A stretch of 64,000 bases of DNA from Abditibacterium sp. (GTDB taxonomy: Bacteria; Armatimonadota; Abditibacteriia; Abditibacteriales; Abditibacteriaceae): the NCBI GenBank assembly GCA_965199495.1, contig CBDASK010000003.1, positions 1,952,001 to 2,016,000 of the forward strand, written 5' to 3'. The notes under the pieces were generated by a model. It was not told the origin of the DNA and made no database searches. It saw only the letters and a list, made by a program, of their open reading frames with translations. Positions 1 through 64,000 of the stretch are shown here, piece after piece. Every line of letters begins with the position of its first letter. The stretch's first letter is position 1. The position numbers were made by a program, and so were the translations under genes.

Positions 1-2
1 TG

Positions 3-1199
3 GTGATTTACAACAACAAATACGAGAAAACCAGCGGTTGGATCAAATCTTCGGTCGGGTTCGCCGAGAAATCGTCCGACGGCGACAAGACGATAAAACA
101 GCGCACGCTGGGCGAGTCGTTGAGCCTGACGCCGACCAATCAACATTGGACGATTTTTCGCGATAACACGAGCAAAATGGAGTTCATTCGCTCGTCGAAA
201 GAGCTGGTCGAAAAAGGCATGTTCGTCGAATTGAACGAATACGGTTGCCAAGTTTTTCTGGATTTTCGCGAAGTCAAAGACGAAAGCGGATTATATGCGC
301 GCTTGGCCAATTTGCTGGCGGGCGAGGGCACGCCAAGCGTAAATCGCGCGCTCAAAGAGATGTTGCTCGAATCGGTTTTGGTGCCATTTCGCAAACTCTG
401 CGACGCCGATTTGTGGGCGCAAGTGTTGGGAATCGCACCCAAAACGGCGGAAGTTGAAGCGCCCAAACTTGTGGCGAATTCGGCCAAGACGCCCGCCGTG
501 GCTGCTGTTGTCGAAGTGCCAAAAGTTGTAGCCGTTAAACCCGATGCGGCGGCGCTCGAAACGCTCGAAGAACGCTGGCTCAAAGCCGCGCGCGCCATCA
601 AACGCTTCGTGAAATCGGACGTGGACGAAGCGCAGTTACTCATTCAATTGCGCTCGCGTTTGGAACGCGCCATCGCGTCAAAAGCGCCCGATGCAACGCG
701 CGCACAGTTGTTGTCTTATGCTCTGGTCGCCGATTTGGGCGCGTTAAACGCGGGTGAAGGCGCGAAGACGCAAAGCCGCCAATGGTTCGACGATTGGCTC
801 TTGGGCGAATCGCTTGCCGTGCCATTGGAACAATTGGGCGCCGAAGCGGAGGCCGTTGTCGAAATCGGTTGGTGGCTGGCGCATCTACACAAAGCCGAGC
901 CGTTCGCACTGTTGTTGCAGTTATTGGCGGACGAAAGCGCCAAAGCGCAATTGGGCGTCAACCGCTTCGAGGGCACGTTGTGGTTTAATGCCGAAGGCTG
1001 GCAAACATTGCGCGAGGCGTTGCAACGCGGTGCCGAATTCGAGAGCATTAAGTTGCCGTTGAAGGAGTTGGACGATGCAGCCACGGCGAGTGGCTATCGC
1101 GTCGTCGCGTGGATGGAAGCGGCGCGTGGAACCGAGGAAGTCGCGGAAGTTGTGGCGCCGAAGCCGCAATCGGCGCGCAAAAAGGCACCGCAAAAGTAA
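3..1199 (+). CDS. C-terminal part of a large alpha-amylase-family (GH13-like) protein, 5'-truncated by the window edge
   Basis: ORF is open from the window start. YNNKYEKTSGWIKSS, YGCQVFLDF and LGVNRFEGTLWFNAE resemble the C-terminal region of long alpha-amylase-family proteins; the catalytic domain is not in the window. Confidence 0.55.
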   Translation: MIYNNKYEKTSGWIKSSVGFAEKSSDGDKTIKQRTLGESLSLTPTNQHWTIFRDNTSKMEFIRSSKELVEKGMFVELNEYGCQVFLDFREVKDESGLYARLANLLAGEGTPSVNRALKEMLLESVLVPFRKLCDADLWAQVLGIAPKTAEVEAPKLVANSAKTPAVAAVVEVPKVVAVKPDAAALETLEERWLKAARAIKRFVKSDVDEAQLLIQLRSRLERAIASKAPDATRAQLLSYALVADLGALNAGEGAKTQSRQWFDDWLLGESLAVPLEQLGAEAEAVVEIGWWLAHLHKAEPFALLLQLLADESAKAQLGVNRFEGTLWFNAEGWQTLREALQRGAEFESIKLPLKELDDAATASGYRVVAWMEAARGTEEVAEVVAPKPQSARKKAPQK

Positions 1200-1229
1200 G
1201 CGCGCAAAGTACGGATGGGAGTGTCAACT

Positions 1230-2150
1230 ATGTTTTTCACTGGATTCGCTGACGAAGCGGGCGCGGATTTGTCGGTTCAAATCGCTGCCACGAAAGCTCT
1301 GGGCTGGCGCCACATCGAAATGCGCAACGTTCGCGTTGAAGGCGCGACCAACGCGAATTTCGTGGAAGGCGCACGAAGTGCCGTTGCGGGCGGCAATGTT
1401 TGCGATATTCCCGACGCGGCCTTCGAGCTTTTGGTCGCCGCGTTGGACGAAGCGGAGGTGCGAATCAATTGTTTCGGCTCGGCGCTGGCCAATGGCAGCA
1501 AAAGCGTCGAGGCGCCCTTTGACGACGAATGGCAAGAAGCCAAACGCGCCGCGCGCCGCATGGAGCGTTTGGGCACTCGATTAATTCGCGTGATGAGTTA
1601 TCGCGCCCTGCCCGGCGCCGACCAAATGGCCGACGAGCGGTTTCGGCGTCTACGCGAGATGAACCAATTGTTCGCGGATGCGGGCGCGCAAATGGTTCAC
1701 GAAAATTGCGCGGGATATGGTGGCAACAGCGCGCAGCATACGCTCGAAATGCTGGATGCGGTGCCGGGATTAAAACTCGTTTTCGATACCGGCAATCCCA
1801 CGCGCGAAGCCGATCTGTCAAAACCGCCCGACGAAACGGGCGCTCGCCCGCGCCAATCGTCGTGGGATTTTTATGCGCAGGTCAAAGCGCACATCGCCTA
1901 CGTTCACCTCAAAGACGGCATTTACGACGAAACCACCAAAACGCATCGCTGGGTCATGGCGGGCGACGGGCAAGGCGATGTGCGCCGCATTTTGGCCGAC
2001 TTGCTGGCCAACGGCTACGACGGCGGTTTGTCTATCGAGCCGCATTTACCCGCCGAACGGTTGCCCGAATTGGAACCGTCGAAAGCGCGCGTGCAGAACT
2101 ATTTGGATTTCGGGCGGCGCGCGATGCAGTTGGTTGACGAACTCAATTGA
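1230..2150 (+). CDS. Sugar phosphate isomerase/epimerase (xylose isomerase-like TIM barrel)
   Basis: FTGFADEA, HEN, LVFDTGNP, YVHLKDG, GDGQGD and SIEPH metal-binding motifs. Confidence 0.85.
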   Translation: MFFTGFADEAGADLSVQIAATKALGWRHIEMRNVRVEGATNANFVEGARSAVAGGNVCDIPDAAFELLVAALDEAEVRINCFGSALANGSKSVEAPFDDEWQEAKRAARRMERLGTRLIRVMSYRALPGADQMADERFRRLREMNQLFADAGAQMVHENCAGYGGNSAQHTLEMLDAVPGLKLVFDTGNPTREADLSKPPDETGARPRQSSWDFYAQVKAHIAYVHLKDGIYDETTKTHRWVMAGDGQGDVRRILADLLANGYDGGLSIEPHLPAERLPELEPSKARVQNYLDFGRRAMQLVDELN

Positions 2151-2301
2151 CAGAACTGCCAACGTGCCGCAATTTTTTGACGGCAATTCATAGCATTGTT
2201 CGAAGTCCTGTTGGCCTTTTGAAACGTAGATGTTACACTGGGCGCCCTTGAATCGCGCCCGCGCTTTTGCGCCGAAATTCGCGGTTCGGAGTTTCCCCCT
2301 T

Positions 2302-3867
2302 TTGAAGTCAAAAACCCCTGTTTCCGCGCGTCTCAAAACCGAATGGTTGGCCAATCCCGGCGTCAATCTCATCTCCGGTTTGCTGGTCGCGCTCGCGCTC
2401 ATTCCCGAAGCCATCGGCTTCTCGATTGTGTGCGGGCTTGATCCCAAATACGGTTTATACGCCTCGTTCATTATCGCCGTCACGATTTCGATTGCTGGCG
2501 GGCGCATGGGCATGATCTCGGCAGCCACGGGCGCCGTGGCTCTGGCCCTCGTGCCGTTGTTGCGCCCGGATTTGGGCGCGCCCTCGCCCGAAAACATCAA
2601 TTTGATGTTCGCCGCCGCGATTATCGCGGGCCTGTTTCAGATTTTGTTCGGCTGGCGCAAGCTGGGACGCTATATGAAATACGTGCCCAAACCGGTCATG
2701 GTCGGCTTTGTCAACGCGCTCGCGATTTTGATTTTCATGGCGCAGTGGCCACAATTTCATGGCGCCAACTGGACGATGTATGCCTTCATTGCCGCCGGAC
2801 TCGCGATTATTTATGGTTTGCCCGCCTTGTTGAATCTGCTGCCCGAAGGGCCGGGCCAAAGTTTGGGCCTCATTCCCTCGCCCTTAATTGCTATTATCGT
2901 ATTGACGATGTCGGCGCATTATTCGGGCATCATCGGCATCAAAACGGTCGGCGATATGGGCGAATTTCCCTCCTCGCTGCCCCATTTGAACTTTTTCACG
3001 ATTCCGATTAACACGACGACGCTCGCGATCATTATTCCGCTTGGTCTAACAATCGCGATGATCGGCCTTATTGAATCGCTTTTAACCGCGCAATTGTTGG
3101 ACGAAAAAACCGACACGCCGAGCGACAAAAGTCGCGAATCGAAAGGTCAGGGCATCGCCAATATCCTATCGAGCCTATTTGGCGGAATGCCCGGTTGCGC
3201 GATGATCGGCCAATCCATGATCAACTTCGCGGGCGGCGGGCGCACGCGACTTTCCACGTTTTCGGCGGGCGTTTTTCTGCTGATTTTGATTGTCGCGCTG
3301 GGGCCATACGTCAAAATGATGCCGATGGGCGCTCTGGTTGCCGTGATGATTATGGTCTCGGTTTCGACGTTCGATTGGAAATCGTTGTCCAGTCTCAAAG
3401 AGCAGCCACGCGGCGAAGCCATCGTGATGTTGGCGACTGTTGGCACCACAGTTTTGACCCACGATTTATCGCGCGGCGTCCTCGTCGGCGTGGTTTTGTC
3501 GGCTTTATTTTTCCTGCGCCGCATCTCTAAGATGATGGACATCGAGAGTTTTTGGGACGGCGAAACGCGCACGATTACGCACGCGATTCACGGCCAAATG
3601 TTCTTCGCTTCGACGACGGCGTTTTTGGAACTGATTGACGATACCAACGCCGATTACGAAGCCGCCGAGCGTTTCGTGTTAGATTTTCGCGGCTCGCACG
3701 TTTGGGACGGCTCCGCCGTGGCTGCTGTTGATAAAGTTGTCTTGCGCGAACGCAATCGCGGTTTGGAAGTCGAAGTCATCGGTTTGAACGAAGCGAGCGA
3801 AGGTATTGTGGATAAGTTGGCCGTGCATCGCAGCGATGACGCGCCGCAAAGCCTAAGCGCGCATTGA
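2302..3867 (+). CDS. SulP family inorganic anion transporter with C-terminal STAS domain (start uncertain)
   Basis: ALALIPEAIGFS, GGRMGMISAATGA, GMPGCAMIGQS and STAS-like GQMFFAS...DGSAVAAVDKV. Confidence 0.92.
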   Translation: MKSKTPVSARLKTEWLANPGVNLISGLLVALALIPEAIGFSIVCGLDPKYGLYASFIIAVTISIAGGRMGMISAATGAVALALVPLLRPDLGAPSPENINLMFAAAIIAGLFQILFGWRKLGRYMKYVPKPVMVGFVNALAILIFMAQWPQFHGANWTMYAFIAAGLAIIYGLPALLNLLPEGPGQSLGLIPSPLIAIIVLTMSAHYSGIIGIKTVGDMGEFPSSLPHLNFFTIPINTTTLAIIIPLGLTIAMIGLIESLLTAQLLDEKTDTPSDKSRESKGQGIANILSSLFGGMPGCAMIGQSMINFAGGGRTRLSTFSAGVFLLILIVALGPYVKMMPMGALVAVMIMVSVSTFDWKSLSSLKEQPRGEAIVMLATVGTTVLTHDLSRGVLVGVVLSALFFLRRISKMMDIESFWDGETRTITHAIHGQMFFASTTAFLELIDDTNADYEAAERFVLDFRGSHVWDGSAVAAVDKVVLRERNRGLEVEVIGLNEASEGIVDKLAVHRSDDAPQSLSAH

Positions 3868-3875
3868 TGTTTTAA

Positions 3876-4010
3876 GCCACAAAGTTCACGGAGAACGCAC
3901 AAAGGACACGAAGACAAGAAACTAATTTATAAAATCGAGAATATGAAATAGAGTTCTTTTATTTGATAATTTCTATTGCTTTCTTTGTGTTCCTTTGTGT
4001 TCTTTGTGGC
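3876..4010. repeat. Intergenic inverted element built from CACAAAG-containing 9-10 bp units around an AT-rich spacer
   Basis: GCCACAAAG...CACAAAGGACACGAAG on the left and CTTTGTGTTCCTTTGTGTTCTTTGTGGC on the right; related to copies at 30428 and 56981. Confidence 0.75.
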
Positions 4011-4084
4011 CAATTTGAACCTTGATTTGCAGCAACAAGCCGACGGGTGAAAGCGAATCGAAACTTCTGCGTCCACCGGACGCG

Positions 4085-4456
4085 ATGACAAAAACTTCTC
4101 TGAAACTGACGGCGATTTTCGCATTAAGCGGCGCCCTTGCCGTCGCGCCTCATAGCGAGGCCAAACCGAAAAAGCATCAAAAAGCCAAGCATTCCTCGAA
4201 GCGCACCGTGCGCGGGCGCGCTTCTTACCACCAACATACATCGAGCATGGTGACGGCGGCGCGCGTGCCGCGTGGCTCGAAATTGTGGGTCTGGCACGCC
4301 AGCAAACCCGAAGCGAGCGGTTTCGCTGTCACCGTCAACGATGCTGGCCCTTACACGCCCGGTCGCGTTTTGGATTTATCAACCGGCGCGTTCAAACGTC
4401 TCTACGGCGGCCTCAATCGCGGCGTCGGCCCGGTCTGCTACCGCGTCCTCAGCTAA
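4085..4456 (+). CDS. RlpA-like secreted protein (DPBB domain)
   Basis: Signal peptide, then GRASYH...TAA...PRGSKL...VTVNDAGPY...RVLDLS. Confidence 0.8.
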   Translation: MTKTSLKLTAIFALSGALAVAPHSEAKPKKHQKAKHSSKRTVRGRASYHQHTSSMVTAARVPRGSKLWVWHASKPEASGFAVTVNDAGPYTPGRVLDLSTGAFKRLYGGLNRGVGPVCYRVLS

Positions 4457-4458
4457 TT

Positions 4459-5403
4459 TTAATAGCCCGCGTCGGCATCCACCAAGTTATGCAGAGGTTT
4501 GTCGGCAATGAACCGCTGCAAATTATCCAGAAATATTTCATTCGCGCGCGCCGTATAATCGGGATGATTGCCGCTGAAATGCGGCGTAATCACGACATTC
4601 TCCATTGTCCACAACGGATGATCGGCGGGCAATGGTTCGGGATCGGTCACATCCAACAGCGCCGCGCGGGCTTTGCCGCTTTGCAACCACGCCATCAACG
4701 CGCCGGTATCAATGGTTTCGCCGCGTCCGGTGTTAATCACAATCGCGCCATCGGGCAAAGCCTCGAACTCGGCGTGGCTCATAAAACCGCGTGTATCGTC
4801 GGTGAGCGGCAAAGTATTCATCACGACATCGCACTGCGCGAAAAACTCGATTTTCTGGTCGGGCGTCCACATTTGCTCGACATCATCAACCGGTTCGCCG
4901 CCCTTGCGCAAACCGATGACGCGCATATCAAACGCCTTTCCAACGTGCGCCGCGTGCGCGCCGATGGCGCCGACGCCCAAAACGCCCAGCGTTTTGTCGG
5001 CGATGCGCTGCACGCGCGGGCCATAATCGAAGCCACGCCAATCGCGTTTGGGTTGCTCGCGTAGAGCCACGTCGAGGGCGCGCGTGTTCATTAGCAGCAT
5101 ACCAAACATCTGCTCGGTAATCGGCTGCGCGTGAATGCCGCTGGTCGTGGTGACTTGAACGCCACGTTTTGCGAGTTCTTGAATGGGCCAACGATTGACG
5201 CCCGCGCTGAACAATTGCAGCCAGCGCAAATTTTCAGCGCGCCCAATTTCGTCGGGCTTGACGCTTTCGTAAATGATGTGAGCGCGCTTCAACGCGCTTT
5301 CGTCGTCGGGCGAAACGATTTCGCAATCGGGCGCGATTTCGCCGATGCGAGCGTGCAAATTTTCGTCTTTGTTGCCAACGAGCAACACTAAATTTTCGTT
5401 CAT
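4459..5403 (-). CDS. D-2-hydroxyacid dehydrogenase
   Basis: GVGAIG Rossmann motif, INTGRG, LDVTDPEPLP and ITPH. Confidence 0.92.
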   Translation of the reverse strand: MNENLVLLVGNKDENLHARIGEIAPDCEIVSPDDESALKRAHIIYESVKPDEIGRAENLRWLQLFSAGVNRWPIQELAKRGVQVTTTSGIHAQPITEQMFGMLLMNTRALDVALREQPKRDWRGFDYGPRVQRIADKTLGVLGVGAIGAHAAHVGKAFDMRVIGLRKGGEPVDDVEQMWTPDQKIEFFAQCDVVMNTLPLTDDTRGFMSHAEFEALPDGAIVINTGRGETIDTGALMAWLQSGKARAALLDVTDPEPLPADHPLWTMENVVITPHFSGNHPDYTARANEIFLDNLQRFIADKPLHNLVDADAGY

Positions 5404-5438
5404 CGCGCGCATTGGAGCGGATAGCACGCCAAACGCAA

Positions 5439-5473
5439 AAAACCGGATTCATCGTAAGAATGAATCCGGTTTT
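5439..5473 (-). terminator. Intrinsic terminator downstream of tRNA-Ala
   Basis: AAAACCGGATTCAT-7 nt loop-ATGAATCCGGTTTT, with a T-run on the minus strand. Confidence 0.75.
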
Positions 5474-5479
5474 AAATTA

Positions 5480-5552
5480 TGGAGCTTAGCGGAATCGAAC
5501 CGCTGACCTCCTGCTTGCAAAGCAGGCGCTCTCCCAATTGAGCTAAAGCCCC
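5480..5552 (-). tRNA. tRNA-Ala (anticodon UGC); CCA not encoded
   Basis: The reverse complement GGGGCTTTAGCTCAATTGGGAGAGCGCCTGCTTTGCAAGCAGGAGGTCAGCGGTTCGATTCCGCTAAGCTCCA folds as a cloverleaf with G3.U70 and a TTCGA T-loop. Confidence 0.97.
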
Positions 5553-5565
5553 AAAAGACGCTAAC

Positions 5566-5595
5566 ATTATACCGCAAAACGCCCAGTCGCGACAA
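5566..5595 (-). promoter_or_regulatory. Sigma70-type promoter of tRNA-Ala
   Basis: Minus strand TTGTCG-18 nt-TATAAT, ending 13 nt upstream of the tRNA 5' end. Confidence 0.6.
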
Positions 5596-5624
5596 CTCGC
5601 CAAACTGTATCTCAAATAAATTTT

Positions 5625-7415
5625 ATGGCCCTGCTTAGTCTTCAGAACATCTCCTATCGCGTCGCCGACGCGCCGCTACTCGAAAACGCCGATTTACAAA
5701 TCGAGCGCGGCGAACGCGTCTGTATCGTCGGGCGCAACGGCGCCGGGAAATCGACATTACTGCGCATTATTTCGGGCGAAATCGCGCCCGACGACGGAAT
5801 TGTTGTGATTGACAAAGGCGTCAAAGTCGCGCGTTTGCCCCAGGAAGTGCCCGAAGGTTTCGTTGGAACGGTCGCGCAAATCGTCGCGGGCGATTCGGGC
5901 GCGCAACCGCACGAAATTGAGGCGACGATTTCGCGCTTGGGATTGGAAGGCGACGCGCAATTTCAAACGTTGTCGGGCGGCATGAAGCGGCGGGCGTGGC
6001 TGGGTCGCACGCTGGTTTCGCAGCCCGACGTTTTGTTATTGGACGAGCCGACCAACCATCTGGATATTGATTCGATTCAATGGCTCGAAGAGTTTTTGCT
6101 GCGCTATGTGCGCACGATTTTGTTCGTCAGCCACGACCGCGCCTTCACGCGCAATCTGGCGACGCGCATCGTCGAAATCGACCGCGCGACTTTGTATGCG
6201 TGGAACTGCAACTACGACGAATATCTGGAGCGCAAAGCCTCGGCGCTGGCCAACGAAGAACGCGAGCGCGCGTTGTTCGATAAAAAATTGGCGCAGGAAG
6301 AAGTCTGGATTCGCAAAGGCGTCGAGGCGCGGCGCACCAAAAGCAACAGCCGCATTCGTGAACTGATCAAAATGCGCGAAGAACGCTCGCAACGCCGCGA
6401 ACGTTTGGGAAATGTCGGAATGGAATTGCAAAGCGCGCAACGTTCGGGCGCTTTGGTCGCGCAGGCGAAAAATATCGCGTTTGCGTATAACGGCGAAAAA
6501 CCGATTGTCGAAGATTTCACGACGACAATTATGCGCGGCGATAAAGTCGGCATCATCGGGCCAAACGGCGCGGGAAAAACCACGCTTTTGCGTTTATTAC
6601 TGGGCCAACTCGAACCGCAATCGGGCGAAGTGAAGCTGGGAACGAACCTGCAAATCGCTTATTTCGATCAGTTGCGCGCGCAACTCGATCCCGAATTAAC
6701 GGTGCAACAGAACGTCGCGGGCGAGAATTCGACCGTGCAATTCAACGGCGAACACGTTCACGTCGTCGGATATTTGAACCAATTTTTGTTTTCGTCGCCG
6801 CGCATTCGCACCAAAGTCAAGTTTTTATCGGGCGGCGAACGCAATCGCTTATTGCTGGCCAAATTGTTTACGCAACCGGCGAATTTGTTGGTGATGGACG
6901 AGCCGACCAACGATTTGGACGCCGAAACGCTCGACTTATTGGAAGAATTGTTGATGAATTTCAAAGGCACGCTGTTGATGGTGAGCCACGACCGCGCGTT
7001 TTTGAATAACGTCGTGACGGGAACTTTGGTTTTCGAGCCAAACGCGGATGGCGATTTAGAATTGCAAGAATACGTCGGCGGCTACGACGATTGGTTGCGC
7101 CAACGCCCGCAAATAGCAGCCACGCCGGAAGTGAAAGTCGCGTCCAAAGTTGTTAAGGCGCCAAAAGCACGCAAATTGAGCTTCAAAGAAACGCGCGAAT
7201 TGGAAAGTTTGCCCGCGCAAATCGAGCAGTTGGAAACCGAACAAGCCGAATTAGTCGAGAAGTTGGCCGACCCAGATTTATACAGCGACGGAGCCAAAGT
7301 GAGTGCGACAACGGCGCGCATGAAAGCGGTCGAAAACGCATTGGAAACCGCGTTCGAGCGTTGGGAAGAATTACTCGAAATGGAGAAAAAATCGGCGGCG
7401 GGCGAACTGTTTTGA
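5625..7415 (+). CDS. uup: ABC-F family ATPase (Uup-like)
   Basis: Two ABC domains (GRNGAGKS/LSGG/LDEPTNHLD and GPNGAGKT/LSGGE/DEPTNDLD) plus a C-terminal KLSFKE..ELE coiled coil. Confidence 0.88.
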   Translation: MALLSLQNISYRVADAPLLENADLQIERGERVCIVGRNGAGKSTLLRIISGEIAPDDGIVVIDKGVKVARLPQEVPEGFVGTVAQIVAGDSGAQPHEIEATISRLGLEGDAQFQTLSGGMKRRAWLGRTLVSQPDVLLLDEPTNHLDIDSIQWLEEFLLRYVRTILFVSHDRAFTRNLATRIVEIDRATLYAWNCNYDEYLERKASALANEERERALFDKKLAQEEVWIRKGVEARRTKSNSRIRELIKMREERSQRRERLGNVGMELQSAQRSGALVAQAKNIAFAYNGEKPIVEDFTTTIMRGDKVGIIGPNGAGKTTLLRLLLGQLEPQSGEVKLGTNLQIAYFDQLRAQLDPELTVQQNVAGENSTVQFNGEHVHVVGYLNQFLFSSPRIRTKVKFLSGGERNRLLLAKLFTQPANLLVMDEPTNDLDAETLDLLEELLMNFKGTLLMVSHDRAFLNNVVTGTLVFEPNADGDLELQEYVGGYDDWLRQRPQIAATPEVKVASKVVKAPKARKLSFKETRELESLPAQIEQLETEQAELVEKLADPDLYSDGAKVSATTARMKAVENALETAFERWEELLEMEKKSAAGELF

Positions 7416-7456
7416 GGGCGCAACTTGCGCGTTGAACGGCGCGTCAAATGACGTAA

Positions 7457-8881
7457 ATGATATTACGTATTTTGCAGGTCGTGTTGAAGTTCACAACGGT
7501 GGGAATGACTTTGGTCGCGCTGATTCATTCTCTTGAGGCCGCGCCCAAATCGGCGATTGTGGCGCCCAATCCGTTACCTTTGGGGCAACGATTGCCGATG
7601 CCGCCCGAAGGAATTGACGGGATCGAAGGCCAGTTTCGCAATTATCAATGGGAAAAGATGGCGCGCGATTTACGTGTGCGCGACTTGCGCGTTTACGACT
7701 GGCCGCAGGCTTACAACAAAGTGGGCGAGGCCGGAAAGCAGCAAAGCTTGGTTATCGAACGTTTGCGTCGCGCCGGATATAAAGTGCAAAAATTCGAGTG
7801 GACGGGCTATAATCCCGCCGACACCGAAGGTTTTGAAGCGTATCGCGTGGGCGAAACTTTGGCGGCGATGTGGCGCAATAACGGCTCGCATTTGCTGCTT
7901 TACTGGGGTCATCAGGCGCCCGCGACGCCCGCGCAAAAGCGCGATGATGAACTGTTGCAAGCCGCCGCCGCCGAAGATGTCGCTCGCGCGAAAACGGCAT
8001 TGTTAAGGGGCGCCAATCCCAACGCCCTCGATTACAGCGGCGAATCGGTGCTAAGTTTGGCGGCGAACACGGGCAATATCCCAATTGTTAAAGCTCTATT
8101 GCGCGCGCAGCAAACGGCGCCCGGCGCGGCGGGCACGAAATTGAACATCGGCGATTGGCTGAAATTTGCCGTTGCGCGCGACGATACCGATTTGCTGCGA
8201 CTGTTTTTGGCTAAAGGCGCCACGCCCAACCAGATTGGCGCGGCGTTGCAAGAGGCCGCCGCGCGTGGCGCGCGCAAATGCGCGCCCTTGCTCATCGAAC
8301 ACGCGCCGCGCGCTTGGATCAACTCGGCGTTGTGGCAAGCGGCATTTGTCGAAGAGTGGCGCGGATCGGCCATTCAATATCCCGACATCGTGAAACTTTT
8401 GCTGACGCGAAAACCCGATAAAAGCGCGCTCGACGTGGCGCTCTTGCGTGTTGCGGGATTTGACGATCAAGGCATTGTTGTTCCGCTCTTGTTGGAGGCG
8501 GGCGCCGATCCCAATGCCAGCGACGAACAAGGAGAAACCGCCTTGATTCACGCGCTCAAAGATTATGATCCCAATTCGGTGCGCAATCTCTTAAAAGCGG
8601 GCGCCGATCCCAACGCTAAAAGCGCGCGAGGCACTCCAGCTTTGGTTATGGCGCTGGGCACACCGTTCGACTTGGACGAATTACTGAAGTATTCCCCTGA
8701 CCTGAGCGCGCGCACTAAATCGGGTGCGACGGCTTTAGATTTTGCGCGCAACACGTTGGAATCGCTCACCAAAAAAGCGGCTCAAAAAGAGAATCCTAAT
8801 TATAAAGATGATCAAGCGTATCGTAACGATTGGCGGAAAATCGTCGCTCGTTTGGAAGCACTCACTCAATCTCAACATTAG
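7457..8881 (+). CDS. Secreted ankyrin-repeat protein
   Basis: Repeated GANPNA/GADPNA..GETAL motifs and a hydrophobic N-terminus. Confidence 0.8.
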   Translation: MILRILQVVLKFTTVGMTLVALIHSLEAAPKSAIVAPNPLPLGQRLPMPPEGIDGIEGQFRNYQWEKMARDLRVRDLRVYDWPQAYNKVGEAGKQQSLVIERLRRAGYKVQKFEWTGYNPADTEGFEAYRVGETLAAMWRNNGSHLLLYWGHQAPATPAQKRDDELLQAAAAEDVARAKTALLRGANPNALDYSGESVLSLAANTGNIPIVKALLRAQQTAPGAAGTKLNIGDWLKFAVARDDTDLLRLFLAKGATPNQIGAALQEAAARGARKCAPLLIEHAPRAWINSALWQAAFVEEWRGSAIQYPDIVKLLLTRKPDKSALDVALLRVAGFDDQGIVVPLLLEAGADPNASDEQGETALIHALKDYDPNSVRNLLKAGADPNAKSARGTPALVMALGTPFDLDELLKYSPDLSARTKSGATALDFARNTLESLTKKAAQKENPNYKDDQAYRNDWRKIVARLEALTQSQH

Positions 8882-8891
8882 GAGGTGAATT

Positions 8892-9242
8892 ATGCCAAAA
8901 AAGAAAAAACCGAAACGCGATCCGAATCAGCCGCTTTTGCAGGGGCGCGACGCTTACATTGCGCGCCTGAAAGCGGGCGAAACCGTGAGTTTTCGCGAGG
9001 GCGGCAACTCGATGACGCCGCGCATTAAATCGCGCGAGAAATGCACGTATGAACCCGTGACTTCCATTGATGAACTCAAAGTTGGCGACGCCGTTTTCTG
9101 TAAAGTTGGCGGCAACTTTTTTACGCATTTGATTACCGCGATTCGTGATGAACAAGTGCAAATCTCGAACAATCACGGGCACGTCAACGGTTGGACGCAT
9201 ATCTCGAACGTGTTCGGGCGCGTGATTGCTATCGAGAAATAA
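8892..9242 (+). CDS. Small S24/S26 peptidase-like protein
   Basis: GNSMTPRI motif, VGDAVF, C-terminal VFGRV; strong SD sequence AGGAGGTG. Confidence 0.55.
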   Translation: MPKKKKPKRDPNQPLLQGRDAYIARLKAGETVSFREGGNSMTPRIKSREKCTYEPVTSIDELKVGDAVFCKVGGNFFTHLITAIRDEQVQISNNHGHVNGWTHISNVFGRVIAIEK

Positions 9243-10209
9243 ACCGCGTTTCGATTTCGGCAATCGCTCGCTTCAAGCGCGTTGGATGATCGCCCAAAAC
9301 CAACAGCCATGGCGTCGCTTGCGCGTTCAATTCTTCGACGAACTGCGCGTGCATCCCAGCGCGAATCGCTTCGCCGTCGCGGATGCCGTCTTGCACGAAC
9401 GGAATATTGGCGTCGGTTAATAGATACAAATCGGCGTGGCCCGCGTTGGCAATCGCTTCGACATCGGGCGAAAATTCGCTCATGTAGCGATGATGCCACA
9501 AGCGTGTCGTCCACGCGTTGGTATCGCAAATTAAAATGCGATTGGCGTCGCGCGCCGTCGCGTTTTCGCGCTTTTGTTGTTCGGCTGCAATTTGCGCAAA
9601 TTCTTCGCTGCGCCAGACGTAATCCAAGCCGCTCCAATATTTTTCGCAGTATTCGCGGCCATATTCTTCGACCCACGCGGTTTGGAAATGCGCTGCCAAA
9701 GCGCGCGCCAAGGTCGTGGTGCCGCTCGATTCGGCGCCCACGACGACGACGCGCGGCACAAAATGGGCGCGCACATGGGGGCGCAACCAATCGAAGTGGG
9801 CGCACGGATTGTCGCGAATCCACGTCGCGCGCATTGGGATTTTCGCGCGCTTTAAATCGACGCAAACGTGCGCACAATCCATGCAATGCGCCCAGCGCGC
9901 GCCGTATTCTTCGCTGGTGAAGGCGGCGTCGGGCTTTTCGCCGAGCCATCCGATGGTTAAATTCGCCCACAACTGCGAATCGTTATCGTCGAGTTCGGGC
10001 TTGTCGTCAATGACAATCACGTTGGCCGTCGGATGCGCCTCGCGCAGCCACGCCGCGCGCGTCGGGCCGGGAATAAAATCATCGGCGCGCCAGCAGACGA
10101 TAACCGTCAAACGTTCGCACTGCGCCAAAGCGGTTTCGATGAGAAAATGATGGCCCAGATGCGGCGGCAAAAACTTGCCGATGGTGACGCCTAAATCAAA
10201 TCGTTTCAT
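9229..10209 (-). CDS. NadR-like NMN adenylyltransferase / nicotinamide riboside kinase (no HTH domain)
   Basis: GKFLPPHLGH (HxGH) nucleotidyltransferase motif, then GAESSGTTTL, EYGREY, LICDT and PFVQDGIRD; coupled to pnuC. Confidence 0.85.
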   Translation of the reverse strand: MKRFDLGVTIGKFLPPHLGHHFLIETALAQCERLTVIVCWRADDFIPGPTRAAWLREAHPTANVIVIDDKPELDDNDSQLWANLTIGWLGEKPDAAFTSEEYGARWAHCMDCAHVCVDLKRAKIPMRATWIRDNPCAHFDWLRPHVRAHFVPRVVVVGAESSGTTTLARALAAHFQTAWVEEYGREYCEKYWSGLDYVWRSEEFAQIAAEQQKRENATARDANRILICDTNAWTTRLWHHRYMSEFSPDVEAIANAGHADLYLLTDANIPFVQDGIRDGEAIRAGMHAQFVEELNAQATPWLLVLGDHPTRLKRAIAEIETRFISR

Positions 10210-10811
10210 GGATGAGCAATGGGCGCATCAGGCGCCGTGGCTGCTGCTGCGGACGACATGGATTTGCGCCAATCGCGCAGGCCGATGAGGCAGAGTATCA
10301 AAAAGAATCCGTAGAGCGCCGAAGTCAGATAAAGCCCGCGATGAAGGTAAAGCGGCACATAAATCAGGTCGGCGAGAATCCAAATCCACCAGTTTTCCAA
10401 GCGTTTGCGCGAGAGCAAATACTGCGCGGCCAGCGAAAGCGCGGTCGTCATGGCGTCCCAAAGCGGCACCGCGCCGCCCGCCAGATGCAAAAATCGCATC
10501 ATGAGCGGCACGGAAAATAATAAGAATAGCGCGCAAACCGTAACATCGAATCGGCTGGCGCGCGTGACGGGGAGGGCCGCTTCGCCGCGCTTGCCGCCAA
10601 CCCACAGCGCCCAGCCGAACACGCCTAAAACCAGATAAACGACTTGCAAACCCGTGTCGCCGTAAAGCCGCGATTGGAAAAATAGGACGCCGAAGAGAAC
10701 GTTGTTGACGATGCCAATCGGGAAGTTCCATAGACTCTGGCGCGCCGTCAGCCAGACGCACCAGGCGCCCGTAATAACGCCCCAGATTTCGGGCCAGGTA
10801 AATCCAAACAC
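10206..10811 (-). CDS. pnuC: Nicotinamide riboside transporter PnuC
   Basis: WNFPIG, LYGD..LQ, DAMTTALS..AQYL..RK.LENW..WI..D; highly hydrophobic. Confidence 0.92.
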   Translation of the reverse strand: MFGFTWPEIWGVITGAWCVWLTARQSLWNFPIGIVNNVLFGVLFFQSRLYGDTGLQVVYLVLGVFGWALWVGGKRGEAALPVTRASRFDVTVCALFLLFSVPLMMRFLHLAGGAVPLWDAMTTALSLAAQYLLSRKRLENWWIWILADLIYVPLYLHRGLYLTSALYGFFLILCLIGLRDWRKSMSSAAAATAPDAPIAHP

Positions 10812-10827
10812 TCAGACATTTTATCAA

Positions 10828-10875
10828 TTGCGCGAGGTTGTGCAGCCCAACTTTGGGTTGCACAACCTCGCGCAA
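10828..10875. repeat. Near-perfect 23-bp-arm palindrome between the SDR gene and pnuC
   Basis: TTGCGCGAGGTTGTGCAGCCCAA-CT-TTGGGTTGCACAACCTCGCGCAA, one G.T pair. Confidence 0.85.
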
Positions 10876-10879
10876 ATTT

Positions 10880-11587
10880 TTACCAATTCATCTGTTTGCC
10901 CATGTGCAAAAATTGGCCGCTCGGCCCATCAGCACCCAATGTCGCCAACCCAACGATGGTTTTGACGCCCTGCGCCGCCGTCATCGGCGCTTTATCGCCG
11001 CCCATATCGGTCTTGGCCCAACCCGGATGCGCGGCGTTGATTTTATAATTCGTGCCCGCTTTTTCCTGCGCCAATTCGACGGTGTAGGCGTTGAGCGCGG
11101 CTTTGGAAGCCGAGTAACTGGCGCGAATCCAGGTTTTCATTTGCGGCTTGGAAATCTCGTTGATGCTGCCCAGGATCGCGCTCAAATTGACGATGCGCGG
11201 CGCATCCGATTGGTCTAACAATGGCAAAAACGCGTTGGTCACGTCCACAACGCCGAAGAAATTGACATCGAACGTGCGCTTCCAATTTTCCGAAGGCACG
11301 CCGCCGACTTTGAAATCGTGTTCGAGCATAATTCCGGCGTTGTTGACCAAAACATCGAGCGATTCGAGTTGCGCGGCGGCGCTGGCAATTGAATCTGAAT
11401 CGGTGACATCGAGTTGCACGAAACGCGCGTCCAAACCTTCGCTTTGCAGCAAAGTTTCGGCGTCTTGTCCGCGATTTTCGTCGCGACAGGCGAGATAAAC
11501 AGTGAAACCATAATCGCGCGCGAGTTGGCGGGCGGTTTCGAGGCCCAGACCTTTATTGGCGCCGGTGATGAGAGCGGTTTTTGACAT
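10880..11587 (-). CDS. SDR family oxidoreductase (carbonyl reductase-like)
   Basis: TGANKGLG, NNAG, YSASK and HPGWAKTDMGG. Confidence 0.92.
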   Translation of the reverse strand: MSKTALITGANKGLGLETARQLARDYGFTVYLACRDENRGQDAETLLQSEGLDARFVQLDVTDSDSIASAAAQLESLDVLVNNAGIMLEHDFKVGGVPSENWKRTFDVNFFGVVDVTNAFLPLLDQSDAPRIVNLSAILGSINEISKPQMKTWIRASYSASKAALNAYTVELAQEKAGTNYKINAAHPGWAKTDMGGDKAPMTAAQGVKTIVGLATLGADGPSGQFLHMGKQMNW

Positions 11588-11715
11588 AATGATTTGGAGA
11601 GAGCAAATCGGGCGACGAAAACCGCGAGACCATGCGCGTAATTCGGCAAAAGTGCCATTGAGAGAGCGCATCAACCCAACAGCGAGTTTTGTGATTCTGC
11701 CAAACTTGGGTTTCG

Positions 11716-13053
11716 ATGAATCGAAATCCAAGTTATCAATTCCCGCCCGACTTTATCTGGGGCGTGGCGGCTGCCAGCGCGCAAATCGAAGGCGCCGCGT
11801 TTGAAGGCGGCAAAGGCGCCTCGATCTGGGACACGTTTTGCCGCCAACCCGGCGCGGTCTTAAACGGTGATACGCTCGATATGGCGTGCGATCACTTTCA
11901 TCTTTACGAGCAGGACGCCGATTTGATGAAAGAATTGGGCTGGCGCAACTACCGCCTGAGCATCGCGTGGCCGCGCGTTTTCCCCGAAGGCACCGGCGAA
12001 ATCAACGAAGCCGGATTGGAGTTTTACGACCGTTTGATTGACGCGTTTTTGGCGCGCGACATCACGCCGTGGGTCACGCTGTTTCACTGGGATTTGCCGC
12101 AACCCTTGGAAGACGAAAACGGCTGGCTCAACCGTGCCACGGTTGACGCGTTCGCGGTTTATGCCGATGTCGTCACCAAGCGTTTGGGCGACCGGGTGAA
12201 AAATTGGCTCACGCTCAACGAAATGCCGTGTTTTATCGGTTTGGGCTACGAAACCGGCATTCACGCGCCGGGGCGCAAAGAGCAGAAACAACTCGTGAAT
12301 CAGGGTTATCATCACGCGCTTTTGGCGCACGGGCGCGCCGTGGCTGCTGTGCGCGCCAACGTGCCCGGCGCGAGCGTTGGTCTGGTGCATAATCCGCCGA
12401 CGCCGATTCCGGTTATCGAAACCGACGAACATATCGAGGCGGCGAAAGGTAATTACGAGCGCGCTAACGGCGCGCTCATGATGCCGGTTTTCGCGGGCAA
12501 ATATCCCGATTGGTTTATGGATTCGCCCGACGCGCCCAAAGTGGAAGACGGCGATATGGAGATTATCGCGCAACCGGGCGATTTTCTGGGCTTGAATCTC
12601 TACGCCGGATATTTCGTGAGCGCCGACAACCCGGCGCAACAACTGCCGTTTCCCAACCAATTTCCGCGCGGCGATTTGCCGTGGATTCACGTCACGCCGC
12701 AAACGCTCTACTGGCAAATCCGCTTGGCGCGCGAAGTTTTCGGCGTCGAATCGTTTTACGTCACCGAAAACGGCGCGGCGTTCGATGACCAATTGACCGA
12801 CGCAGGCGAAGTCATTGATTTAGATCGGCGCGAATATCTGCGCAATTATCTCATCGGCTTGCAGCGCGCCAGCGCCGAGGGTTTCGATGTGAAGGGCTAT
12901 TTCGCGTGGAGCGTGATGGACAACTACGAATGGGCCGAGGGTTACGCCAAACGATTCGGTTTGATTCACGTTGATTTCGCGACGCAAAAGCGGGTGCCGA
13001 AATTATCGGCCCAATGGTATAGCACGGTCTGCCGCGAAAATCGTGTGGTTTAA
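11716..13053 (+). CDS. GH1 beta-glucosidase
   Basis: FPPDFIWGVA..SAQIEG, TLNEM (acid/base), VTENG (nucleophile) and DNYEWAEGY. Confidence 0.95.
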   Translation: MNRNPSYQFPPDFIWGVAAASAQIEGAAFEGGKGASIWDTFCRQPGAVLNGDTLDMACDHFHLYEQDADLMKELGWRNYRLSIAWPRVFPEGTGEINEAGLEFYDRLIDAFLARDITPWVTLFHWDLPQPLEDENGWLNRATVDAFAVYADVVTKRLGDRVKNWLTLNEMPCFIGLGYETGIHAPGRKEQKQLVNQGYHHALLAHGRAVAAVRANVPGASVGLVHNPPTPIPVIETDEHIEAAKGNYERANGALMMPVFAGKYPDWFMDSPDAPKVEDGDMEIIAQPGDFLGLNLYAGYFVSADNPAQQLPFPNQFPRGDLPWIHVTPQTLYWQIRLAREVFGVESFYVTENGAAFDDQLTDAGEVIDLDRREYLRNYLIGLQRASAEGFDVKGYFAWSVMDNYEWAEGYAKRFGLIHVDFATQKRVPKLSAQWYSTVCRENRVV

Positions 13054-13058
13054 AGTTT

Positions 13059-13157
13059 CCGTAGAGACGCCGATTTATCGCGCCTAACACTGTCAGAGTT
13101 GCTTTGTCGTAACGGAATTTACGACGTTTTAGACGCGATAAATCGGCGTCTCTACGG
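13059..13157. repeat. REP doublet (REPIN-like), GTAG type
   Basis: GTAGAGACGCCGATTTATCGCGCCTAA plus the inverted copy TTAGACGCGATAAATCGGCGTCTCTAC. Confidence 0.8.
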
Positions 13158-13222
13158 GACAAGCGAAATTTACAAACATCGGGAACTTAAAAGCCGCGCC
13201 GCGCAGTCACCCATTTCAGCTC

Positions 13223-15082
13223 ATGAAAAAATCTCTTTTGCTCGCGGGTTTGTGTCTGCTTGGTTTATCGCACGTTCCGGCCCAAGCCGCGCCGGTTTTC
13301 GAGAGTGCGCCGTTTGGCGGCAAGGCGCAACCGGTGCCCGCCGGGGCGAAGTTGACGTTGCAGCCACGGCGGGCGAGTTACTTCTTGGGCGAGAACGTTA
13401 TCGCCGATTTTCAGGTCGAAAACGTGGCCCAAACGCCGTTTGCGATTTCTGTCGGCGGCGATTATCGCGGCGGCACGCGCGCCGACCGTTTCAAAATCAG
13501 CGCGCTTGATGCGGCGGGACAGCCCGTGGCTGATCCGTCGCCGACCGAAAATAATTTCGGCGGTTTGGGCGGCGCCGTTCTGGTTAAGCCGGGCCAGATT
13601 TGGACGCGGACGCTTTCGCTTTTGCCCTATTTGCGCTTGGAAGCGCCGGGCGAATATCAACTTTCGGCGACGCACGATTTGGGTTGGAAAGCCACGAAAG
13701 AGCGCTCGTTGCCCATCGCTCACGCGACGATTCAGTTGCAGATGCCGACACCGGAACAAGCGCGAGAAATCGTGGCGAAAATCGAAGCGTTGCCAAAAGC
13801 TGACGGCGTATCAATGGGCGAGCGCAATCCCAACGAATGGGCCGATTTTTCGGCGCTGCATTATCCGGTTTATCTGCCGATCATCGCTCCTCAAATTCGC
13901 GCGGGCGACGCGCGCTTTTTACCGTCAGTTGCCAAACTCGAAACGCCCGAAGCCACGCGTTTGCTCATCGAATTGTTGGATGCCAAACCCGAAATCGCGC
14001 GTCAAGCCGCCGCGTATTTGACCGAGCGCTTGCCCGTCAACGACGCCGATCCGATGATTCCTGCCGCGCTCGCCGACCGGCCCGAATTGCGCGCGTTTCG
14101 GGCGCAACGCCTTGAGCGCGTCGAGCGCTCGTGGCGCCCGGAGTTCGCCGCGCCGACATTGGATTACGCGCGCCGCGCGCTGCAAAGCGACGAACGTGAA
14201 ACGCTGCGATTGGGCGCGCATTTGATGATGAATCTGGGCGCGGCGCCGGATTATTCGCGGGTTATCGCGGCGCTCAACCGGCGTTTGCCCTTGACGGCCA
14301 AAAAACCGCGTTGGCAATACGTTGGCAACGACCAAGATAACACGATGGAAGGTTGGCAGTTGCAGGACGATTGTCTCGGACTGGCGCGCGCCGCGCTACA
14401 AATCCGGCGGCGCGATGCAGCCACGCCGCCCGGTGACAACACAGCGGCAGACGCCGTCGTTGAAATCGTGGGCATGAAAACCGACCCCGCGCGCTTGGAA
14501 AACGCGTGGGCCGCGCGCGTCACGCCGTATTTGCGCGCGAAGTTGCCGTTTATCCGGCAATTGGCGTTGGAAAGTTTGGTGCCGCCGTACAATTTCAAAA
14601 GTCGGCCTGTCGCCGTAACGCCGACCCGATTAACGCCCGATGTGCGCGCGCTTTTGCCCGCGTTGTTGGCCGATTCCGACATCAGCGTGCGCGTGGCGGC
14701 GGTGACGTTGGCGGGCGCTTCGCGCGACAAAAGTTTGGCTTCGGATGTCTTGAAGAATCTGGCGCAAACGCGCAACAGTTGGGACATCGGCCCCGCCAAT
14801 GAAGCCACGCGCAATCTGGGGGTTTCGCTGCGCGCCGCGCAAATTTGGGCCAATCGGTTGGAACAACCCAAAATGTTCCGGCTGGCGATTGATTCGCTTT
14901 TGCAAATGACGACCGGTAGAGGTTTGAGCGGTTCAAGTCTCGACAGCCCGGAACAGGGCGCGCTTTATCTGCCGCGCTGGCGCCAGTTTTTGCATCGCAA
15001 CTCGGCGGTTTTGGCGGCGAACCAAACGATTGCGCGCGAGAAAATCCCGCGCGATTTGTATCCGGCGGATTGGAGTTTGTGA
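13223..15082 (+). CDS. Secreted hypothetical protein with an Ig-like N-domain and HEAT-like repeats
   Basis: Signal peptide ending AQA, PGEYQL, and LLADSDISVRVAAV-type HEAT segments. Confidence 0.6.
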   Translation: MKKSLLLAGLCLLGLSHVPAQAAPVFESAPFGGKAQPVPAGAKLTLQPRRASYFLGENVIADFQVENVAQTPFAISVGGDYRGGTRADRFKISALDAAGQPVADPSPTENNFGGLGGAVLVKPGQIWTRTLSLLPYLRLEAPGEYQLSATHDLGWKATKERSLPIAHATIQLQMPTPEQAREIVAKIEALPKADGVSMGERNPNEWADFSALHYPVYLPIIAPQIRAGDARFLPSVAKLETPEATRLLIELLDAKPEIARQAAAYLTERLPVNDADPMIPAALADRPELRAFRAQRLERVERSWRPEFAAPTLDYARRALQSDERETLRLGAHLMMNLGAAPDYSRVIAALNRRLPLTAKKPRWQYVGNDQDNTMEGWQLQDDCLGLARAALQIRRRDAATPPGDNTAADAVVEIVGMKTDPARLENAWAARVTPYLRAKLPFIRQLALESLVPPYNFKSRPVAVTPTRLTPDVRALLPALLADSDISVRVAAVTLAGASRDKSLASDVLKNLAQTRNSWDIGPANEATRNLGVSLRAAQIWANRLEQPKMFRLAIDSLLQMTTGRGLSGSSLDSPEQGALYLPRWRQFLHRNSAVLAANQTIAREKIPRDLYPADWSL

Positions 15083-15083
15083 T

Positions 15084-16883
15084 TTATTTCCACGTCACGC
15101 CGACGCGCCATTGATCGTTGTCGGTGCCTTGGTGTTCCTGGCGCGCGTATTCCACGGCCAAACCCAAGCCGTTGCCGCCTGCCGCGCTGCCCGCGTTGAT
15201 GCGCGCGCCGAACTCTTTGTCGCCGGTGTTCCACGCGCCGCCTATCGGGCGAAACGGCGCTGACATCGGGTCGGCGAGCCATTGGCCGGGCAACGCCGCG
15301 CCGTCGCGAAAATTGAGATCGAGGCGCGCGGCGCGCGTGAACTGCAATTGCGCCTCGACATGGCGCGCGACGCTGCCCTGATCGGCCCACGAAGCGTCGT
15401 TGCCGTGCGCCAAATCCACGATGGTGTTGACCTTCATACCAAAAAACAGCGGGCGTTGCGCCTGCAAACGCAGCGTTTGCAGACTTTGCCAGTTCGCCAG
15501 ACTTTCGTCGTCGCTGGAGCGCGTCGCGTATTTGGCGAGTAAGGTTCCGGCTTTGTCTTTGTGGCTCAACTGAAAGCCGATGCGGTTTTCTTCGCTCTGG
15601 TTGAACGGTGTCCAAGGCGCCGTGGCTGCTGTTGTATCCGCCGTCGCATCGTCGCGCCAGCCCAAGGTTTGCGAGGTGCCAACCGTGGCCGAAAACGCCA
15701 ACTCTTTGTTCAAATTCCATTCGACGCCGACATCGCCGCCCTGATTTTGCGTTTCTTCGGTGCGCATTGCGTTCTCGGCGGCGCCCGCCTGTAAAGATGC
15801 GGCGAAATCGTCGCCCGCGCGCACGATTTGCGCGGCACCGACCGCTCCGTTGGCTTTGAACGACAGATTGGGCGTGACCTTCAATTTCAAATCGGCGACG
15901 GCGTTGGCGTCGCGATTTTCCAAGGTGTCGCCGGTTTTGGCGGCGCCCAGATTGCGCCGTTCGCGTTGAGTCGCCGCCAGTTTGATGTTTCCCGTCAGCG
16001 CGTCGGTTTTGATTTCCTGCGTCAGGCGAGCGTTGCCCGCCGTGCCACCGTTAGCATCGGAACTGCCCAGCGTGCTATAACCGGCGGCGGTGTCGCTCCA
16101 CTCGACCGCAACGTCGGCTTTGCCAAGGGGATGTTTAATCGGGCCACCTAATTTGGCGCTCCAACTCGATTTGTCGTCTTTGGCGTCTTGCAGCGAAGCG
16201 AGCGCATAATTGCCGTTGAATTTCCACTTCATCGGCAAGTTCAGCCCGCCGCCCGCGCCCATGAAGGTGCCTTCGCGCATTTTAACGGCGTCGCCCGCAG
16301 CCACGTCGCGCTGCGCCCGCGAAACGTTGAGTTCCAAATTGCCGTCTTTGCCCGCAAACGGTTTGGCGCGCAGCCACGTCACGTTTTGCGCATCGGCGAC
16401 GCCCGATTTTTTGCCGGTCAGCGCGCGATCAAAGTCAGCCAGCGATTCGTCCAACTGGCGCGGGCGCAATGTCGAACCGATTTCGAGCATGCCCAACTGC
16501 GCGCTCACGCCCGCGTTGGCATTAATGCCCGCCAGAGTCGGCGGCGCGACGCGGCCCAGACTGAACTTGGCTTTGCTGCCCAGAACTTCGCCGCTCATCA
16601 AATCGCGGCTGGCGAATTTGCCGCGCCCATCGAAGGTGTCGCGCCATTCGCGCAGTCCGGCGACGAGCGAAAACTGCTGCGTCGCGGCGTCGGTGAACTG
16701 GCTTTGTTGCGCGGGCTGCAACTCTTTTTTGACCGCGCCCAGTTGCGCGTTTTGCCACAATTCGCCCTGCGCTTCGGGCGCCGACGGCAACAGATTATCG
16801 GCTTTGGGCGCATCGGCGGCGCGCGCAACGCCACAGAATAAGGGCGCTAAAGCGATGGCGGCGGTGAATGAGTTGAATCGCAT
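15084..16883 (-). CDS. Hypothetical outer-membrane beta-barrel-like protein
   Basis: Signal peptide, alternating-polarity strands and C-terminal WRVGVTWK. Confidence 0.55.
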   Translation of the reverse strand: MRFNSFTAAIALAPLFCGVARAADAPKADNLLPSAPEAQGELWQNAQLGAVKKELQPAQQSQFTDAATQQFSLVAGLREWRDTFDGRGKFASRDLMSGEVLGSKAKFSLGRVAPPTLAGINANAGVSAQLGMLEIGSTLRPRQLDESLADFDRALTGKKSGVADAQNVTWLRAKPFAGKDGNLELNVSRAQRDVAAGDAVKMREGTFMGAGGGLNLPMKWKFNGNYALASLQDAKDDKSSWSAKLGGPIKHPLGKADVAVEWSDTAAGYSTLGSSDANGGTAGNARLTQEIKTDALTGNIKLAATQRERRNLGAAKTGDTLENRDANAVADLKLKVTPNLSFKANGAVGAAQIVRAGDDFAASLQAGAAENAMRTEETQNQGGDVGVEWNLNKELAFSATVGTSQTLGWRDDATADTTAATAPWTPFNQSEENRIGFQLSHKDKAGTLLAKYATRSSDDESLANWQSLQTLRLQAQRPLFFGMKVNTIVDLAHGNDASWADQGSVARHVEAQLQFTRAARLDLNFRDGAALPGQWLADPMSAPFRPIGGAWNTGDKEFGARINAGSAAGGNGLGLAVEYARQEHQGTDNDQWRVGVTWK

Positions 16884-16931
16884 GATATAAGAGGCGGCCA
16901 GAAGCGCGGTTTCGGGTCTAAGATGCTTTTT

Positions 16932-17026
16932 GTAGAGACACCGACTTGTCGTGTCTAAAACGTTAGATCTGCCGCGAATTTAGTGGGTTCATTGACGTTT
17001 TAGACACGACAAGTCGGTGTCTCTAC
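16932..17026. repeat. REP doublet (REPIN-like), GTAG type
   Basis: GTAGAGACACCGACTTGTCGTGTCTAAAACGT plus a perfect inverted copy. Confidence 0.8.
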
Positions 17027-17125
17027 GAAAGGCATCGCGAAATATTCCCCAGTATTTTGCCCTCTTAGAGACACCATCTTAACCAAAGTCGCGCTCCGTC
17101 CCATTAGACTTGCTTGGAACAGCAA

Positions 17126-19615
17126 ATGCCCACTCCCGCCAAACCTTCGTCCAAACCACGCGCTCCGCGCTCCACAACTCGCGCGCGCGCCGCCGCAAAA
17201 ACGCCACGCGCGGTTAAACCAATCGCTGATCTCGACCAGCCGCAATGGTATTTTAACCGCGAATTGTCGTGGCTCGAATTCAATCATCGCGTTTTGGAAG
17301 AGGCGATTGACCCAACTAATCCCGCGCTCGAACGCCTCAAGTTTCTGGCGATTTTCAGCTCGAATTTGGACGAATTTTTCGAGATTCGCGTCGCCGGTTT
17401 GCAGCAACAAGCCGAATCGCGCCCTTACGATGCTGGGCCGGACGGCTTGACGGCGGCGCAAACCATCGAGGGCATCGCCGCGCGCGTGCGCCGTTTGGTT
17501 TCGGATCAATACAAATGCTACAACGACGGCGTCGTGCCCGCGCTGGCCGCCGCCGGTTTGGATTTGTCTACCGTTGACGATTTGGACGCGCGCGGGCGCA
17601 AATGGGCGTTGGAATATTTCGAGCGCGAAGTCTTTCCGGTTCTCACGCCGCTCGCGGTTGACCCGGCGCATCCGTTTCCACAACTCGCCAATAAGTCGCT
17701 GAATTTGGTGGTCGAACTGCGCGTGGCTGACCGGCCCGGCCAGATTGACGGACTTTTGCGCGACGAACATCATAGCGAATTTCGGCTGGGCGTCGTGCAA
17801 GTCCCGCGCATTTTGCCGCGCCTCATCGAAGTGCCCGCGACTCACGCGCCGCCGGGTCGCAAGATTTATCTGTTTCTGTCGAGTTTGATTTCGGCGTATA
17901 TCGGCAATTTGTTTCCCGGCCTCGAAGTGCGCGGCTGCTACGCGTTTCGCGTGACGCGCAACTCCGAGTTGTATCTGGACGAGGACGAAGCCGACAATTT
18001 GCTCGAAGCGATGCAGGAACAGTTGGCGCGCCGTCGCAAGGGCGACGCCGTGAGATTGGAAGTGCAGCGCGGCGCCAACCCCGCCGTTGTCGAGCATTTA
18101 TTGGATACGTTTCATCTCGACCGCGACGATTTATATGAAGTGGACGGCCCAATCAATCTGACGCGCTTGATGGCGATTTACGGAAGCGAAAACCGGCCCG
18201 ATTTGAAAGACCCGTCGTTTGCCCCAGCCACGCCGTCCGTGTTGCGCGGCGCCGATACGCCCGACGCTTATTTCGGCGTCATCGCGCGCGACGATATTTT
18301 GCTGCATCATCCCTACGATTCGTTTCGGCCCGTGACGCGATTCATCGAATACGCCGCGCGCGATCCGCACACTTTGGCGATAAAAGTCACGCTCTATCGC
18401 ACCTCGAAAGATTCGCCGATTGTGCGCGCGCTGATGCAGGCCGCGCAAAGCGGCAAGCAGGTCACGGCCTTGGTCGAACTCAAAGCGCGCTTCGATGAAG
18501 AGAACAACATTCACTGGGCGCAGGCGATGGAAGACGCGGGCGTTCACGTCGTTTACGGTTTGGTCGGCCTGAAAACGCACTCCAAACTGGCTTTGGTGGT
18601 GCGGCGCGAAAACGATCAGATTCGACGCTATGTGCATCTGGGAACCGGCAATTATAACGAAGTGACGGCGCGCATTTATACCGATATTGGAATGCTGACC
18701 GCCGATGCGCAAATCGGCGAAGACGCCGCCAAAATCTTCAATTTGCTGACCGGCATGAGCCAGTTTCCCGGCCTCGACAAACTGATGATGGCGCCGTTCG
18801 ATTTGGACAAAGAGTTCATCGCGCGCATCGAACGCGAGGCGAATAACGCGCGCAAATCGGTGCGCTCGAAGACGCAAAAAATTCCGTCGCGCATCATCAT
18901 CAAGATGAACTCGTTAGTTGATCCGGGCGCGATTAAAGCGTTGTATCGCGCCAGTCAGGCGGGCGTGCAGATTGATCTAATTATTCGCGGCATTTGCTGT
19001 TTGCGCCCCGGCGTGGCTGGTCTGAGCGAGAACATTCGCGTGCGCTCGATTATTGGCAGATTCTTGGAACATTCTCGGATATTTTATTTCGAGAACGGCG
19101 GGCAACCGGAGATTTTCTGTGGCAGCGCCGACTGGATGCCGCGCAATTTTTTCCGGCGCATCGAAGTGATTTATCCCGTCAATAGCGCCGCGCCGCGCGC
19201 GCGCATTCAGATGATCTTGGCCGAGGCGCTGGCGGATAACGTCAAGGCGCGCGAAGTGCTGCCCGATGGTTCGAGCCGCCATATCGTGCGCGAGGCGGAC
19301 ACCGAGAAACACGATTTTCAAGGCGATTCGCTCAAACGGGCGAGCGAGCGGCGCGCCCAATCGGATGCGCAGGACGCGCGCGCGTCCGTGCAGCCACCGG
19401 GGCTGGCTCCGCTCAAACTGCAAACCAAACCGTGGGGCAATCGCGCGGTTCCGGTCGGCATTTCGCCCGTTGACGGCTTGCCGGGCACGGGCGACGATCC
19501 GGTTTTGCAGTCGCTGCAACAATCGCTGCGCGAAAGCAGCACGGCGCGCAAGGAAGAAAAAAATGCCGAAGAGTTCGCCGATGCGATTGAGGCGAGCGAA
19601 AGCGAAACGAGCTAA
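17126..19615 (+). CDS. ppk1: Polyphosphate kinase 1
   Basis: NRELSWLEFN.RVL, LHHPYDSF, ELKARFDEENNI, KTHSK, HLGTGNYN, RFLEHSR and GSADWMPRN. Confidence 0.97.
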   Translation: MPTPAKPSSKPRAPRSTTRARAAAKTPRAVKPIADLDQPQWYFNRELSWLEFNHRVLEEAIDPTNPALERLKFLAIFSSNLDEFFEIRVAGLQQQAESRPYDAGPDGLTAAQTIEGIAARVRRLVSDQYKCYNDGVVPALAAAGLDLSTVDDLDARGRKWALEYFEREVFPVLTPLAVDPAHPFPQLANKSLNLVVELRVADRPGQIDGLLRDEHHSEFRLGVVQVPRILPRLIEVPATHAPPGRKIYLFLSSLISAYIGNLFPGLEVRGCYAFRVTRNSELYLDEDEADNLLEAMQEQLARRRKGDAVRLEVQRGANPAVVEHLLDTFHLDRDDLYEVDGPINLTRLMAIYGSENRPDLKDPSFAPATPSVLRGADTPDAYFGVIARDDILLHHPYDSFRPVTRFIEYAARDPHTLAIKVTLYRTSKDSPIVRALMQAAQSGKQVTALVELKARFDEENNIHWAQAMEDAGVHVVYGLVGLKTHSKLALVVRRENDQIRRYVHLGTGNYNEVTARIYTDIGMLTADAQIGEDAAKIFNLLTGMSQFPGLDKLMMAPFDLDKEFIARIEREANNARKSVRSKTQKIPSRIIIKMNSLVDPGAIKALYRASQAGVQIDLIIRGICCLRPGVAGLSENIRVRSIIGRFLEHSRIFYFENGGQPEIFCGSADWMPRNFFRRIEVIYPVNSAAPRARIQMILAEALADNVKAREVLPDGSSRHIVREADTEKHDFQGDSLKRASERRAQSDAQDARASVQPPGLAPLKLQTKPWGNRAVPVGISPVDGLPGTGDDPVLQSLQQSLRESSTARKEEKNAEEFADAIEASESETS

Positions 19616-19651
19616 TTTCGTGTGCAAGTTCCTTTCGCGCGTAATATCGCC

Positions 19652-19786
19652 CACATTGTCATTCTGAGCGTAGAGAGGAACGAAGTCGAAGAATCCATGA
19701 CGTAACGGATTCGACAAAAGTTGAATTCACGCGTAACCGATGGATTCTTCGACTTCGTTCCTCTCTACGCTCAGAATGACAATGTG
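19652..19786. repeat. Perfect 47-bp inverted repeat (GTCATTCTGAGC type) nested in an outer inverted repeat (19613-19816)
   Basis: Arms 19652-19698 and 19740-19786 are exact reverse complements. Confidence 0.9.
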
Positions 19787-19912
19787 AAAGCTAAAACAAC
19801 TCGCACACCGCGTTAGTTAATTTCGCTTTAATGCGATAGAAAATCACCACGATTCACCGCGCGCAAAACGGGTAAAATCTTTCTCGAATCCCAACAAATT
19901 CCAACCAATATA

Positions 19913-20947
19913 ATGAACAAACGTTATTTGATCGTAGATGTCGGCGGCACCAAAATTTTGGCGGCAATTTTAAACGGCGAGGGCGAAATTCTCGCGCGCC
20001 GCAAGCTCAAAACCGACCGCGCCGACAAAGCAACTCTGCTCGCCCAGATTGATGAAGCGATGAACGGCGCGCTCGACGACGCTGGACTCGCGCGCACCGA
20101 CATCGGCGGCGTGGCTCTGGGCGTGCCCGGCGTCGTCAACAGCAAAACCGGTTATGTCGTTGTCACACCCAACACGCCGCTCACCCAAACGCCTTTGGGC
20201 GAGCAGTTGCGCAAAAAATGGGATTGCCCGGTTATCGTGGGCAACGATGTCCGGCTCGGCATGGCGGGCGAGTTTTGGCGCGGCGCCGCGCGCGAGGCCA
20301 GTAGCGCGTTCGGCATTTTCGTCGGGACGGGCATTGGCGGCGGATTGATTCTGGACGGCAAAATCATCGAGGGTTTTCGCAGTTTGTGCGGCGAAATCGG
20401 CCACCTGATGATTCCGCTCGATGCCGACGAACAGTTGGGCATGACGACCAAAAAGCATCTGTTTCTGGAAGATTTGTGTTCGCGCACCGCCATCGAAAAC
20501 CAGTTGCGTCACGCGATTAACGAAGAAGGCAAAAAATCGATTTTAACTCAAATTGTCAGCGACAAAAAACTGACGCGCATCCGTTCGGGCGCGCTCAAAG
20601 AGGCGCTCAAAAAAGAAGACGAATTGGTCACCGACGTGGTGAAGCGCGCCAGTTACTTGCTGGGGTTTGCCAGCGCCAGCGTGTTGCACGTCGTTGACCC
20701 CGAAGTCATCGTTTTTGGCGGCGGCGTCATCGAGGCGTGCGGCAAATGGATGATGCCGTGGATTTCTAAAACCGTCGAACGCGTCGCGATGCAGGGCACG
20801 GGCGAACCGCCCAAAATCGTGCAATCCAAATTGGGCGACGACGCGATTCTCATCGGCGGTTTGGCGTTGCTGAAAGATCGGGAAGCTGCTGGAACGGCGA
20901 GCCGTGACGAGATTTTCGCGTCGGTGGATAAGCCAGTGCGCGGTTGA
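19913..20947 (+). CDS. ROK family sugar kinase (glucokinase-like)
   Basis: DVGGTK, GVPG, GNDV, GTGIGGG and GEIGH. Confidence 0.9.
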   Translation: MNKRYLIVDVGGTKILAAILNGEGEILARRKLKTDRADKATLLAQIDEAMNGALDDAGLARTDIGGVALGVPGVVNSKTGYVVVTPNTPLTQTPLGEQLRKKWDCPVIVGNDVRLGMAGEFWRGAAREASSAFGIFVGTGIGGGLILDGKIIEGFRSLCGEIGHLMIPLDADEQLGMTTKKHLFLEDLCSRTAIENQLRHAINEEGKKSILTQIVSDKKLTRIRSGALKEALKKEDELVTDVVKRASYLLGFASASVLHVVDPEVIVFGGGVIEACGKWMMPWISKTVERVAMQGTGEPPKIVQSKLGDDAILIGGLALLKDREAAGTASRDEIFASVDKPVRG

Positions 20948-20951
20948 AAGC

Positions 20952-21311
20952 ATGCTGTATCTGGACTTAAAAGACGTTATTTACCAATCGAAAGGAGCTT
21001 TGATGTGGAACGTTCCTGTGTGGTGGCTTCCTTTCATGATACCGAAAAGTGCGTCTTACGGTGCCGCTGAAATTTTATTTAATTCGGAGGCCATTCGTCT
21101 GCAAGTCATGGGAATCAACAAGTTTGAATTCGAGCGATCTGAAATAGAAATTCAAACGGACATTTTTCGTCTGACAGTCGGATATGGATTCCAAATTCTA
21201 CATCAACAAGAGAATATTCCTCTGGGAATAACTTTTGGTTTCGCGCTGAGCCAAGAACGCCGCGATGCTTGTGCAGCCAAGCTCAAAGAAACCGGTTTTG
21301 TCGTCTCGTAA
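20952..21311 (+). CDS. Hypothetical protein (AT-richer than its neighbours)
   Basis: 119-codon ORF starting 4 nt after the ROK stop; no recognisable motif. Confidence 0.55.
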   Translation: MLYLDLKDVIYQSKGALMWNVPVWWLPFMIPKSASYGAAEILFNSEAIRLQVMGINKFEFERSEIEIQTDIFRLTVGYGFQILHQQENIPLGITFGFALSQERRDACAAKLKETGFVVS

Positions 21312-21344
21312 CGAAGATTTCGAGTTGGCCGATATAGCCTCTCA

Positions 21345-21432
21345 CCTGTTAAAACAGCCAGCGCGCAAAAGAAAAGCGCCAATGCGACGTGGCTGCACTC
21401 GAACGTTGCGCCACTCGGCCAAGTTTTGTCGT
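21345..21432 (-). pseudogene. Diverged remnant duplicate of the 3' end of the MBOAT-like gene
   Basis: Translates DKTWPSGATFECSHVALALFFCALAVLTG, versus DEDWPRGAWFEIGHVALTLLFCALAILFG at about 21960-22047. Confidence 0.75.
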
Positions 21433-21510
21433 TGAAAGGACACCGTAAAACTTTAGAATTCGCCAGCCTCCCCAATTTTCGCAGGCGCGTTGATATGGTA
21501 AAATAATTTC

Positions 21511-21927
21511 ATGTCGAGTTCGCTCATTTGGTTTTTAGTCATCGCCATCTGTTTGGTTACCGGCGCTCTGGCCGCTCGTAAAGGCTACAGTTTTTGGCTA
21601 TGGCTTTTCGCGGGCGGCATTATTGGGCTGGTCATTCTGGCATTTTTGCCGTTCGTCAACAAGGGCGACTTTTCGGAAATCGAACGCAGAGAGCGCACCA
21701 AAACCGGCAATATCGTCGGCGGCGTTTTTACCGCGATTGCTCTGGTGCAACTGGTGCCACGTTTGTTGGCGTTAGTTATTGTTGCCTCGACGCCAAAGAT
21801 GTCGGGCGTTTCCATTGACGGACGCCAACTCACGCAGACCGAGTGGGACGCTTGCGGGCACGATATGGTGAAATGTCTGCAAATTGAAACCAATACGCAT
21901 CCCGAACGCTTTCGTTCTTCGCGCTAA
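21511..21927 (+). CDS. Small membrane protein (three hydrophobic segments)
   Basis: A.RKGYSFWLW...GIIGLVILAFLP motif; TG-N-TAAAAT 6 nt upstream of the ATG. Confidence 0.7.
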   Translation: MSSSLIWFLVIAICLVTGALAARKGYSFWLWLFAGGIIGLVILAFLPFVNKGDFSEIERRERTKTGNIVGGVFTAIALVQLVPRLLALVIVASTPKMSGVSIDGRQLTQTEWDACGHDMVKCLQIETNTHPERFRSSR

Positions 21928-21929
21928 AT

Positions 21930-23319
21930 TCACAGCCACGCCCTAAGCGGCACGACGCCGCCGAACAAAATTGCGAGCGCGCAAAACAAAAGCGTCAGCG
22001 CGACGTGGCCGATCTCGAACCACGCGCCGCGCGGCCAATCTTCGTCGCCGAAATAGAAGAAATCTGTGAGCAGACGCGCCGTCCAAAACGCGCCGTTAAA
22101 CAGCGAAACCGCGACGGAGGCGCGGTCGCCGCGCAGATATTCGTCGTGCAAAACCAGAGCGATGATGCCAAATGAAATGATCGTGCCGACGATAAAGCCG
22201 CCATAAGTCCAGAATACTTTGCGATTGAAACGACTAAGCGTTTTGAAGTCTTCACGCCAGTTCAACTGTTTGGGCACCTGAAACGACGCACACAAAATCA
22301 AGAAATGCCCCGCCGCGCCCAACCACAACGCGAGCGAAAAATACCAATCGAAGGTTTGACGATGTAGAATTTCGTCCAGAAATTCGACGAGCGGCCAAAT
22401 TAATGGCGCGCGAAATGGCGCGTGAAACAAAAGCGGCAACGGCAAAAATATCGCCAGCCACGCGCCGATGCGTTTGAGTGCAACGGGTAAATGCGGCTCA
22501 ATGAACGCGACGAGAACGCCCTGAATTAGAAAATACAATACGGCCCACCCCAAACCGACAACGCCGGATAGGAAATGCCCAATTCGTGCAAAATTCCCGA
22601 CACGACGAACACGCTGAGCAAAGCGCCGCGCGCGCCCAATCGTTTGCGGAGCGGGCGCAGAAACAGCAGCCGATCCATTTCGACAAACGGCAAATTCCAG
22701 CGCCGCGACCAAAAGTCGGCGAGCGATTCGGCGCGTTCGGGCGCGCGAAATAGCGGCCCGACGGCGAAACCGAGTTGACGAATCGCCCAAGGCAACATCG
22801 CGCCCAAACCAAAATGAACGATGAAGAGCAACGCCGCCAACGTCAGCCACGTCGCGGCGTCGAAAGTTAATTTGGGCAGATTCCACGCGACGGCGACCAG
22901 TAACGCCGCACCCGCCACAAAACATCCGGCGCCGCGAAACAGGCCGTGTTGCTTTGCGCGGTCGTCTTCGTTGTAGCCGATGCGCGGCGTTCGTTTGGCG
23001 AAACGCGCGCAGTTCGACGCCGGGCCAAATCGTGAAGTAAAGCAGCAAACCCAAACGTGAAAACGCGCGAATGGCGTCGCGCGAACGCTTGAGCGCGACC
23101 GCGCACTTGATGAGACCGAGTAAAACCGCCGTGGAAAATATCAGGCGCGCGAGCGGCGAAAATTGCGCGCCGATGATTAAAACAAACGCGACCCAACCGA
23201 GCCGGTAGCGCCCAAACCGCGATTTGGCGCGCGCGAGTTTGCAAGCGCCACACGGCCCAAAATGCGAGCGAGTAGATGATGACAATGAAAGCGAGACAAG
23301 TTAAAATTGACGTTGGCAC
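21930..23319 (-). pseudogene. MBOAT (wax-synthase-like) membrane O-acyltransferase fused to a 4-TM domain, broken by about 3 frameshifts
   Basis: SLADFWSRRWN and SGILHEL MBOAT motifs lie in ORF 22526-22918; the flanking parts are in two other frames (shifts near 23200, 22990 and 22540). Confidence 0.75.
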
Positions 23320-23372
23320 AGTAGAAATTTCAGAGGATTCTGCAAATTGTTGATGCTATTTTTCTTATTTTT

Positions 23373-23672
23373 ATGCATATTTCAGATTGGACGTGGGTTG
23401 GTTTTAGCGCAATATATTTTGCCCTTAATCTGGCCGCATGGCGCATTTTCGATCCTAAATCTTCATTCTATGCGGCAAGCAAGAATACAACTATTTCAAT
23501 TGCTACCTCACTGCTTCAAATTGCAATGTTTTTGATCTTCTTCTTAAATTTGATGGATGTGGTAATCATTCCTACCATGCCAGCAATGGGGCTGACCGTC
23601 TTCATTATGTATACGTCTTCTGCGTGGAGACACTATTTAAACCGCATTAAAACTCCTGAGTCAAATTCGTGA
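23373..23672 (+). CDS. AT-rich small membrane protein
   Basis: 99-aa hydrophobic ORF, clearly lower GC than its flanks. Confidence 0.55.
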   Translation: MHISDWTWVGFSAIYFALNLAAWRIFDPKSSFYAASKNTTISIATSLLQIAMFLIFFLNLMDVVIIPTMPAMGLTVFIMYTSSAWRHYLNRIKTPESNS

Positions 23673-23755
23673 ATCCCAATTTTTCAATCCACCAAATCAT
23701 CCGGCGCGAGCGGCACAGCTGTTGGCGGACGCAGAATTAATCTCTCTAAAAACGA

Positions 23756-23786
23756 AAAACCCGCCTCGTTTTTGGGGCGGGTTTTT
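23756..23786 (+). terminator. Intrinsic terminator
   Basis: AAAAACCCGCCTC-GTTTTT-GGGGCGGGTTTTT. Confidence 0.7.
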
Positions 23787-23909
23787 CTGGCATCGAGAGG
23801 GGCGATCAACTCCACGCGGTAAAGCGCATATTCACAACACGATGTTGAGGGATAGTTTACCGGCAATCGCCGCAGACGCAACGCTTTATACTCTGCGCAA
23901 CATCTACTT

Positions 23910-24905
23910 ATGCCCGAACTTTATATCCGTCAGGAAGTTTTGCCCAACCTCGCCAAAATTGACGCCATTCTCTTCGATATTGACGGCGTTTTACTGGACG
24001 TTTCCGCCTCGTTTCGCGCGGCGACGATTGAAACGATTCAATATTTCGCCGTTCACGAACTGGGCTTGGAAGATACCGGCAAAATTTTGGAAGTCGAAGA
24101 TGTCGAAGCGTTTAAGTTCGCCGGTGGCTTCAACGACGACTGGGATTTGACCTGCGCCGCCGCCGCTCTGGTTGTCGGCAAATGGGCGCAATCGAACGCT
24201 AAGGATACCGCCAGTTTGCGCAGCGTTGGCACGACGTGGAAAGAATTCACCGACGCGCTCAAACGTAAAGGCGGCGGCATTGTTGAGGCCGAGAATTTCG
24301 TGTTGGAAATGCTCAACCCGACGCAACGCCGCGAATTCGCGCGCAATTGGAACACGCGTTTGCTGACGCGTTTATTCCAAGAATTTTACGCGGGCGACGA
24401 CGCTTGCAAAAAGCTCTACGGCTTCGAGCCGGAGACTATCCACGGCCACGGTTATTACACGCGCGAAACGCCGTTGATTGACCCGGTTTTGACGCCGCCC
24501 AATCTGAAGTTGGGGGTCGTGACCGGGCGCCATCCCGCCGAAGCCGAGTTGGGTTTGCGGCACGCCAAAATGTTCAATCGGATTAAACCGGCGGGTTGGA
24601 TTACGCCCGAAAGCGGCGCCAAAAAACCCGATGGCCGCACGCTAATGATGGCGCGCGATGCTTTGGATTTCGGTTTCGGTTTGTTCATCGGCGACATTAT
24701 GGACGATTTGAACACGGTGCATAATTATCGCAAACTCAAGGGCGCGGGCAAGGCGCGCATTCTGTCGGCGATTTGTTTGACCGGGCCGGGCGGCGAAACC
24801 AAACGCCGCGAGTTTTTGGAAGCGGGCGCCGATATTGTCGCGCCCGACGTGAATATGTTGCTGGAATTTTTGGGCAACGTAAAGAAAGAAAGTAAAAGTA
24901 AATGA
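23910..24905 (+). CDS. HAD-superfamily hydrolase
   Basis: LFDIDGVL motif I, VTGR, KPD and FIGDIMDD motif IV. Confidence 0.85.
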   Translation: MPELYIRQEVLPNLAKIDAILFDIDGVLLDVSASFRAATIETIQYFAVHELGLEDTGKILEVEDVEAFKFAGGFNDDWDLTCAAAALVVGKWAQSNAKDTASLRSVGTTWKEFTDALKRKGGGIVEAENFVLEMLNPTQRREFARNWNTRLLTRLFQEFYAGDDACKKLYGFEPETIHGHGYYTRETPLIDPVLTPPNLKLGVVTGRHPAEAELGLRHAKMFNRIKPAGWITPESGAKKPDGRTLMMARDALDFGFGLFIGDIMDDLNTVHNYRKLKGAGKARILSAICLTGPGGETKRREFLEAGADIVAPDVNMLLEFLGNVKKESKSK

Positions 24906-24931
24906 AAACTTGATACGTTTTTATTTTTGAA

Positions 24932-25044
24932 CACAAAGAGGGAACGAAGTGAGCGAAGTAGAGGCGTAGTTTATAAAATTAAAACCAATAATTTAAAAGT
25001 CTTAAATCACGCCTCTACTTCGCTCACTTCGTTCCCTCTTTGTG
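24932..25044. repeat. Perfect 36-bp inverted repeat with an AT-rich spacer
   Basis: CACAAAGAGGGAACGAAGTGAGCGAAGTAGAGGCGT (24932-24967) and its reverse complement (25009-25044). Confidence 0.9.
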
Positions 25045-25081
25045 GTTTTTAAAAACATTGGTTAAATCTCTTCCCAACATC

Positions 25082-25561
25082 ATGTCCGCGAAAATCGTTC
25101 AAATCAATGTCAACGCCAAAGGCGGCGTGCCCAAATTGCCCGTCGAACAAACGCGTCTGGGTTTCGAGCGCGTCGAAGGCGATAAACAGCGCAACCTGCG
25201 CGTTCACGGCGGGCCAAAGCGCGCGGTGTGTTTGTATTCGCTCGAAATCATCGAGAAACTGCGCGATGAAGGCCATCCGATTGAAAGCGGTTGGGCGGGC
25301 GAAAACTTGCTCGTTTCCGGTTTAAAATGGGACGAAATGGTGCCCGGCGTGCGCTTGCAAATTGGCGAGGCACAAATCGAGATTACGTCTTATGCCAATC
25401 CATGCAAGTTCATCGGCTACGCGTTTACAGACGACGATTTCAATCGCATTGGCCAGAAGCAGCATCCGGGTTGGAGCCGCATTTACGGACGCGTGACAAC
25501 CGAAGCGCAAGTCAAGGTGGGCGATGAAGTGCGCGTTTTGATTGATGAATCGGATGCCTAA
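25082..25561 (+). CDS. MOSC domain protein
   Basis: GGVPK, GD.Q.N.RVHGGPKRAV, GENL, PC and VKVGD. Confidence 0.88.
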   Translation: MSAKIVQINVNAKGGVPKLPVEQTRLGFERVEGDKQRNLRVHGGPKRAVCLYSLEIIEKLRDEGHPIESGWAGENLLVSGLKWDEMVPGVRLQIGEAQIEITSYANPCKFIGYAFTDDDFNRIGQKQHPGWSRIYGRVTTEAQVKVGDEVRVLIDESDA

Positions 25562-25615
25562 ATTTGCGCACTCAAGTGCGCGCGATGCGCCCTATGATTC
25601 GTCAGACTTGGCGCC

Positions 25616-26131
25616 ATGTCAATTTCTCAAAATTGGATCGCAAAATTCGCCGGACGCGTTTTGGCGAGCGCGTTTATCGGTGGATTTTTCACCGCAATTA
25701 CCGGCGCGCTGTGTGTAGCCACGGCGGGCGCGTTGTTCGGTTGGATGCTCGATATTCGCAGCACGCCGCCCAGTTGGGACGGCGGATTTCTGTTTCCCGG
25801 CGCGTGGCTGGGCGCCACTTTAGGCAGTTATAGCGGATTCGTTGGCCTCTTCGCGGGCGGCGTGGCGGCATTAGGCGGCGGGCCGAAAGGCTCGATTGTG
25901 CCGTCGCGCGCTTTACTTCGTAACATCGCGTTGGGCCAGATATTAGGCACGGTGAGCGCGGTTTCCTCTTATTTGTTGTTCGCCCTGTGCGTTGCGCAAT
26001 TCAACGGCAACTCGTTTATCGGCACCGTCGAAGACAATCTCGAACTGGCGATTTATGGCGTGCCAGTTTCGATGGTTTGCGGTGCGATTATGGGCGCAAT
26101 TTCGGGACGCGCCAACGGGGCAACGCGATGA
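25616..26131 (+). CDS. Gly/Ala-rich membrane protein, paralog 1
   Basis: GRVLASAFIGG...GQILGT...PVSMVCGAIMGA shared with the genes at 26128 and 29292. Confidence 0.7.
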   Translation: MSISQNWIAKFAGRVLASAFIGGFFTAITGALCVATAGALFGWMLDIRSTPPSWDGGFLFPGAWLGATLGSYSGFVGLFAGGVAALGGGPKGSIVPSRALLRNIALGQILGTVSAVSSYLLFALCVAQFNGNSFIGTVEDNLELAIYGVPVSMVCGAIMGAISGRANGATR

Positions 26132-26625
26132 ACAACGCGCGATTATTTGCGCTTTGGCTGATTCGCGTTTTAGTCAATGCGCTGGCGGGCGGTTTGGCGT
26201 TCGCGGTTGTCGGCGCGTTTTGCGGCGGCGGTGCGGTCTTATTTCCCGCCCTGATTATTTGCTTGCTCGAACATATTGGAATGGGTGAAGGCTCCATATT
26301 AGGAGTTATCATCGGCGCAAGTCTCGGAACAATATGCGGAATCGCGGGCATTTTTATTCATCTTTTTTTTGCATTAGGCGCGGAACCGGGCAAGTTCTGG
26401 CAACCATTCGTTGGCCTAACGGCGCGTATATCATGGGGGCAGATAGGAGGCACAATCGCCGCCTCTGCCGCGTTTATCGCATTTGAGTTAGTTCGGTCAC
26501 AATTCAATAGGGTCGAATTTTCTAACAATATTGGCAAAGACTGTATCCCGATTCTTTCCACTTTTTTCGTTCCCATTTCGATGATCCTCGGCGCCATCGC
26601 CGCCGCGATTTTGGGGCGCGATTAA
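26128..26625 (+). CDS. Gly/Ala-rich membrane protein, paralog 2
   Basis: RVLVNALAGG...GQIGGT...PISMILGAIAAA; ATGA overlap with paralog 1. Confidence 0.7.
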   Translation: MNNARLFALWLIRVLVNALAGGLAFAVVGAFCGGGAVLFPALIICLLEHIGMGEGSILGVIIGASLGTICGIAGIFIHLFFALGAEPGKFWQPFVGLTARISWGQIGGTIAASAAFIAFELVRSQFNRVEFSNNIGKDCIPILSTFFVPISMILGAIAAAILGRD

Positions 26626-26794
26626 ACCGCAAAACCGTCGCGTCCGATTATACTAAATCGTGATATTTCACTTATGGCCGATTCGCCTTGCGGAGCGCCG
26701 CGAAAGTCGTAAAATCATCATTGGTTATCCCTTCTGAGGATTTATCTCCCCACCAGGGTTTGTGCTAAAACCGCGCACTTCGAGGCGCACCGGC

Positions 26795-27541
26795 ATGAAC
26801 CTCTATCTCTTATTTTTCGCAACGGGCGCACTGGGAATGGTCGCTATGGCCATTCTCGGAGTCGCCGGAAGTCACGGCGGTGGGCACGCGCATAGCAGCC
26901 ACGGCGCCACTTCTCATTCTCACGCGGGCGCGGCTCATGCCGCCACGCACATCGCTGTCGTCGGACGCGGCGCGGCGGGCGCGCGCATCGCGGGCGCCAA
27001 AGTTGGTGGCGCGCGCGTGACCGGTGCGAAAACTTCCGGCGCGCGCGCGAGCGGCGCGCGTGGCAATCGTGGCGCGCGGGCCAATGCTGGCGGGCGCGGC
27101 AGTTTCAAAGACGCGCTCGCAAGTTGGCTTTCGCCGCGCGTTTTGTTCACCGTTGCGCTGGGCATCGGCGCGACGGGCTTGTTGTTAGAGCCAGTTCTCT
27201 CCAACGAAATCGCGCGCGCGGCGTTGTCCGTCGCGGGCGGATTATTGCTGGAAAAAGCGATTGTGGCGCCGTTATGGGAACTGCTGATGCGGTTCGGTTC
27301 GTCGCCCGCGCGCACGCTCGAAAGCGCTGTTTTGGAAGAAGCCGTCGCGCTCACGGCGTTCGATTCCAGCGGTTGCGGCCTGGTTGCAATTACGCTCGAC
27401 GGCCACGAAATGCGCGCTCTGGCGCGCCTCAAACCCGGCGAAGGTTTGCCGCCGCCGCGCGTGCGGACGGGCGATGTTCTCATCGTCGAAAGCGTTGATG
27501 CCACGCGCGGTCAATGCGTTGTTTCAGCTCTGGGCGAATAA
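26795..27541 (+). CDS. NfeD-like membrane protein (flotillin partner)
   Basis: N-terminal TM, His-rich and GAR-rich linker, two TMs and a C-terminal OB-like domain; directly upstream of the SPFH gene. Confidence 0.7.
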   Translation: MNLYLLFFATGALGMVAMAILGVAGSHGGGHAHSSHGATSHSHAGAAHAATHIAVVGRGAAGARIAGAKVGGARVTGAKTSGARASGARGNRGARANAGGRGSFKDALASWLSPRVLFTVALGIGATGLLLEPVLSNEIARAALSVAGGLLLEKAIVAPLWELLMRFGSSPARTLESAVLEEAVALTAFDSSGCGLVAITLDGHEMRALARLKPGEGLPPPRVRTGDVLIVESVDATRGQCVVSALGE

Positions 27542-27700
27542 ATTCGCAGCCAGAAAAAATCGTCGGCCTGCGCCGACGGGTCGCAACTGCTATTGCGACG
27601 AACTGTTCTTCGGACAAGTAATTTCTTCGCGTCGGCGTAGGCCGACGCTTATGCTGGCTGCGAATTTATTCGCTCCACAACCCAATTTCCAAAAACCAAA

Positions 27701-29185
27701 ATGTCTCCACTCATCATTATCGGCGCCGTATTGCTGATCCTTCTGTTCATTGTTCCGCTCACCGTCACCTCGTTTTTGCGCAACGTCGAGGCCGGAACCA
27801 TCCGCCTCGTCACGCGCTGGGGCGGCACCACAACGATTTATCGCGGGCCGGGCAAATCGTTTGAAATTCCGCTTTTCACGACCGGAACCACGATTTCGTC
27901 CAAAGCCATCAACGTTGACCTCGACATCACCGACCAAACCGCCGACCTCGACCGCAACGGCATTCCCGCGCCCATTAAAGTGCGCGTTTTGGCTTCGGCC
28001 ATCGTTTCGGTTGGCGATACCGACAGCCTGATTCAGACCGGCGCCAACCGCTTTTTCTCCAAGCCGCAAAACGAACAAATCAACATTTTGATTGATTTGT
28101 TGTCATCGTCGGGCCGCCGCGCGGTCAACTTGCTGACGCACGACCAACTGTTTTCGGCGAAAAGTTCGACGCCTCAGGCTGCCATCGAACCGGCTTCGAC
28201 GGCGATTCAGGCGCACGCCGCCGAAGACGACGACGATCCGTTGGCAATTATCATTCGCAAAGCCTGTTCGCGCGAGCTGACCGATTTGGGCTTGATTTTC
28301 AATTCGCTCAACATCAAAGTCGTGCAATCGGAAGTCGCCGAAGCGCGCCGCCGCATGAGCGCCGTCGAAGCCCAAGCCAACGCCGACATCGTCGCCGCCA
28401 ACCAAGCGCGCCGCTCGCAGGAAGCCAAAATCGAAGCCGAACGCGCCATCTCCGACGCGCAACGCGGTCTGGAAGAAAACAAAGCCGCCAACGCCGCTTT
28501 GGTTCAAGAAGCCGAAATCAAGAAAGTTCAGGCGCTCGAAATCGCCGAAGCCAAACGCAAAGAGGCCGCTTCGACGGCTCAGGCCAGCGCCGACATCATC
28601 GCCGCGCAACAGGCGTTGCGCGCGCGCGAAGCCCAATTGGAAGCCGACAGCAAAGTCTCGAACGCGCAGCGCGAACTCGAAACCACGCGCGCTGGCAACC
28701 TGGCTTTGGTCGCCGCCGCCGAAGCCAAACGTCAAGACGCTTTGGCGATTCAGCGCACCGCCGAACTTAAAGCCACGCAAATCGCGCAAGCCACCGCCGA
28801 CGCCGAGCGCGTAAAAATTGACGCGATGGCGGGCGCCGAAGCCGAAGCCGTGCGCATCGAACGCGTCGCCACGGCGCAGGCGCAAAGCATCCGCGAAGTC
28901 AACAAAGCGATCAGCGAAGGCGGCGAAGCGTATTTGCGCTTGCGCCAACTCGAACTGATGCCCGAAATCGCGCCCGAAATCGCGAGGGCGTTGGCGCAGG
29001 CCAAAATGATCACGATTAGCGGAAGCGGCGACGCGGCCAATCAGACGACCGGCCAGATTTCGCAGGTGATTCAAACGATGCTCGCCGCGCAATTGGTGGG
29101 CAAAGGTGGCGCGCTCGATATGAATAACACGCCCGCATTGAACGGCAACGGCAACGGCGTGGCTGCTAACGGCGCGGAGAAATAA
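27701..29185 (+). CDS. Flotillin/SPFH domain protein
   Basis: N-terminal TM, SPFH region and a long AEA-rich coiled coil. Confidence 0.8.
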   Translation: MSPLIIIGAVLLILLFIVPLTVTSFLRNVEAGTIRLVTRWGGTTTIYRGPGKSFEIPLFTTGTTISSKAINVDLDITDQTADLDRNGIPAPIKVRVLASAIVSVGDTDSLIQTGANRFFSKPQNEQINILIDLLSSSGRRAVNLLTHDQLFSAKSSTPQAAIEPASTAIQAHAAEDDDDPLAIIIRKACSRELTDLGLIFNSLNIKVVQSEVAEARRRMSAVEAQANADIVAANQARRSQEAKIEAERAISDAQRGLEENKAANAALVQEAEIKKVQALEIAEAKRKEAASTAQASADIIAAQQALRAREAQLEADSKVSNAQRELETTRAGNLALVAAAEAKRQDALAIQRTAELKATQIAQATADAERVKIDAMAGAEAEAVRIERVATAQAQSIREVNKAISEGGEAYLRLRQLELMPEIAPEIARALAQAKMITISGSGDAANQTTGQISQVIQTMLAAQLVGKGGALDMNNTPALNGNGNGVAANGAEK

Positions 29186-29187
29186 AT

Positions 29188-29276
29188 GCAAAGAGCGGGG
29201 CTGACGCACCCTTCCAATCTGTATGCTTTCGATGAAAGCATACAGATTGGAAGGGTGCGTCAGCCCCGCTCTTTGC
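29188..29276. repeat. Perfect 43-bp-arm palindrome with a 3-nt loop
   Basis: GCAAAGAGCGGGGCTGACGCACCCTTCCAATCTGTATGCTTTC-GAT-exact reverse complement. Confidence 0.92.
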
Positions 29277-29291
29277 GTCACACTTGCAATT

Positions 29292-29822
29292 ATGAAATCT
29301 GACGCGCGCTGGATGACGATATTGGCGGGCCGCGTTCTGGCGAATGCGCTTGTTGGCGGCATAACTTTCGCATTCGTTGGTGCGTTATGTGTCGGCTTAG
29401 CGGGTGGAATTATTGGCATAGCTTTGGATGGGTGGTCGCGCACCTTCAGTCCTGCAGCAGGTTATGGATTTTTTGGTGCATTTATTGGCGCCAAAGTGGG
29501 AGCATTCGACGGAATTGTGGGCGTCTTTCTCTTCGCGATTGCGACGATTCGAGCAAAACCGGGACGTTTATTAAAGCCGTTTAGTGCGCTTATCGGACGC
29601 GTAATTACAGGACAAATTACAGGCACAATGGGCGCGCTCACTTCTTTCATGATATTCGAGTTTGTTAAAACCCTGATAATAAGCCGAGGTTTTTCCCAAA
29701 ACGTTTTTGATGATTTACTCTGGATATTGTTCGGCACGCCCATCCTGATGATTTGCGGCGCCATCGCTGGAGCGTTAACCAAACGCGATTTGCCCAAAGT
29801 CGCCACACTTAATGCGGAATGA
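29292..29822 (+). CDS. Gly/Ala-rich membrane protein, paralog 3
   Basis: GRVLANALVGG...GQITGT...PILMICGAIAGA. Confidence 0.7.
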   Translation: MKSDARWMTILAGRVLANALVGGITFAFVGALCVGLAGGIIGIALDGWSRTFSPAAGYGFFGAFIGAKVGAFDGIVGVFLFAIATIRAKPGRLLKPFSALIGRVITGQITGTMGALTSFMIFEFVKTLIISRGFSQNVFDDLLWILFGTPILMICGAIAGALTKRDLPKVATLNAE

Positions 29823-30415
29823 GAACTTCGCACATCACGCGCAACACCAACGAAACGCAAATCGAACTCGAACTCAACCTCGACGGTTCGGGAAAATTCG
29901 ACATCAATTTGCCCGACGCGGCGGGTCTGCCGTTTCTGGCGCATATGCTCGAACAATGGACGCGGCACGGGCGTTTCGATTTGACGATTCGCGCGACCGG
30001 CGACACCGAAATTGACGGGCATCATCTGGTGGAAGATTTGGGCATCGCCTTAGGTTTGGCCTTAAACGAAGCGGTCGGCGATAAACGCGGCATCGCGCGT
30101 TACGGGTTTTTCATCGCGCCGATGGACGAAGTGTTGATGCTGTGCGCCGTTGATTTTTGCGGGCGCGCTTATTTGCAGCTCGATTGGGAATTGAAGCAAG
30201 ATCGGTTGGGCGATTTCGACGTGCATCTGTTGCGCGAATTTTGGCTCGGACTGGCCAACAACGCGCGTATCAATTTGCATATTCGGCAGCAAACTGGTGG
30301 CAACGCGCATCATGTTATCGAAGCGAGTTTCAAAGCATTGGCGCGCGCGATGCGCGCGGCGCTTGCGGTTGATGGCGACGAATTGCCGACGACGAAAGGC
30401 AAATTGGGCGAGTAG
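29819..30415 (+). CDS. hisB: Imidazoleglycerol-phosphate dehydratase
   Basis: R.T.ETQI, HML, DGHHLVED, PMDE and NAHHVIEASFKA. Confidence 0.97.
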   Translation: MRTSHITRNTNETQIELELNLDGSGKFDINLPDAAGLPFLAHMLEQWTRHGRFDLTIRATGDTEIDGHHLVEDLGIALGLALNEAVGDKRGIARYGFFIAPMDEVLMLCAVDFCGRAYLQLDWELKQDRLGDFDVHLLREFWLGLANNARINLHIRQQTGGNAHHVIEASFKALARAMRAALAVDGDELPTTKGKLGE

Positions 30416-30427
30416 CAACTTTCAGTT

Positions 30428-30555
30428 TTTATTTCACACAAAGAACACGAAGTTTACACAAAGTTCACACAAAAAAATTTTATTTCAATGCTCCAAGTTT
30501 GCTTCAAACTCTTTGTGTTCTTTGTGTGAGCTTCGTGTTCTTTGTGTGAAATAAA
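30428..30555. repeat. CACAAAG-unit inverted element
   Basis: TTTATTTCACACAAAGAACACGAAG...CTTCGTGTTCTTTGTGTGAAATAAA. Confidence 0.8.
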
Positions 30556-30560
30556 CGTTT

Positions 30561-31013
30561 ATGATTCAAGACCACTGGACGACCGTCGCGCACGCGCAAT
30601 TGGAAGCGATTGCCGAAATGATGCGCGGTCGCTTGGAAGCTGAGGGCATCGAAGCGGTTTTGCGCGGCAACCGTGTCGCAGGCGCGGCGGGTGTCGTCAA
30701 TGAATTGAACATTTCGTGGAGTAATCCTCTGGGCGGCATCGAAGTGCGCGTGCGGCCCGAAGATGTCGAACGAGCGAAAGAAATTTTGGCGGTTGACGAG
30801 CGGGCCGCAGACGAGCCACGGCGCCGGTTGGAAACGCCGTGGTGGGCACAAGCCTTGGGCGCGTGGTATGGCGCCGTGGCTGGATTAATGGTGGCTGGCA
30901 TTTTCCAGCCACCAGGAATTTGGATTTCGGTCGTGGCGGCAATCGCAGGTTATGCGTTGGTTTTGTGGATTGGACGGCGGCGCGGGACACACAACGATTC
31001 CGAGCCAATTTAG
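30561..31013 (+). CDS. DUF2007-like signal-transducing domain plus 2 TMs
   Basis: AEMMRGRLEAEGIEA...GIEVRVRPEDVERAKEIL. Confidence 0.75.
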   Translation: MIQDHWTTVAHAQLEAIAEMMRGRLEAEGIEAVLRGNRVAGAAGVVNELNISWSNPLGGIEVRVRPEDVERAKEILAVDERAADEPRRRLETPWWAQALGAWYGAVAGLMVAGIFQPPGIWISVVAAIAGYALVLWIGRRRGTHNDSEPI

Positions 31014-31076
31014 CCCGCGCGCAACACAAACGCGGTAAACCTACTTTCACGTTTGGCCGTTGCAATGGCCCTTAGC

Positions 31077-31682
31077 ATGATTACGATTCTCGATTATTCG
31101 GTTAACAACCTGCGCTCGGTGCAAAAAGCCTTTGAGCATCTGGGCCACAAAACTCAAGTGACCGCCGATCCCGACATCGTCGCGCGCGCCGAAAAATTGG
31201 TTTTGCCCGGCGTCGGCGCCTTCGGGCACGCGATGAAAAACCTGCGCGAACGCGAGTTAATCGAACCGGTTTTAGAAGCCGTCACATCGGGCAAAACTAT
31301 CATGGGCGTTTGCCTGGGCATGCAACTGTTGTTCGATTGGAGCGAAGAACTGGGGTTGCATCAGGGTTTGGGAATAGTGGCGGGCAAAGTCGTTAAATTT
31401 CCCGATGTGCCCGATTTGAAAGTGCCACACATGGGCTGGAGTCGTTTGGATTTCCCGCGTCCCTCGCGCTTATTTTCCGGCTTGGAAAACGGCGATATGA
31501 CGTATTTCGTGCATTCCTATCATGTTTTGCCCGAAGACGAAAACGTAATCGTGGCGCGCGGGCATCACGGGACGCCGTTTGTCGCGGGTGTCGAGCGCGG
31601 GAATGTGATGGGCGCGCAGTTTCACCCGGAAAAATCGAGCGCGGTCGGGCTGAAAATTTTGGATAATTTTGGGAGACTTTAA
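31077..31682 (+). CDS. hisH: Imidazole glycerol phosphate synthase glutaminase subunit
   Basis: LPGVGAF, GVCLGMQLL, VPHMGW, YFVHSY and QFHPEKS. Confidence 0.97.
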   Translation: MITILDYSVNNLRSVQKAFEHLGHKTQVTADPDIVARAEKLVLPGVGAFGHAMKNLRERELIEPVLEAVTSGKTIMGVCLGMQLLFDWSEELGLHQGLGIVAGKVVKFPDVPDLKVPHMGWSRLDFPRPSRLFSGLENGDMTYFVHSYHVLPEDENVIVARGHHGTPFVAGVERGNVMGAQFHPEKSSAVGLKILDNFGRL

Positions 31683-32249
31683 ATGGAAAAGCAAAAGGCG
31701 CAGGAGATTTTGAGCGCGGCGCGCGAGCATGGAAACCTCGTGTCGGTTTATCAGAGTTACTATTCGATCAATTTTTCGGCGGGTTTTGTCAGCGCCTTTT
31801 CCGACGATGAAGTCGTCATCGAAAGCCTGACGCCGCGCGGGCAATGTAGCGGTTGGCTGTCGCGCAAATTCGATAATATCGTGCGCATTGACACCGGCGG
31901 GCGCTACGAAGAAACGCTGCTTTCGTTGCACCGCGCGCGTGGCGGCGGGCATCGCGCCGATTTTTTGCCGACGCTCGATTTGACCAGCAACGTGCGCGTC
32001 GAAATGCTGCTGGCCGCGCGCGGGCACGATTACGCGGTGCGCATTGATACCGGCGCCGAAGAGGATATTCGCGGTTTCGTGCGCGAAGTTGGGCCGGAAA
32101 CGGTTTCCATCGAAAAGTTCAATTTGCACGGACAAAGCGACGGCGATTGCACGCTCGATATGGACATCATTGACGGCATTTACGTGGACGACGATGAATT
32201 GCAGGATTTAAAATTACTGGCGCGCTGGCACGATATGCCGCCGGTTTAG
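31683..32249 (+). CDS. Hypothetical protein (two similar Sm-like beta domains)
   Basis: Directly follows hisH; internal duplication GFV...V.IE...G in both halves. Confidence 0.65.
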   Translation: MEKQKAQEILSAAREHGNLVSVYQSYYSINFSAGFVSAFSDDEVVIESLTPRGQCSGWLSRKFDNIVRIDTGGRYEETLLSLHRARGGGHRADFLPTLDLTSNVRVEMLLAARGHDYAVRIDTGAEEDIRGFVREVGPETVSIEKFNLHGQSDGDCTLDMDIIDGIYVDDDELQDLKLLARWHDMPPV

Positions 32250-32269
32250 ATGCGACATAAACTGCGCCC

Positions 32270-32632
32270 ATGACCGCTACTTCGCGCGAGCAAATCGCGC
32301 CTTATGTCACCGCCGACGGCTCGACGATTCGCGAACTGCTCAACGCCGCCAATTCGCCGATGACGAACCAGAGTTTGGCCGAAGCGACATTAATTCCCGG
32401 CCAGCAGACGGCGCGCCATTTTCATCCGCAGTCGCAGGAGATTTATTTCATCTTGAGCGGGCGTGGCTGCCTGACGATTGGCGATGAAATGCGCGAGGTG
32501 CAAAGCGGCGATGCCATCGCAATTGCGGCGGGACAGGCGCATTGTGTCGAAAATATCGGCGCGGGCGAGCTGCGTTTGTTGTGCTGTTGCGCGCCCGCCT
32601 ACTCGCACGAAGACACAGTTTTGTGCCCCTAA
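32270..32632 (+). CDS. Cupin domain protein
   Basis: HFH..SQEIYFILSG.G...GDAIAI..GQAH...N...PAYSHEDT. Confidence 0.88.
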   Translation: MTATSREQIAPYVTADGSTIRELLNAANSPMTNQSLAEATLIPGQQTARHFHPQSQEIYFILSGRGCLTIGDEMREVQSGDAIAIAAGQAHCVENIGAGELRLLCCCAPAYSHEDTVLCP

Positions 32633-32759
32633 TTTGCTCTGTTCGAGCGTGACAAAACCAGTGACGGGTTGTGCGCACTGCCACTGGTGCGGCATCCTTA
32701 ATGCTTGGCAGAAAAGTTCTCCAACGGAGCGAACGGCAAAAATTAAAACAGGAAAAACT

Positions 32760-33788
32760 ATGGCGCTATTTGGTAAAAAGAAAGCGGCGGCAACTCCCGC
32801 CCCTCAACCCAATCCCGAAGATGACATTCAGGTCATGGGCGGCGACGCCGACGAAACCGGCCTCGAAGACGACGACGGCGGACAAGTCATTGACTTCGAT
32901 GCCATCGCGCAAGACCTCAACGCGCACGACAACGACTCGACGATGGATGCGTTTCTGGGCCGCAATGCCGACGCCAGTGACGATACCAGCCACGGCGCGG
33001 CAGATGTCCCTGATGCCACCAATTTAGACGATGAAATTGATTTCGGCACCAACTTCGACGCGGGCACGCCCGCAATTCCAGTTGCGACCGAAACCAATCC
33101 ATTCGCTGAAACGCCCGATTTCGGCAACGCGCCCGACATCGAGCCGATAGTTCAGGCGCCCGATGTTCAGACGCCCGACGTTCAGACGCACGCGCCACCG
33201 ATGACTTATACAGCGCCGATTCTGACTTCCGATTTGGCCGCCAACGGTTCGGCGCCCGCTATGAAAAAATCGGTGCCGTTGCCGATGTTGCTGGGGGCCG
33301 TTGGGCTTTTGGCGGCGTTGGGCGGCGTGGGTTACTGGGTCACCAGCGCGAAACCAGAAACCCCAGCACCCGTCGTCGCGGCGAACCCGCCATCGGAAAC
33401 CATTCCCTCGACACCCGGTGCTGCCAATGATACTATGCCCAGTGGCGCCGTGGCTGCTCCGGGCGGGCCGAGTGGCGCGGTCAATCAGGGCATCGCCGTT
33501 GACGGCGTTCCCATCACGCCCGGCGCGGTCGTTCGGCAAGCGCCCATCGGTTCCGTCGCGCCCAACACCGCGCTGGGCACCGCACCAGCCACGGCGTTGG
33601 GAGGGGCCAATGCCAACGTAACGCCCGCCGTCAAAGCACAGCTTAAAGCGTTGTGGAACAAAGGCGCCGAAGCCAAACACTCCGGCGACTTCGCCGGAGC
33701 GCGCGCCGCGTGGACGCAAATGCAAAATTTGCGTCCCAGTGCCGCCGTCAAATCGGCCATTGACAAGTTGCCGCCAGCTAAAAGATAA
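32760..33788 (+). CDS. Hypothetical bitopic membrane protein with an acidic disordered N-terminus and a short TPR-like C-terminus
   Basis: D/E/P-rich N-half, a single TM (LLGAVGLLAALGGVGYW) and GDFAGARAAW. Confidence 0.7.
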   Translation: MALFGKKKAAATPAPQPNPEDDIQVMGGDADETGLEDDDGGQVIDFDAIAQDLNAHDNDSTMDAFLGRNADASDDTSHGAADVPDATNLDDEIDFGTNFDAGTPAIPVATETNPFAETPDFGNAPDIEPIVQAPDVQTPDVQTHAPPMTYTAPILTSDLAANGSAPAMKKSVPLPMLLGAVGLLAALGGVGYWVTSAKPETPAPVVAANPPSETIPSTPGAANDTMPSGAVAAPGGPSGAVNQGIAVDGVPITPGAVVRQAPIGSVAPNTALGTAPATALGGANANVTPAVKAQLKALWNKGAEAKHSGDFAGARAAWTQMQNLRPSAAVKSAIDKLPPAKR

Positions 33789-33792
33789 GAGG

Positions 33793-33830
33793 TAAAAGTA
33801 AGCTCTAAAAACTAAATGAGCTTACTTTTA
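33793..33830 (+). terminator. Hairpin, possible terminator
   Basis: TAAAAGTAAGCTC-12 nt-GAGCTTACTTTTA. Confidence 0.45.
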
Positions 33831-33847
33831 GTCTTCATTCTTTCTTC

Positions 33848-34456
33848 ATGTTCATTACTTTCGAGGGCATTGACGGCTGCGGCAAAACCACACAATTGCT
33901 CCGCTTGAAGGCGCGATTGGAAGCGCGCGGCGTCGCCGTGGTTTCGACGCGCGAACCGGGCGGCACAGCGCTCGCCGAATCGTTGCGCGAAACGTTGTTG
34001 CACGGCGGCGATATTACGGCACGCGCCGAACTTTTATTGTTTGGCGCCGCGCGCGCCCAACACGCGAGCGAAATCATTCGGCCCGCATTGGAGCGCGGCG
34101 CGTGGGTTTTGTGCGACCGATTCATTGATTCGAGCGAGGCGTATCAGGGCGGCGGATTGGGTTTGAATCGCGATTTCATCCGCGCCATGAACGCGTTCGC
34201 GACTGACGATTTAACGCCCGACCTCACATTTTTTGTGGATGTCGCGCCCGACGTTGGAGCGTCTCGACGAGCGGGCGAAAAAGCCGACCGCATCGAATCG
34301 CGCGGCGCGGAGTTTGGCGAACGCGTGCGCGCGATTTATCTCGAAATCGCCGCGCGCGAAAAGGCGCGCGTCGTCACGGTTGATGGCGCGTTGTCGCCCG
34401 ACGAAGTTGAGGCGGCGATTTGGGGGAAACTTTCGCAATTGCTTCCAAAACCATGA
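33848..34456 (+). CDS. tmk: Thymidylate kinase
   Basis: FITFEGIDGCGKTT, REPGG, DRFIDSS.AYQG and PDLT. Confidence 0.97.
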   Translation: MFITFEGIDGCGKTTQLLRLKARLEARGVAVVSTREPGGTALAESLRETLLHGGDITARAELLLFGAARAQHASEIIRPALERGAWVLCDRFIDSSEAYQGGGLGLNRDFIRAMNAFATDDLTPDLTFFVDVAPDVGASRRAGEKADRIESRGAEFGERVRAIYLEIAAREKARVVTVDGALSPDEVEAAIWGKLSQLLPKP

Positions 34457-35541
34457 ACCCACTTATCGGACACCAGCCACGTTGGAACGCCATCGCGCGC
34501 GCGTTTAGCAAAGGCATCGTGCCGCAAACTTTGTTGGTGAGCGGGCCGCCGGGCGTTGGCAAAACGACGTTCGTGACGCGTTATGCGCAACTGCTGTTGT
34601 GCGCCGATTTGCAAACCGACGAAGCCGGTTTGCCCGCGCCCTGCGGCCTTTGCAGAGCGTGCCATCAAGTCGCAATCGGTACTTTTCCCGATTACCGATT
34701 TTTCCGTCCGTGGATCGGTTCGTCGGAGAAAACCGATGCGCCCGAAGCGCTCGATGCGAGCGTAATTACGGTGGATTTGGCGCGTGCATTTAATCACGAA
34801 GCCGAATTGAAACCGGTCGTTGGCGCGCGCAAAGTTTTGGTAATGCACCAGTTTGAGCGCGCCAACGATAGCGCGCAAAACGCGATGCTCAAGACGCTCG
34901 AAGAACCACCGGCCTCGACTTCGCTGGTTTTGACCTGCGAAAATCCGCGCCGCCTACGCGAAACCATTCTCTCGCGCTGCTGGCACTTGCAACTGGTTCC
35001 GGCGCCTTTAACGGAAATCGGCGCGTGGCTGCAAAGCCAGTTTCCCGATGCTTCGGCAAATCAAATTGACATCGCCCTCCGCGCGTGTCTGGGCCGACCG
35101 GGCGCGGCGTGGTGCGAATTGGAACGCTTGCAAAACGCGACCGACGAGAACGGTTCGCGCTTTCAAATCGCCTCGGAAATGCTCAATCGTTTGGACAACG
35201 CGTTGCCCGTGGCTGCTCTGGGGTTCACCGCCGAAGCGATCAAATGGGCCGAAGTCTGGTGGGACGAAGACGCGGGTGCAGAAGCCGACGCCAAAAAGCT
35301 GGCGAGCAAAGGCAAACGCACGGCGGCGGCGCGTTTTTTAGACGAACTCATGGTCGCCGCGCGCGCGCGTTGGATGAACGATCCGAGTTCCTACACGCAG
35401 GGTGCGGCGCGCTTGGATCAAATGCGCCGCGCGCGCGAATACATTTTGCGCAATGCCAATGCGCAGTTGGCCCTCGATGTGATGTTTGGCCGTCTGATTG
35501 CCACAAAAGCGCGCGAATTGCCGCGCGGCGCCAGAAATTAA
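34453..35541 (+). CDS. holB: DNA polymerase III delta' subunit
   Basis: GPPGVGKT, CGLCRAC, AQNAMLKTLEEPP and TILSRC; follows tmk. Confidence 0.9.
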   Translation: MNPLIGHQPRWNAIARAFSKGIVPQTLLVSGPPGVGKTTFVTRYAQLLLCADLQTDEAGLPAPCGLCRACHQVAIGTFPDYRFFRPWIGSSEKTDAPEALDASVITVDLARAFNHEAELKPVVGARKVLVMHQFERANDSAQNAMLKTLEEPPASTSLVLTCENPRRLRETILSRCWHLQLVPAPLTEIGAWLQSQFPDASANQIDIALRACLGRPGAAWCELERLQNATDENGSRFQIASEMLNRLDNALPVAALGFTAEAIKWAEVWWDEDAGAEADAKKLASKGKRTAAARFLDELMVAARARWMNDPSSYTQGAARLDQMRRAREYILRNANAQLALDVMFGRLIATKARELPRGARN

Positions 35542-35764
35542 TCAACGCGCGTCAGCAAATGGATTGTTATGAGCGCCATTTTTTCGGCGTTAATTGCTGG
35601 ATTGCGCACACAGAATCACGTTTTGGGAGCGCGGGCACCCAAGTTCAGTTAAAATATAGCGGAAGATTTGACGGCGCCGAAAGAGTACCTTCGCCCGTTC
35701 GTCAAAGGTCAGTCGAGCGTTTGTTGTTTGGAAACGCTCTGGAAAAAGTCGAAGGAGAAAAATT

Positions 35765-36100
35765 ATGTCTCAAGTCGCAGCCGTGGGCGCGGGCAACTTT
35801 GAAAACGAAGTTGTTCAGGCCAGCAAAGAAGAGCTTGTCATCGTGGATTTCTGGGCCGAATGGTGTTCGCCCTGCAAAATGCTGTCGCCGATTTTAGATC
35901 GCGTCGCCGATAAATACACGGGGCGCGTCAAAGTCGTCAAGTGCAATATTGACGAGAATCAGGACATCGCCGGGCAATACGCGATATTTTCGATTCCCAA
36001 TCTGGTGTTCTTCCGCGACGGGCAAGTCGTGGATCAGTCGGTCGGATACGCGGGCGAAGCGCAACTCGCCGCCAAAGTCGAAGAAGTTTTGAACTCCTAA
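35765..36100 (+). CDS. trxA: Thioredoxin
   Basis: VDFWAEWCSPCK and SIP; SD sequence GAAGGAG. Confidence 0.93.
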   Translation: MSQVAAVGAGNFENEVVQASKEELVIVDFWAEWCSPCKMLSPILDRVADKYTGRVKVVKCNIDENQDIAGQYAIFSIPNLVFFRDGQVVDQSVGYAGEAQLAAKVEEVLNS

Positions 36101-36129
36101 TGGCCATTTTTCATGGCCGACAATTTCCT

Positions 36130-36891
36130 ATGACCTTCGAGAAACCGCGCGTCGCCGCCATAATTCCGGCCTACAACGAAGCAGATCGCGTCGTCGCCGT
36201 TCTCGAATCTATCGCTGATGCCCACAACGTCAGCGAAGTTTTGTGCGTCACCGACGGTTGCTCCGACGACACCGCCGCGCAGGTCGAAGCGTTCATCGCT
36301 GGGCGCGACGCAGCAGCCACGCCGGTTCGCTTGTTGGAACTCGTCCAGAATATCGGCAAAGGCGGCGCGATGGCGCACGGCGCGCACCACACCGACGCCG
36401 AAGTTTTGCTGTTTCTCGACGCCGATTTAATCGGCCTGAAATCCACGCAAGTGGACGAGATGCTCGAACCGATGCTGCACGAACATGAACCCGCCGACAT
36501 GACGCTGGGCCTGTTTGGCGCCGTGCGCGGCGGGCCTTTGGGTTGGTGGCTGAGTTGGTGCCATCGCGCCACGCCCTCGATTACCGGCCAGCGCGCGATT
36601 CGTCGCGACCTGTTTTTGTCCACGCCCGGCCTGACGCGCTCGCGCTTTGGCGTCGAGGCCGCGATTACGCGCTGGGTGCAATCTGATCCAAGTTTAAAAG
36701 TGGATTTCGTCTATCTGCATTCGGTGACGCATCCGATTAAAGAAGAAAAATTGGGCGTAATTCGCGGCACGCGTAATCGCATGAGAATGTATCGCGACAT
36801 CGGCCAAACGTTGGTTTCGGACGTGGCGCGCCAGCAAACCGCGATTCGCCGCGAAAAAGCGTTGCGCTGGTTCGAGCGTTTGACGAAATAG
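36130..36891 (+). CDS. Glycosyltransferase family 2
   Basis: IIPAYNE, DGCSDDT, GKGGAM, FLDAD, GQRA and FGVE. Confidence 0.88.
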   Translation: MTFEKPRVAAIIPAYNEADRVVAVLESIADAHNVSEVLCVTDGCSDDTAAQVEAFIAGRDAAATPVRLLELVQNIGKGGAMAHGAHHTDAEVLLFLDADLIGLKSTQVDEMLEPMLHEHEPADMTLGLFGAVRGGPLGWWLSWCHRATPSITGQRAIRRDLFLSTPGLTRSRFGVEAAITRWVQSDPSLKVDFVYLHSVTHPIKEEKLGVIRGTRNRMRMYRDIGQTLVSDVARQQTAIRREKALRWFERLTK

Positions 36892-36898
36892 AATTCCG

Positions 36899-37117
36899 AT
36901 GTGGCTCGCTCTCACGCTCTTTTTCTTCGTCGCTTTTTTAGCGTCGCTTTTCGGCGTCGCGCGTCTGGGCTTCGACGCTCAGGGCCAATGGCAACGCGGC
37001 GGCAAATATCTCATCGGCGGCGCGGCGCTTTCGCTTTTTATCTGGCTTTTTGCCCTCTCGAAAGTGCCGCCGCCCTACCCGATGCAGGAACTCAAAAATT
37101 ACGAGTTGCCGAAATAG
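36899..37117 (+). CDS. Small 2-TM membrane protein
   Basis: 72-aa hydrophobic ORF directly after the GT2 gene. Confidence 0.6.
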   Translation: MWLALTLFFFVAFLASLFGVARLGFDAQGQWQRGGKYLIGGAALSLFIWLFALSKVPPPYPMQELKNYELPK

Positions 37118-37160
37118 AAAAGAGCCAGCAAATTCGGTTTGCTGGCTCTTTTCTATTTCG
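37110..37160. terminator. Bidirectional terminator overlapping both convergent stop codons
   Basis: CGAAATAGAAAAGAGCCAGCAAA-TTCGG-TTTGCTGGCTCTTTTCTATTTCG. Confidence 0.8.
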
Positions 37161-39453
37161 CCGCCAGATAGACAATCGTCAAATCGTCGCTTTGCGGGGC
37201 GTCGCCGACGTGTTCTTGCACGGCGGCTTCGAGATGTCTCATCTCGCGGCTTTCCTGCTCAACTGGAGGATTGCAACTCGCCGAATCATCGCTGAAAATA
37301 CCGCTATCGGCGACCTTGGATTTCCTGCGGCTGGGCTTTTTGGGCTGGACGTGGTTGCTTGCGCCGTTGCCATTGGTTGCGGCGCTCTTTGGCGAATTTT
37401 CGCCCAAGGTTTGCGGCGGCACGCCCAGAGATTCCAAAACTCTGTCCATGCCGAACTCTTCGCCCGACGAGTTCATCGCTTCCGTCAGGCCGTCGGTGAA
37501 GAGTAGCAGACGGTCGCCGGAGTGCATTTGGATGGTTTCGATTTCCAGAAAATCGGAAAATTCCGGCGCGCCGATGATGCCCAACGGGAAACCTTCGGGC
37601 GAGAGCATCTCAACGGTGTGGTCGGAGTGCGCGAACAATAACGTCTCGTGCCCGGCGCGCGCCCAAGTGAATTTTTTGGTCGAAACTTCCAAAATCCCAT
37701 AAACGCAGGTCACGAACATATCGCGGCGCAGGTCTTCCGAAATAAACGTGTTGACGCGGCTCAACACGTCGCGCACATCGTAATTATCGGGCGCCTGAAT
37801 GCGAAACGCCGAGCGAATCATCGCCACGACCAAGGCCGCGTAAACGCCCTTACCCGAAACATCGGCCACGACGATGCCCAGATGATCGTCGTCCACCCAG
37901 AAGAAATCGTAATAATCGCCGCCGACTTCCATCGCCGATGTGCCGCGCGCCGCGATCTCGAAGCCCTCGATAATCGGGCAATGATCGGGCAGCAAACGCT
38001 GCTGAATATCGCGCGCAATTTGCAGGTCGCGGCGCAAACGTTCCTGCGCGGCGACTTCGACGGTGAGAAGCGCATTGTTGATGCTCAAGCTGGCTTGGTC
38101 GGCGAGGGTTTGCAGCAGCGATTTATCGTCTTCGCCAAAGCTGCCGCGCTGCTTGTTCAAAACCGCCATCACGCCGAGCATTTCGTCGCGCACGCGCAGG
38201 GGCACAACCAGAAGCGAGCGGTTGCGCATATATTCGGTCGTGGTGCCCAGCAAAATTTTCGCGGCGCGCGCATCAAAGATGAGTTGGGCGTGGCCGCTCT
38301 GGGCGACTTCACCGATGACGCCTTCGCCCAGCGCGAACCGTTGTTCGCGCATCTGTTCTTCCAGCGATTCGGTGCGCCGCTCGTTCAAGTTGCTGCTCAC
38401 TTCGACATAAAGCGGCGGGAAAAAGTTGAGCACGACGCGCGGCTCTAATTCGGTTTTGTCGTTGTCGAACAAGAAAATCGCGCCCGCCGAAGCCTCGGTC
38501 GTTTCGAGCGCCGATTCCAGAATAATACCCAGAATCTGATTCACTTCGACATCGGTGGTGAACGCCTCGCCCAACCGCTTGAGGAAGGTAAAAATTACCG
38601 TTCGCTCGCGGCCCAGACGGTGCCGCGACAGCTCCATCGCTTCGTAATCGTTGAGCGTGCCACGCGCAATCGAACCAACCAGCATCGTGGTCGCCACGAA
38701 CAAACCGACCGGGTAAAACGACGGATTGTGCAGCAAGTCGCCCATCGTGAGTACGACCAGCCACGTCCCCAGTGCGATGAAAATCGTGGTGTTGGGGAAA
38801 ATTAATAATCCGGCGATGGGAGTTTCTTGGTTGCGTCCACGCAAAGTGACGATGAGAAACGCGAGTAGCGCAACGCGAAACAGTAACGTCGCCCACAACA
38901 TCACGACGTGCGCGTTAGGGCCCAGTAAATTGGTCGAGTAAAGCAGGGCCAACAGGCCCATGATGGACGCCACGACCGACAGAATTTGCAACGGCACGCT
39001 GGAACCTTTGGCGCCTTCGCCTTCGCCCATTTTCCATTCGTGCAACAGAGCGTAACCCAAAAACGCCAATCCGATGGTTTCCAAAACGCCCAGCCACGGC
39101 CAGATATGGGTCGCCAGAAGAATGCTGGAATCGAATCTGCCCGAATTCCACCAGCTCACCCATTTGTCCCACGCGCCGCCCTGAAAAACCGAAGCCGTGA
39201 CGACGAGGCTGAGAAATTGGCGAATCAGCAGCACGCTGAAAGCCATTAAGAGGCGCGTATATTGGACGCGGCGACGGCGCGCGGCGGCGAAATAATCGTA
39301 GGAGGGTTTCTCTTCGGTGAAGTAGAGATAGAGATATTCGCGGCGCCGCGCGGCGTTCCAGTCGAAATAAACGAACAGCAACCCGCCCGCGCAAATCAGC
39401 AGGTTGAGAACGCTTAACGCAAAAACGACCGTTGGTGTCGCAATCATAACCAC
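37153..39453 (-). CDS. Membrane GAF plus SpoIIE/RsbU PP2C phosphatase
   Basis: Multi-TM N-terminus, GAF domain (GEGVIG..A...LLVVPL), EVGGDYYD, ADVSGKG, FTDGLTEA and QSDDLT. Confidence 0.9.
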   Translation of the reverse strand: MVMIATPTVVFALSVLNLLICAGGLLFVYFDWNAARRREYLYLYFTEEKPSYDYFAAARRRRVQYTRLLMAFSVLLIRQFLSLVVTASVFQGGAWDKWVSWWNSGRFDSSILLATHIWPWLGVLETIGLAFLGYALLHEWKMGEGEGAKGSSVPLQILSVVASIMGLLALLYSTNLLGPNAHVVMLWATLLFRVALLAFLIVTLRGRNQETPIAGLLIFPNTTIFIALGTWLVVLTMGDLLHNPSFYPVGLFVATTMLVGSIARGTLNDYEAMELSRHRLGRERTVIFTFLKRLGEAFTTDVEVNQILGIILESALETTEASAGAIFLFDNDKTELEPRVVLNFFPPLYVEVSSNLNERRTESLEEQMREQRFALGEGVIGEVAQSGHAQLIFDARAAKILLGTTTEYMRNRSLLVVPLRVRDEMLGVMAVLNKQRGSFGEDDKSLLQTLADQASLSINNALLTVEVAAQERLRRDLQIARDIQQRLLPDHCPIIEGFEIAARGTSAMEVGGDYYDFFWVDDDHLGIVVADVSGKGVYAALVVAMIRSAFRIQAPDNYDVRDVLSRVNTFISEDLRRDMFVTCVYGILEVSTKKFTWARAGHETLLFAHSDHTVEMLSPEGFPLGIIGAPEFSDFLEIETIQMHSGDRLLLFTDGLTEAMNSSGEEFGMDRVLESLGVPPQTLGENSPKSAATNGNGASNHVQPKKPSRRKSKVADSGIFSDDSASCNPPVEQESREMRHLEAAVQEHVGDAPQSDDLTIVYLAAK

Positions 39454-39814
39454 ACGGATTCCTCATCGTTAGCGCCGCCTTATCAAAATCAAAAGCGGAC
39501 GCAAAAATAAACGCGAGAAGAGAACCGTTATTCTCTAAAAATTTCTCTGGCTCAATCGCTCGAATTTCGCTTACGCGCGCCAAACATCGAAGTTCATTAG
39601 TTCGCGCAAAACGCATTTCAAACGTGGTTTCTACCTCGCATTATAACACTCCTTCGCCCCGACTAAAACCATAAAGCCCAAAATTTGACATTGACGCTGA
39701 GTGAATTCTGTAATTAAGCACCGAAATGGCCGCGAAAGTCGCGAAAGTGCGCCCATTTATCGCGACGTTTTGCTCCTTGATTATTTCGCCGCCACCGTAT
39801 AAGTTCAATACTCC

Positions 39815-40933
39815 ATGAACCGCTACAAAATCTCCGGCGCGTTAATTATTAGCGCCGCGTTCATCCTGCCCAACATCAGCCACGCCCAACCGACGCCCGC
39901 AAAAACGCCAGCAAAAGAGGGCAAAGCATTCACAATGGATGACGTTGAGAGCATTGAGACCGCTCAAATTCAGGTGCGCAACGTCGCTTCCAACCTCATG
40001 GCTTACTGGCTCGACCCGCTCCATCAGCCGATGCCAATATCCATTCAGATGAGCGAGAGAAACGCGGGGATTCTCTACAGAACGGGAATTGCGGTGGCGG
40101 CCCAACCGGGCAACGGCAAAGGGCCGGGCGACTTGAGATTGCCAAACGGCGTTCAGGGTCTCGTTTCGGTTGACCCACAAAATGTGCTGCGCGTCAGAGG
40201 CACCAAAGCTGGCATCGAGACGTTGCAGAAGTTGGTTAAAGACATGGACGTGCCATTGAATGAAGTGGGTATTGAAGCGCAAATTTGGGAAATGTCGCCC
40301 GATACATTCAAAAGTTTGCCACTGGTTTTTCGCTATACCACACAGTATGAGAATGCCCGGCAAAGCACCCAGCCGGTCGGCGATAAACAAGAGAACACAC
40401 CTTTAAACGTGGATTTCTTATGGCGCATCGCGCTCGCGGCGCCCACCTCTGACATCGCTTCCACGACCCAAATCTTGGAGGCGGGTCTGAAAGACAAAAG
40501 CGCCCGTCTGCTCACGGCGCCGCGCGTGACTGTGGTTGATGGATTGGTGGCCACGGTGCAATTGAACGAATCGCGCGCACTTGTTTTCGATGCGGCGAAA
40601 AGTGCCGCGCCGCAGGCAAAGCCAAAAACGAAAGAGAGAGCGTCGCCCGCAGACGATGGGGTCAAAGATAAATTTCCAGAGGGACTGGCTTTTGTCAACG
40701 GTCAAACCGGCCTGACCGTGGGGCCGCTATTGCACGGCGGCGCCCTATCTCTGAACTTTAGCATTTCTCTCGACAGCAGCGTGACTCAGGCAGCGACAAC
40801 GTTACGCGATGGCCAAACGTTAGCGGTTCGTTTGCCCAACGACAATCCCACAACCGGCTGGCCGCGCGTGGCTCTGATTAAAGTGCATATCATCAACCAC
40901 GCGGGTGATGCCGTCGCTGTGCCCGGCGCTTAA
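39815..40933 (+). CDS. Minimal secretin-like protein, paralog A
   Basis: Signal peptide; DPQNVLRVRGT...LVKDMDVP..EV.IEAQI (Secretin_N-like), ARLLTAPRVTVVDG and LRDGQTL. Confidence 0.65.
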   Translation: MNRYKISGALIISAAFILPNISHAQPTPAKTPAKEGKAFTMDDVESIETAQIQVRNVASNLMAYWLDPLHQPMPISIQMSERNAGILYRTGIAVAAQPGNGKGPGDLRLPNGVQGLVSVDPQNVLRVRGTKAGIETLQKLVKDMDVPLNEVGIEAQIWEMSPDTFKSLPLVFRYTTQYENARQSTQPVGDKQENTPLNVDFLWRIALAAPTSDIASTTQILEAGLKDKSARLLTAPRVTVVDGLVATVQLNESRALVFDAAKSAAPQAKPKTKERASPADDGVKDKFPEGLAFVNGQTGLTVGPLLHGGALSLNFSISLDSSVTQAATTLRDGQTLAVRLPNDNPTTGWPRVALIKVHIINHAGDAVAVPGA

Positions 40934-40979
40934 ACTTACCGCCCAATTGGAGACAGCGAACTTCCCAAGAAATCTCACC

Positions 40980-42095
40980 ATGAACCACTCTCAACTTTTG
41001 CGCTCAATAACTCTTTGCGCCGCTCTTGTACTTACCGCCAACAGCAGCCACGCCCAACCCGCATTGGATAAAACGCCGATTGCGGACAAGGCAAATGTCA
41101 CTGATCTGGCGCCGGATAGCCATCTGGCTCAGATCAAAGTGCTTAACATACCTTCCGCATTGATGGCTTACTGGCTCGACCCGACGCGTCAGCCCAAGCC
41201 AATTCAAATCCAACTCAGCGAGGCAAACGGTGGCATTAGACCTTTTGAACGCGATCCACTACCGCGCCAACCCGGCAACGGCAACGGGCCGCGCGATTTG
41301 AAACTGCCGCCGGGCGTCGAAATCGTGGTGTCAGTTGATCCGCAGAACGTGTTACTGGTCAAAGGCAGCAAAGCGGGAGTTGAGGCGCTGCGAAAGTTGG
41401 TCAAAGAGATTGACGTGACCATCGATCAAATCGAAGTTGAGGCGCAGATTTGGGACATGTCGCCCGGCAAATTTGCAAGTTTGCCGATAGTTTTCCGCGA
41501 TGTCGCCTTTGGCAGCGAAAAAATCCCGGTATTAGGCGATGTAAATGCAGCTAAAAATGCCAATATTACCAGCGGCGCAGGCGACTTTTTCGCGCGCGTC
41601 GCATTCGCTGCGCCCACATCTGATATGACGTCAGTAAGGCAAAAGTTGAACGAAGGTCTCGCCGATGGCAGCGCTCGCCTCATCACGGCGCCGCGAGTGA
41701 CCGCTATAGATGGCTTGGTGGCTAGCTTGGCTTCAACCGAAAGCCGCGTTCTCAATTTCGATAAGCCGCCAACACCAAAAGCCGAAGATGAGACAACCAA
41801 TAATGACGACGGCAATGCTCCAAATCCCACTAGAGAAGTCATAGATAGCTGGAAAGCGGGCCTTACTTTGGTCGAAAGTCAAACCGGCTTCGCAGTAGCG
41901 CCCGTGCTACACGGCGACGTAATGAATTTGGGATTCCGAATCACCTTCGACAATACGGTAACGCCGGGCAGCACAGTTATGCGCGACGGCCAAACTTTGG
42001 CGGTTCGTTTACCGAACGATAATCCCGCGACAGGCTGGCCACGCGTGGCCCTGCTCAAAGTGCACGTTATCCGCCGCGCGGGCGAGGCCAACTAA
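40980..42095 (+). CDS. Minimal secretin-like protein, paralog B
   Basis: Colinear homolog of paralog A (LMAYWLDP, QPGNG.GP.DL.LP, ARLITAPRVTAIDG, RDGQTLAVRLPNDNP.TGWPRVAL). Confidence 0.65.
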   Translation: MNHSQLLRSITLCAALVLTANSSHAQPALDKTPIADKANVTDLAPDSHLAQIKVLNIPSALMAYWLDPTRQPKPIQIQLSEANGGIRPFERDPLPRQPGNGNGPRDLKLPPGVEIVVSVDPQNVLLVKGSKAGVEALRKLVKEIDVTIDQIEVEAQIWDMSPGKFASLPIVFRDVAFGSEKIPVLGDVNAAKNANITSGAGDFFARVAFAAPTSDMTSVRQKLNEGLADGSARLITAPRVTAIDGLVASLASTESRVLNFDKPPTPKAEDETTNNDDGNAPNPTREVIDSWKAGLTLVESQTGFAVAPVLHGDVMNLGFRITFDNTVTPGSTVMRDGQTLAVRLPNDNPATGWPRVALLKVHVIRRAGEAN

Positions 42096-42104
42096 AATCA
42101 TTCG

Positions 42105-43904
42105 ATGAACGTTCAACAACCGCATAACCGTCTGCGCACGCCGCTCCCGAAAATTGGAATCCGCCCGACAATTGACGGCAGATTGGGCGGTGTGCGCGAG
42201 TCGCTCGAAGAGCGCACCATGAATATGGCGCGCGCGACCGCCGAATTGATTCAAAATAACATCCGCCACGCTTGCGGTTTGCGGGTCGAAGTCGTCATCG
42301 CCGACACGACAATCGGCGGCGTTTCCGAGGCCGCGCAGTGCGCCGCCCTCTTCGAGCGCGAAGGCGTCGGCGTTTCGCTTACCGTCACGCCGTGTTGGTG
42401 TTACGGCAGCGAAACGATGGACATGAATCCCATCACGCCCAAAGCGGTGTGGGGTTTTAATGGGACGGAGCGGCCCGGCGCGGTTTATCTGGCGGCGGCG
42501 CTGGCGGGCCATGCGCAAAAAGGTTTGCCCGCGTTCGGCATTTATGGCCGCGACGTGCAAGACAGCGACGATACTTCGATTCCCGACGACGTGGCTGCTA
42601 AAATTCTGACGTTTGCGTGCGCCGGTCTGGCCGCCGCGACGATGCGCGGCACGAGTTATCTTTCGATGGGCGGCACGAGCATGGGCATCGCCGGTTCGCA
42701 AATTTCGCCCGAATTTTTCGAGTCGTATCTGGGAATGCGCTCCGAAGCGATTGATTTAACCGAGTTTATTCGTCGCATCGAATTGGAAATTTACGATACC
42801 GAAGAATTTGAGCGCGCGCTGGAATGGGTGAAGCGTAATTGTTCGGAAGGCGCAGATTTGAATCCCGAAGCGGCGCAACGCACGCGCGCGCAGAAAGATG
42901 AAGATTGGGCGACGAGCGTCAAAATGGCTTTGATCGCGCGCGATTTGATGATTGGCAATCCCAAACTTAAAGACACGGGCTGGGGCGAAGAATCCGAGGG
43001 TCACAACGCTTTGGCGGCGGGTTTTCAGGGCCAGCGCCAGTGGACGGACGCGCGGCCCAACGGCGATTTTCCCGAAGCGATTTTGACTTCGAGTTTCGAT
43101 TGGAACGGCATTCGCCAGAGCTTTGTTTTGGCGACCGAAAACGACGCTTTAAACGGCGTCGGAATGTTGATGGGTCATTTGCTCTCGCAGGGACAAGCGA
43201 CTTTATTCGCCGATTTGCGCACCTATTGGAGCGCCAAAGCCGTCGAGCGCGTGACCGGACATAAGCTGCAAGGCCACGCGGCGGGCGGCCTATTGCATTT
43301 GATCAATAGCGGCCCCGCCGCCTTGGATTGGACGGGCGAAATGGAACAAGACGGTGCCCCAGCATTGAAGCCTTGGTATGAGATTTCGTCCGCAGAAGCG
43401 CAGAAATGTCTGGACGCGACGAAATGGTGCGCTTCGGATTTGGGTTATTTCCCGGCGGGCGGCTGGTCAACCGATTTTCTAACGCGCGGCGAAATGCCCG
43501 CCACGATGGTTCGGTTGAATTTGGTCAAAGGTCTTGGCCCGGTTTTGCAAATCGCGCAAGGCTATGCGGTTTCGTTGCCCAACGAAGTCCACGACGCGCT
43601 CGACGCGCGCACCAATCCGACGTGGCCGACGACGTGGTTCGCGCCAATTCTCACCGGCGAGGGCAACTTCCGCGACGCGTATTCGGTAATGAACGCGTGG
43701 GGCGCCAATCACTGCGTCGCGGTCTACGGCCACGTCGGGGCGGATTTAATCGCACTCGCCGCAATTTTGCGGGTTCCCGTCGAAATGCACAACGTTCCGG
43801 CAGAAGATATATTTCGTCCGGCGGCATGGAATCGTTTCGGCGGCATGGCTGATGTCGGCGCCGACTATCGCGCGTGCGCAGCGTATGGGCCGTTGTATGG
43901 TTGA
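42105..43904 (+). CDS. fucI: L-fucose isomerase
   Basis: [45 protein letters not shown] and WGANH. Confidence 0.96.
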
Positions 43905-43923
43905 GTTGCTGCAAGCCGATGCG

Positions 43924-45810
43924 TTACGTTATTTGAGTAGATTTAGATGTGCGGTAGGCTTGTTCGGGATGATTGGGCTGTAATGGGAAGCGACGTTCCA
44001 ACAATCCTTCTTTAACCAAGGAACTCAAGTAAGTCTGCTGTAAATTTTCCGCACTACGCCCCAGTAATTCGCCCACTTCTTTAGAAGTAAAAAAGTGATC
44101 TCTGCAAATTTGTAAAATCACGTTACGCACGACCGATTGTGGTGGCTTTTTGGGAGACGATACCGGCGCTGCAATATCTTCTAAGCGTTTGCGCTCTTCA
44201 GAAGAGAGAACAAATCCAAGGGAGCTATCAACCGATCCAAGGGAGTTAGGCTTCCTTGGATCGGTTGATAACTCCCTTGGATTCAAATCGAGCACAGGTT
44301 CTGAATTGGCTTCATCTCCATCGACTTTGTAAGTTGTCCATCTGCCACTGCCGCTGGACTGTAAAATTTTTCGACTTACTAAACCTTTAAAAAGAATGGA
44401 ACAATCGGCAGAGTGAAGCCCCGTAACGCTGCGCAAACGTGCATTACTAATCTTTCCCTCGATATGAGCTGTAACAACCGCAATACGCTCTCTCTCATCC
44501 AAGGAGTCAAATGTTTTGCCCAGATGGTCGCGCAGATGTTGAATGGCGCGTTCGGGTAACAAGCTGGCCATTGGCAAAGATAGGTGCGTTTGCTCAGGAT
44601 CATGTTCATCCCAAAGTAGTGGAAATCGCCAGTGTTGTTCCTGCCATGCCCGTAGAATTTTGGGAATTCCAGAGCCAGCTTTTTCTGCGGCACCTATCAT
44701 TTGAAACATACGTTGGAGCCAGGGATTGCGACAATCACTTTGCCCGCCAGCTAAAACTGTATGAAGTGGCAAACGCAGATTTCCCGGATTTTGAAAGGAA
44801 AACTCTCCGGGTTTCTTAATAACTAAAACGCTGGTGCGCCCCGAAAAGTCGGCGTGAATCAAAGTGTTTACCAAAGCTTCGCGCAAGGCTTCATGAATTG
44901 GGCTTTCATCGATTCGCTGCCCCGAACCTTCGATTCGGTAAGGCACTTTCAATTCCGCTGTCAGTCGGGCCAGCACACGACGGAAGAAAATAAATAGGTT
45001 ACCTGACCAAGAGCCATCACTATGAAATCTATCCAGCCATTTTACACTGCCGCCCGCGACCTCATCCGATGGAAGCTCTCGATAATCCAATTGTAATGCT
45101 GGAAACTCTTCCCATATTGGGCTTTGCTGACCAAACATGAGCAACCCTGCCACTGTTAGCCCCTCTTCCCCAGTCTGCCGGTCGCATCGCCACCCACCTA
45201 ATGATCGCAATAACTCTAAATCGTCTTTGGCTAAAAAAGGGTGAGTCGCATTGGTGGTTCGAAATAAAGCGCGAAATGAGAGCAAGCTGTCCTGATCCAG
45301 ATCCGATAATTCGTAATTCGGAAGAATTCTTTCATCCCGTGACCGCTCTGTTGCTTCTGCAATCATACGTTGCACAGAGTTTCTGTTGCACTTGTAATCG
45401 CCTTCAAAATTTCTCTTATACGTTCCCGAGAAAGGATTTAATCCAACAAAAATAGGACGTTCCTCGCGCTTGGCACGAGGAACACGAATAGAAACGACGC
45501 TCAATCCATTTAAGACCTCAACTTGAACATCTTGATCCCTTAGAATGTTTGAGCTAACGACTTGGGCATTGTTGACGCTGTCCCAAAAGAATTTTTGCAC
45601 ATGAGCGGGACTTTTAATACCTTCAATGAAAAATTCATCTCCTTCCTGCTTAACGCCCATATAGATGACGCCCCCTTCGGTGTTAGCCATCGCAGAGTAG
45701 GTTTCCCACAGCGACCGAGGCACGACGCCCTTTCCATCCGCTCCTTGCGCGGACTTAAACTCTAAATCAACATCTTCATCCCGTTCTAATAACTGTTCTA
45801 AATTGGTCAT
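43924..45810 (-). CDS. AlbA_2 (Schlafen-like) + HATPase_c_4 (RecG C-like) + wHTH protein; lower GC
   Basis: E...LEFK...SAMANTEGG.IYMGV, ALREALVNTLIHAD, NPG, RNP, AEKAGSG and C-terminal P.HPEQAY. Confidence 0.85.
   Translation of the reverse strand: MTNLEQLLERDEDVDLEFKSAQGADGKGVVPRSLWETYSAMANTEGGVIYMGVKQEGDEFFIEGIKSPAHVQKFFWDSVNNAQVVSSNILRDQDVQVEVLNGLSVVSIRVPRAKREERPIFVGLNPFSGTYKRNFEGDYKCNRNSVQRMIAEATERSRDERILPNYELSDLDQDSLLSFRALFRTTNATHPFLAKDDLELLRSLGGWRCDRQTGEEGLTVAGLLMFGQQSPIWEEFPALQLDYRELPSDEVAGGSVKWLDRFHSDGSWSGNLFIFFRRVLARLTAELKVPYRIEGSGQRIDESPIHEALREALVNTLIHADFSGRTSVLVIKKPGEFSFQNPGNLRLPLHTVLAGGQSDCRNPWLQRMFQMIGAAEKAGSGIPKILRAWQEQHWRFPLLWDEHDPEQTHLSLPMASLLPERAIQHLRDHLGKTFDSLDERERIAVVTAHIEGKISNARLRSVTGLHSADCSILFKGLVSRKILQSSGSGRWTTYKVDGDEANSEPVLDLNPRELSTDPRKPNSLGSVDSSLGFVLSSEERKRLEDIAAPVSSPKKPPQSVVRNVILQICRDHFFTSKEVGELLGRSAENLQQTYLSSLVKEGLLERRFPLQPNHPEQAYRTSKSTQIT
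44213..44283. repeat. Intragenic palindrome (33-bp arms) made of a 21-bp unit
   Basis: AATCCAAGGGAGCTATCAACCGATCCAAGGGAG-TTAGG-CTTCCTTGGATCGGTTGATAACTCCCTTGGATT, 2 mismatches. Confidence 0.85.
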
Positions 45811-45832
45811 CTTTAATTCAAGTTTAACCTCA

Positions 45833-45879
45833 AATTAAAAGAGGTGACACAAAAGCAATTTGTGCCACCTCTTTTAATT
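45833..45879 (-). terminator. Terminator of the rhamnose operon
   Basis: AATTAAAAGAGGTGACACAAA-AGCAA-TTTGTGCCACCTCTTTTAATT. Confidence 0.7.
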
Positions 45880-45901
45880 AATTTATTCTCAAGGGCTACT
45901 C

Positions 45902-48085
45902 CTATCGCAAAAATCCCTCGAACAATCCGCCGTCTACGCCGATGATTTGGCCCGTCGTTTTGCTCAATCTGTCCGTGAGGAACAAGAAAAACGCTTCCGC
46001 TTGATCCTTCGGCTCAATCGGCGATTGTGTCAGCGTGCGCTTCGCATAAAAATGCGCCAGTTTGTCGCGCAAATCATCGTCGCTTTCGGTTTCCGAATAC
46101 GGAATGTCGTATTTCGCCAGACTCGAAATCACGCGGTCGCGCGGGAACATCGCCGAACCCTTCACCACGGTCGCCGGAGCCACGGCGTTGACGCGACAGA
46201 GCGGCGCCAATTCGACGGCCAGTTCGCGCACCAGATGGTTGGCGGCGGCTTTTGAAGTATCGTAGGCCAGCGAACCTTTTTTGGCGACGACGGCGTTGGC
46301 GCTCGTTGTCAAAACGAAATTGGCTTTCAAGCCCTGTGGCTTCAACACGCGATGATAGGTTTCATCGGCGACGAAATACGAGCCGCTCACGTTGATGGCG
46401 AAAGTCAACGCCCAACGGTCGTCGGGAATATGGCCGGTTGTATCAGGCGGCACGAAGATGCCCGCCGTAATCGCGATGCCGTCCAAACCGCCGTAAGCCA
46501 ACGTCGCTTCATCCAGCATTTTGCGAATTGATTCGCGGTCGGTGATGTTGGCGGAAAGTCCAATCGCCGGGCCGCAACCCGAAATTCCTGAACCCGCGAC
46601 GCCGATGCCTTGCCCCAATTGCGCGCTCAGTTCGGCGGCGGTTTGTTGCGCGGCTTGCGCGTTCAAATCCACGCACACGATATGCGCGCCTTCGGGCGCG
46701 ATGCGATGCGCGACTTCGCGCCCGATGCCGCTCCCCGCGCCAATCACCGCGATGACTTGGCGCGCCAATTCGCGCTCTTTGGGCATTCGCTGCAATTTGG
46801 CTTCTTCGAGCAACCAATATTCGATGTCGAACGCTTCCTGCTGCGGCAAAGCAACGTAATTGCCGATAGCTTCGGCGCCGCGCATCACTTCGATGGCGCA
46901 ACCGTAAAACTCGGCGGTCACGCGGCTCTCCGATTTGTCTTTGCCCCACGCGATTAAGCCCAATCCGGGAATCAAAATCACCGTTGGATTGGCGTCGCGT
47001 ATCGCTGGCGAATCATCGTGCTTGCACGCTTCGTAATAAGCCGCGTAATCGGCGCGATATTTCTCGATGCCTTCGCTGAGCTTGGCCTTGAGAGCAGCCA
47101 CGTCGCCAGTCTGCGGGTTCCAGTCAATGTAAAGCGGCTTGATTTTGGTGCGCAGAAAATGATCGGGACAACTGGTTCCCAATTCGGCCAATCGCGGCGC
47201 GTCAACCGAATTAACGAAGCGCAATGTTTTCTCGTCATCTTGGATTGTGCCAATAAAACGCTTAAATTGCGAAACTTGACCGCGCAACCACGGCAGAATT
47301 TCGACCAATGCCGCCCGCCGTGGCTGCTCTTCGAGCGACTGGAATTTCGCGCCGCCAAACGTTTGCTCGCCCTTGTCTTTCGATTCGATGTAGTTCGCGG
47401 CGCGCTCGATGAGTTCGAGCGATAATTCGTAGCAAGCCTTGTCGTCGTCGTGCCAGTTGATGAGGCCGTGGCCGCCCAGAATCACGCCTTTGGCGTCGGG
47501 ATGTTCGCGCACGACTTTTTGCAGTTCCAAACCCAACTCAAAGCCGGGACGTTGCCAGTTCGTCCAAATCACGTCGTCGCCATAAATCTCGCGCGTCAAT
47601 TGCTCGCCGTTATCGGCGGCGGCGACGGCTATGACGGCGTTGGGATGCGTGTGGTCAACGTGTTTGGCGGGCACGAACGAATGAAGCGGCGTATCAATCG
47701 AACTGGCGCGCGGATTGAGATTGAACGTGGCTTGCGCGTATAAGCCGACCATCTTATCTTCGGCGGCGGTTTTGACGCCGCGCTCTGGCTCGTGATTATA
47801 GAGGTTTTGCAGCGCTAATAATTTGTCTTGATAAAGACTGGAAAAGTTCTCGCGTTTAGCGGTGCGCAGATCGCCGCCGCTGCCTTTGACCCACAAAACT
47901 TCGACAATTTCGCCAGTAATCGGATCGGTTTCGGGCAATTTGGCGCTGGTGTTGCCGCCGCCGGTATTGGTGATGCGCCCATCAGCGCCCAGCAAGTTGG
48001 AACGATAAATTAGGCGGCCAACCGGGTCGAGTTTGGCGGCTTCGTCGTCGTTCCAGAGATCGTTTACGTGTTTGAATTCGGGCAT
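45902..48085 (-). CDS. Bifunctional rhamnulose-1-phosphate aldolase / short-chain dehydrogenase (RhaEW-type)
   Basis: GGGNTSAK, KGSGGD, SIDTPLH, DHTHP, CPDHFLRTK and EYWLLEEAKL, then an SDR domain with GAGSGIG and YDTSK. Confidence 0.93.
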   Translation of the reverse strand: MPEFKHVNDLWNDDEAAKLDPVGRLIYRSNLLGADGRITNTGGGNTSAKLPETDPITGEIVEVLWVKGSGGDLRTAKRENFSSLYQDKLLALQNLYNHEPERGVKTAAEDKMVGLYAQATFNLNPRASSIDTPLHSFVPAKHVDHTHPNAVIAVAAADNGEQLTREIYGDDVIWTNWQRPGFELGLELQKVVREHPDAKGVILGGHGLINWHDDDKACYELSLELIERAANYIESKDKGEQTFGGAKFQSLEEQPRRAALVEILPWLRGQVSQFKRFIGTIQDDEKTLRFVNSVDAPRLAELGTSCPDHFLRTKIKPLYIDWNPQTGDVAALKAKLSEGIEKYRADYAAYYEACKHDDSPAIRDANPTVILIPGLGLIAWGKDKSESRVTAEFYGCAIEVMRGAEAIGNYVALPQQEAFDIEYWLLEEAKLQRMPKERELARQVIAVIGAGSGIGREVAHRIAPEGAHIVCVDLNAQAAQQTAAELSAQLGQGIGVAGSGISGCGPAIGLSANITDRESIRKMLDEATLAYGGLDGIAITAGIFVPPDTTGHIPDDRWALTFAINVSGSYFVADETYHRVLKPQGLKANFVLTTSANAVVAKKGSLAYDTSKAAANHLVRELAVELAPLCRVNAVAPATVVKGSAMFPRDRVISSLAKYDIPYSETESDDDLRDKLAHFYAKRTLTQSPIEPKDQAEAFFLFLTDRLSKTTGQIIGVDGGLFEGFLR

Positions 48086-48126
48086 TGTGTTTAGGAAAAT
48101 GCCGACTTTCGGCACTGGTATTACTC

Positions 48127-48310
48127 TGCGGTAGGTATAACTCACACCCCCTCTGGGCTTCGCCCATCTCCCCCTCCGAAAGGGGGAGAGGCGCACGAAC
48201 CCTCGACATCGCCAGAACAATCGCGAGTAATGAACGGCAGAAGAGCCTCTCCCCCTTTCGGAGGGGGAGATGGGCGAAGCCCAGAGGGGGTGTGAGTTAT
48301 ACCTACCGCA
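48127..48310. repeat. Perfect 66-bp inverted repeat with internal hairpins, inside the rha operon
   Basis: Arms 48127-48192 and 48245-48310 are exact reverse complements. Confidence 0.92.
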
Positions 48311-48314
48311 AATT

Positions 48315-49499
48315 TCAAGCGTAACTCGAACCGCCGCCGCCTTGCGGCCTACGGGCCGTCCGTTCGCTCGCTTTCTCGTCGGTGTAATTGCTTTCGCGAT
48401 GCGCCTTGAGTGGATCGGCGGGCAGACCTTTACTTTCGCGCCACGCCTGCAAAATCGGCGTCACATCCGCGAAAAACGCGCTCTTCAAACACTCTTCGGC
48501 GCCCACGATGTCGCATTCCTTCTGAAATTTGTGCAGCGCCTCGCGGTCAACCATGCAGGCTTTCAGATACAATTCCTGCGCGGTCATCACGGTCTGAATC
48601 ATCGCCTCGATTTTCGGTTTGAGATTGTGACTCTGGTCAATCATGTAAGCGATTTTATCCACGTCCACACCGCGCTGCGCGGCGTTGCGAATCTCGTGAA
48701 ATATCCGAAAAACCGCATACGGATCAATCGAGCCAATCGTCAAATCGTCGTCGGCATATTTGCTGTCGTTGAAGTGAAAACCGCCGAGCATATCTTCGTC
48801 GAGCAGCCACGCCACGATTTGCTCGACGTTAGTCGCGGGCAAATGATGGCCGGTATCCACCAAAACTTTGGCGCGCGGCCCGGCTTTTTTGCACAGCAAG
48901 GTCGCCATGCCCCAATCGGCGCTATCGGTCGCGTAAAACGCGGGTTCAAACGGCTTGTATTCCACCAACATCGTCATTGATTCGGGCATCGCGTCGTGCC
49001 ATTCCATCAACGCCGATTCCATGCGATGTTTGCGCGCGATTAAATCGTCTTGGCCCGGATAATTGATGCCGTCGGCGAACCAGAACGACAGCAAATCGGA
49101 GCCAGTTGCTTGGCCAATCTTAATGCTATCGAGAACGTGCTGATTCGCCATGCGGCGCGCGTCGGCGTTGGGCGAAGCCGCCGAACCATATTTATATTGG
49201 GCGTCTTGAAACAAATTGGGATTGATCGAGCCGATTTTGATGCCGTGTTTTGCGGCCAACTGCGCGACTTCGCGCGGGTTGGAGCCTTCCTGAAAGTCCC
49301 ACAAAACGTGGACGGCCATCGTCGGACAGGCGCCGGTTAAATCGTTGACGCGCGCGGCATCTTCGATCTTTTCTTCGATGGTCGCGGCGGCGGCTGCTTG
49401 CGGGAACTTGCCAAAGCGCGTTCCGGTATCGGCAAAACCCCACGACGGCACTTCGATTTGGAAGGCGTCCAGCAGGGAAAACCAGTCGGTTGGATTCAT
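48315..49499 (-). CDS. rhaI: L-rhamnose isomerase (RhaI-type)
   Basis: PSWGFADTGTRF, NPNLFQ, W.ADG.NYPGQ, EYKPFEPAFY, DTGHH, HFNDSKYADDDL and DQSH. Confidence 0.92.
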   Translation of the reverse strand: MNPTDWFSLLDAFQIEVPSWGFADTGTRFGKFPQAAAAATIEEKIEDAARVNDLTGACPTMAVHVLWDFQEGSNPREVAQLAAKHGIKIGSINPNLFQDAQYKYGSAASPNADARRMANQHVLDSIKIGQATGSDLLSFWFADGINYPGQDDLIARKHRMESALMEWHDAMPESMTMLVEYKPFEPAFYATDSADWGMATLLCKKAGPRAKVLVDTGHHLPATNVEQIVAWLLDEDMLGGFHFNDSKYADDDLTIGSIDPYAVFRIFHEIRNAAQRGVDVDKIAYMIDQSHNLKPKIEAMIQTVMTAQELYLKACMVDREALHKFQKECDIVGAEECLKSAFFADVTPILQAWRESKGLPADPLKAHRESNYTDEKASERTARRPQGGGGSSYA

Positions 49500-49512
49500 G
49501 GGTGAAAGGTTT

Positions 49513-49562
49513 ACTTTACCGCATATAGCGTTATGGGTAAAGTCGAATTGGTAGCGTTTGCA
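49513..49562. promoter_or_regulatory. Candidate operator sites upstream of rhaI
   Basis: Inverted repeat ACTTTACCGCATA..TATGGGTAAAGT (49513-49543) and LacI-like TGGTAGCGTTTGCA (49549-49562). Confidence 0.4.
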
Positions 49563-49628
49563 TTGTCTCAAAGCAAATGGAGCAGAATTTTATGGCTATA
49601 AAATTCTGCTCCAAAAGTCGGAATCGGA

Positions 49629-51578
49629 TTATTGATCGGTGCGAAACGGCGAGGCAGGCAAACCGGCGCTGTTATATAAATTGGCGCGCGGGTTGTTCGA
49701 CCAAGCGAAACGCGCGGTCTTGGGAGCAGCCACGTCGGGCGACTTCAGGTAAATCGTGTCACCTTGAACTCTCGGCGTGGCCCAGAAATATTTGCCATCG
49801 GCGCCCGCGACGGCGAATACGCGATTCGCGTCGCCTTTGATGTTCAAGCCGTCGGCGTTGCCGAAAGTCAAGGCCAAATCGCCTCCTCCCCGGACTAAAA
49901 CGCTTTCCAAAGTCGGGCCATCGGCCTGAACGTTTTGGCCGTAGGTATTTTTGAGCGCCTGCAACGCCAGTCGCAAGCCGACATCCTGTTTGTTGGTGGG
50001 ATGAATATCATTTGCGTTGCCGATGTCGGAAATGACGGCGAGGCCGGTATCGGGCACATTCTTGGCGGTCATGGATTGGGCTTCGCGCAAGTAGGCCCAG
50101 GCGTCGTCGCCGGGTTGGTCGTTGGGCGCCATGTAATTGGCGAGTTGCACAATATAAAACGGCATCGGCGCGCCCGTGGCTGCTCCGAAGCGCGCGCGCC
50201 AATCGGTGATTAACGTTGGCAACAGCGTGCGATATTGCGTCGCCCTTCTCTTGTTATCGGCGTTGGTCTCGCCCTGATACCAGATCACGCCCTTGATTTG
50301 GCCCGGAAAAAGCGGCGCAATCATGCCGTTATAAAGCGCGGTCGGCGTGTTTTGATCGGTTTCGCGCGGCAACGGCGGCGCTTCTTGGAGCGACGCGCCC
50401 AGATGATATTTCCAATCGCCATCGAGCGACACCGTTTGCGCGCCGTCCGCCAACGCCGCAGTCATCGTCGAGCGCAAGCCACCGCCGCCGCCGGTATCCA
50501 AAACGCGAATCGCGATGGTATTAACGCCCGCTTTGACCTGCGCGCCCGGAATCGTGTAATTGCGCGCGTTGCCATAGCCACGCGTTTCGCCGACGAGAGT
50601 GCCGTTCCAATAGGTCGCATCGTCGTCGTCAATTTGACCCAGATTCAGTTTCACATCGTGCCCGGCCCAACCGGCGGGCACGTTCACTTCGCGGCGAAAC
50701 CACATCACGCCATCGAAATCGGAATAGCCTTTGTCTTCCCATGCGGCGGGGAGCGCCATCGTTTTCCAATTGGCGTCGTTCCAGGCGGGATTTTTCCAAC
50801 CGCTTTTGGTGCCTTCGTCGCTTTTCCACCAATCGGCGCGCGCTTGTTCCAGTTGCGCCGGGTTATTGGCATTGGCTTGCATCAGCGAAATCGCGCCATC
50901 GAAATCGCCCATCTTTTTGAGGGCGGACGCGCTGACCCACGTTTCTGCGGGCGTCCCGCCCCAATTCGATTCGATGAGACCGATGGGAATTTTCAATTCC
51001 TGATTGAGCTTGCGCCCGAAAAAGTAGCCGACCGCCGAGAAACTGCTGGTGGCTTGCGGCGTGCAAAACTGCCAGTTGGCGTTGAACGTATCAACGGGCG
51101 CGCTTTGAATGTTGTTGGGCACATGCAGCAATCGAATGCCCGGATAATTGGCGGCGGCAGTTTCGGCGGCGGCGTTGTTGACGCCGCTCAAAGCAAATTC
51201 CATGTTCGATTGACCCGAACAAAGCCAGACATCGCCAAACATCAAATTGCTGCGCGTTTGCGTCTGCCCGCCACTGCTGACTTCCAAAGAATATGGCCCG
51301 CCCGCCGGACGTGGCCGTATCGGAACCGACCAACGCCCGTCGTTATCGGCGCGCAAAACGCGCGTGCCGCCGCCAAACTTCACCGTGACATCGGCGTTAG
51401 GTTGCGCCCAACCCCACATCGTGAGCGGGCGGTCGCGCTGCAAAACCGCGTTTTCGGAAAATAGCGGGTGCAGCAAAGGTTTATTGACTTTGGTCATTTC
51501 TTGAGATCGGGCGGGCGCGGGCGCGATTGTCGTTAATAGCGCGGCGCCCAGAGCGCAGGTGAGTAATGTTTTAATCAT
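49629..51578 (-). CDS. Sialate O-acetylesterase-like (SASA) with an inserted sugar-binding domain
   Basis: Signal peptide, GDVWLCSGQSNME, WGGT, WYQGETN, VQLAN and DIHP.NKQDVG.RLA. Confidence 0.9.
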   Translation of the reverse strand: MIKTLLTCALGAALLTTIAPAPARSQEMTKVNKPLLHPLFSENAVLQRDRPLTMWGWAQPNADVTVKFGGGTRVLRADNDGRWSVPIRPRPAGGPYSLEVSSGGQTQTRSNLMFGDVWLCSGQSNMEFALSGVNNAAAETAAANYPGIRLLHVPNNIQSAPVDTFNANWQFCTPQATSSFSAVGYFFGRKLNQELKIPIGLIESNWGGTPAETWVSASALKKMGDFDGAISLMQANANNPAQLEQARADWWKSDEGTKSGWKNPAWNDANWKTMALPAAWEDKGYSDFDGVMWFRREVNVPAGWAGHDVKLNLGQIDDDDATYWNGTLVGETRGYGNARNYTIPGAQVKAGVNTIAIRVLDTGGGGGLRSTMTAALADGAQTVSLDGDWKYHLGASLQEAPPLPRETDQNTPTALYNGMIAPLFPGQIKGVIWYQGETNADNKRRATQYRTLLPTLITDWRARFGAATGAPMPFYIVQLANYMAPNDQPGDDAWAYLREAQSMTAKNVPDTGLAVISDIGNANDIHPTNKQDVGLRLALQALKNTYGQNVQADGPTLESVLVRGGGDLALTFGNADGLNIKGDANRVFAVAGADGKYFWATPRVQGDTIYLKSPDVAAPKTARFAWSNNPRANLYNSAGLPASPFRTDQ

Positions 51579-51604
51579 GGGATTTGAAGGTTGGTATTTC
51601 TCCC

Positions 51605-51698
51605 GTAGAGACCCCGAAATTTCGGGCCTAAAACGTTGAAGTTGCTTCCACGCTGCGGCAGTTGATACGTTTTAGGGCCGACATTTCGGGGTCTCTAT
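51605..51698. repeat. REP doublet (REPIN-like), GTAG type
   Basis: GTAGAGACCCCGAAATTTCGGGCCTAAAACGT plus an imperfect inverted copy. Confidence 0.75.
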
Positions 51699-51714
51699 AA
51701 AAGCAATCGCAAAC

Positions 51715-52116
51715 TTATCTGCGTCCGCGCAATTTCTTAATCGCGCCAATTCCAACCGCCAACGTCCCGACTGCGGCCAAAGCGATGGCGCCCCATTTGG
51801 GAGTGTCGTCGGGATGGTCGCGCAGGTTATCGGCAACGCGTTCGCTGAAACCGCGCACGCCAGCGGCGGCCTGATTGAGCTTGGTTTGCGCGGCGTAACC
51901 CAACGGCTCGATTTTTTCACGGATTTTATCGCTGGCTTCGGCGCGCGCCTTGGTCACCACGCGGCGCGGGTCAATTTTGTCTTGAATCGCGTCAATTGTG
52001 GCGCTCATCGCGTCGCGCGTGGCTTCGATGTCGTCTTTGAGTTGGTCGGTGCTTTCTTTGGACAAATCCCGGTTGGGATCGGTGAGTTCGTTTATTTCAC
52101 TTGGTTTTTCAGCCAT
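51715..52116 (-). CDS. DUF3618-like protein with a C-terminal anchor
   Basis: LKDDIEATRDAMSATIDAIQDKIDP and a C-terminal TM. Confidence 0.75.
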   Translation of the reverse strand: MAEKPSEINELTDPNRDLSKESTDQLKDDIEATRDAMSATIDAIQDKIDPRRVVTKARAEASDKIREKIEPLGYAAQTKLNQAAAGVRGFSERVADNLRDHPDDTPKWGAIALAAVGTLAVGIGAIKKLRGRR

Positions 52117-52511
52117 TGTGCGTCCTCCTTGAGGGTCTCGATGGTTTTCACGGGGACGGGCGGTGTCGCCGATTTGATTTTTTTAATGCCGACGAGGGCG
52201 GCCACTCCGGCGATAATGAGCAGCACAACCGCCACGATGAGCGCCGCCGCCCAGACGGGCAACACCAGCGAAAGAGCCGCCACCGCCGCCGCCAAGATGA
52301 CGAAAAAAGCGGCCAATCCCATCACAGCCGCCACGACGAGCGCGGCGGCTCCGACAGCCAAACCGGCGATTTTGCCGGTGATTTCGGTTTTGGCGAGCTG
52401 GACTTCCTGCCGCACGAGCGCGCTCACTTGCGCGGACAAATCGGCAAATAAGTCGCCCAACGATTTTTGTGGCGTTGGTAATTGCGCCGGGTCTTTAGGT
52501 TCGATTCGCAT
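52092..52511 (-). CDS. Holin-like (Phage_holin_3_6/YhjD-type) membrane protein
   Basis: SLGDL..DL..QVSALVRQEVQLAKTE...P.KTIETLKED. Confidence 0.8.
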   Translation of the reverse strand: MRIEPKDPAQLPTPQKSLGDLFADLSAQVSALVRQEVQLAKTEITGKIAGLAVGAAALVVAAVMGLAAFFVILAAAVAALSLVLPVWAAALIVAVVLLIIAGVAALVGIKKIKSATPPVPVKTIETLKEDAQWLKNQVK

Positions 52512-52670
52512 GAATGATTTCCTTTAATTTTTCGTTCGTCGGGATTATCGAACTCCAATCGCGTGCCAGAACAAAGCCAACGAGCGCGCGTAAATCTCTC
52601 GCGCTAATTTTAGCATCTTTCGCGCGTTAAGCAGAACCGGATAGTGGGTTTGAATGCGTAAACTGAGCGA

Positions 52671-53000
52671 TTGATGAATTCTCACGCAGAAATCAAAACG
52701 CTCTGGGAAGAATTTCAGGCATTACCGTTTCCCAGAGGTTCTAAAACAGAAGATTTAACCGTAGATTTGGCGGGCAATGAGGCTTATTCTGGCGGTTGCA
52801 TCGGCGTGTTTGTCGAAACCGGAAATCTTGACGAGGGGCGTGCGTGGATTTTGAACAATTGCGTTAATGGCTTACGCGAATTAAAAGCACGGTGCACTCC
52901 AGAAGATGATCTTCAAAAAGAATACATCCACAAATTGCTTGCGCTTTCAGAAAAAGTATTGGATGCCATAGATGAAAACGGCAATTGGCTATTACTCTGA
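52671..53000 (+). CDS. Hypothetical protein (AT-richer)
   Basis: 109-aa ORF with TAAACT 6 nt upstream of the start. Confidence 0.6.
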   Translation: MMNSHAEIKTLWEEFQALPFPRGSKTEDLTVDLAGNEAYSGGCIGVFVETGNLDEGRAWILNNCVNGLRELKARCTPEDDLQKEYIHKLLALSEKVLDAIDENGNWLLL

Positions 53001-53101
53001 TTAAACCGACATTCACGTTCAAATAATCCGCACGGTTTGGACGAAACGTTCGCGCGGCGCCAATAGCCACGGCGAGGGCGCGTTATGGTAAAAATTAATT
53101 T

Positions 53102-53677
53102 ATGGATTTACGAGCGTTAATTCAAGCCGAATTAGATCGCGGCGAAAAATTGCTGTGGTTTGGCGCGCCGTTGCCCGCGCGCGTGGCTGATCAAGAAAAA
53201 GGCACGAAAAGCGGTGGCATTGTCGGCGCCTTATTCCTCGTGTTCTGGTTGTGCCTCGTGGGATTCATCGGTTTTGGGAGCGGCAACGGGGGCGCGCCCG
53301 CGTTTTTCAAAGTTTTCATGGGCGTGATGTTCCTGTTTGGCGTGGCCATGTTGATTTACGTTCTGAGTTTGACTGGCGCGCCCGCCAAAGCTGCCGCCAA
53401 AGCGCAGAATACGGTTTACGCCGTGACCGACAAACGTTTGATCGTTTTGGTTGCCGGACAAGGCGCGCGTTCTTTCACGCCGCGCGACATCGAGCGCGTC
53501 GAGCGGCGCGATACGCCCGATGGACGCGGCGATGTGCTGTTCGCCCGTGAGCGCGAAGAGGGTTATATGGATAGCAACCATCACCATCACGAGCGCTGGA
53601 AAGATTTGGGCTTTTTTGGCATCGAGAACGCGCGCGAAGTCGAACGGTTGATTCGCACTGAGTTATTGAAATCGTGA
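53102..53677 (+). CDS. 2-TM plus PH-like membrane protein
   Basis: GEKLLW.G.P, TVYAVTDKRL, DG.GD and GF.GI.NAREVE. Confidence 0.75.
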   Translation: MDLRALIQAELDRGEKLLWFGAPLPARVADQEKGTKSGGIVGALFLVFWLCLVGFIGFGSGNGGAPAFFKVFMGVMFLFGVAMLIYVLSLTGAPAKAAAKAQNTVYAVTDKRLIVLVAGQGARSFTPRDIERVERRDTPDGRGDVLFAREREEGYMDSNHHHHERWKDLGFFGIENAREVERLIRTELLKS

Positions 53678-53822
53678 CGTTTGTGCCGCGCGTCAACCGG
53701 AACTTTGCGGCGTCCCTTGCGTTGGTTTATTCGACTCGTTAAAATGCGAGAGCCTTTGCAAAAGCGGGGGCACGACAGGGCCGACGGAGTTAAGCCGTCA
53801 GCGGCCAAGGAAAAACACTCAC

Positions 53823-54224
53823 ATGATTATCATTACCGACCGCGCTGCCACCGAAGTGAAAGGACTTTTGGAGCGCCAGGAAAAACCCGACGCGATGTTG
53901 CGCGTTTTTGTCTCCGGCGGCGGTTGCTCCGGCTTTCAATACGGCATGACCCTCGAAGAAGAGGGCATGGAAGGCGACGAGAACTTTGATGTCAACGGCG
54001 TCAAAGTCATCATTGACCCACGCTCAGCGCAATATTTGGAAGGCGCCAACATTGATTTCGTGGACAACCTGATGGGCGGCGGTTTTAAAATCGACAATCC
54101 CAACGCCAAATCGAGCTGCGGTTGCGGCCATTCGTTCACACCCAAAGATGGCGAAGAAGGCGACATGGAACCGGCGGCTGCCGGAAGCGGTTGCGGTTCG
54201 TGTTCGTCGGGCGGCGGATTCTAA
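53823..54224 (+). CDS. erpA: A-type Fe-S carrier (ErpA/IscA/HesB family)
   Basis: GGGCSGFQY and NPNAKSSCGCGHSF. Confidence 0.9.
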   Translation: MIIITDRAATEVKGLLERQEKPDAMLRVFVSGGGCSGFQYGMTLEEEGMEGDENFDVNGVKVIIDPRSAQYLEGANIDFVDNLMGGGFKIDNPNAKSSCGCGHSFTPKDGEEGDMEPAAAGSGCGSCSSGGGF

Positions 54225-54230
54225 TTTAAA

Positions 54231-54325
54231 GGGACAAGTGACAAGGAGCAGGGAACAAGGGAAATGCGGCGCGATATTTTGTGGCGCTGCTTTCTCCTTG
54301 TTCCCTGCTCCTTGTCACTTGTCCC
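54231..54325. repeat. Heptamer-periodic perfect 30-bp inverted repeat
   Basis: GGGACAA GTGACAA GGAGCAG GGAACAA GG, with its reverse complement at 54296-54325. Confidence 0.85.
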
Positions 54326-54334
54326 ACTTGATTT

Positions 54335-55165
54335 ATGAAATTAGGCGCTCATCTTCCCACATCCAAAGGTTTCTCCGCCGCGCTCAAACAAGCGCAGGAA
54401 CTCAATCTCGATTGTCTGCAACTCTTCTCCAAAACGCCGCGCCAATGGAAAGCCAAGCCGCTCGATCCCGAATTGATGGCGCAGTGGCGTTTAGAGTGGG
54501 CCGCTTCGGGTTTGGGGCCGCTCGTGATTCACGATTCGTATTTAATTAACTTGGCCGCGCCCGTGGCTGATACGTTGGAGAAATCGGTCGCCGCGATGAT
54601 TGACGAAATCGAGCGCGCCGAGCAGATGAATTGCGATTATTTGGTCACGCATTGCGGGGCGCATCTGGGTTCGGGCGAGGACGCGGGCGTCGAACAATTG
54701 GCGAGTTCGCTGATGCAATGTCTGGAGAAAACCGCCGAGGCGAAAGTTAAAATCGCGCTCGAAATCACGGCGGGACAAGGCACCTGTCTGGGCGGGCCGT
54801 TCGAGCATATCGGCGCGGTTTTGAAATCTTTGGAAAGCGACCGTCTGGCGGTTTGTTTCGATACCTGCCACGCATGGGCGGCGGGCCACGATTTAGTCAA
54901 TAATCTCGACGGCGTGATGCGCGATTTCGATGAGCAAATCGGCTTCGAGAATTTGGCGGTTATTCATCTCAACGATTCCAAAGGCAAATTGGGCAGCCAT
55001 CTGGATCGACACGATCATTTGGGCGAAGGCGAATTGGGCGAAGCCGCGTTGCGCGCGTTTATCAATTATCCGAAATTGAAAGATTTGCCGTTCATTCTGG
55101 AAACGCCCGAAACCGAAGAACGCATTGCCGACAATGTAGCCACGGCGCGTCGGTTGGCGAATTGA
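54335..55165 (+). CDS. nfo: Endonuclease IV
   Basis: LGAH, H.SYLINL, H.G, E.TAGQG, CFDTCH, HLNDSK, DRH and LETP. Confidence 0.96.
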   Translation: MKLGAHLPTSKGFSAALKQAQELNLDCLQLFSKTPRQWKAKPLDPELMAQWRLEWAASGLGPLVIHDSYLINLAAPVADTLEKSVAAMIDEIERAEQMNCDYLVTHCGAHLGSGEDAGVEQLASSLMQCLEKTAEAKVKIALEITAGQGTCLGGPFEHIGAVLKSLESDRLAVCFDTCHAWAAGHDLVNNLDGVMRDFDEQIGFENLAVIHLNDSKGKLGSHLDRHDHLGEGELGEAALRAFINYPKLKDLPFILETPETEERIADNVATARRLAN

Positions 55166-55192
55166 TATTGGTCTTTGGAAGGGCCGCAGCAT

Positions 55193-55228
55193 AAAAAGTG
55201 TTGGCGAATGGTTCGCCAACACTTTTTT
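55193..55228. terminator. Bidirectional terminator between nfo and recN
   Basis: AAAAAGTGTTGGCGAA-TGG-TTCGCCAACACTTTTTT. Confidence 0.85.
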
Positions 55229-55230
55229 GT

Positions 55231-56937
55231 TCACTTTTTCCCGCGCTTTTTCGCCGTCGAAACGCCCGCGTCTTTGAGCAGCGTCTTCGCGTGTTCCAAG
55301 TTCGCGCGACTTTCGCTGCCCATCATGCGCGCCAATTCCTCGACGCGCGCGGGGCCGTCGAGCGGCGTCACGTCCACAGTGGTCGCTTCGTCGCCCGCCG
55401 CTTTGACGACGCGAAAATGATGGTCGGCGCGCTTGGCGATTTGCGGCAGGTGCGTGATACAAAAAACCTGATGATACTTGGCGATGTGGCTCATCTTTTC
55501 GCCGACTTTCTCGGCAGTTAAACCACCGATGCCGGTGTCAATTTCGTCGAAAATTACAATCGGCACGCGATGTTCGGCTTCGGTATCGCGCAAAACCGAG
55601 CGTAAACCGAGCATCACGCGCGAAATTTCGCCGCCCGACGCGATTTTGGCGAGCGGACGAAGCGGCTGGCCGGGGTTGGCCGAAAGCAGAAATTCGACGC
55701 GGTCAATGCCGTCGGACGCGGCTTTTTCCAATTTTTCAAAACCAATTTCAAAACGCGCTTTTTCCATCGCCAAGCCGGAAAGTTGCTCGACGACTTCGCT
55801 CGAAAACTGCGTCGCCAACTTTTTGCGGTCGTCCGACAATCGGTTCGCCAATTCGTAATATTCACTTTTGCGCGCGGCGGCTTCGGCTTTGAGTTCGGCG
55901 ATCTGTTCGTCGCTCAAGTTTAATTCACCGATTTCGGTTTCGATTTGCGCGCGATATTCCAACACTTCCGAAACCGTCGCGCCGTATTTGCGCTTGAGAC
56001 GATTGATTTTGTGCAGTCTCGATTCGATCTGTTCCAAGCGCGCCGGGTCGGCGTCCAAGGTTTCGGCGTAAGCGCGCGCGGATTCGGCGGTGTCTTCTAA
56101 ATCCAAAATCGCGCTTTGCATGCGCTCCACCCATTCGGCGATGCTGGCATCGGTCGCCTCAATTTCGCGCGCGGCTTTCAAGCCTTGGCGCGCCAAACCT
56201 AAGGCACCCAACTCTTCGTCGCCCCACAAGCTGCCGACGCACAGCGCAGCGCTCAAGCGTAAACCTTCGGAGTTGAGCAGGCGCGCGCGTTCTTCGGCGA
56301 TCTCTTCGTCTTCGTCGGGTGTAAGTTTGGCTTTGTCTATTTCCGCCGCCTGATCTTGCAGCGTATCCAAACGTTGCACGCGCGCCTGTTCGTTGCGCGA
56401 AAGTTCGGCGACCGCGCGTGCAGCCACGCGCCATTGCTTATGGGCATCTCGCACTTGATCTTTGAGTTCGCCGTGGCTGCTGTCGCCGAACTCGTCCAAA
56501 AACAGCAGATGCGCGTCGGGCGACAATAACATTTGGTTCTCGTGTTGGCCATGCAAATCCACCAGAAAACTGCCCAACTCGCGCAGGCCCGTCGCCGTGG
56601 CTAAACGTCCGTTGAGTCGCACGCGCGAACGGCCCGACGATTCAACTTCGCGCGCCACGATGAGCGCGTCATCGTCAACGGGAAAGCCGTGTTCTTCGAG
56701 CCAGTGCCGCGCGCGCGGCGCGTTGGTCAAATCGAAGGCGCCTTCGACAATGGCGCGGCCTTGCACGTTGCCGACCTGTTCGGCGGCGGCGCGCTCGCCC
56801 AGCAAAAGTCCCAGCGCCTGAATCAGGATAGACTTGCCCGCGCCGGTCTCGCCGGTTAATGTGTTGAAGCCCGCGCCGGGCGCGATTTCGGCCCGTTCGA
56901 TTAAAGCAAAATTCGAGATGCGAAGTTCGAGAAGCAC
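55231..56937 (-). CDS. recN: DNA repair protein RecN
   Basis: L.I.NFALI, TGETGAGKS, HGQHE, ASGGE.SR, FDEIDTG and ITHLPQIA; GTG start at 56937. Confidence 0.96.
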   Translation of the reverse strand: MLLELRISNFALIERAEIAPGAGFNTLTGETGAGKSILIQALGLLLGERAAAEQVGNVQGRAIVEGAFDLTNAPRARHWLEEHGFPVDDDALIVAREVESSGRSRVRLNGRLATATGLRELGSFLVDLHGQHENQMLLSPDAHLLFLDEFGDSSHGELKDQVRDAHKQWRVAARAVAELSRNEQARVQRLDTLQDQAAEIDKAKLTPDEDEEIAEERARLLNSEGLRLSAALCVGSLWGDEELGALGLARQGLKAAREIEATDASIAEWVERMQSAILDLEDTAESARAYAETLDADPARLEQIESRLHKINRLKRKYGATVSEVLEYRAQIETEIGELNLSDEQIAELKAEAAARKSEYYELANRLSDDRKKLATQFSSEVVEQLSGLAMEKARFEIGFEKLEKAASDGIDRVEFLLSANPGQPLRPLAKIASGGEISRVMLGLRSVLRDTEAEHRVPIVIFDEIDTGIGGLTAEKVGEKMSHIAKYHQVFCITHLPQIAKRADHHFRVVKAAGDEATTVDVTPLDGPARVEELARMMGSESRANLEHAKTLLKDAGVSTAKKRGKK

Positions 56938-56980
56938 GATCTTAGTTTCGCTAATTTGAAGCCACTGAAACGAAAATTTT

Positions 56981-57097
56981 TTAGCCACAAAGAACACAAG
57001 GGGGCACAAAGAGGGAGCAGAACTATTTTTATATTTTTGCTTTTACAAATTAATTTCTTGGCCCTTCTTTGTGCCTCTTTGTGTTCTTTGTGGCTAA
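56981..57097. repeat. CACAAAG-unit inverted element
   Basis: TTAGCCACAAAGAACACAAGGGGGCACAAAG...CTTTGTGCCTCTTTGTGTTCTTTGTGGCTAA. Confidence 0.8.
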
Positions 57098-57543
57098 TTT
57101 TCAAACGCCGCGCGCACATCGTCAATAAAGCGGCTCCAAACCGCGTCGGGCGAACGGATTTGCAGCATACGCGCGCGGGCGAGGCTTTCGTCTTCGCCTT
57201 CGACGAGCGTGCGATACAAATAAACCAACGCCGAAACGCGCACGTTGGCGGCGCAGTGAACCAAAATCGTGCGGCCCTGATGCGCGTTCATTACGCCCGC
57301 GAAACTGAGAAAATCCGAGACCAACGGTTGCCCAAAGATAATCGGCAAATGCGCGTAAATCATGCCGTTTTCCATGACCAATTGCGCTTCATTGGCCAGA
57401 TAACCGTGCGCGCCGGGCGGCGCCGTATTAATCACGACTTGCACGCCCGACTGCGCAATGGACGCGAAATCGGCGGGCGCGGGTTGGCCCGCCGTCAATA
57501 AGCGCGGCGAAACCTGTAAAAATGCGGGCAGATGTTCGAGCAT
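57094..57543 (-). CDS. Protein-tyrosine-phosphatase-like / DUF442 protein
   Basis: TAGQP, VIN, Y.HLP and VHCAANVR (CX5R-like). Confidence 0.8.
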   Translation of the reverse strand: MLEHLPAFLQVSPRLLTAGQPAPADFASIAQSGVQVVINTAPPGAHGYLANEAQLVMENGMIYAHLPIIFGQPLVSDFLSFAGVMNAHQGRTILVHCAANVRVSALVYLYRTLVEGEDESLARARMLQIRSPDAVWSRFIDDVRAAFEN

Positions 57544-57560
57544 ACCCGGAAGTTTAATCG

Positions 57561-59261
57561 CTAATTTTCGTCGTTGACGCGGTAAACCTCGCGTTCGATG
57601 AAAATGCGCAGCGCGTCCGCGTCGAGTTTGCCCAGCGCGGCTTCCTGACTCAGGATGCGCAGCGCCAGTTCGGGCGGCAAAGCGCGTTTGTAGGGACGGT
57701 CGGCGGCGGTGAGGGCGTCGTAAACGTCGGCGATGCCCATGAGTTTGGCGCCGAAGGGAATCTCGCTCAAAGCCAAGCCTTGCGGATAGCCCGAACCGTC
57801 CAAACGCTCGTGATGCGAGCGCGCAATGCTTGGCACATTGCTGAGAGTGGATGTCCACGGGATTTGCTTGAGAAATTCGTAGGACATCTGCGCGTGCTGC
57901 TGAATCTGGCGAAACTCGACGGGCGTGAGCGTGCCGCGCACCACGCGCAACGCGTCGGCTTCGGTTTCGGTCAGCAGAGGCCGTGATTGGCCGCGCGCAT
58001 CCAGATAACACATCTCGGTCAGGCGCGAGATGCCCGCGCGCGCGGCGGCCCAGGTTTCGTCCGAATACGGCTCCTGCATTGGATCGTTGATGATCTCAAT
58101 CGCCTCGAAATCGGCGCGCAGACGAGCGATGCGCTCCTCCATCGCCAGTTGGTAGACCTCGTGGCTGGTGCTGGCGTCGGGGGCACCGCTATGCCACAAC
58201 TGCAACTGCTGACGCACGCAATCGGCCTCCCACTGGCGTTGCAAAATCAGCACGCGCGCCTCGATTTCGGCGAACTCAGTGAACGTGATTTTATGACTTT
58301 TGGTCAAAACCGCCTCGCGCACGCCGATTTTGCCGAAGTCGTGTAACAGACACGCATAACGCAACTCGCGCATTTGCAATGGGGTCACTTCGCATTGAGC
58401 GAGTGGGCCAGCGTTGGCTTCGTTGATGGCCTGCGCCAACGCCAACGTCAAATTGGTCACGCGTTTCGAGTGGCCCGAAGTGGTCGGGTCGCGACTTTCA
58501 ATGGCGCTCGAAGCGGCTTCGACCAAGGCTTCAAACAGGCTTTCGATTTCGCGCAGCAGCAGATTGTTATTCAGAGCCACCGCCGCCTGCGAAGCCAGCG
58601 TCGCGGCCAGATCGGTCATCTCTTCGTCGAAACCCAGCACTTCGCGCTCGACGATTGCGGGCGTCGTCAGGCGCGTTTGGTGATTTTGCTTGCGGTTGAT
58701 AAGCTGCAAAACGCCGATGGTTTCGCCGACGTGGTTTTTTAGCGGCACGACCAAAACTGACTTGGTGCGATAATTATGCTCCTGATCGAAACGTGGATTG
58801 AAGCGAAACGGCATTGCGTCCGGCAACTGATAAACGTCGTCAAAGCGCAAAATCTCGCCAGAAAAAGCGGCGTAACCGGCCAGACTGTTAGCGCCCACCA
58901 CAAATGTCATATTGTCGGTATCAACCGTAATCGAATCGTTCTGAGAGGCGCGAAAAAACAGGTTTTTGCTGCCATTTTCGGCGGTCTCCACAATGTAAAG
59001 CGAGCCGCCATCCGAGGCCGTCAAATCGCGCGCGGCGGTTAGAATCATCCGCAGCAACAAGTGAATATCGCGTTCGGCGGACAGCGCCAGACCGATCTCC
59101 GAAAGATGGCGCAGACGCCGCGCCGCGACCGAAACCTCGCTGTTATCGCCCAACGCCGCCGAAACCTGCGGCGCGCTCAGCGGCGACAACGCCATCGGAA
59201 CGATGCCAGCGCCAACCGAAAGATCGGATGACAAAGTTGGAGTTCGCCGAGAGTTATTCAT
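57561..59261 (-). CDS. GAF plus HD-GYP phosphodiesterase
   Basis: GAF domain (DGGSLY...Y.TKS.L.VPL), T.GHS.RV, LHDFGK, HHERLDGSGYP and ADVYDALT. Confidence 0.92.
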   Translation of the reverse strand: MNNSRRTPTLSSDLSVGAGIVPMALSPLSAPQVSAALGDNSEVSVAARRLRHLSEIGLALSAERDIHLLLRMILTAARDLTASDGGSLYIVETAENGSKNLFFRASQNDSITVDTDNMTFVVGANSLAGYAAFSGEILRFDDVYQLPDAMPFRFNPRFDQEHNYRTKSVLVVPLKNHVGETIGVLQLINRKQNHQTRLTTPAIVEREVLGFDEEMTDLAATLASQAAVALNNNLLLREIESLFEALVEAASSAIESRDPTTSGHSKRVTNLTLALAQAINEANAGPLAQCEVTPLQMRELRYACLLHDFGKIGVREAVLTKSHKITFTEFAEIEARVLILQRQWEADCVRQQLQLWHSGAPDASTSHEVYQLAMEERIARLRADFEAIEIINDPMQEPYSDETWAAARAGISRLTEMCYLDARGQSRPLLTETEADALRVVRGTLTPVEFRQIQQHAQMSYEFLKQIPWTSTLSNVPSIARSHHERLDGSGYPQGLALSEIPFGAKLMGIADVYDALTAADRPYKRALPPELALRILSQEAALGKLDADALRIFIEREVYRVNDEN

Positions 59262-59262
59262 C

Positions 59263-59347
59263 AGGAAAGGATCGAGGCTGAAAAATCAAGGATAAAGAAA
59301 AGTGTGCCAAGGATTTATCCTTTATCCTTCAGCTTTTATCCTTTCCT
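59263..59347. repeat. Degenerate heptamer-periodic inverted repeat
   Basis: AGGAAAGGAT..GCTGAA..AAGGATAAA versus TTTATCCTTTATCCTTCAGCTTTTATCCTTTCCT. Confidence 0.6.
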
Positions 59348-60276
59348 CAATCGCCCCACGCCATTTTGAGGCGCAAACGCGCGTAAAACGAATCTTTGGG
59401 GTCGCGCAGCAGACGCGCGACCATCGAAGATCGCCGCACGCGCACCACATCGCCGGGTCTTAAAATAACACCAACTTGGCCATCTAAAGTCAACATCGTA
59501 TCGAGACGTTCCTGCTGCACTTCGTCGCCCTCCCATTCGGCGCGCACATCCACGGTTTCGTTGGCGCCCACGACAATCGGACGTTGATTAAGCGTGTGCG
59601 CGCAAATCGGCGCGCACAACAACAGCTCGACATCGGGCGGCACAATCGGGCCGCCCGCCGACAGCGCATAAGCCGTCGAGCCGGTCGGCGTCGAAACGAT
59701 GAGGCCGTCGGCGCGGATTTGCGCGACCAATTCGGTATCGGCATAGATGGACAAACGCAAAATGCGCGCGAGCGCGCTTTTGGCGACAACGGCATCGTTG
59801 AGCGCGATGCCGCCGCCGATTTCCAGAGCCGAGGTATCGGAGTTCGGGTCGGCCAAAACCGCCGCCAACCGGTCGGCGTCGTCGCAGCGCAAAACGCGCG
59901 CATCAATCATCATGCGCTTTTCGACTTCAAATTCGCCGTTCATCAGACGCGCGAACGCGCTTTCGATGGCATCGGGCCGCACCGTGGACAAAAATCCCAG
60001 ACGGCCCAAATCAACCGCCAAAACCGGCGTCTCGAATTGGGCCGCCGCGCGCGCCGCCGCCAAAACGCCGCCGTCGCCCGACAGACAAATCAGCACGTCG
60101 CAACGCGCGACTTCGTCGTTGACCAGACAACCGTCGCCGCCTTGCAGTGGCGGTGGCTCTTGCTCGAACTGCTCGCGAACTTCGAGGCCCGCGGCCCGCG
60201 CCAACTCCGCCAACTGGCGCCCCAACAACACCGCCTGCGGCTTGCCGGGCGCCGCAAAAATACCGATAGAATTCAT
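59347..60276 (-). CDS. nadK: NAD kinase
   Basis: GDGG.L, G.LGFL, ALND, DGLIVSTPTGSTAY.LSAGGP and DGQ. Confidence 0.95.
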   Translation of the reverse strand: MNSIGIFAAPGKPQAVLLGRQLAELARAAGLEVREQFEQEPPPLQGGDGCLVNDEVARCDVLICLSGDGGVLAAARAAAQFETPVLAVDLGRLGFLSTVRPDAIESAFARLMNGEFEVEKRMMIDARVLRCDDADRLAAVLADPNSDTSALEIGGGIALNDAVVAKSALARILRLSIYADTELVAQIRADGLIVSTPTGSTAYALSAGGPIVPPDVELLLCAPICAHTLNQRPIVVGANETVDVRAEWEGDEVQQERLDTMLTLDGQVGVILRPGDVVRVRRSSMVARLLRDPKDSFYARLRLKMAWGD

Positions 60277-60409
60277 ATTTTTCAGGAGACAGGATACAGG
60301 AGACGAGGGAGACGGGAACAGCAAGTTATGTTACAACAACGATTTGTTCTCCCTCGTATTTATCAAATTCCCGTCTCCCTCGTCTCCTGTATCCTGTCTC
60401 CTGAAAAAT
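60277..60409. repeat. Heptamer-periodic perfect 42-bp inverted repeat
   Basis: ATTTTTCAGGAGACAGGATACAGGAGACGAGGGAGACGGGAA, with its reverse complement at 60368-60409. Confidence 0.9.
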
Positions 60410-62244
60410 CAGCCGACCGCCGCCGCGCCTTTCAAGCGCGCGACATTGCTTTTGGCTTCGTCGTGATCAGGCGCCAAATCGAGCGCCTTTTGATAATTGT
60501 CGAGCGCGCCCGCGCGGTCGCCTTTGGCTTCGAGAACCACGCCCAAATCGTTATAGGCGTTGGCGTTTTTCGGATAGGCTGCAATGATGGCGCGATAAGC
60601 CGCTTCGGAACCGGCGTAATCCTTCATGTTATAGAGCGCGCGGCCCAGACCCGAACGCGCTTCGGTGTCGGCGGGCGTGAGCGCCAGCAATTTGCGATAT
60701 TCGTCGGCGGCCTCTTTATATTTCGCCTGCGCCAACAAGTTGGAAGCGATGCCCGAACGCGCCGTCGCGAGACGTGCTTCGAGAGCTTTGCGGTCGGCAA
60801 TATTGGCGCCGCGCGAAGCGGCGGCGGCAGCGGTCGCCAGCTTTTGCCACTCGTCGGTGGACATATCGAGCTTGTTTTGCGCCGCCAAAACAATCGCCAG
60901 ATTGGTGCGCGCGTCGTAGAAATCGGGATCCAAAACCAACGCTTCGTTGAATTTGGCGACGGCTTCGTCGAAGCGCCCGCGCTTGAAATAGATGCGCCCG
61001 ACATTGTTTTTGGTCGCGGCGTCGTTGGGTTTGAGCTTTTCGGCGGCGCCGTATTGTTCCAGCGCCTCGTCAAATTTCGACGAGTAATCGAGAGCCACGC
61101 CCAGGTTGAAGCGCCCGGTAAAATCGTCGCCGCGCACATTGACGTAGCGGCGCAAAGCCGCCGCCGCGTCGCTATAATTGTTGCTGCGCAGATGAATATC
61201 GCCGATTTGTAACAGCGCCGCCGCGTTGTTGGGATTGACGTTCAACAGTTCACGTAGCGCGGCTAAAGCGTCGTCGCGGCGCCCGTTGTTCAGCAGAATC
61301 AGCGCGAATTTAAAGCGATAATTTTCGTTTTTCGGGTCGAGCGCGATGGCGCGTTTGTAGGCGCCCAATGCGCTACTTGAATTTCCGGTGCGGTCGTAGG
61401 CTTCGCCCAAACCCTCTTCGATGGCGGCATCGTTGGGATTTTTGGCTTCCAAAAGTTTCAGATGTGGCAACGCATCGGCGAACTGGTCGCTCGAAAGCAA
61501 CGCGAAGGCCAGATTGTAACGCGCGTCGTAATAATCGGGCTGAAGTTTGAGCGCCTCTTCAAAAGCGGTGCGCGCGGGCGCATTCTCGCTTTTGTTCCAG
61601 CGCGCGAAACCGATGTTATTGAGCAGTTGCGCGCGGGCAGCCACGTCGAGGTTCTTGCCGTTGTCCTGCGCCGATTGCAGCGCGGTCAAGGCGCCGTCCC
61701 AGTTTTTCTGTTGCAAACGCACGTAGCCCAGAAATGAAAACGCGCCCGCATCATTGGGCGAAAGCATCGCCGCGCGACCAAACGACGCTTCGGCGGCGTT
61801 CCAATCGCTATTTTTAATCGCGGTCAGTCCCGCATTATAAGCCAGCGTCGCCTCGCGCAAACGCGTGGCGTCGTCCATATTGGCCGCATCGGGCGGCGGC
61901 GCAATCGTCGTTGCGGGCGGCGGCGTTGCGGGCGGCGTCGTTGCGGGCGGCGTCGTTGCGGGCGGCGGCGTTGCGGGCGGCGTTGTCGCGGGCGGCGTTG
62001 TCGCGGGCAGCGTTGTCGCGGGCGGCGTTGTCGCGGGCGGCGTCTCCACTTGAACGTTGGCGGGCGGCGTGGCTGGTGTTGTCGCGGGTGCAGTCGGCGC
62101 AGGCGGCGCAGGCGGCGTCGGTGGCGCCGGTGGTTTGGCGGGCGCGGTCGGTGGCGGCGGAACCGGCCCCAGTGAGGGGTCTTGCGCGCGGGCGGTCAAA
62201 GGAATCAGAGCCGAAAAGCTCAGCAGCAGCAGCGTTTTTTTCAT
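60409..62244 (-). CDS. Secreted TPR-repeat protein with a Pro/Thr-rich linker
   Basis: Signal peptide, (T/P)TPPA repeats and many TPRs (NNIG, YNLA, NLGV). Confidence 0.88.
   Translation of the reverse strand: MKKTLLLLSFSALIPLTARAQDPSLGPVPPPPTAPAKPPAPPTPPAPPAPTAPATTPATPPANVQVETPPATTPPATTLPATTPPATTPPATPPPATTPPATTPPATPPPATTIAPPPDAANMDDATRLREATLAYNAGLTAIKNSDWNAAEASFGRAAMLSPNDAGAFSFLGYVRLQQKNWDGALTALQSAQDNGKNLDVAARAQLLNNIGFARWNKSENAPARTAFEEALKLQPDYYDARYNLAFALLSSDQFADALPHLKLLEAKNPNDAAIEEGLGEAYDRTGNSSSALGAYKRAIALDPKNENYRFKFALILLNNGRRDDALAALRELLNVNPNNAAALLQIGDIHLRSNNYSDAAAALRRYVNVRGDDFTGRFNLGVALDYSSKFDEALEQYGAAEKLKPNDAATKNNVGRIYFKRGRFDEAVAKFNEALVLDPDFYDARTNLAIVLAAQNKLDMSTDEWQKLATAAAAASRGANIADRKALEARLATARSGIASNLLAQAKYKEAADEYRKLLALTPADTEARSGLGRALYNMKDYAGSEAAYRAIIAAYPKNANAYNDLGVVLEAKGDRAGALDNYQKALDLAPDHDEAKSNVARLKGAAAVG
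61905..62043 (-). repeat. In-frame 15-bp tandem repeat (about 9 units) encoding TTPPA
   Basis: GTCGTTGCGGGCGGC / GTTGTCGCGGGCGGC units. Confidence 0.85.
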
Positions 62245-62378
62245 ACGGAACACGGGAAGGAAAAATCAAAAGAAAACGGCGAATCGCACGATTCGCCAGA
62301 CTTTCGATGTTTTTAAACCAGAGAAGTTTTAACGCTTTGAGCCAATCACTGCATCATTGCGCTTGATAATTCTTACAT

Positions 62379-63689
62379 TTAGCCCACTTCATCGAACCGC
62401 AAAACCAAGGTTTCGCCTTCGACATCCACGTTTAATTCCGAGTGAAGCCTGTATTCTCGGCCCCCACACGTCACTTTTTCGCGCGCGCGCTTGAGCAAAT
62501 CGGTGCGTAGCGTCAGCCACGTCCAAGAGGGCAAAATTTTGTGCTGTTGCCATTGTCCGTCCATTTCATACGAGACGACGACGTTGCCGCGATCCTGCAA
62601 CCGAATCGCGGGCAGTTTCCCTTGAATCGCGTGCAGCAAAATATCGTTGACCAAACGGATGGCGGGCGCTTCCCATATTGGCGTGACGCCGCGTTTCTTA
62701 TCATCGTCCTCTCTACGCCGCTTTTGTCTGTCATTCCATTTGTCGAAAGCGAAAGGCGCGGCAAAAACCAGCGCGCCCGTGCCTAAAACCGGCCAACGTG
62801 CGCGGCGCGGCCACCAACCGCTCGACGACAAAACGGCGAATCCCGCGAACATCAGCGCCGCAAGAATCTGGTGTTTCCTATCGCGCGCCGCATTTTGCCC
62901 TCGTAAATCCGCGCCACAATTCCAGCACCAAACCGCATCGGGCGGTTTCTCTTCGCGACACTGCAAACATTGGACATCGGGCAGATCATCGAAACGCAAA
63001 GCGCCCATGGCTGCTTCGAGCGGCGCGCTTTCAAACTGAAATCGCAGCGTTTCGCCCTGCACATCCGTTTCCAATTGCGCGCGAAAATCGCTTAATTTCA
63101 ACGAATTGCGATGATTTCCCAATTCATACTCCGAAGACTCCAACTTAAATTCGCCTTGCCGCGCATAACGCAAAAGCTGTTGGCGTAGCGGCTTCCACAC
63201 GTAAAGCGGGATTTTCATCTGCTCGCGCCACTCGTTCTCGATTTGATAACAAACCCGAATACCCCGGCCTTTTTCCTCGATGCGCGTGGTCATGGCTTTA
63301 TCTCGCCACGCGTAATAAAGAATGGTTTCGGCGATTCTCACCGAAGGCGACCTTTCGCCTTCACGATTTATCGCGTCGTCGGTTTTATCTTTGGCGAAAC
63401 GATTTTTCAAAATATCGATCAACATCGGCCCGAAAAGAGCGCTCGCACTCGCGCCCAAAACCGGCAGACGCATTCTGCGCGGCAACCAACCGCTGGCGGT
63501 TGACGCCACAATCGCCATGTAAGGCACGGCATCGGAAAGCCGCTTTTTCACTTTTTCGCCCGTCGAATTTTCAGCTTTGGGCACCGGCGCGCTCGCTCTT
63601 CCAGCGCCCAGCGGCGTGTAGCACGCCCAACACATCACGGCATCGGCGAGGTTTTCTTCGCCGCATTTCGGGCAATTTTGCGTTTTCAT
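62379..63689 (-). CDS. Tandem-duplicated module: zinc ribbon + TM hairpin + PilB/GspE N2-like domain, no ATPase
   Basis: CPKC..CWAC and CLQC..CWNC; SGW(L/W)PRR twice; PSVRIAETIL..A and EAPAIRLVNDIL.HAI..YEMDG. Confidence 0.65.
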   Translation of the reverse strand: MKTQNCPKCGEENLADAVMCWACYTPLGAGRASAPVPKAENSTGEKVKKRLSDAVPYMAIVASTASGWLPRRMRLPVLGASASALFGPMLIDILKNRFAKDKTDDAINREGERSPSVRIAETILYYAWRDKAMTTRIEEKGRGIRVCYQIENEWREQMKIPLYVWKPLRQQLLRYARQGEFKLESSEYELGNHRNSLKLSDFRAQLETDVQGETLRFQFESAPLEAAMGALRFDDLPDVQCLQCREEKPPDAVWCWNCGADLRGQNAARDRKHQILAALMFAGFAVLSSSGWWPRRARWPVLGTGALVFAAPFAFDKWNDRQKRRREDDDKKRGVTPIWEAPAIRLVNDILLHAIQGKLPAIRLQDRGNVVVSYEMDGQWQQHKILPSWTWLTLRTDLLKRAREKVTCGGREYRLHSELNVDVEGETLVLRFDEVG

Positions 63690-63833
63690 TGATAAAGTCT
63701 ACCCACGCGAAATCGCGCTTAAACCGCAAGCGAGCATTTGCCGACAGTTCTCCGCTCAACATTGTGCGAGGAACAATACCAAAGCGCGCGAGGTCAAACT
63801 GCGCGCGTTTTGATTTTCAGCGCCCAATTACCC

Positions 63834-64000
63834 ATGAAACTTTCCTTCGTCGGCCCAATACTCGCGGCCTTGATTTTGGCGACCAGCGCCGCCAACGCGC
63901 GCGCCGATGAAGTTCAATTGCCCAGTTCGGCCAGTGCGCCGACAACAGCAGCCACGGCGGTGGCGTTGCCCGGCGTTCATTGCGTTTTGCGCACCGCCAA
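63834..64000 (+). CDS. Secreted hypothetical protein, 3'-truncated by the window edge
   Basis: MKLSFVGPILAALILATSAANARA signal peptide; the frame stays open to the end. Confidence 0.55.
   Translation, partial: MKLSFVGPILAALILATSAANARADEVQLPSSASAPTTAATAVALPGVHCVLRTA

What the first reader, a model, noticed from the sequence alone, without database searches (positions are those of the whole stretch)
495..63958. Candidate new DNA uptake sequence (or other chromosome-wide signal): CGTGGCTG / GCCGTGGCTGCTGTTG at about 1 copy per 1.2 kb
SEEN: a hand count gave 55 exact copies of the non-palindromic 8-mer. On + (25): 497, 3717, 5995, 10236, 12339, 13525, 15621, 17722, 19012, 21388, 25803, 29158, 30875, 32462, 33449, 35024, 35208, 42590, 47319, 50175, 53182, 54562, 56472, 58160, 62068. 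As CAGCCACG (30): 1078, 2522, 3403, 6128, 7117, 10045, 13361, 14418, 16298, 16371, 18225, 21933, 22455, 22844, 26896, 32987, 33586, 34474, 36314, 38758, 39091, 39877, 41045, 47095, 48804, 49727, 56421, 61638, 62514, 63949. Many CGTGGCT(A/C/T) near-matches also occur. A rough zero-order expectation at about 57% GC is only 3-4 copies. The full 16-mer GCCGTGGCTGCTGTTG occurs exactly four times in unrelated genes (495, 3715, 15619, and reverse at 63943). Copies are almost all inside CDSs and use all six frames: AVAAV (497), AWL (5995), RGC (32462), AAT (7117), QPR (3403) and SH (6128). They often impose GCT/GCA Ala codons in a genome that otherwise seems to favour GCC/GCG, so the constraint looks to be on the DNA. 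KNOWN: about 1/kb density, both orientations and coding-sequence embedding characterise Neisseria DUS (GCCGTCTGAA) and Pasteurellaceae USS (AAGTGCGGT). Chi and KOPS are strand-polarised and cyanobacterial HIP1 is palindromic, so neither fits. INFERENCE: this is a self-DNA recognition signal for natural transformation in a lineage where I know of none, or else a binding or modification site for a chromosome-wide protein. Unlike classical DUS/USS, the terminators seen here do not contain it.
Basis: partly seen in the sequence, partly recalled or inferred. Interest (0 to 1): 0.92.

Follow-up and report, generated by a model that had tools for sequence, protein, structure and literature searches.

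The report
Genome-wide self-DNA word in Abditibacterium
This soil bacterium writes one short DNA word about once every 1.5 kb across its chromosome, straight through its genes, much like the tags a few bacteria use to recognise their own DNA, and its relatives carry their own versions of such words.

Summary
All 55 listed copies of CGTGGCTG are present, against about 1.9 expected. The chromosome holds 3083 copies (0.65/kb); the two small replicons hold 0.08-0.09/kb. Enrichment survives amino-acid-preserving nulls: 2888 copies in ORFs against 271 and 518. All six frames are enriched, and there is no replichore polarity.

Only 3 of 27 family genomes carry this word, and they use two flank dialects. 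A sister genus carries unrelated words at about 1/kb: a uniform terminator hairpin and a 12-bp palindrome.

Same-orientation copies avoid each other within about 1 kb, while opposite-orientation copies do not.

ComEC, ComEA, DprA and type IV pilus genes are present. RecC was not found, and no AddAB-type protein turned up. No Vsr, C5-methylase, RAYT or helicase-nuclease gene tracks the word.

Best reading (0.45): a DUS/USS-like self-recognition word linked to transformation and read strand-specifically. Function is untested.

Earlier notes of this scan report similar words in other phyla.

The parts
497..504 (+). motif copy, sense frame 2 (AVAA); part of exact 16-mer 495-510
1078..1085 (-). motif copy, antisense frame 1 (AAT)
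2522..2529 (-). motif copy, antisense frame 1 (AAT), sulfate permease gene
3403..3410 (-). motif copy, antisense frame 0 (QPR)
3717..3724 (+). motif copy, sense frame 2 (AVAA); part of exact 16-mer 3715-3730
5995..6002 (+). motif copy, sense frame 1 (AWL), ABC-F ATPase gene
6128..6135 (-). motif copy, antisense frame 2 (VSHD)
7117..7124 (-). motif copy, antisense frame 1 (AAT)
10045..10052 (-). motif copy, sense frame 1 (AWL) of a minus-strand gene
10236..10243 (+). motif copy, antisense frame 2 (SSHG)
12339..12346 (+). motif copy, sense frame 2 (AVAA), GH1 glycosidase gene
13361..13368 (-). motif copy, antisense frame 0 (QPR)
13525..13532 (+). motif copy, sense frame 2 (PVAD)
14418..14425 (-). 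motif copy, antisense frame 1 (AAT)
15621..15628 (+). motif copy, antisense frame 1 (AAT); part of exact 16-mer 15619-15634
16298..16305 (-). motif copy, sense frame 2 (DVAA)
16371..16378 (-). motif copy, sense frame 1 (TWL)
17722..17729 (+). motif copy, sense frame 2 (RVAD), polyphosphate kinase gene
18225..18232 (-). motif copy, antisense frame 1 (PAT), polyphosphate kinase gene
19012..19019 (+). motif copy, sense frame 2 (GVAG), polyphosphate kinase gene
21388..21395 (+). motif copy outside my called ORFs
21933..21940 (-). motif copy, sense frame 1 (AWL)
22455..22462 (-). motif copy, sense frame 1 (AWL)
22844..22851 (-). motif copy, sense frame 2 (DVAD)
25803..25810 (+). motif copy outside my called ORFs
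26896..26903 (-). motif copy, antisense frame 2 (SSHG)
29158..29165 (+). motif copy, sense frame 2 (GVAA)
30875..30882 (+). motif copy, sense frame 2 (AVAG)
32987..32994 (-). motif copy, antisense frame 2 (TSHG)
33449..33456 (+). motif copy, sense frame 2 (AVAA)
33586..33593 (-). motif copy, antisense frame 1 (PAT)
34474..34481 (-). motif copy, antisense frame 0 (QPR), DNA pol III delta-prime gene
35024..35031 (+). motif copy, sense frame 1 (AWL)
35208..35215 (+). motif copy, sense frame 2 (PVAA)
36314..36321 (-). motif copy, antisense frame 1 (AAT)
38758..38765 (-). motif copy, sense frame 1 (TWL)
39091..39098 (-). motif copy, sense frame 1 (PWL)
39877..39884 (-). motif copy, antisense frame 2 (ISHA)
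41045..41052 (-). motif copy, antisense frame 2 (SSHA)
42590..42597 (+). motif copy, sense frame 2 (DVAA), L-fucose isomerase gene
47095..47102 (-). motif copy, sense frame 2 (DVAA)
47319..47326 (+). motif copy, antisense frame 0 (QPR)
48804..48811 (-). motif copy, sense frame 1 (AWL)
49727..49734 (-). motif copy, sense frame 2 (DVAA)
50175..50182 (+). motif copy, antisense frame 1 (AAT)
53182..53189 (+). motif copy, sense frame 2 (RVAD)
54562..54569 (+). motif copy, sense frame 2 (PVAD)
56421..56428 (-). motif copy, sense frame 2 (RVAA), RecN gene; left member of an inverted pair 51 bp apart
56472..56479 (+). motif copy, antisense frame 2 (SSHG), RecN gene; right member of the inverted pair
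58160..58167 (+). motif copy, antisense frame 2 (TSHE)
61638..61645 (-). motif copy, sense frame 2 (DVAA), TPR protein gene
62068..62075 (+). motif copy, antisense frame 1 (PAT)
62514..62521 (-). motif copy, sense frame 1 (TWL)
63949..63956 (-). motif copy, antisense frame 1 (AAT); part of exact 16-mer 63943-63958 (reverse)

Best explanation
The word is core CGTGGCTG, in this genome about CG-[C/G]-CGTGGCTG-C-T. I read it as a chromosome-wide self-DNA recognition word of the DNA-uptake-sequence kind (DUS/USS, collectively DUES).

Proposed mechanism, all inferred. A sequence-specific reader in the transformation pathway (type IV pilus, ComEA, ComEC, DprA) favours fragments that carry the word. 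Point mutations that create the word are then preferentially passed between conspecific cells, which is molecular drive. They accumulate wherever the protein tolerates them. DNA that arrived recently, such as plasmids and defence islands, lacks the word.

Why strand-specific. Copies in the same orientation exclude each other within about 1 kb, while copies in opposite orientation are independent. I therefore infer that the word is read on one strand or directionally, for example on the single strand that enters the cell. One copy per strand per fragment of roughly 0.5-1 kb would then suffice. Palindromes and tight inverted pairs, as seen in relatives, would serve both strands at once.

What is shown: abundance, constraint at the DNA level, distribution, dialects, turnover by substitution, and presence of the competence genes.

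For: Abundance and DNA-level constraint
- 55 copies in the window against 1.9 expected, and 3083 on the chromosome.
- 2888 copies in ORFs, against 271 +/- 16 under a synonymous shuffle and 518 +/- 17 under a context-preserving shuffle. All six frames are enriched.
- Val-Ala is written GTG-GCT 4.4 times more often than codon usage predicts.

Distribution like DUES
- The two orientations are equal, 1525 and 1558. Per-200-kb orientation skew lies between -0.12 and +0.13.
- Spacing is more even than Poisson: CV 0.93, or 0.82 without gaps over 8 kb.
- Density is 0.08-0.09/kb on the small replicons, against 0.65/kb on the chromosome.
- The largest word-free gaps are mostly low in GC. The cluster at 1.12-1.22 Mb holds three serine recombinases, a Type I restriction-modification system and an Eco57I/MmeI-like methylase.

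Inverted pairs
- 99 of 105 pairs no more than 60 bp apart are inverted, in both -/+ and +/- arrangements. H. influenzae has 109 close pairs, 69 -/+ and 40 +/- (PMC7811141, section 19).
- In G004, 51 inverted pairs lie within 50 bp in 400 kb and form 19-bp-stem hairpins.

Dialects and turnover
- G000 and G011 share one set of flanks; G004 uses TAGGA-CGTGGCTG-GTGTC.
- Genus g6 has GAGTAC+GG+TCGA hairpins in G017 (2633 copies of the 9-mer). The palindrome TCGAGTACTCGA has 2770, 2510 and 2261 sites in three genomes, and 0 in the 21 family genomes outside g6.
- Word sites are kept in G011 at 122 of 176 (69%), against 37% for all 8-mers. Differences are substitutions in ungapped alignment.

Redundancy
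- Same-orientation pair density is 0.10-0.35 of expectation below 500 bp and about 1 beyond 1.5 kb. Opposite orientation stays near 1. Two control 8-mers show no exclusion. Label permutation gives z = -13.
- The effect holds across gene borders and appears again in G004 and G011.
- In H. influenzae a second USS within 100 bp adds no uptake (PMC7811141, section 19).

Machinery
- ComEC 862 aa, DprA and ComEA-type HHH_3.
- 7 loci matching T2SSE ATPases, 47 prepilin-type proteins and secretins.
Against: - No uptake or transformation data exist, and I know of no report of natural transformation in this phylum (recalled).
- The competence genes do not discriminate: ComEC is found in 20 of 21 relatives, most of which lack the word.
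- In H. influenzae the orientation of the USS in a fragment does not affect uptake (PMC1939737, passages). Orientation-specific exclusion is therefore not a known property of uptake sequences and needs my added assumption of strand-specific reading.
- 94% of copies lie in ORFs. This is far more than the 35-65% cited for DUS/USS (PMC1939737) or the roughly half found in terminators (bioRxiv 10.1101/2025.10.24.684340).
- The words of the two genera are unrelated in sequence, and one is a 12-bp palindrome. That looks more like replacement of a DNA-binding or modification specificity than gradual dialect drift.
- Word sites of G000 are no better conserved in G004 than random 8-mers: 43 of 161 (27%) against 28%.
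- No receptor candidate was singled out.
Confidence: 0.45

Rival explanations
1. A Chi-like signal. The oriented word is read by a DNA translocase or nuclease moving along linear or broken DNA. On meeting the word, the enzyme switches from degradation to recombination or protection. The word would thus mark self DNA. Because two-ended breaks or incoming linear DNA must be protected from both sides, both orientations are needed everywhere, and a second copy just behind the first adds nothing.
For: - Exclusion is orientation-specific, and the two orientations are independent of each other. That is what a directional reader predicts.
- The word is scarce on the plasmid, on the second small replicon and in defence islands.
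- A Dna2-like 1421-aa nuclease-helicase (PD-(D/E)XK plus SF1B) exists in G000, G004 and G011, but in 0 of the 10 other genomes of the genus.
- The 3' flank of the G004 dialect resembles the E. coli Chi octamer in 7 of 8 positions. This is recalled, not tested.
Against: - There is no replichore polarity: 1524 leading against 1559 lagging for the best GC-skew split.
- RecC was found in 0 of 21 genomes. Only two PDDEXK_1 hits exist in G000, and neither is AddAB-like.
- The nuclease-helicase does not track hyperabundant words. G041 and G016 have it without such a word (the G016 sample is only 57 kb). G066 has a word but no match to this protein at the search's E-value cut-off.
- A 13-fold enrichment that rewrites codons and amino acids seems too strong for per-site repair benefits (inference).
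Confidence: 0.2
2. A HIP1-like word. It would be the binding or modification site of an intracellular, chromosome-wide protein, such as an orphan methyltransferase with a cognate repair nickase or a nucleoid or maintenance factor. It would accumulate through biased repair or weak selection and have no link to DNA uptake. Specificity would change when the protein is replaced.
For: - The sister genus carries a perfect 12-bp palindrome at 0.7-0.9/kb, with 65% of copies in ORFs. This closely parallels cyanobacterial HIP1 as I recall it.
- Word sequences differ radically between genera, which fits swapping of specificity modules.
- Several methyltransferase genes exist in every genome examined.
Against: - No Vsr is shared. 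PF03852 is over threshold only in G004, on a small contig; it is sub-threshold in G000 and absent from G011.
- C5-methylases show no matching pattern in either genus.
- The information extends over 13-18 bp with graded flanks. As recalled, that is longer than usual methylase sites.
- Single-mismatch neighbours show no transition-specific depletion.
- A purely local repair drive does not predict interference between same-strand copies up to 1 kb apart.
Confidence: 0.2
3. A REP/REPIN or MITE-like mobile element, spread by a RAYT-type (IS200-like) transposase, of which the 8-mer is the conserved core.
For: - G004 and G017 carry hundreds of near-identical intergenic hairpins built from the word.
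- Y1 transposase genes are common in the genus; G000 has 8 matches.
Against: - In G000, 2888 of 3083 copies lie inside ORFs, in all frames, and only 8-13 bp are conserved.
- Orthologous positions in G011 and G004 differ by substitutions in ungapped alignments, not by insertions.
- The RAYT-like gene with flanking repeats is flanked by a different REPIN of about 18 copies.
- The intergenic hairpins in the window belong to another family and lack the word.
Confidence: 0.03
4. A by-product of amino-acid, codon or dinucleotide bias, with no DNA-level signal.
For: Frame use is uneven. Sense frame 2 (1179 copies) and antisense frame 1 (832 copies) dominate.
Against: - Enrichment is 5.6- to 10.6-fold over nulls that preserve the amino-acid sequence.
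- It uses the rare Ala codon GCT.
- 10 of 12 other genomes of the same genus do not show it.
- Orientation-specific spacing has no protein-level explanation.
Confidence: 0.01

Closest known systems
DNA uptake sequences of Neisseriaceae (DUS) and uptake signal sequences of Pasteurellaceae (USS), together DUES
   Same: - A short asymmetric word at about 1/kb, equal on both strands and unpolarised.
- Written through genes with biased frame use.
- Close inverted pairs and hairpins.
- Spacing more even than random.
- Lineage dialects.
- Depleted in foreign DNA.
- Competence genes present.
(PMC1939737, PMC7811141 and bioRxiv 10.1101/2025.10.24.684340, passages read)
   Different: - A different phylum (Abditibacteriota/Armatimonadota) with no known transformation.
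- 94% of copies in ORFs in this genome.
- Few terminators use the word here.
- Same-orientation exclusion over about 1 kb, with the opposite orientation unaffected. Orientation is reported not to matter for USS uptake.
- The related genus uses unrelated words, including a palindrome.
- Uptake bias and a receptor are not shown.
HIP1, the highly iterated palindrome of cyanobacteria (properties recalled, not looked up here)
   Same: - About 1/kb, in all frames and inside genes.
- Conserved at orthologous sites beyond expectation.
- Function unknown.
- The 12-bp palindrome of the sister genus is a close formal analogue.
   Different: - The word in this genome is not a palindrome.
- No link to a methyltransferase was found.
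Chi sites read by RecBCD/AddAB
   Same: An over-represented, oriented G/T-rich octamer. Orientation seems to matter. It would act as a self-marker absent from foreign DNA.
   Different: - No co-orientation with replication.
- RecC was not found and no AddAB-type protein was identified.
- Much higher density and enrichment than I recall for Chi.
REP/REPIN elements with RAYT transposases
   Same: The hairpin forms in G004 and G017. The genome also has a true REPIN-RAYT pair and a second hairpin family.
   Different: Copies in G000 are single, lie inside genes, are only 8-13 bp long, and arise by substitution.

Membership tests
DNA uptake sequences (DUS/USS) | Hyperabundance of one short word on the chromosome beyond composition and coding nulls | tested here: met
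   3083 copies; 2888 in ORFs against 271 and 518 under two nulls that preserve the amino-acid sequence.
DNA uptake sequences (DUS/USS) | Both orientations equal, with no bias around the chromosome | tested here: met
   1525 against 1558; bin skew between -0.12 and +0.13.
DNA uptake sequences (DUS/USS) | Copies inside genes with biased frame use, plus inverted-repeat copies that form hairpins or terminators | tested here: met
   (99 of 105 close pairs inverted). Searches show the G004 hairpins. In G000 few pairs are intergenic.
DNA uptake sequences (DUS/USS) | Dialects among related lineages | tested here: met
   (flanks of G000/G011 against G004). (words of genus g6).
DNA uptake sequences (DUS/USS) | Under-representation in plasmids, phages and recently acquired islands | tested here: met
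   (0.08-0.09/kb on C1 and C2). (the word-poor stretch at 1.12-1.22 Mb holds recombinases and restriction-modification genes).
DNA uptake sequences (DUS/USS) | Complete transformation machinery (ComEC, ComEA, DprA, type IV pilus) | tested here: met
   This does not discriminate: ComEC is in 20 of 21 relatives.
DNA uptake sequences (DUS/USS) | DNA carrying the word is preferentially taken up or transformed | not testable with these tools
   Needs uptake or transformation assays.
DNA uptake sequences (DUS/USS) | A cognate receptor (ComP-type minor pilin or equivalent) | not tested
   47 prepilin-type proteins are present. None was singled out.
Chi | Co-orientation with the direction of replication | tested here: not met
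Chi | A cognate RecBCD or AddAB enzyme | tested here: not met
   RecC PF04257 in 0 of 21 genomes. PDDEXK_1 gave 2 hits, neither AddAB-like.
Chi | Attenuates a nuclease or stimulates recombination in one orientation | not testable with these tools
   Only indirect evidence: orientation-specific exclusion.
HIP1-type iterated palindromes | The word is a palindrome | tested here: not met
   CGTGGCTG is asymmetric. Genus g6 does have a 12-bp palindrome.
HIP1-type iterated palindromes | A link to a DNA methyltransferase of matching specificity | tested here: inconclusive
   No Vsr or C5-methylase pattern matches. N6/N4 methylases are present everywhere. Specificities are unknown.
REP/REPIN-RAYT | Extragenic palindromic units that spread by insertion and flank a RAYT gene | tested here: not met
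   94% of copies lie in ORFs. Orthologues differ by substitutions, not insertions. The RAYT-like gene is flanked by another REPIN.
KOPS/AIMS | Strong strand switch at origin and terminus | tested here: not met
   The only strongly 'polar' 8-mers were a CRISPR array.

The most novel reading that the evidence does not exclude
A whole bacterial family (Abditibacteriaceae) runs a fast-evolving machinery that writes a private word through each lineage's chromosome. The words seen are an asymmetric 8-13-mer here, an 18-mer hairpin arm in a sister species, and a uniform terminator hairpin and a 12-bp palindrome in the next genus. The machinery would read the word on one strand of incoming or processed DNA, one copy per strand per roughly 1 kb. 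If so, this would be the first uptake-sequence system outside Proteobacteria. It would also show that DUS/USS-like words and HIP1-like palindromes are two outputs of the same kind of strand-specific self-recognition.
Probability: 0.3. Interest if true: 0.9.

Novelty: new variant of a known kind. Interest (0 to 1): 0.8.

Why it matters
Uptake sequences are described from only two proteobacterial families (bioRxiv 10.1101/2025.10.24.684340 and PMC1939737, passages read). How they arise, and what HIP1-type words do, are long-standing open questions.

This case offers three things:
- A complete genome from a barely studied phylum, carrying a word as abundant as any DUS or USS.
- Close relatives with and without the word, and a sister genus whose word has changed form (palindrome, hairpin arm), so origin and change of specificity can be followed step by step.
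- A quantitative signature, same-strand exclusion over about 1 kb, that constrains the mechanism and can be tested directly on known DUS/USS genomes.

If function is confirmed, it would extend sequence-specific self-recognition of DNA to a new phylum and give a handle for genetics in it. Earlier notes of this scan report similar words in other phyla, so the phenomenon may be far more common than the literature suggests.

Tried and rejected
- Replichore polarity (Chi/KOPS). Rejected. The strongly skewed 8-mers that my scan first returned were a CRISPR array of about 140 repeats, not a polarity marker.
- Very-short-patch repair drive. Vsr (PF03852) is over threshold only in G004, sub-threshold in G000 and absent from G011. 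Single-mismatch neighbours show no transition-specific depletion.
- C5-methyltransferases. No pattern matches the word in genus g1 or g6. N6/N4 methylases are present everywhere.
- RAYT/REP origin. Y1 transposases are common in all relatives. The one gene with flanking repeats carries a different REPIN.
- RecBCD/AddAB. RecC was found in 0 of 21 genomes, and no AddAB-like protein was found.
- Dna2-like nuclease-helicase. It looked promising, being present only in the 3 word-bearing genomes of the 13 in the genus. Wider sampling rejected it. It occurs in 21 of 401 phylum genomes. G017 has the protein and a word, G041 and G016 have the protein without a word, and G066 has a word but no match to the protein. 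The G016 sample is only 57 kb.
- 'One copy per gene'. Exclusion also holds across gene borders.
- Literature. A full-text search for the motif letters returned 122 papers, of which 20 were listed, all unrelated by title. A search for the genus name returned 62 papers, of which 15 were listed, all ecology or taxonomy by title. No description of the word was found.
- Technical.

Full report
**1. The observation**

In 100 dinucleotide-preserving shuffles the mean was 1.89 and the largest 5. The 16-mer GCCGTGGCTGCTGTTG occurs 4 times exactly and 11 times with up to 2 mismatches, against 0.05 expected.

The window is G000:C3:1952001-2016000.
- The 4.72-Mb chromosome (55.75% GC) has 1525 + 1558 = 3083 copies, or 0.65/kb.
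- The 24.7-kb replicon has 2 copies and the 64.6-kb replicon has 6, or 0.08-0.09/kb.
- The word is the 13th commonest 8-mer when strands are collapsed. Every commoner one is built mainly of C and G.

**2. Where the information sits**

Under maximal-order Markov expectation the core is the hexamer GTGGCT: 6390 observed against 3073 expected, the highest z-score of all hexamers.

A logo around the 8-mer adds C (0.75) and G (0.82) at positions -3 and -2, a non-T base at -1, and C (0.58) and T (0.49) after it. The recognised unit is therefore about 13 bp.

**3. The constraint is on the DNA**

I called 3757 ORFs with a simple longest-ORF procedure, covering 88.6% of the chromosome. These are my own approximate gene calls.
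- 2888 of 3083 copies lie in ORFs: 0.69/kb, against 0.36/kb outside.
- Shuffling synonymous codons within each gene gives 271 +/- 16 copies.
- Permuting third bases only among sites with the same codon prefix, amino acid and following base gives 518 +/- 17. Each null was run 10 times.
- All six frames exceed both nulls. The strongest are xxC-GTG-GCT-Gxx (1179 copies) and the antisense xCA-GCC-ACG (832 copies).
- GCT is 11% of Ala codons, yet Val-Ala is GTG-GCT in 16.9% of 12062 dipeptides, against 3.8% expected. In the compatible context it is 42.9% of 2746.

In the window, 52 of 55 copies lie in ORFs for ordinary housekeeping proteins, including polyphosphate kinase, RecN, pol III delta-prime and fucose isomerase.

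**4. Distribution along the chromosome**

- Orientation skew per 200-kb bin lies between -0.12 and +0.13. It follows the very weak GC skew only faintly.
- For the best GC-skew bipartition the counts are 1524 against 1559.
- The 8-mers that did look polar belong to a CRISPR array.
- Spacing has a CV of 0.93, or 0.82 without gaps over 8 kb, with a deficit of spacings from 100 to 1000 bp.
- 20 gaps over 8 kb total 212 kb, and most of the largest are low in GC.
- The cluster at 1.12-1.22 Mb holds three large serine recombinases, Type I restriction-modification genes, an Eco57I/MmeI-like methylase with an SNF2 helicase, a KAP NTPase and a PIN-GNAT protein. It is a mobile defence region.
- Replicon C1 encodes RepA and a TraG/VirD4-type coupling protein.
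- Within genes the copies are spread uniformly.

**5. Same-orientation exclusion**

Among neighbouring copies the fraction in opposite orientation falls with distance:

| Distance | Fraction inverted |
|---|---|
| up to 20 bp | 0.97 |
| 60-100 bp | 0.87 |
| 100-500 bp | 0.69-0.82 |
| 0.5-1 kb | 0.67 |
| 1-2 kb | 0.59 |
| beyond 2 kb | 0.5 |

The all-pairs correlation function separates two effects.
- Same-orientation pairs occur at these fractions of expectation: 0.10 (under 50 bp), 0.14 (50-100), 0.29 (100-300), 0.35 (300-500), 0.54 (500-750), 0.78 (750-1000), 0.87 (1-1.5 kb) and about 1 beyond.
- Opposite-orientation pairs stay between 0.77 and 1.26 at all distances, except for a 2.3-fold (+/-) and 3.7-fold (-/+) excess at 20 bp or less.
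- Two other asymmetric 8-mers of similar abundance show no exclusion: 1.15-1.67 of expectation at 20-500 bp.

Three further checks support the effect.
- Of 600 pairs 21-500 bp apart, 139 share orientation. Label permutation gives 300 +/- 12 over 5000 runs, with a minimum of 252.
- The effect holds for pairs within one ORF and for pairs in different ORFs.
- It recurs in the samples of G004 and G011: 0.21-0.38 at 100-750 bp. These genomes are kin, although most G000 sites are not shared with G004.

**6. Relatives and dialects**

Record titles of the closest polyphosphate-kinase loci place the genome in Abditibacterium, phylum Armatimonadota/Abditibacteriota.
- Of 27 genomes of the family, only G000 (3091 copies), G004 (3503) and G011 (2676) are enriched. 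The other 24 are at or near the level of the reversed-word control.
- The three form a tight clade. Ppk identity is 93% and 90%, against 70-73% for the three other genus members checked.
- G000 and G011 share flanks. In G004 the word is T-A-G-G-A-CGTGGCTG-G-T-G-T-C, and the exact 18-mer occurs 57 times in 400 kb.
- In G004 many copies form inverted pairs with 19-bp arms and AT-rich loops of about 10-14 nt. There are 51 opposite pairs within 50 bp among 279 copies, and 68% of copies lie in ORFs.

Genus g6 has different words.
- G017 has the hairpin AAAAGAGTACGGTCGA-wwT-TCGACCGTACTCTTTT, which looks like a bidirectional terminator. The 9-mer has 2633 copies in G017, against 1-8 in four congeners, and 31% lie in ORFs.
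- The 12-bp palindrome TCGAGTACTCGA has 2770 sites in G066, 2510 in G164 and 2261 in G249.
- It has 144 sites in G131, 2 in G017, 1 in G226, and 0 in the 21 family genomes outside g6.
- In the G066 sample 65% of copies lie in ORFs.
- The G017 arm equals the G066 word with GG inserted: GAGTAC-GG-TCGA against GAGTAC-TCGA.

Three samples showed no such word: G009 (only a 5.5-fold 8-mer at 0.3/kb), G041, and G016 (57 kb only).

**7. Turnover**

In ungapped blastn alignments I compared word sites with all 8-mers.
- G000 against G011 (83.6% identity): 122 of 176 G000 sites (69%) are kept, against 37% of all 8-mers. 122 of 151 G011 sites are kept in G000.
- G000 against G004 (79.4% identity): only 43 of 161 G000 sites (27%) are kept, against a control of 28%. 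43 of 85 G004 sites are kept in G000.

Most copies inside G000 genes therefore arose, or were retained, after the split from G004. The commonest differences sit at third-codon positions of the dominant frame, such as GCT against GCC or GCG.

Among differing coding sites, 62% (against G004) and 73% (against G011) also change an amino acid. Control 8-mers do so at 55% and 47%. The force therefore also reshapes proteins.

**8. Candidate machinery**

Present in G000:
- ComEC, 862 aa.
- DprA.
- ComEA-type HHH_3.
- 7 loci matching T2SSE ATPases, with a pilus cluster near 0.86 Mb.
- 47 prepilin-type proteins.
- Several secretins.

ComEC is present in 20 of 21 relatives, so these genes permit the uptake reading but do not single it out.

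Not found, or not tracking the word:
- RecC was found in 0 of 21 genomes.
- PDDEXK_1 gives two hits. One is a small protein in a word-free island. The other is a 1421-aa protein with an N-terminal RecB/Cas4-like nuclease and a C-terminal Dna2/Upf1-like SF1B helicase.
- Vsr, C5-methylases and Y1 transposases do not follow the word.

The Dna2-like protein occurs only in the three word-bearing genomes of the genus. Across the phylum it occurs in 21 of 401 genomes and does not track hyperabundant words. G017 has both, G041 and G016 have the protein only, and G066 has a word only. I drop it as a specific candidate.

**9. Interpretation**

The anatomy matches the published description of DUS/USS.
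- About 1/kb, unpolarised and evenly spaced.
- 35-65% of copies in ORFs and about 10% in inverted repeats (PMC1939737, passages).
- Close inverted pairs in both arrangements, and no extra uptake from a second nearby copy (PMC7811141, section 19).
- About half of copies in terminators, and frame bias inside genes (bioRxiv 10.1101/2025.10.24.684340, passages).

The family here spans that range and goes beyond it: 31% of copies in ORFs in G017, 65-68% in G066 and G004, and 94% in G000.

Same-orientation exclusion, with opposite orientations independent, says that a copy makes a second copy on the same strand redundant within about 0.5-1 kb, but not a copy on the other strand. A fragment-based process in which one copy suffices explains the redundancy. 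Strand- or direction-specific reading explains the orientation rule. It also explains why palindromes and tight inverted pairs are favoured elsewhere in the family.

I therefore favour a transformation-linked, strand-specifically read self-recognition word (0.45). A Chi-like directional signal without a known enzyme gets 0.2, and a HIP1-like intracellular site gets 0.2. The mobile-element and coding-bias readings are essentially excluded for this genome.

**10. Limits**

- Function is untested.
- Gene calls are my own.
- Relatives were sampled, at 57-400 kb each, not scanned whole.
- The three word-bearing species are kin, so their agreement is not independent evidence.
- I could not compute the orientation-resolved spacing for true DUS/USS genomes.
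- I read passages, not whole texts, of the three papers cited, and saw no supplements.
- Earlier notes of this scan, unchecked by me, report similar genome-wide words in Opitutales, Bacteroidota, Acidobacteria, Rhodocyclaceae, a phage lineage and giant viruses.

Noticed in passing
window 13060-13156 and 16931-17027 (also single arms at 4398-4405 and 51605-51612): Long intergenic hairpins of a second repeat family, with outer ends GTAGAGAC...GTCTCTAC and variable inner arms. GTAGAGAC occurs 6 times in the window against 0.12 expected. These REPIN- or terminator-like elements do not contain the CGTGGCTG word, and they explain several other over-represented 9-11-mers seen genome-wide.
   Followed up: partly
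G000:C3, a run ending near 3,035,946 (outside the window): A large CRISPR array of about 140 repeats spaced 66 bp apart. The repeat is ATTTCAATCTCACAAGACCCGATTAAAAC. It first showed up as falsely 'polarised' 8-mers.
   Followed up: partly
L167:1250-2000 (G000:C3:3721250-3722000): A 150-aa IS200/RAYT-like gene flanked on both sides by long REPIN hairpins that begin GGCGAATAAATTCGCAGCCACA. The family has about 18 copies in the genome.
   Followed up: partly
L175:5365-11038 (G000:C3:4111365-4117038): A 1421-aa protein with an N-terminal RecB/Cas4-like nuclease and a C-terminal Dna2/Upf1-like SF1B helicase, next to a bacterial topoisomerase IB gene. It is patchily distributed (21 of 401 phylum genomes), and no curated family matches it over its full length.
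   Followed up: partly
L236-L241 (G000:C3:1119001-1229000): A roughly 100-kb low-GC, word-poor region. It holds three large serine recombinases, a Type I restriction-modification system, a 1433-aa Eco57I/MmeI-like methylase beside an SNF2 helicase, a KAP NTPase, a NucS-like protein, several very large proteins (1118-2121 aa) with little or no Pfam match, and a DnaE-type polymerase at its edge.
   Followed up: partly
L180-L199 (G017:C14:400001-800000): In this related genus one hairpin sequence, with an A-tract before it and a T-tract after it, appears to serve as the terminator for much of the genome. There are 106 perfect hairpins plus 137 single or imperfect copies in 400 kb.
   Followed up: partly
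window 43924-45810 (-): A 628-aa protein with a Schlafen AlbA_2 domain and a HATPase_c_4 domain, sitting among sugar-metabolism genes.
   Followed up: no
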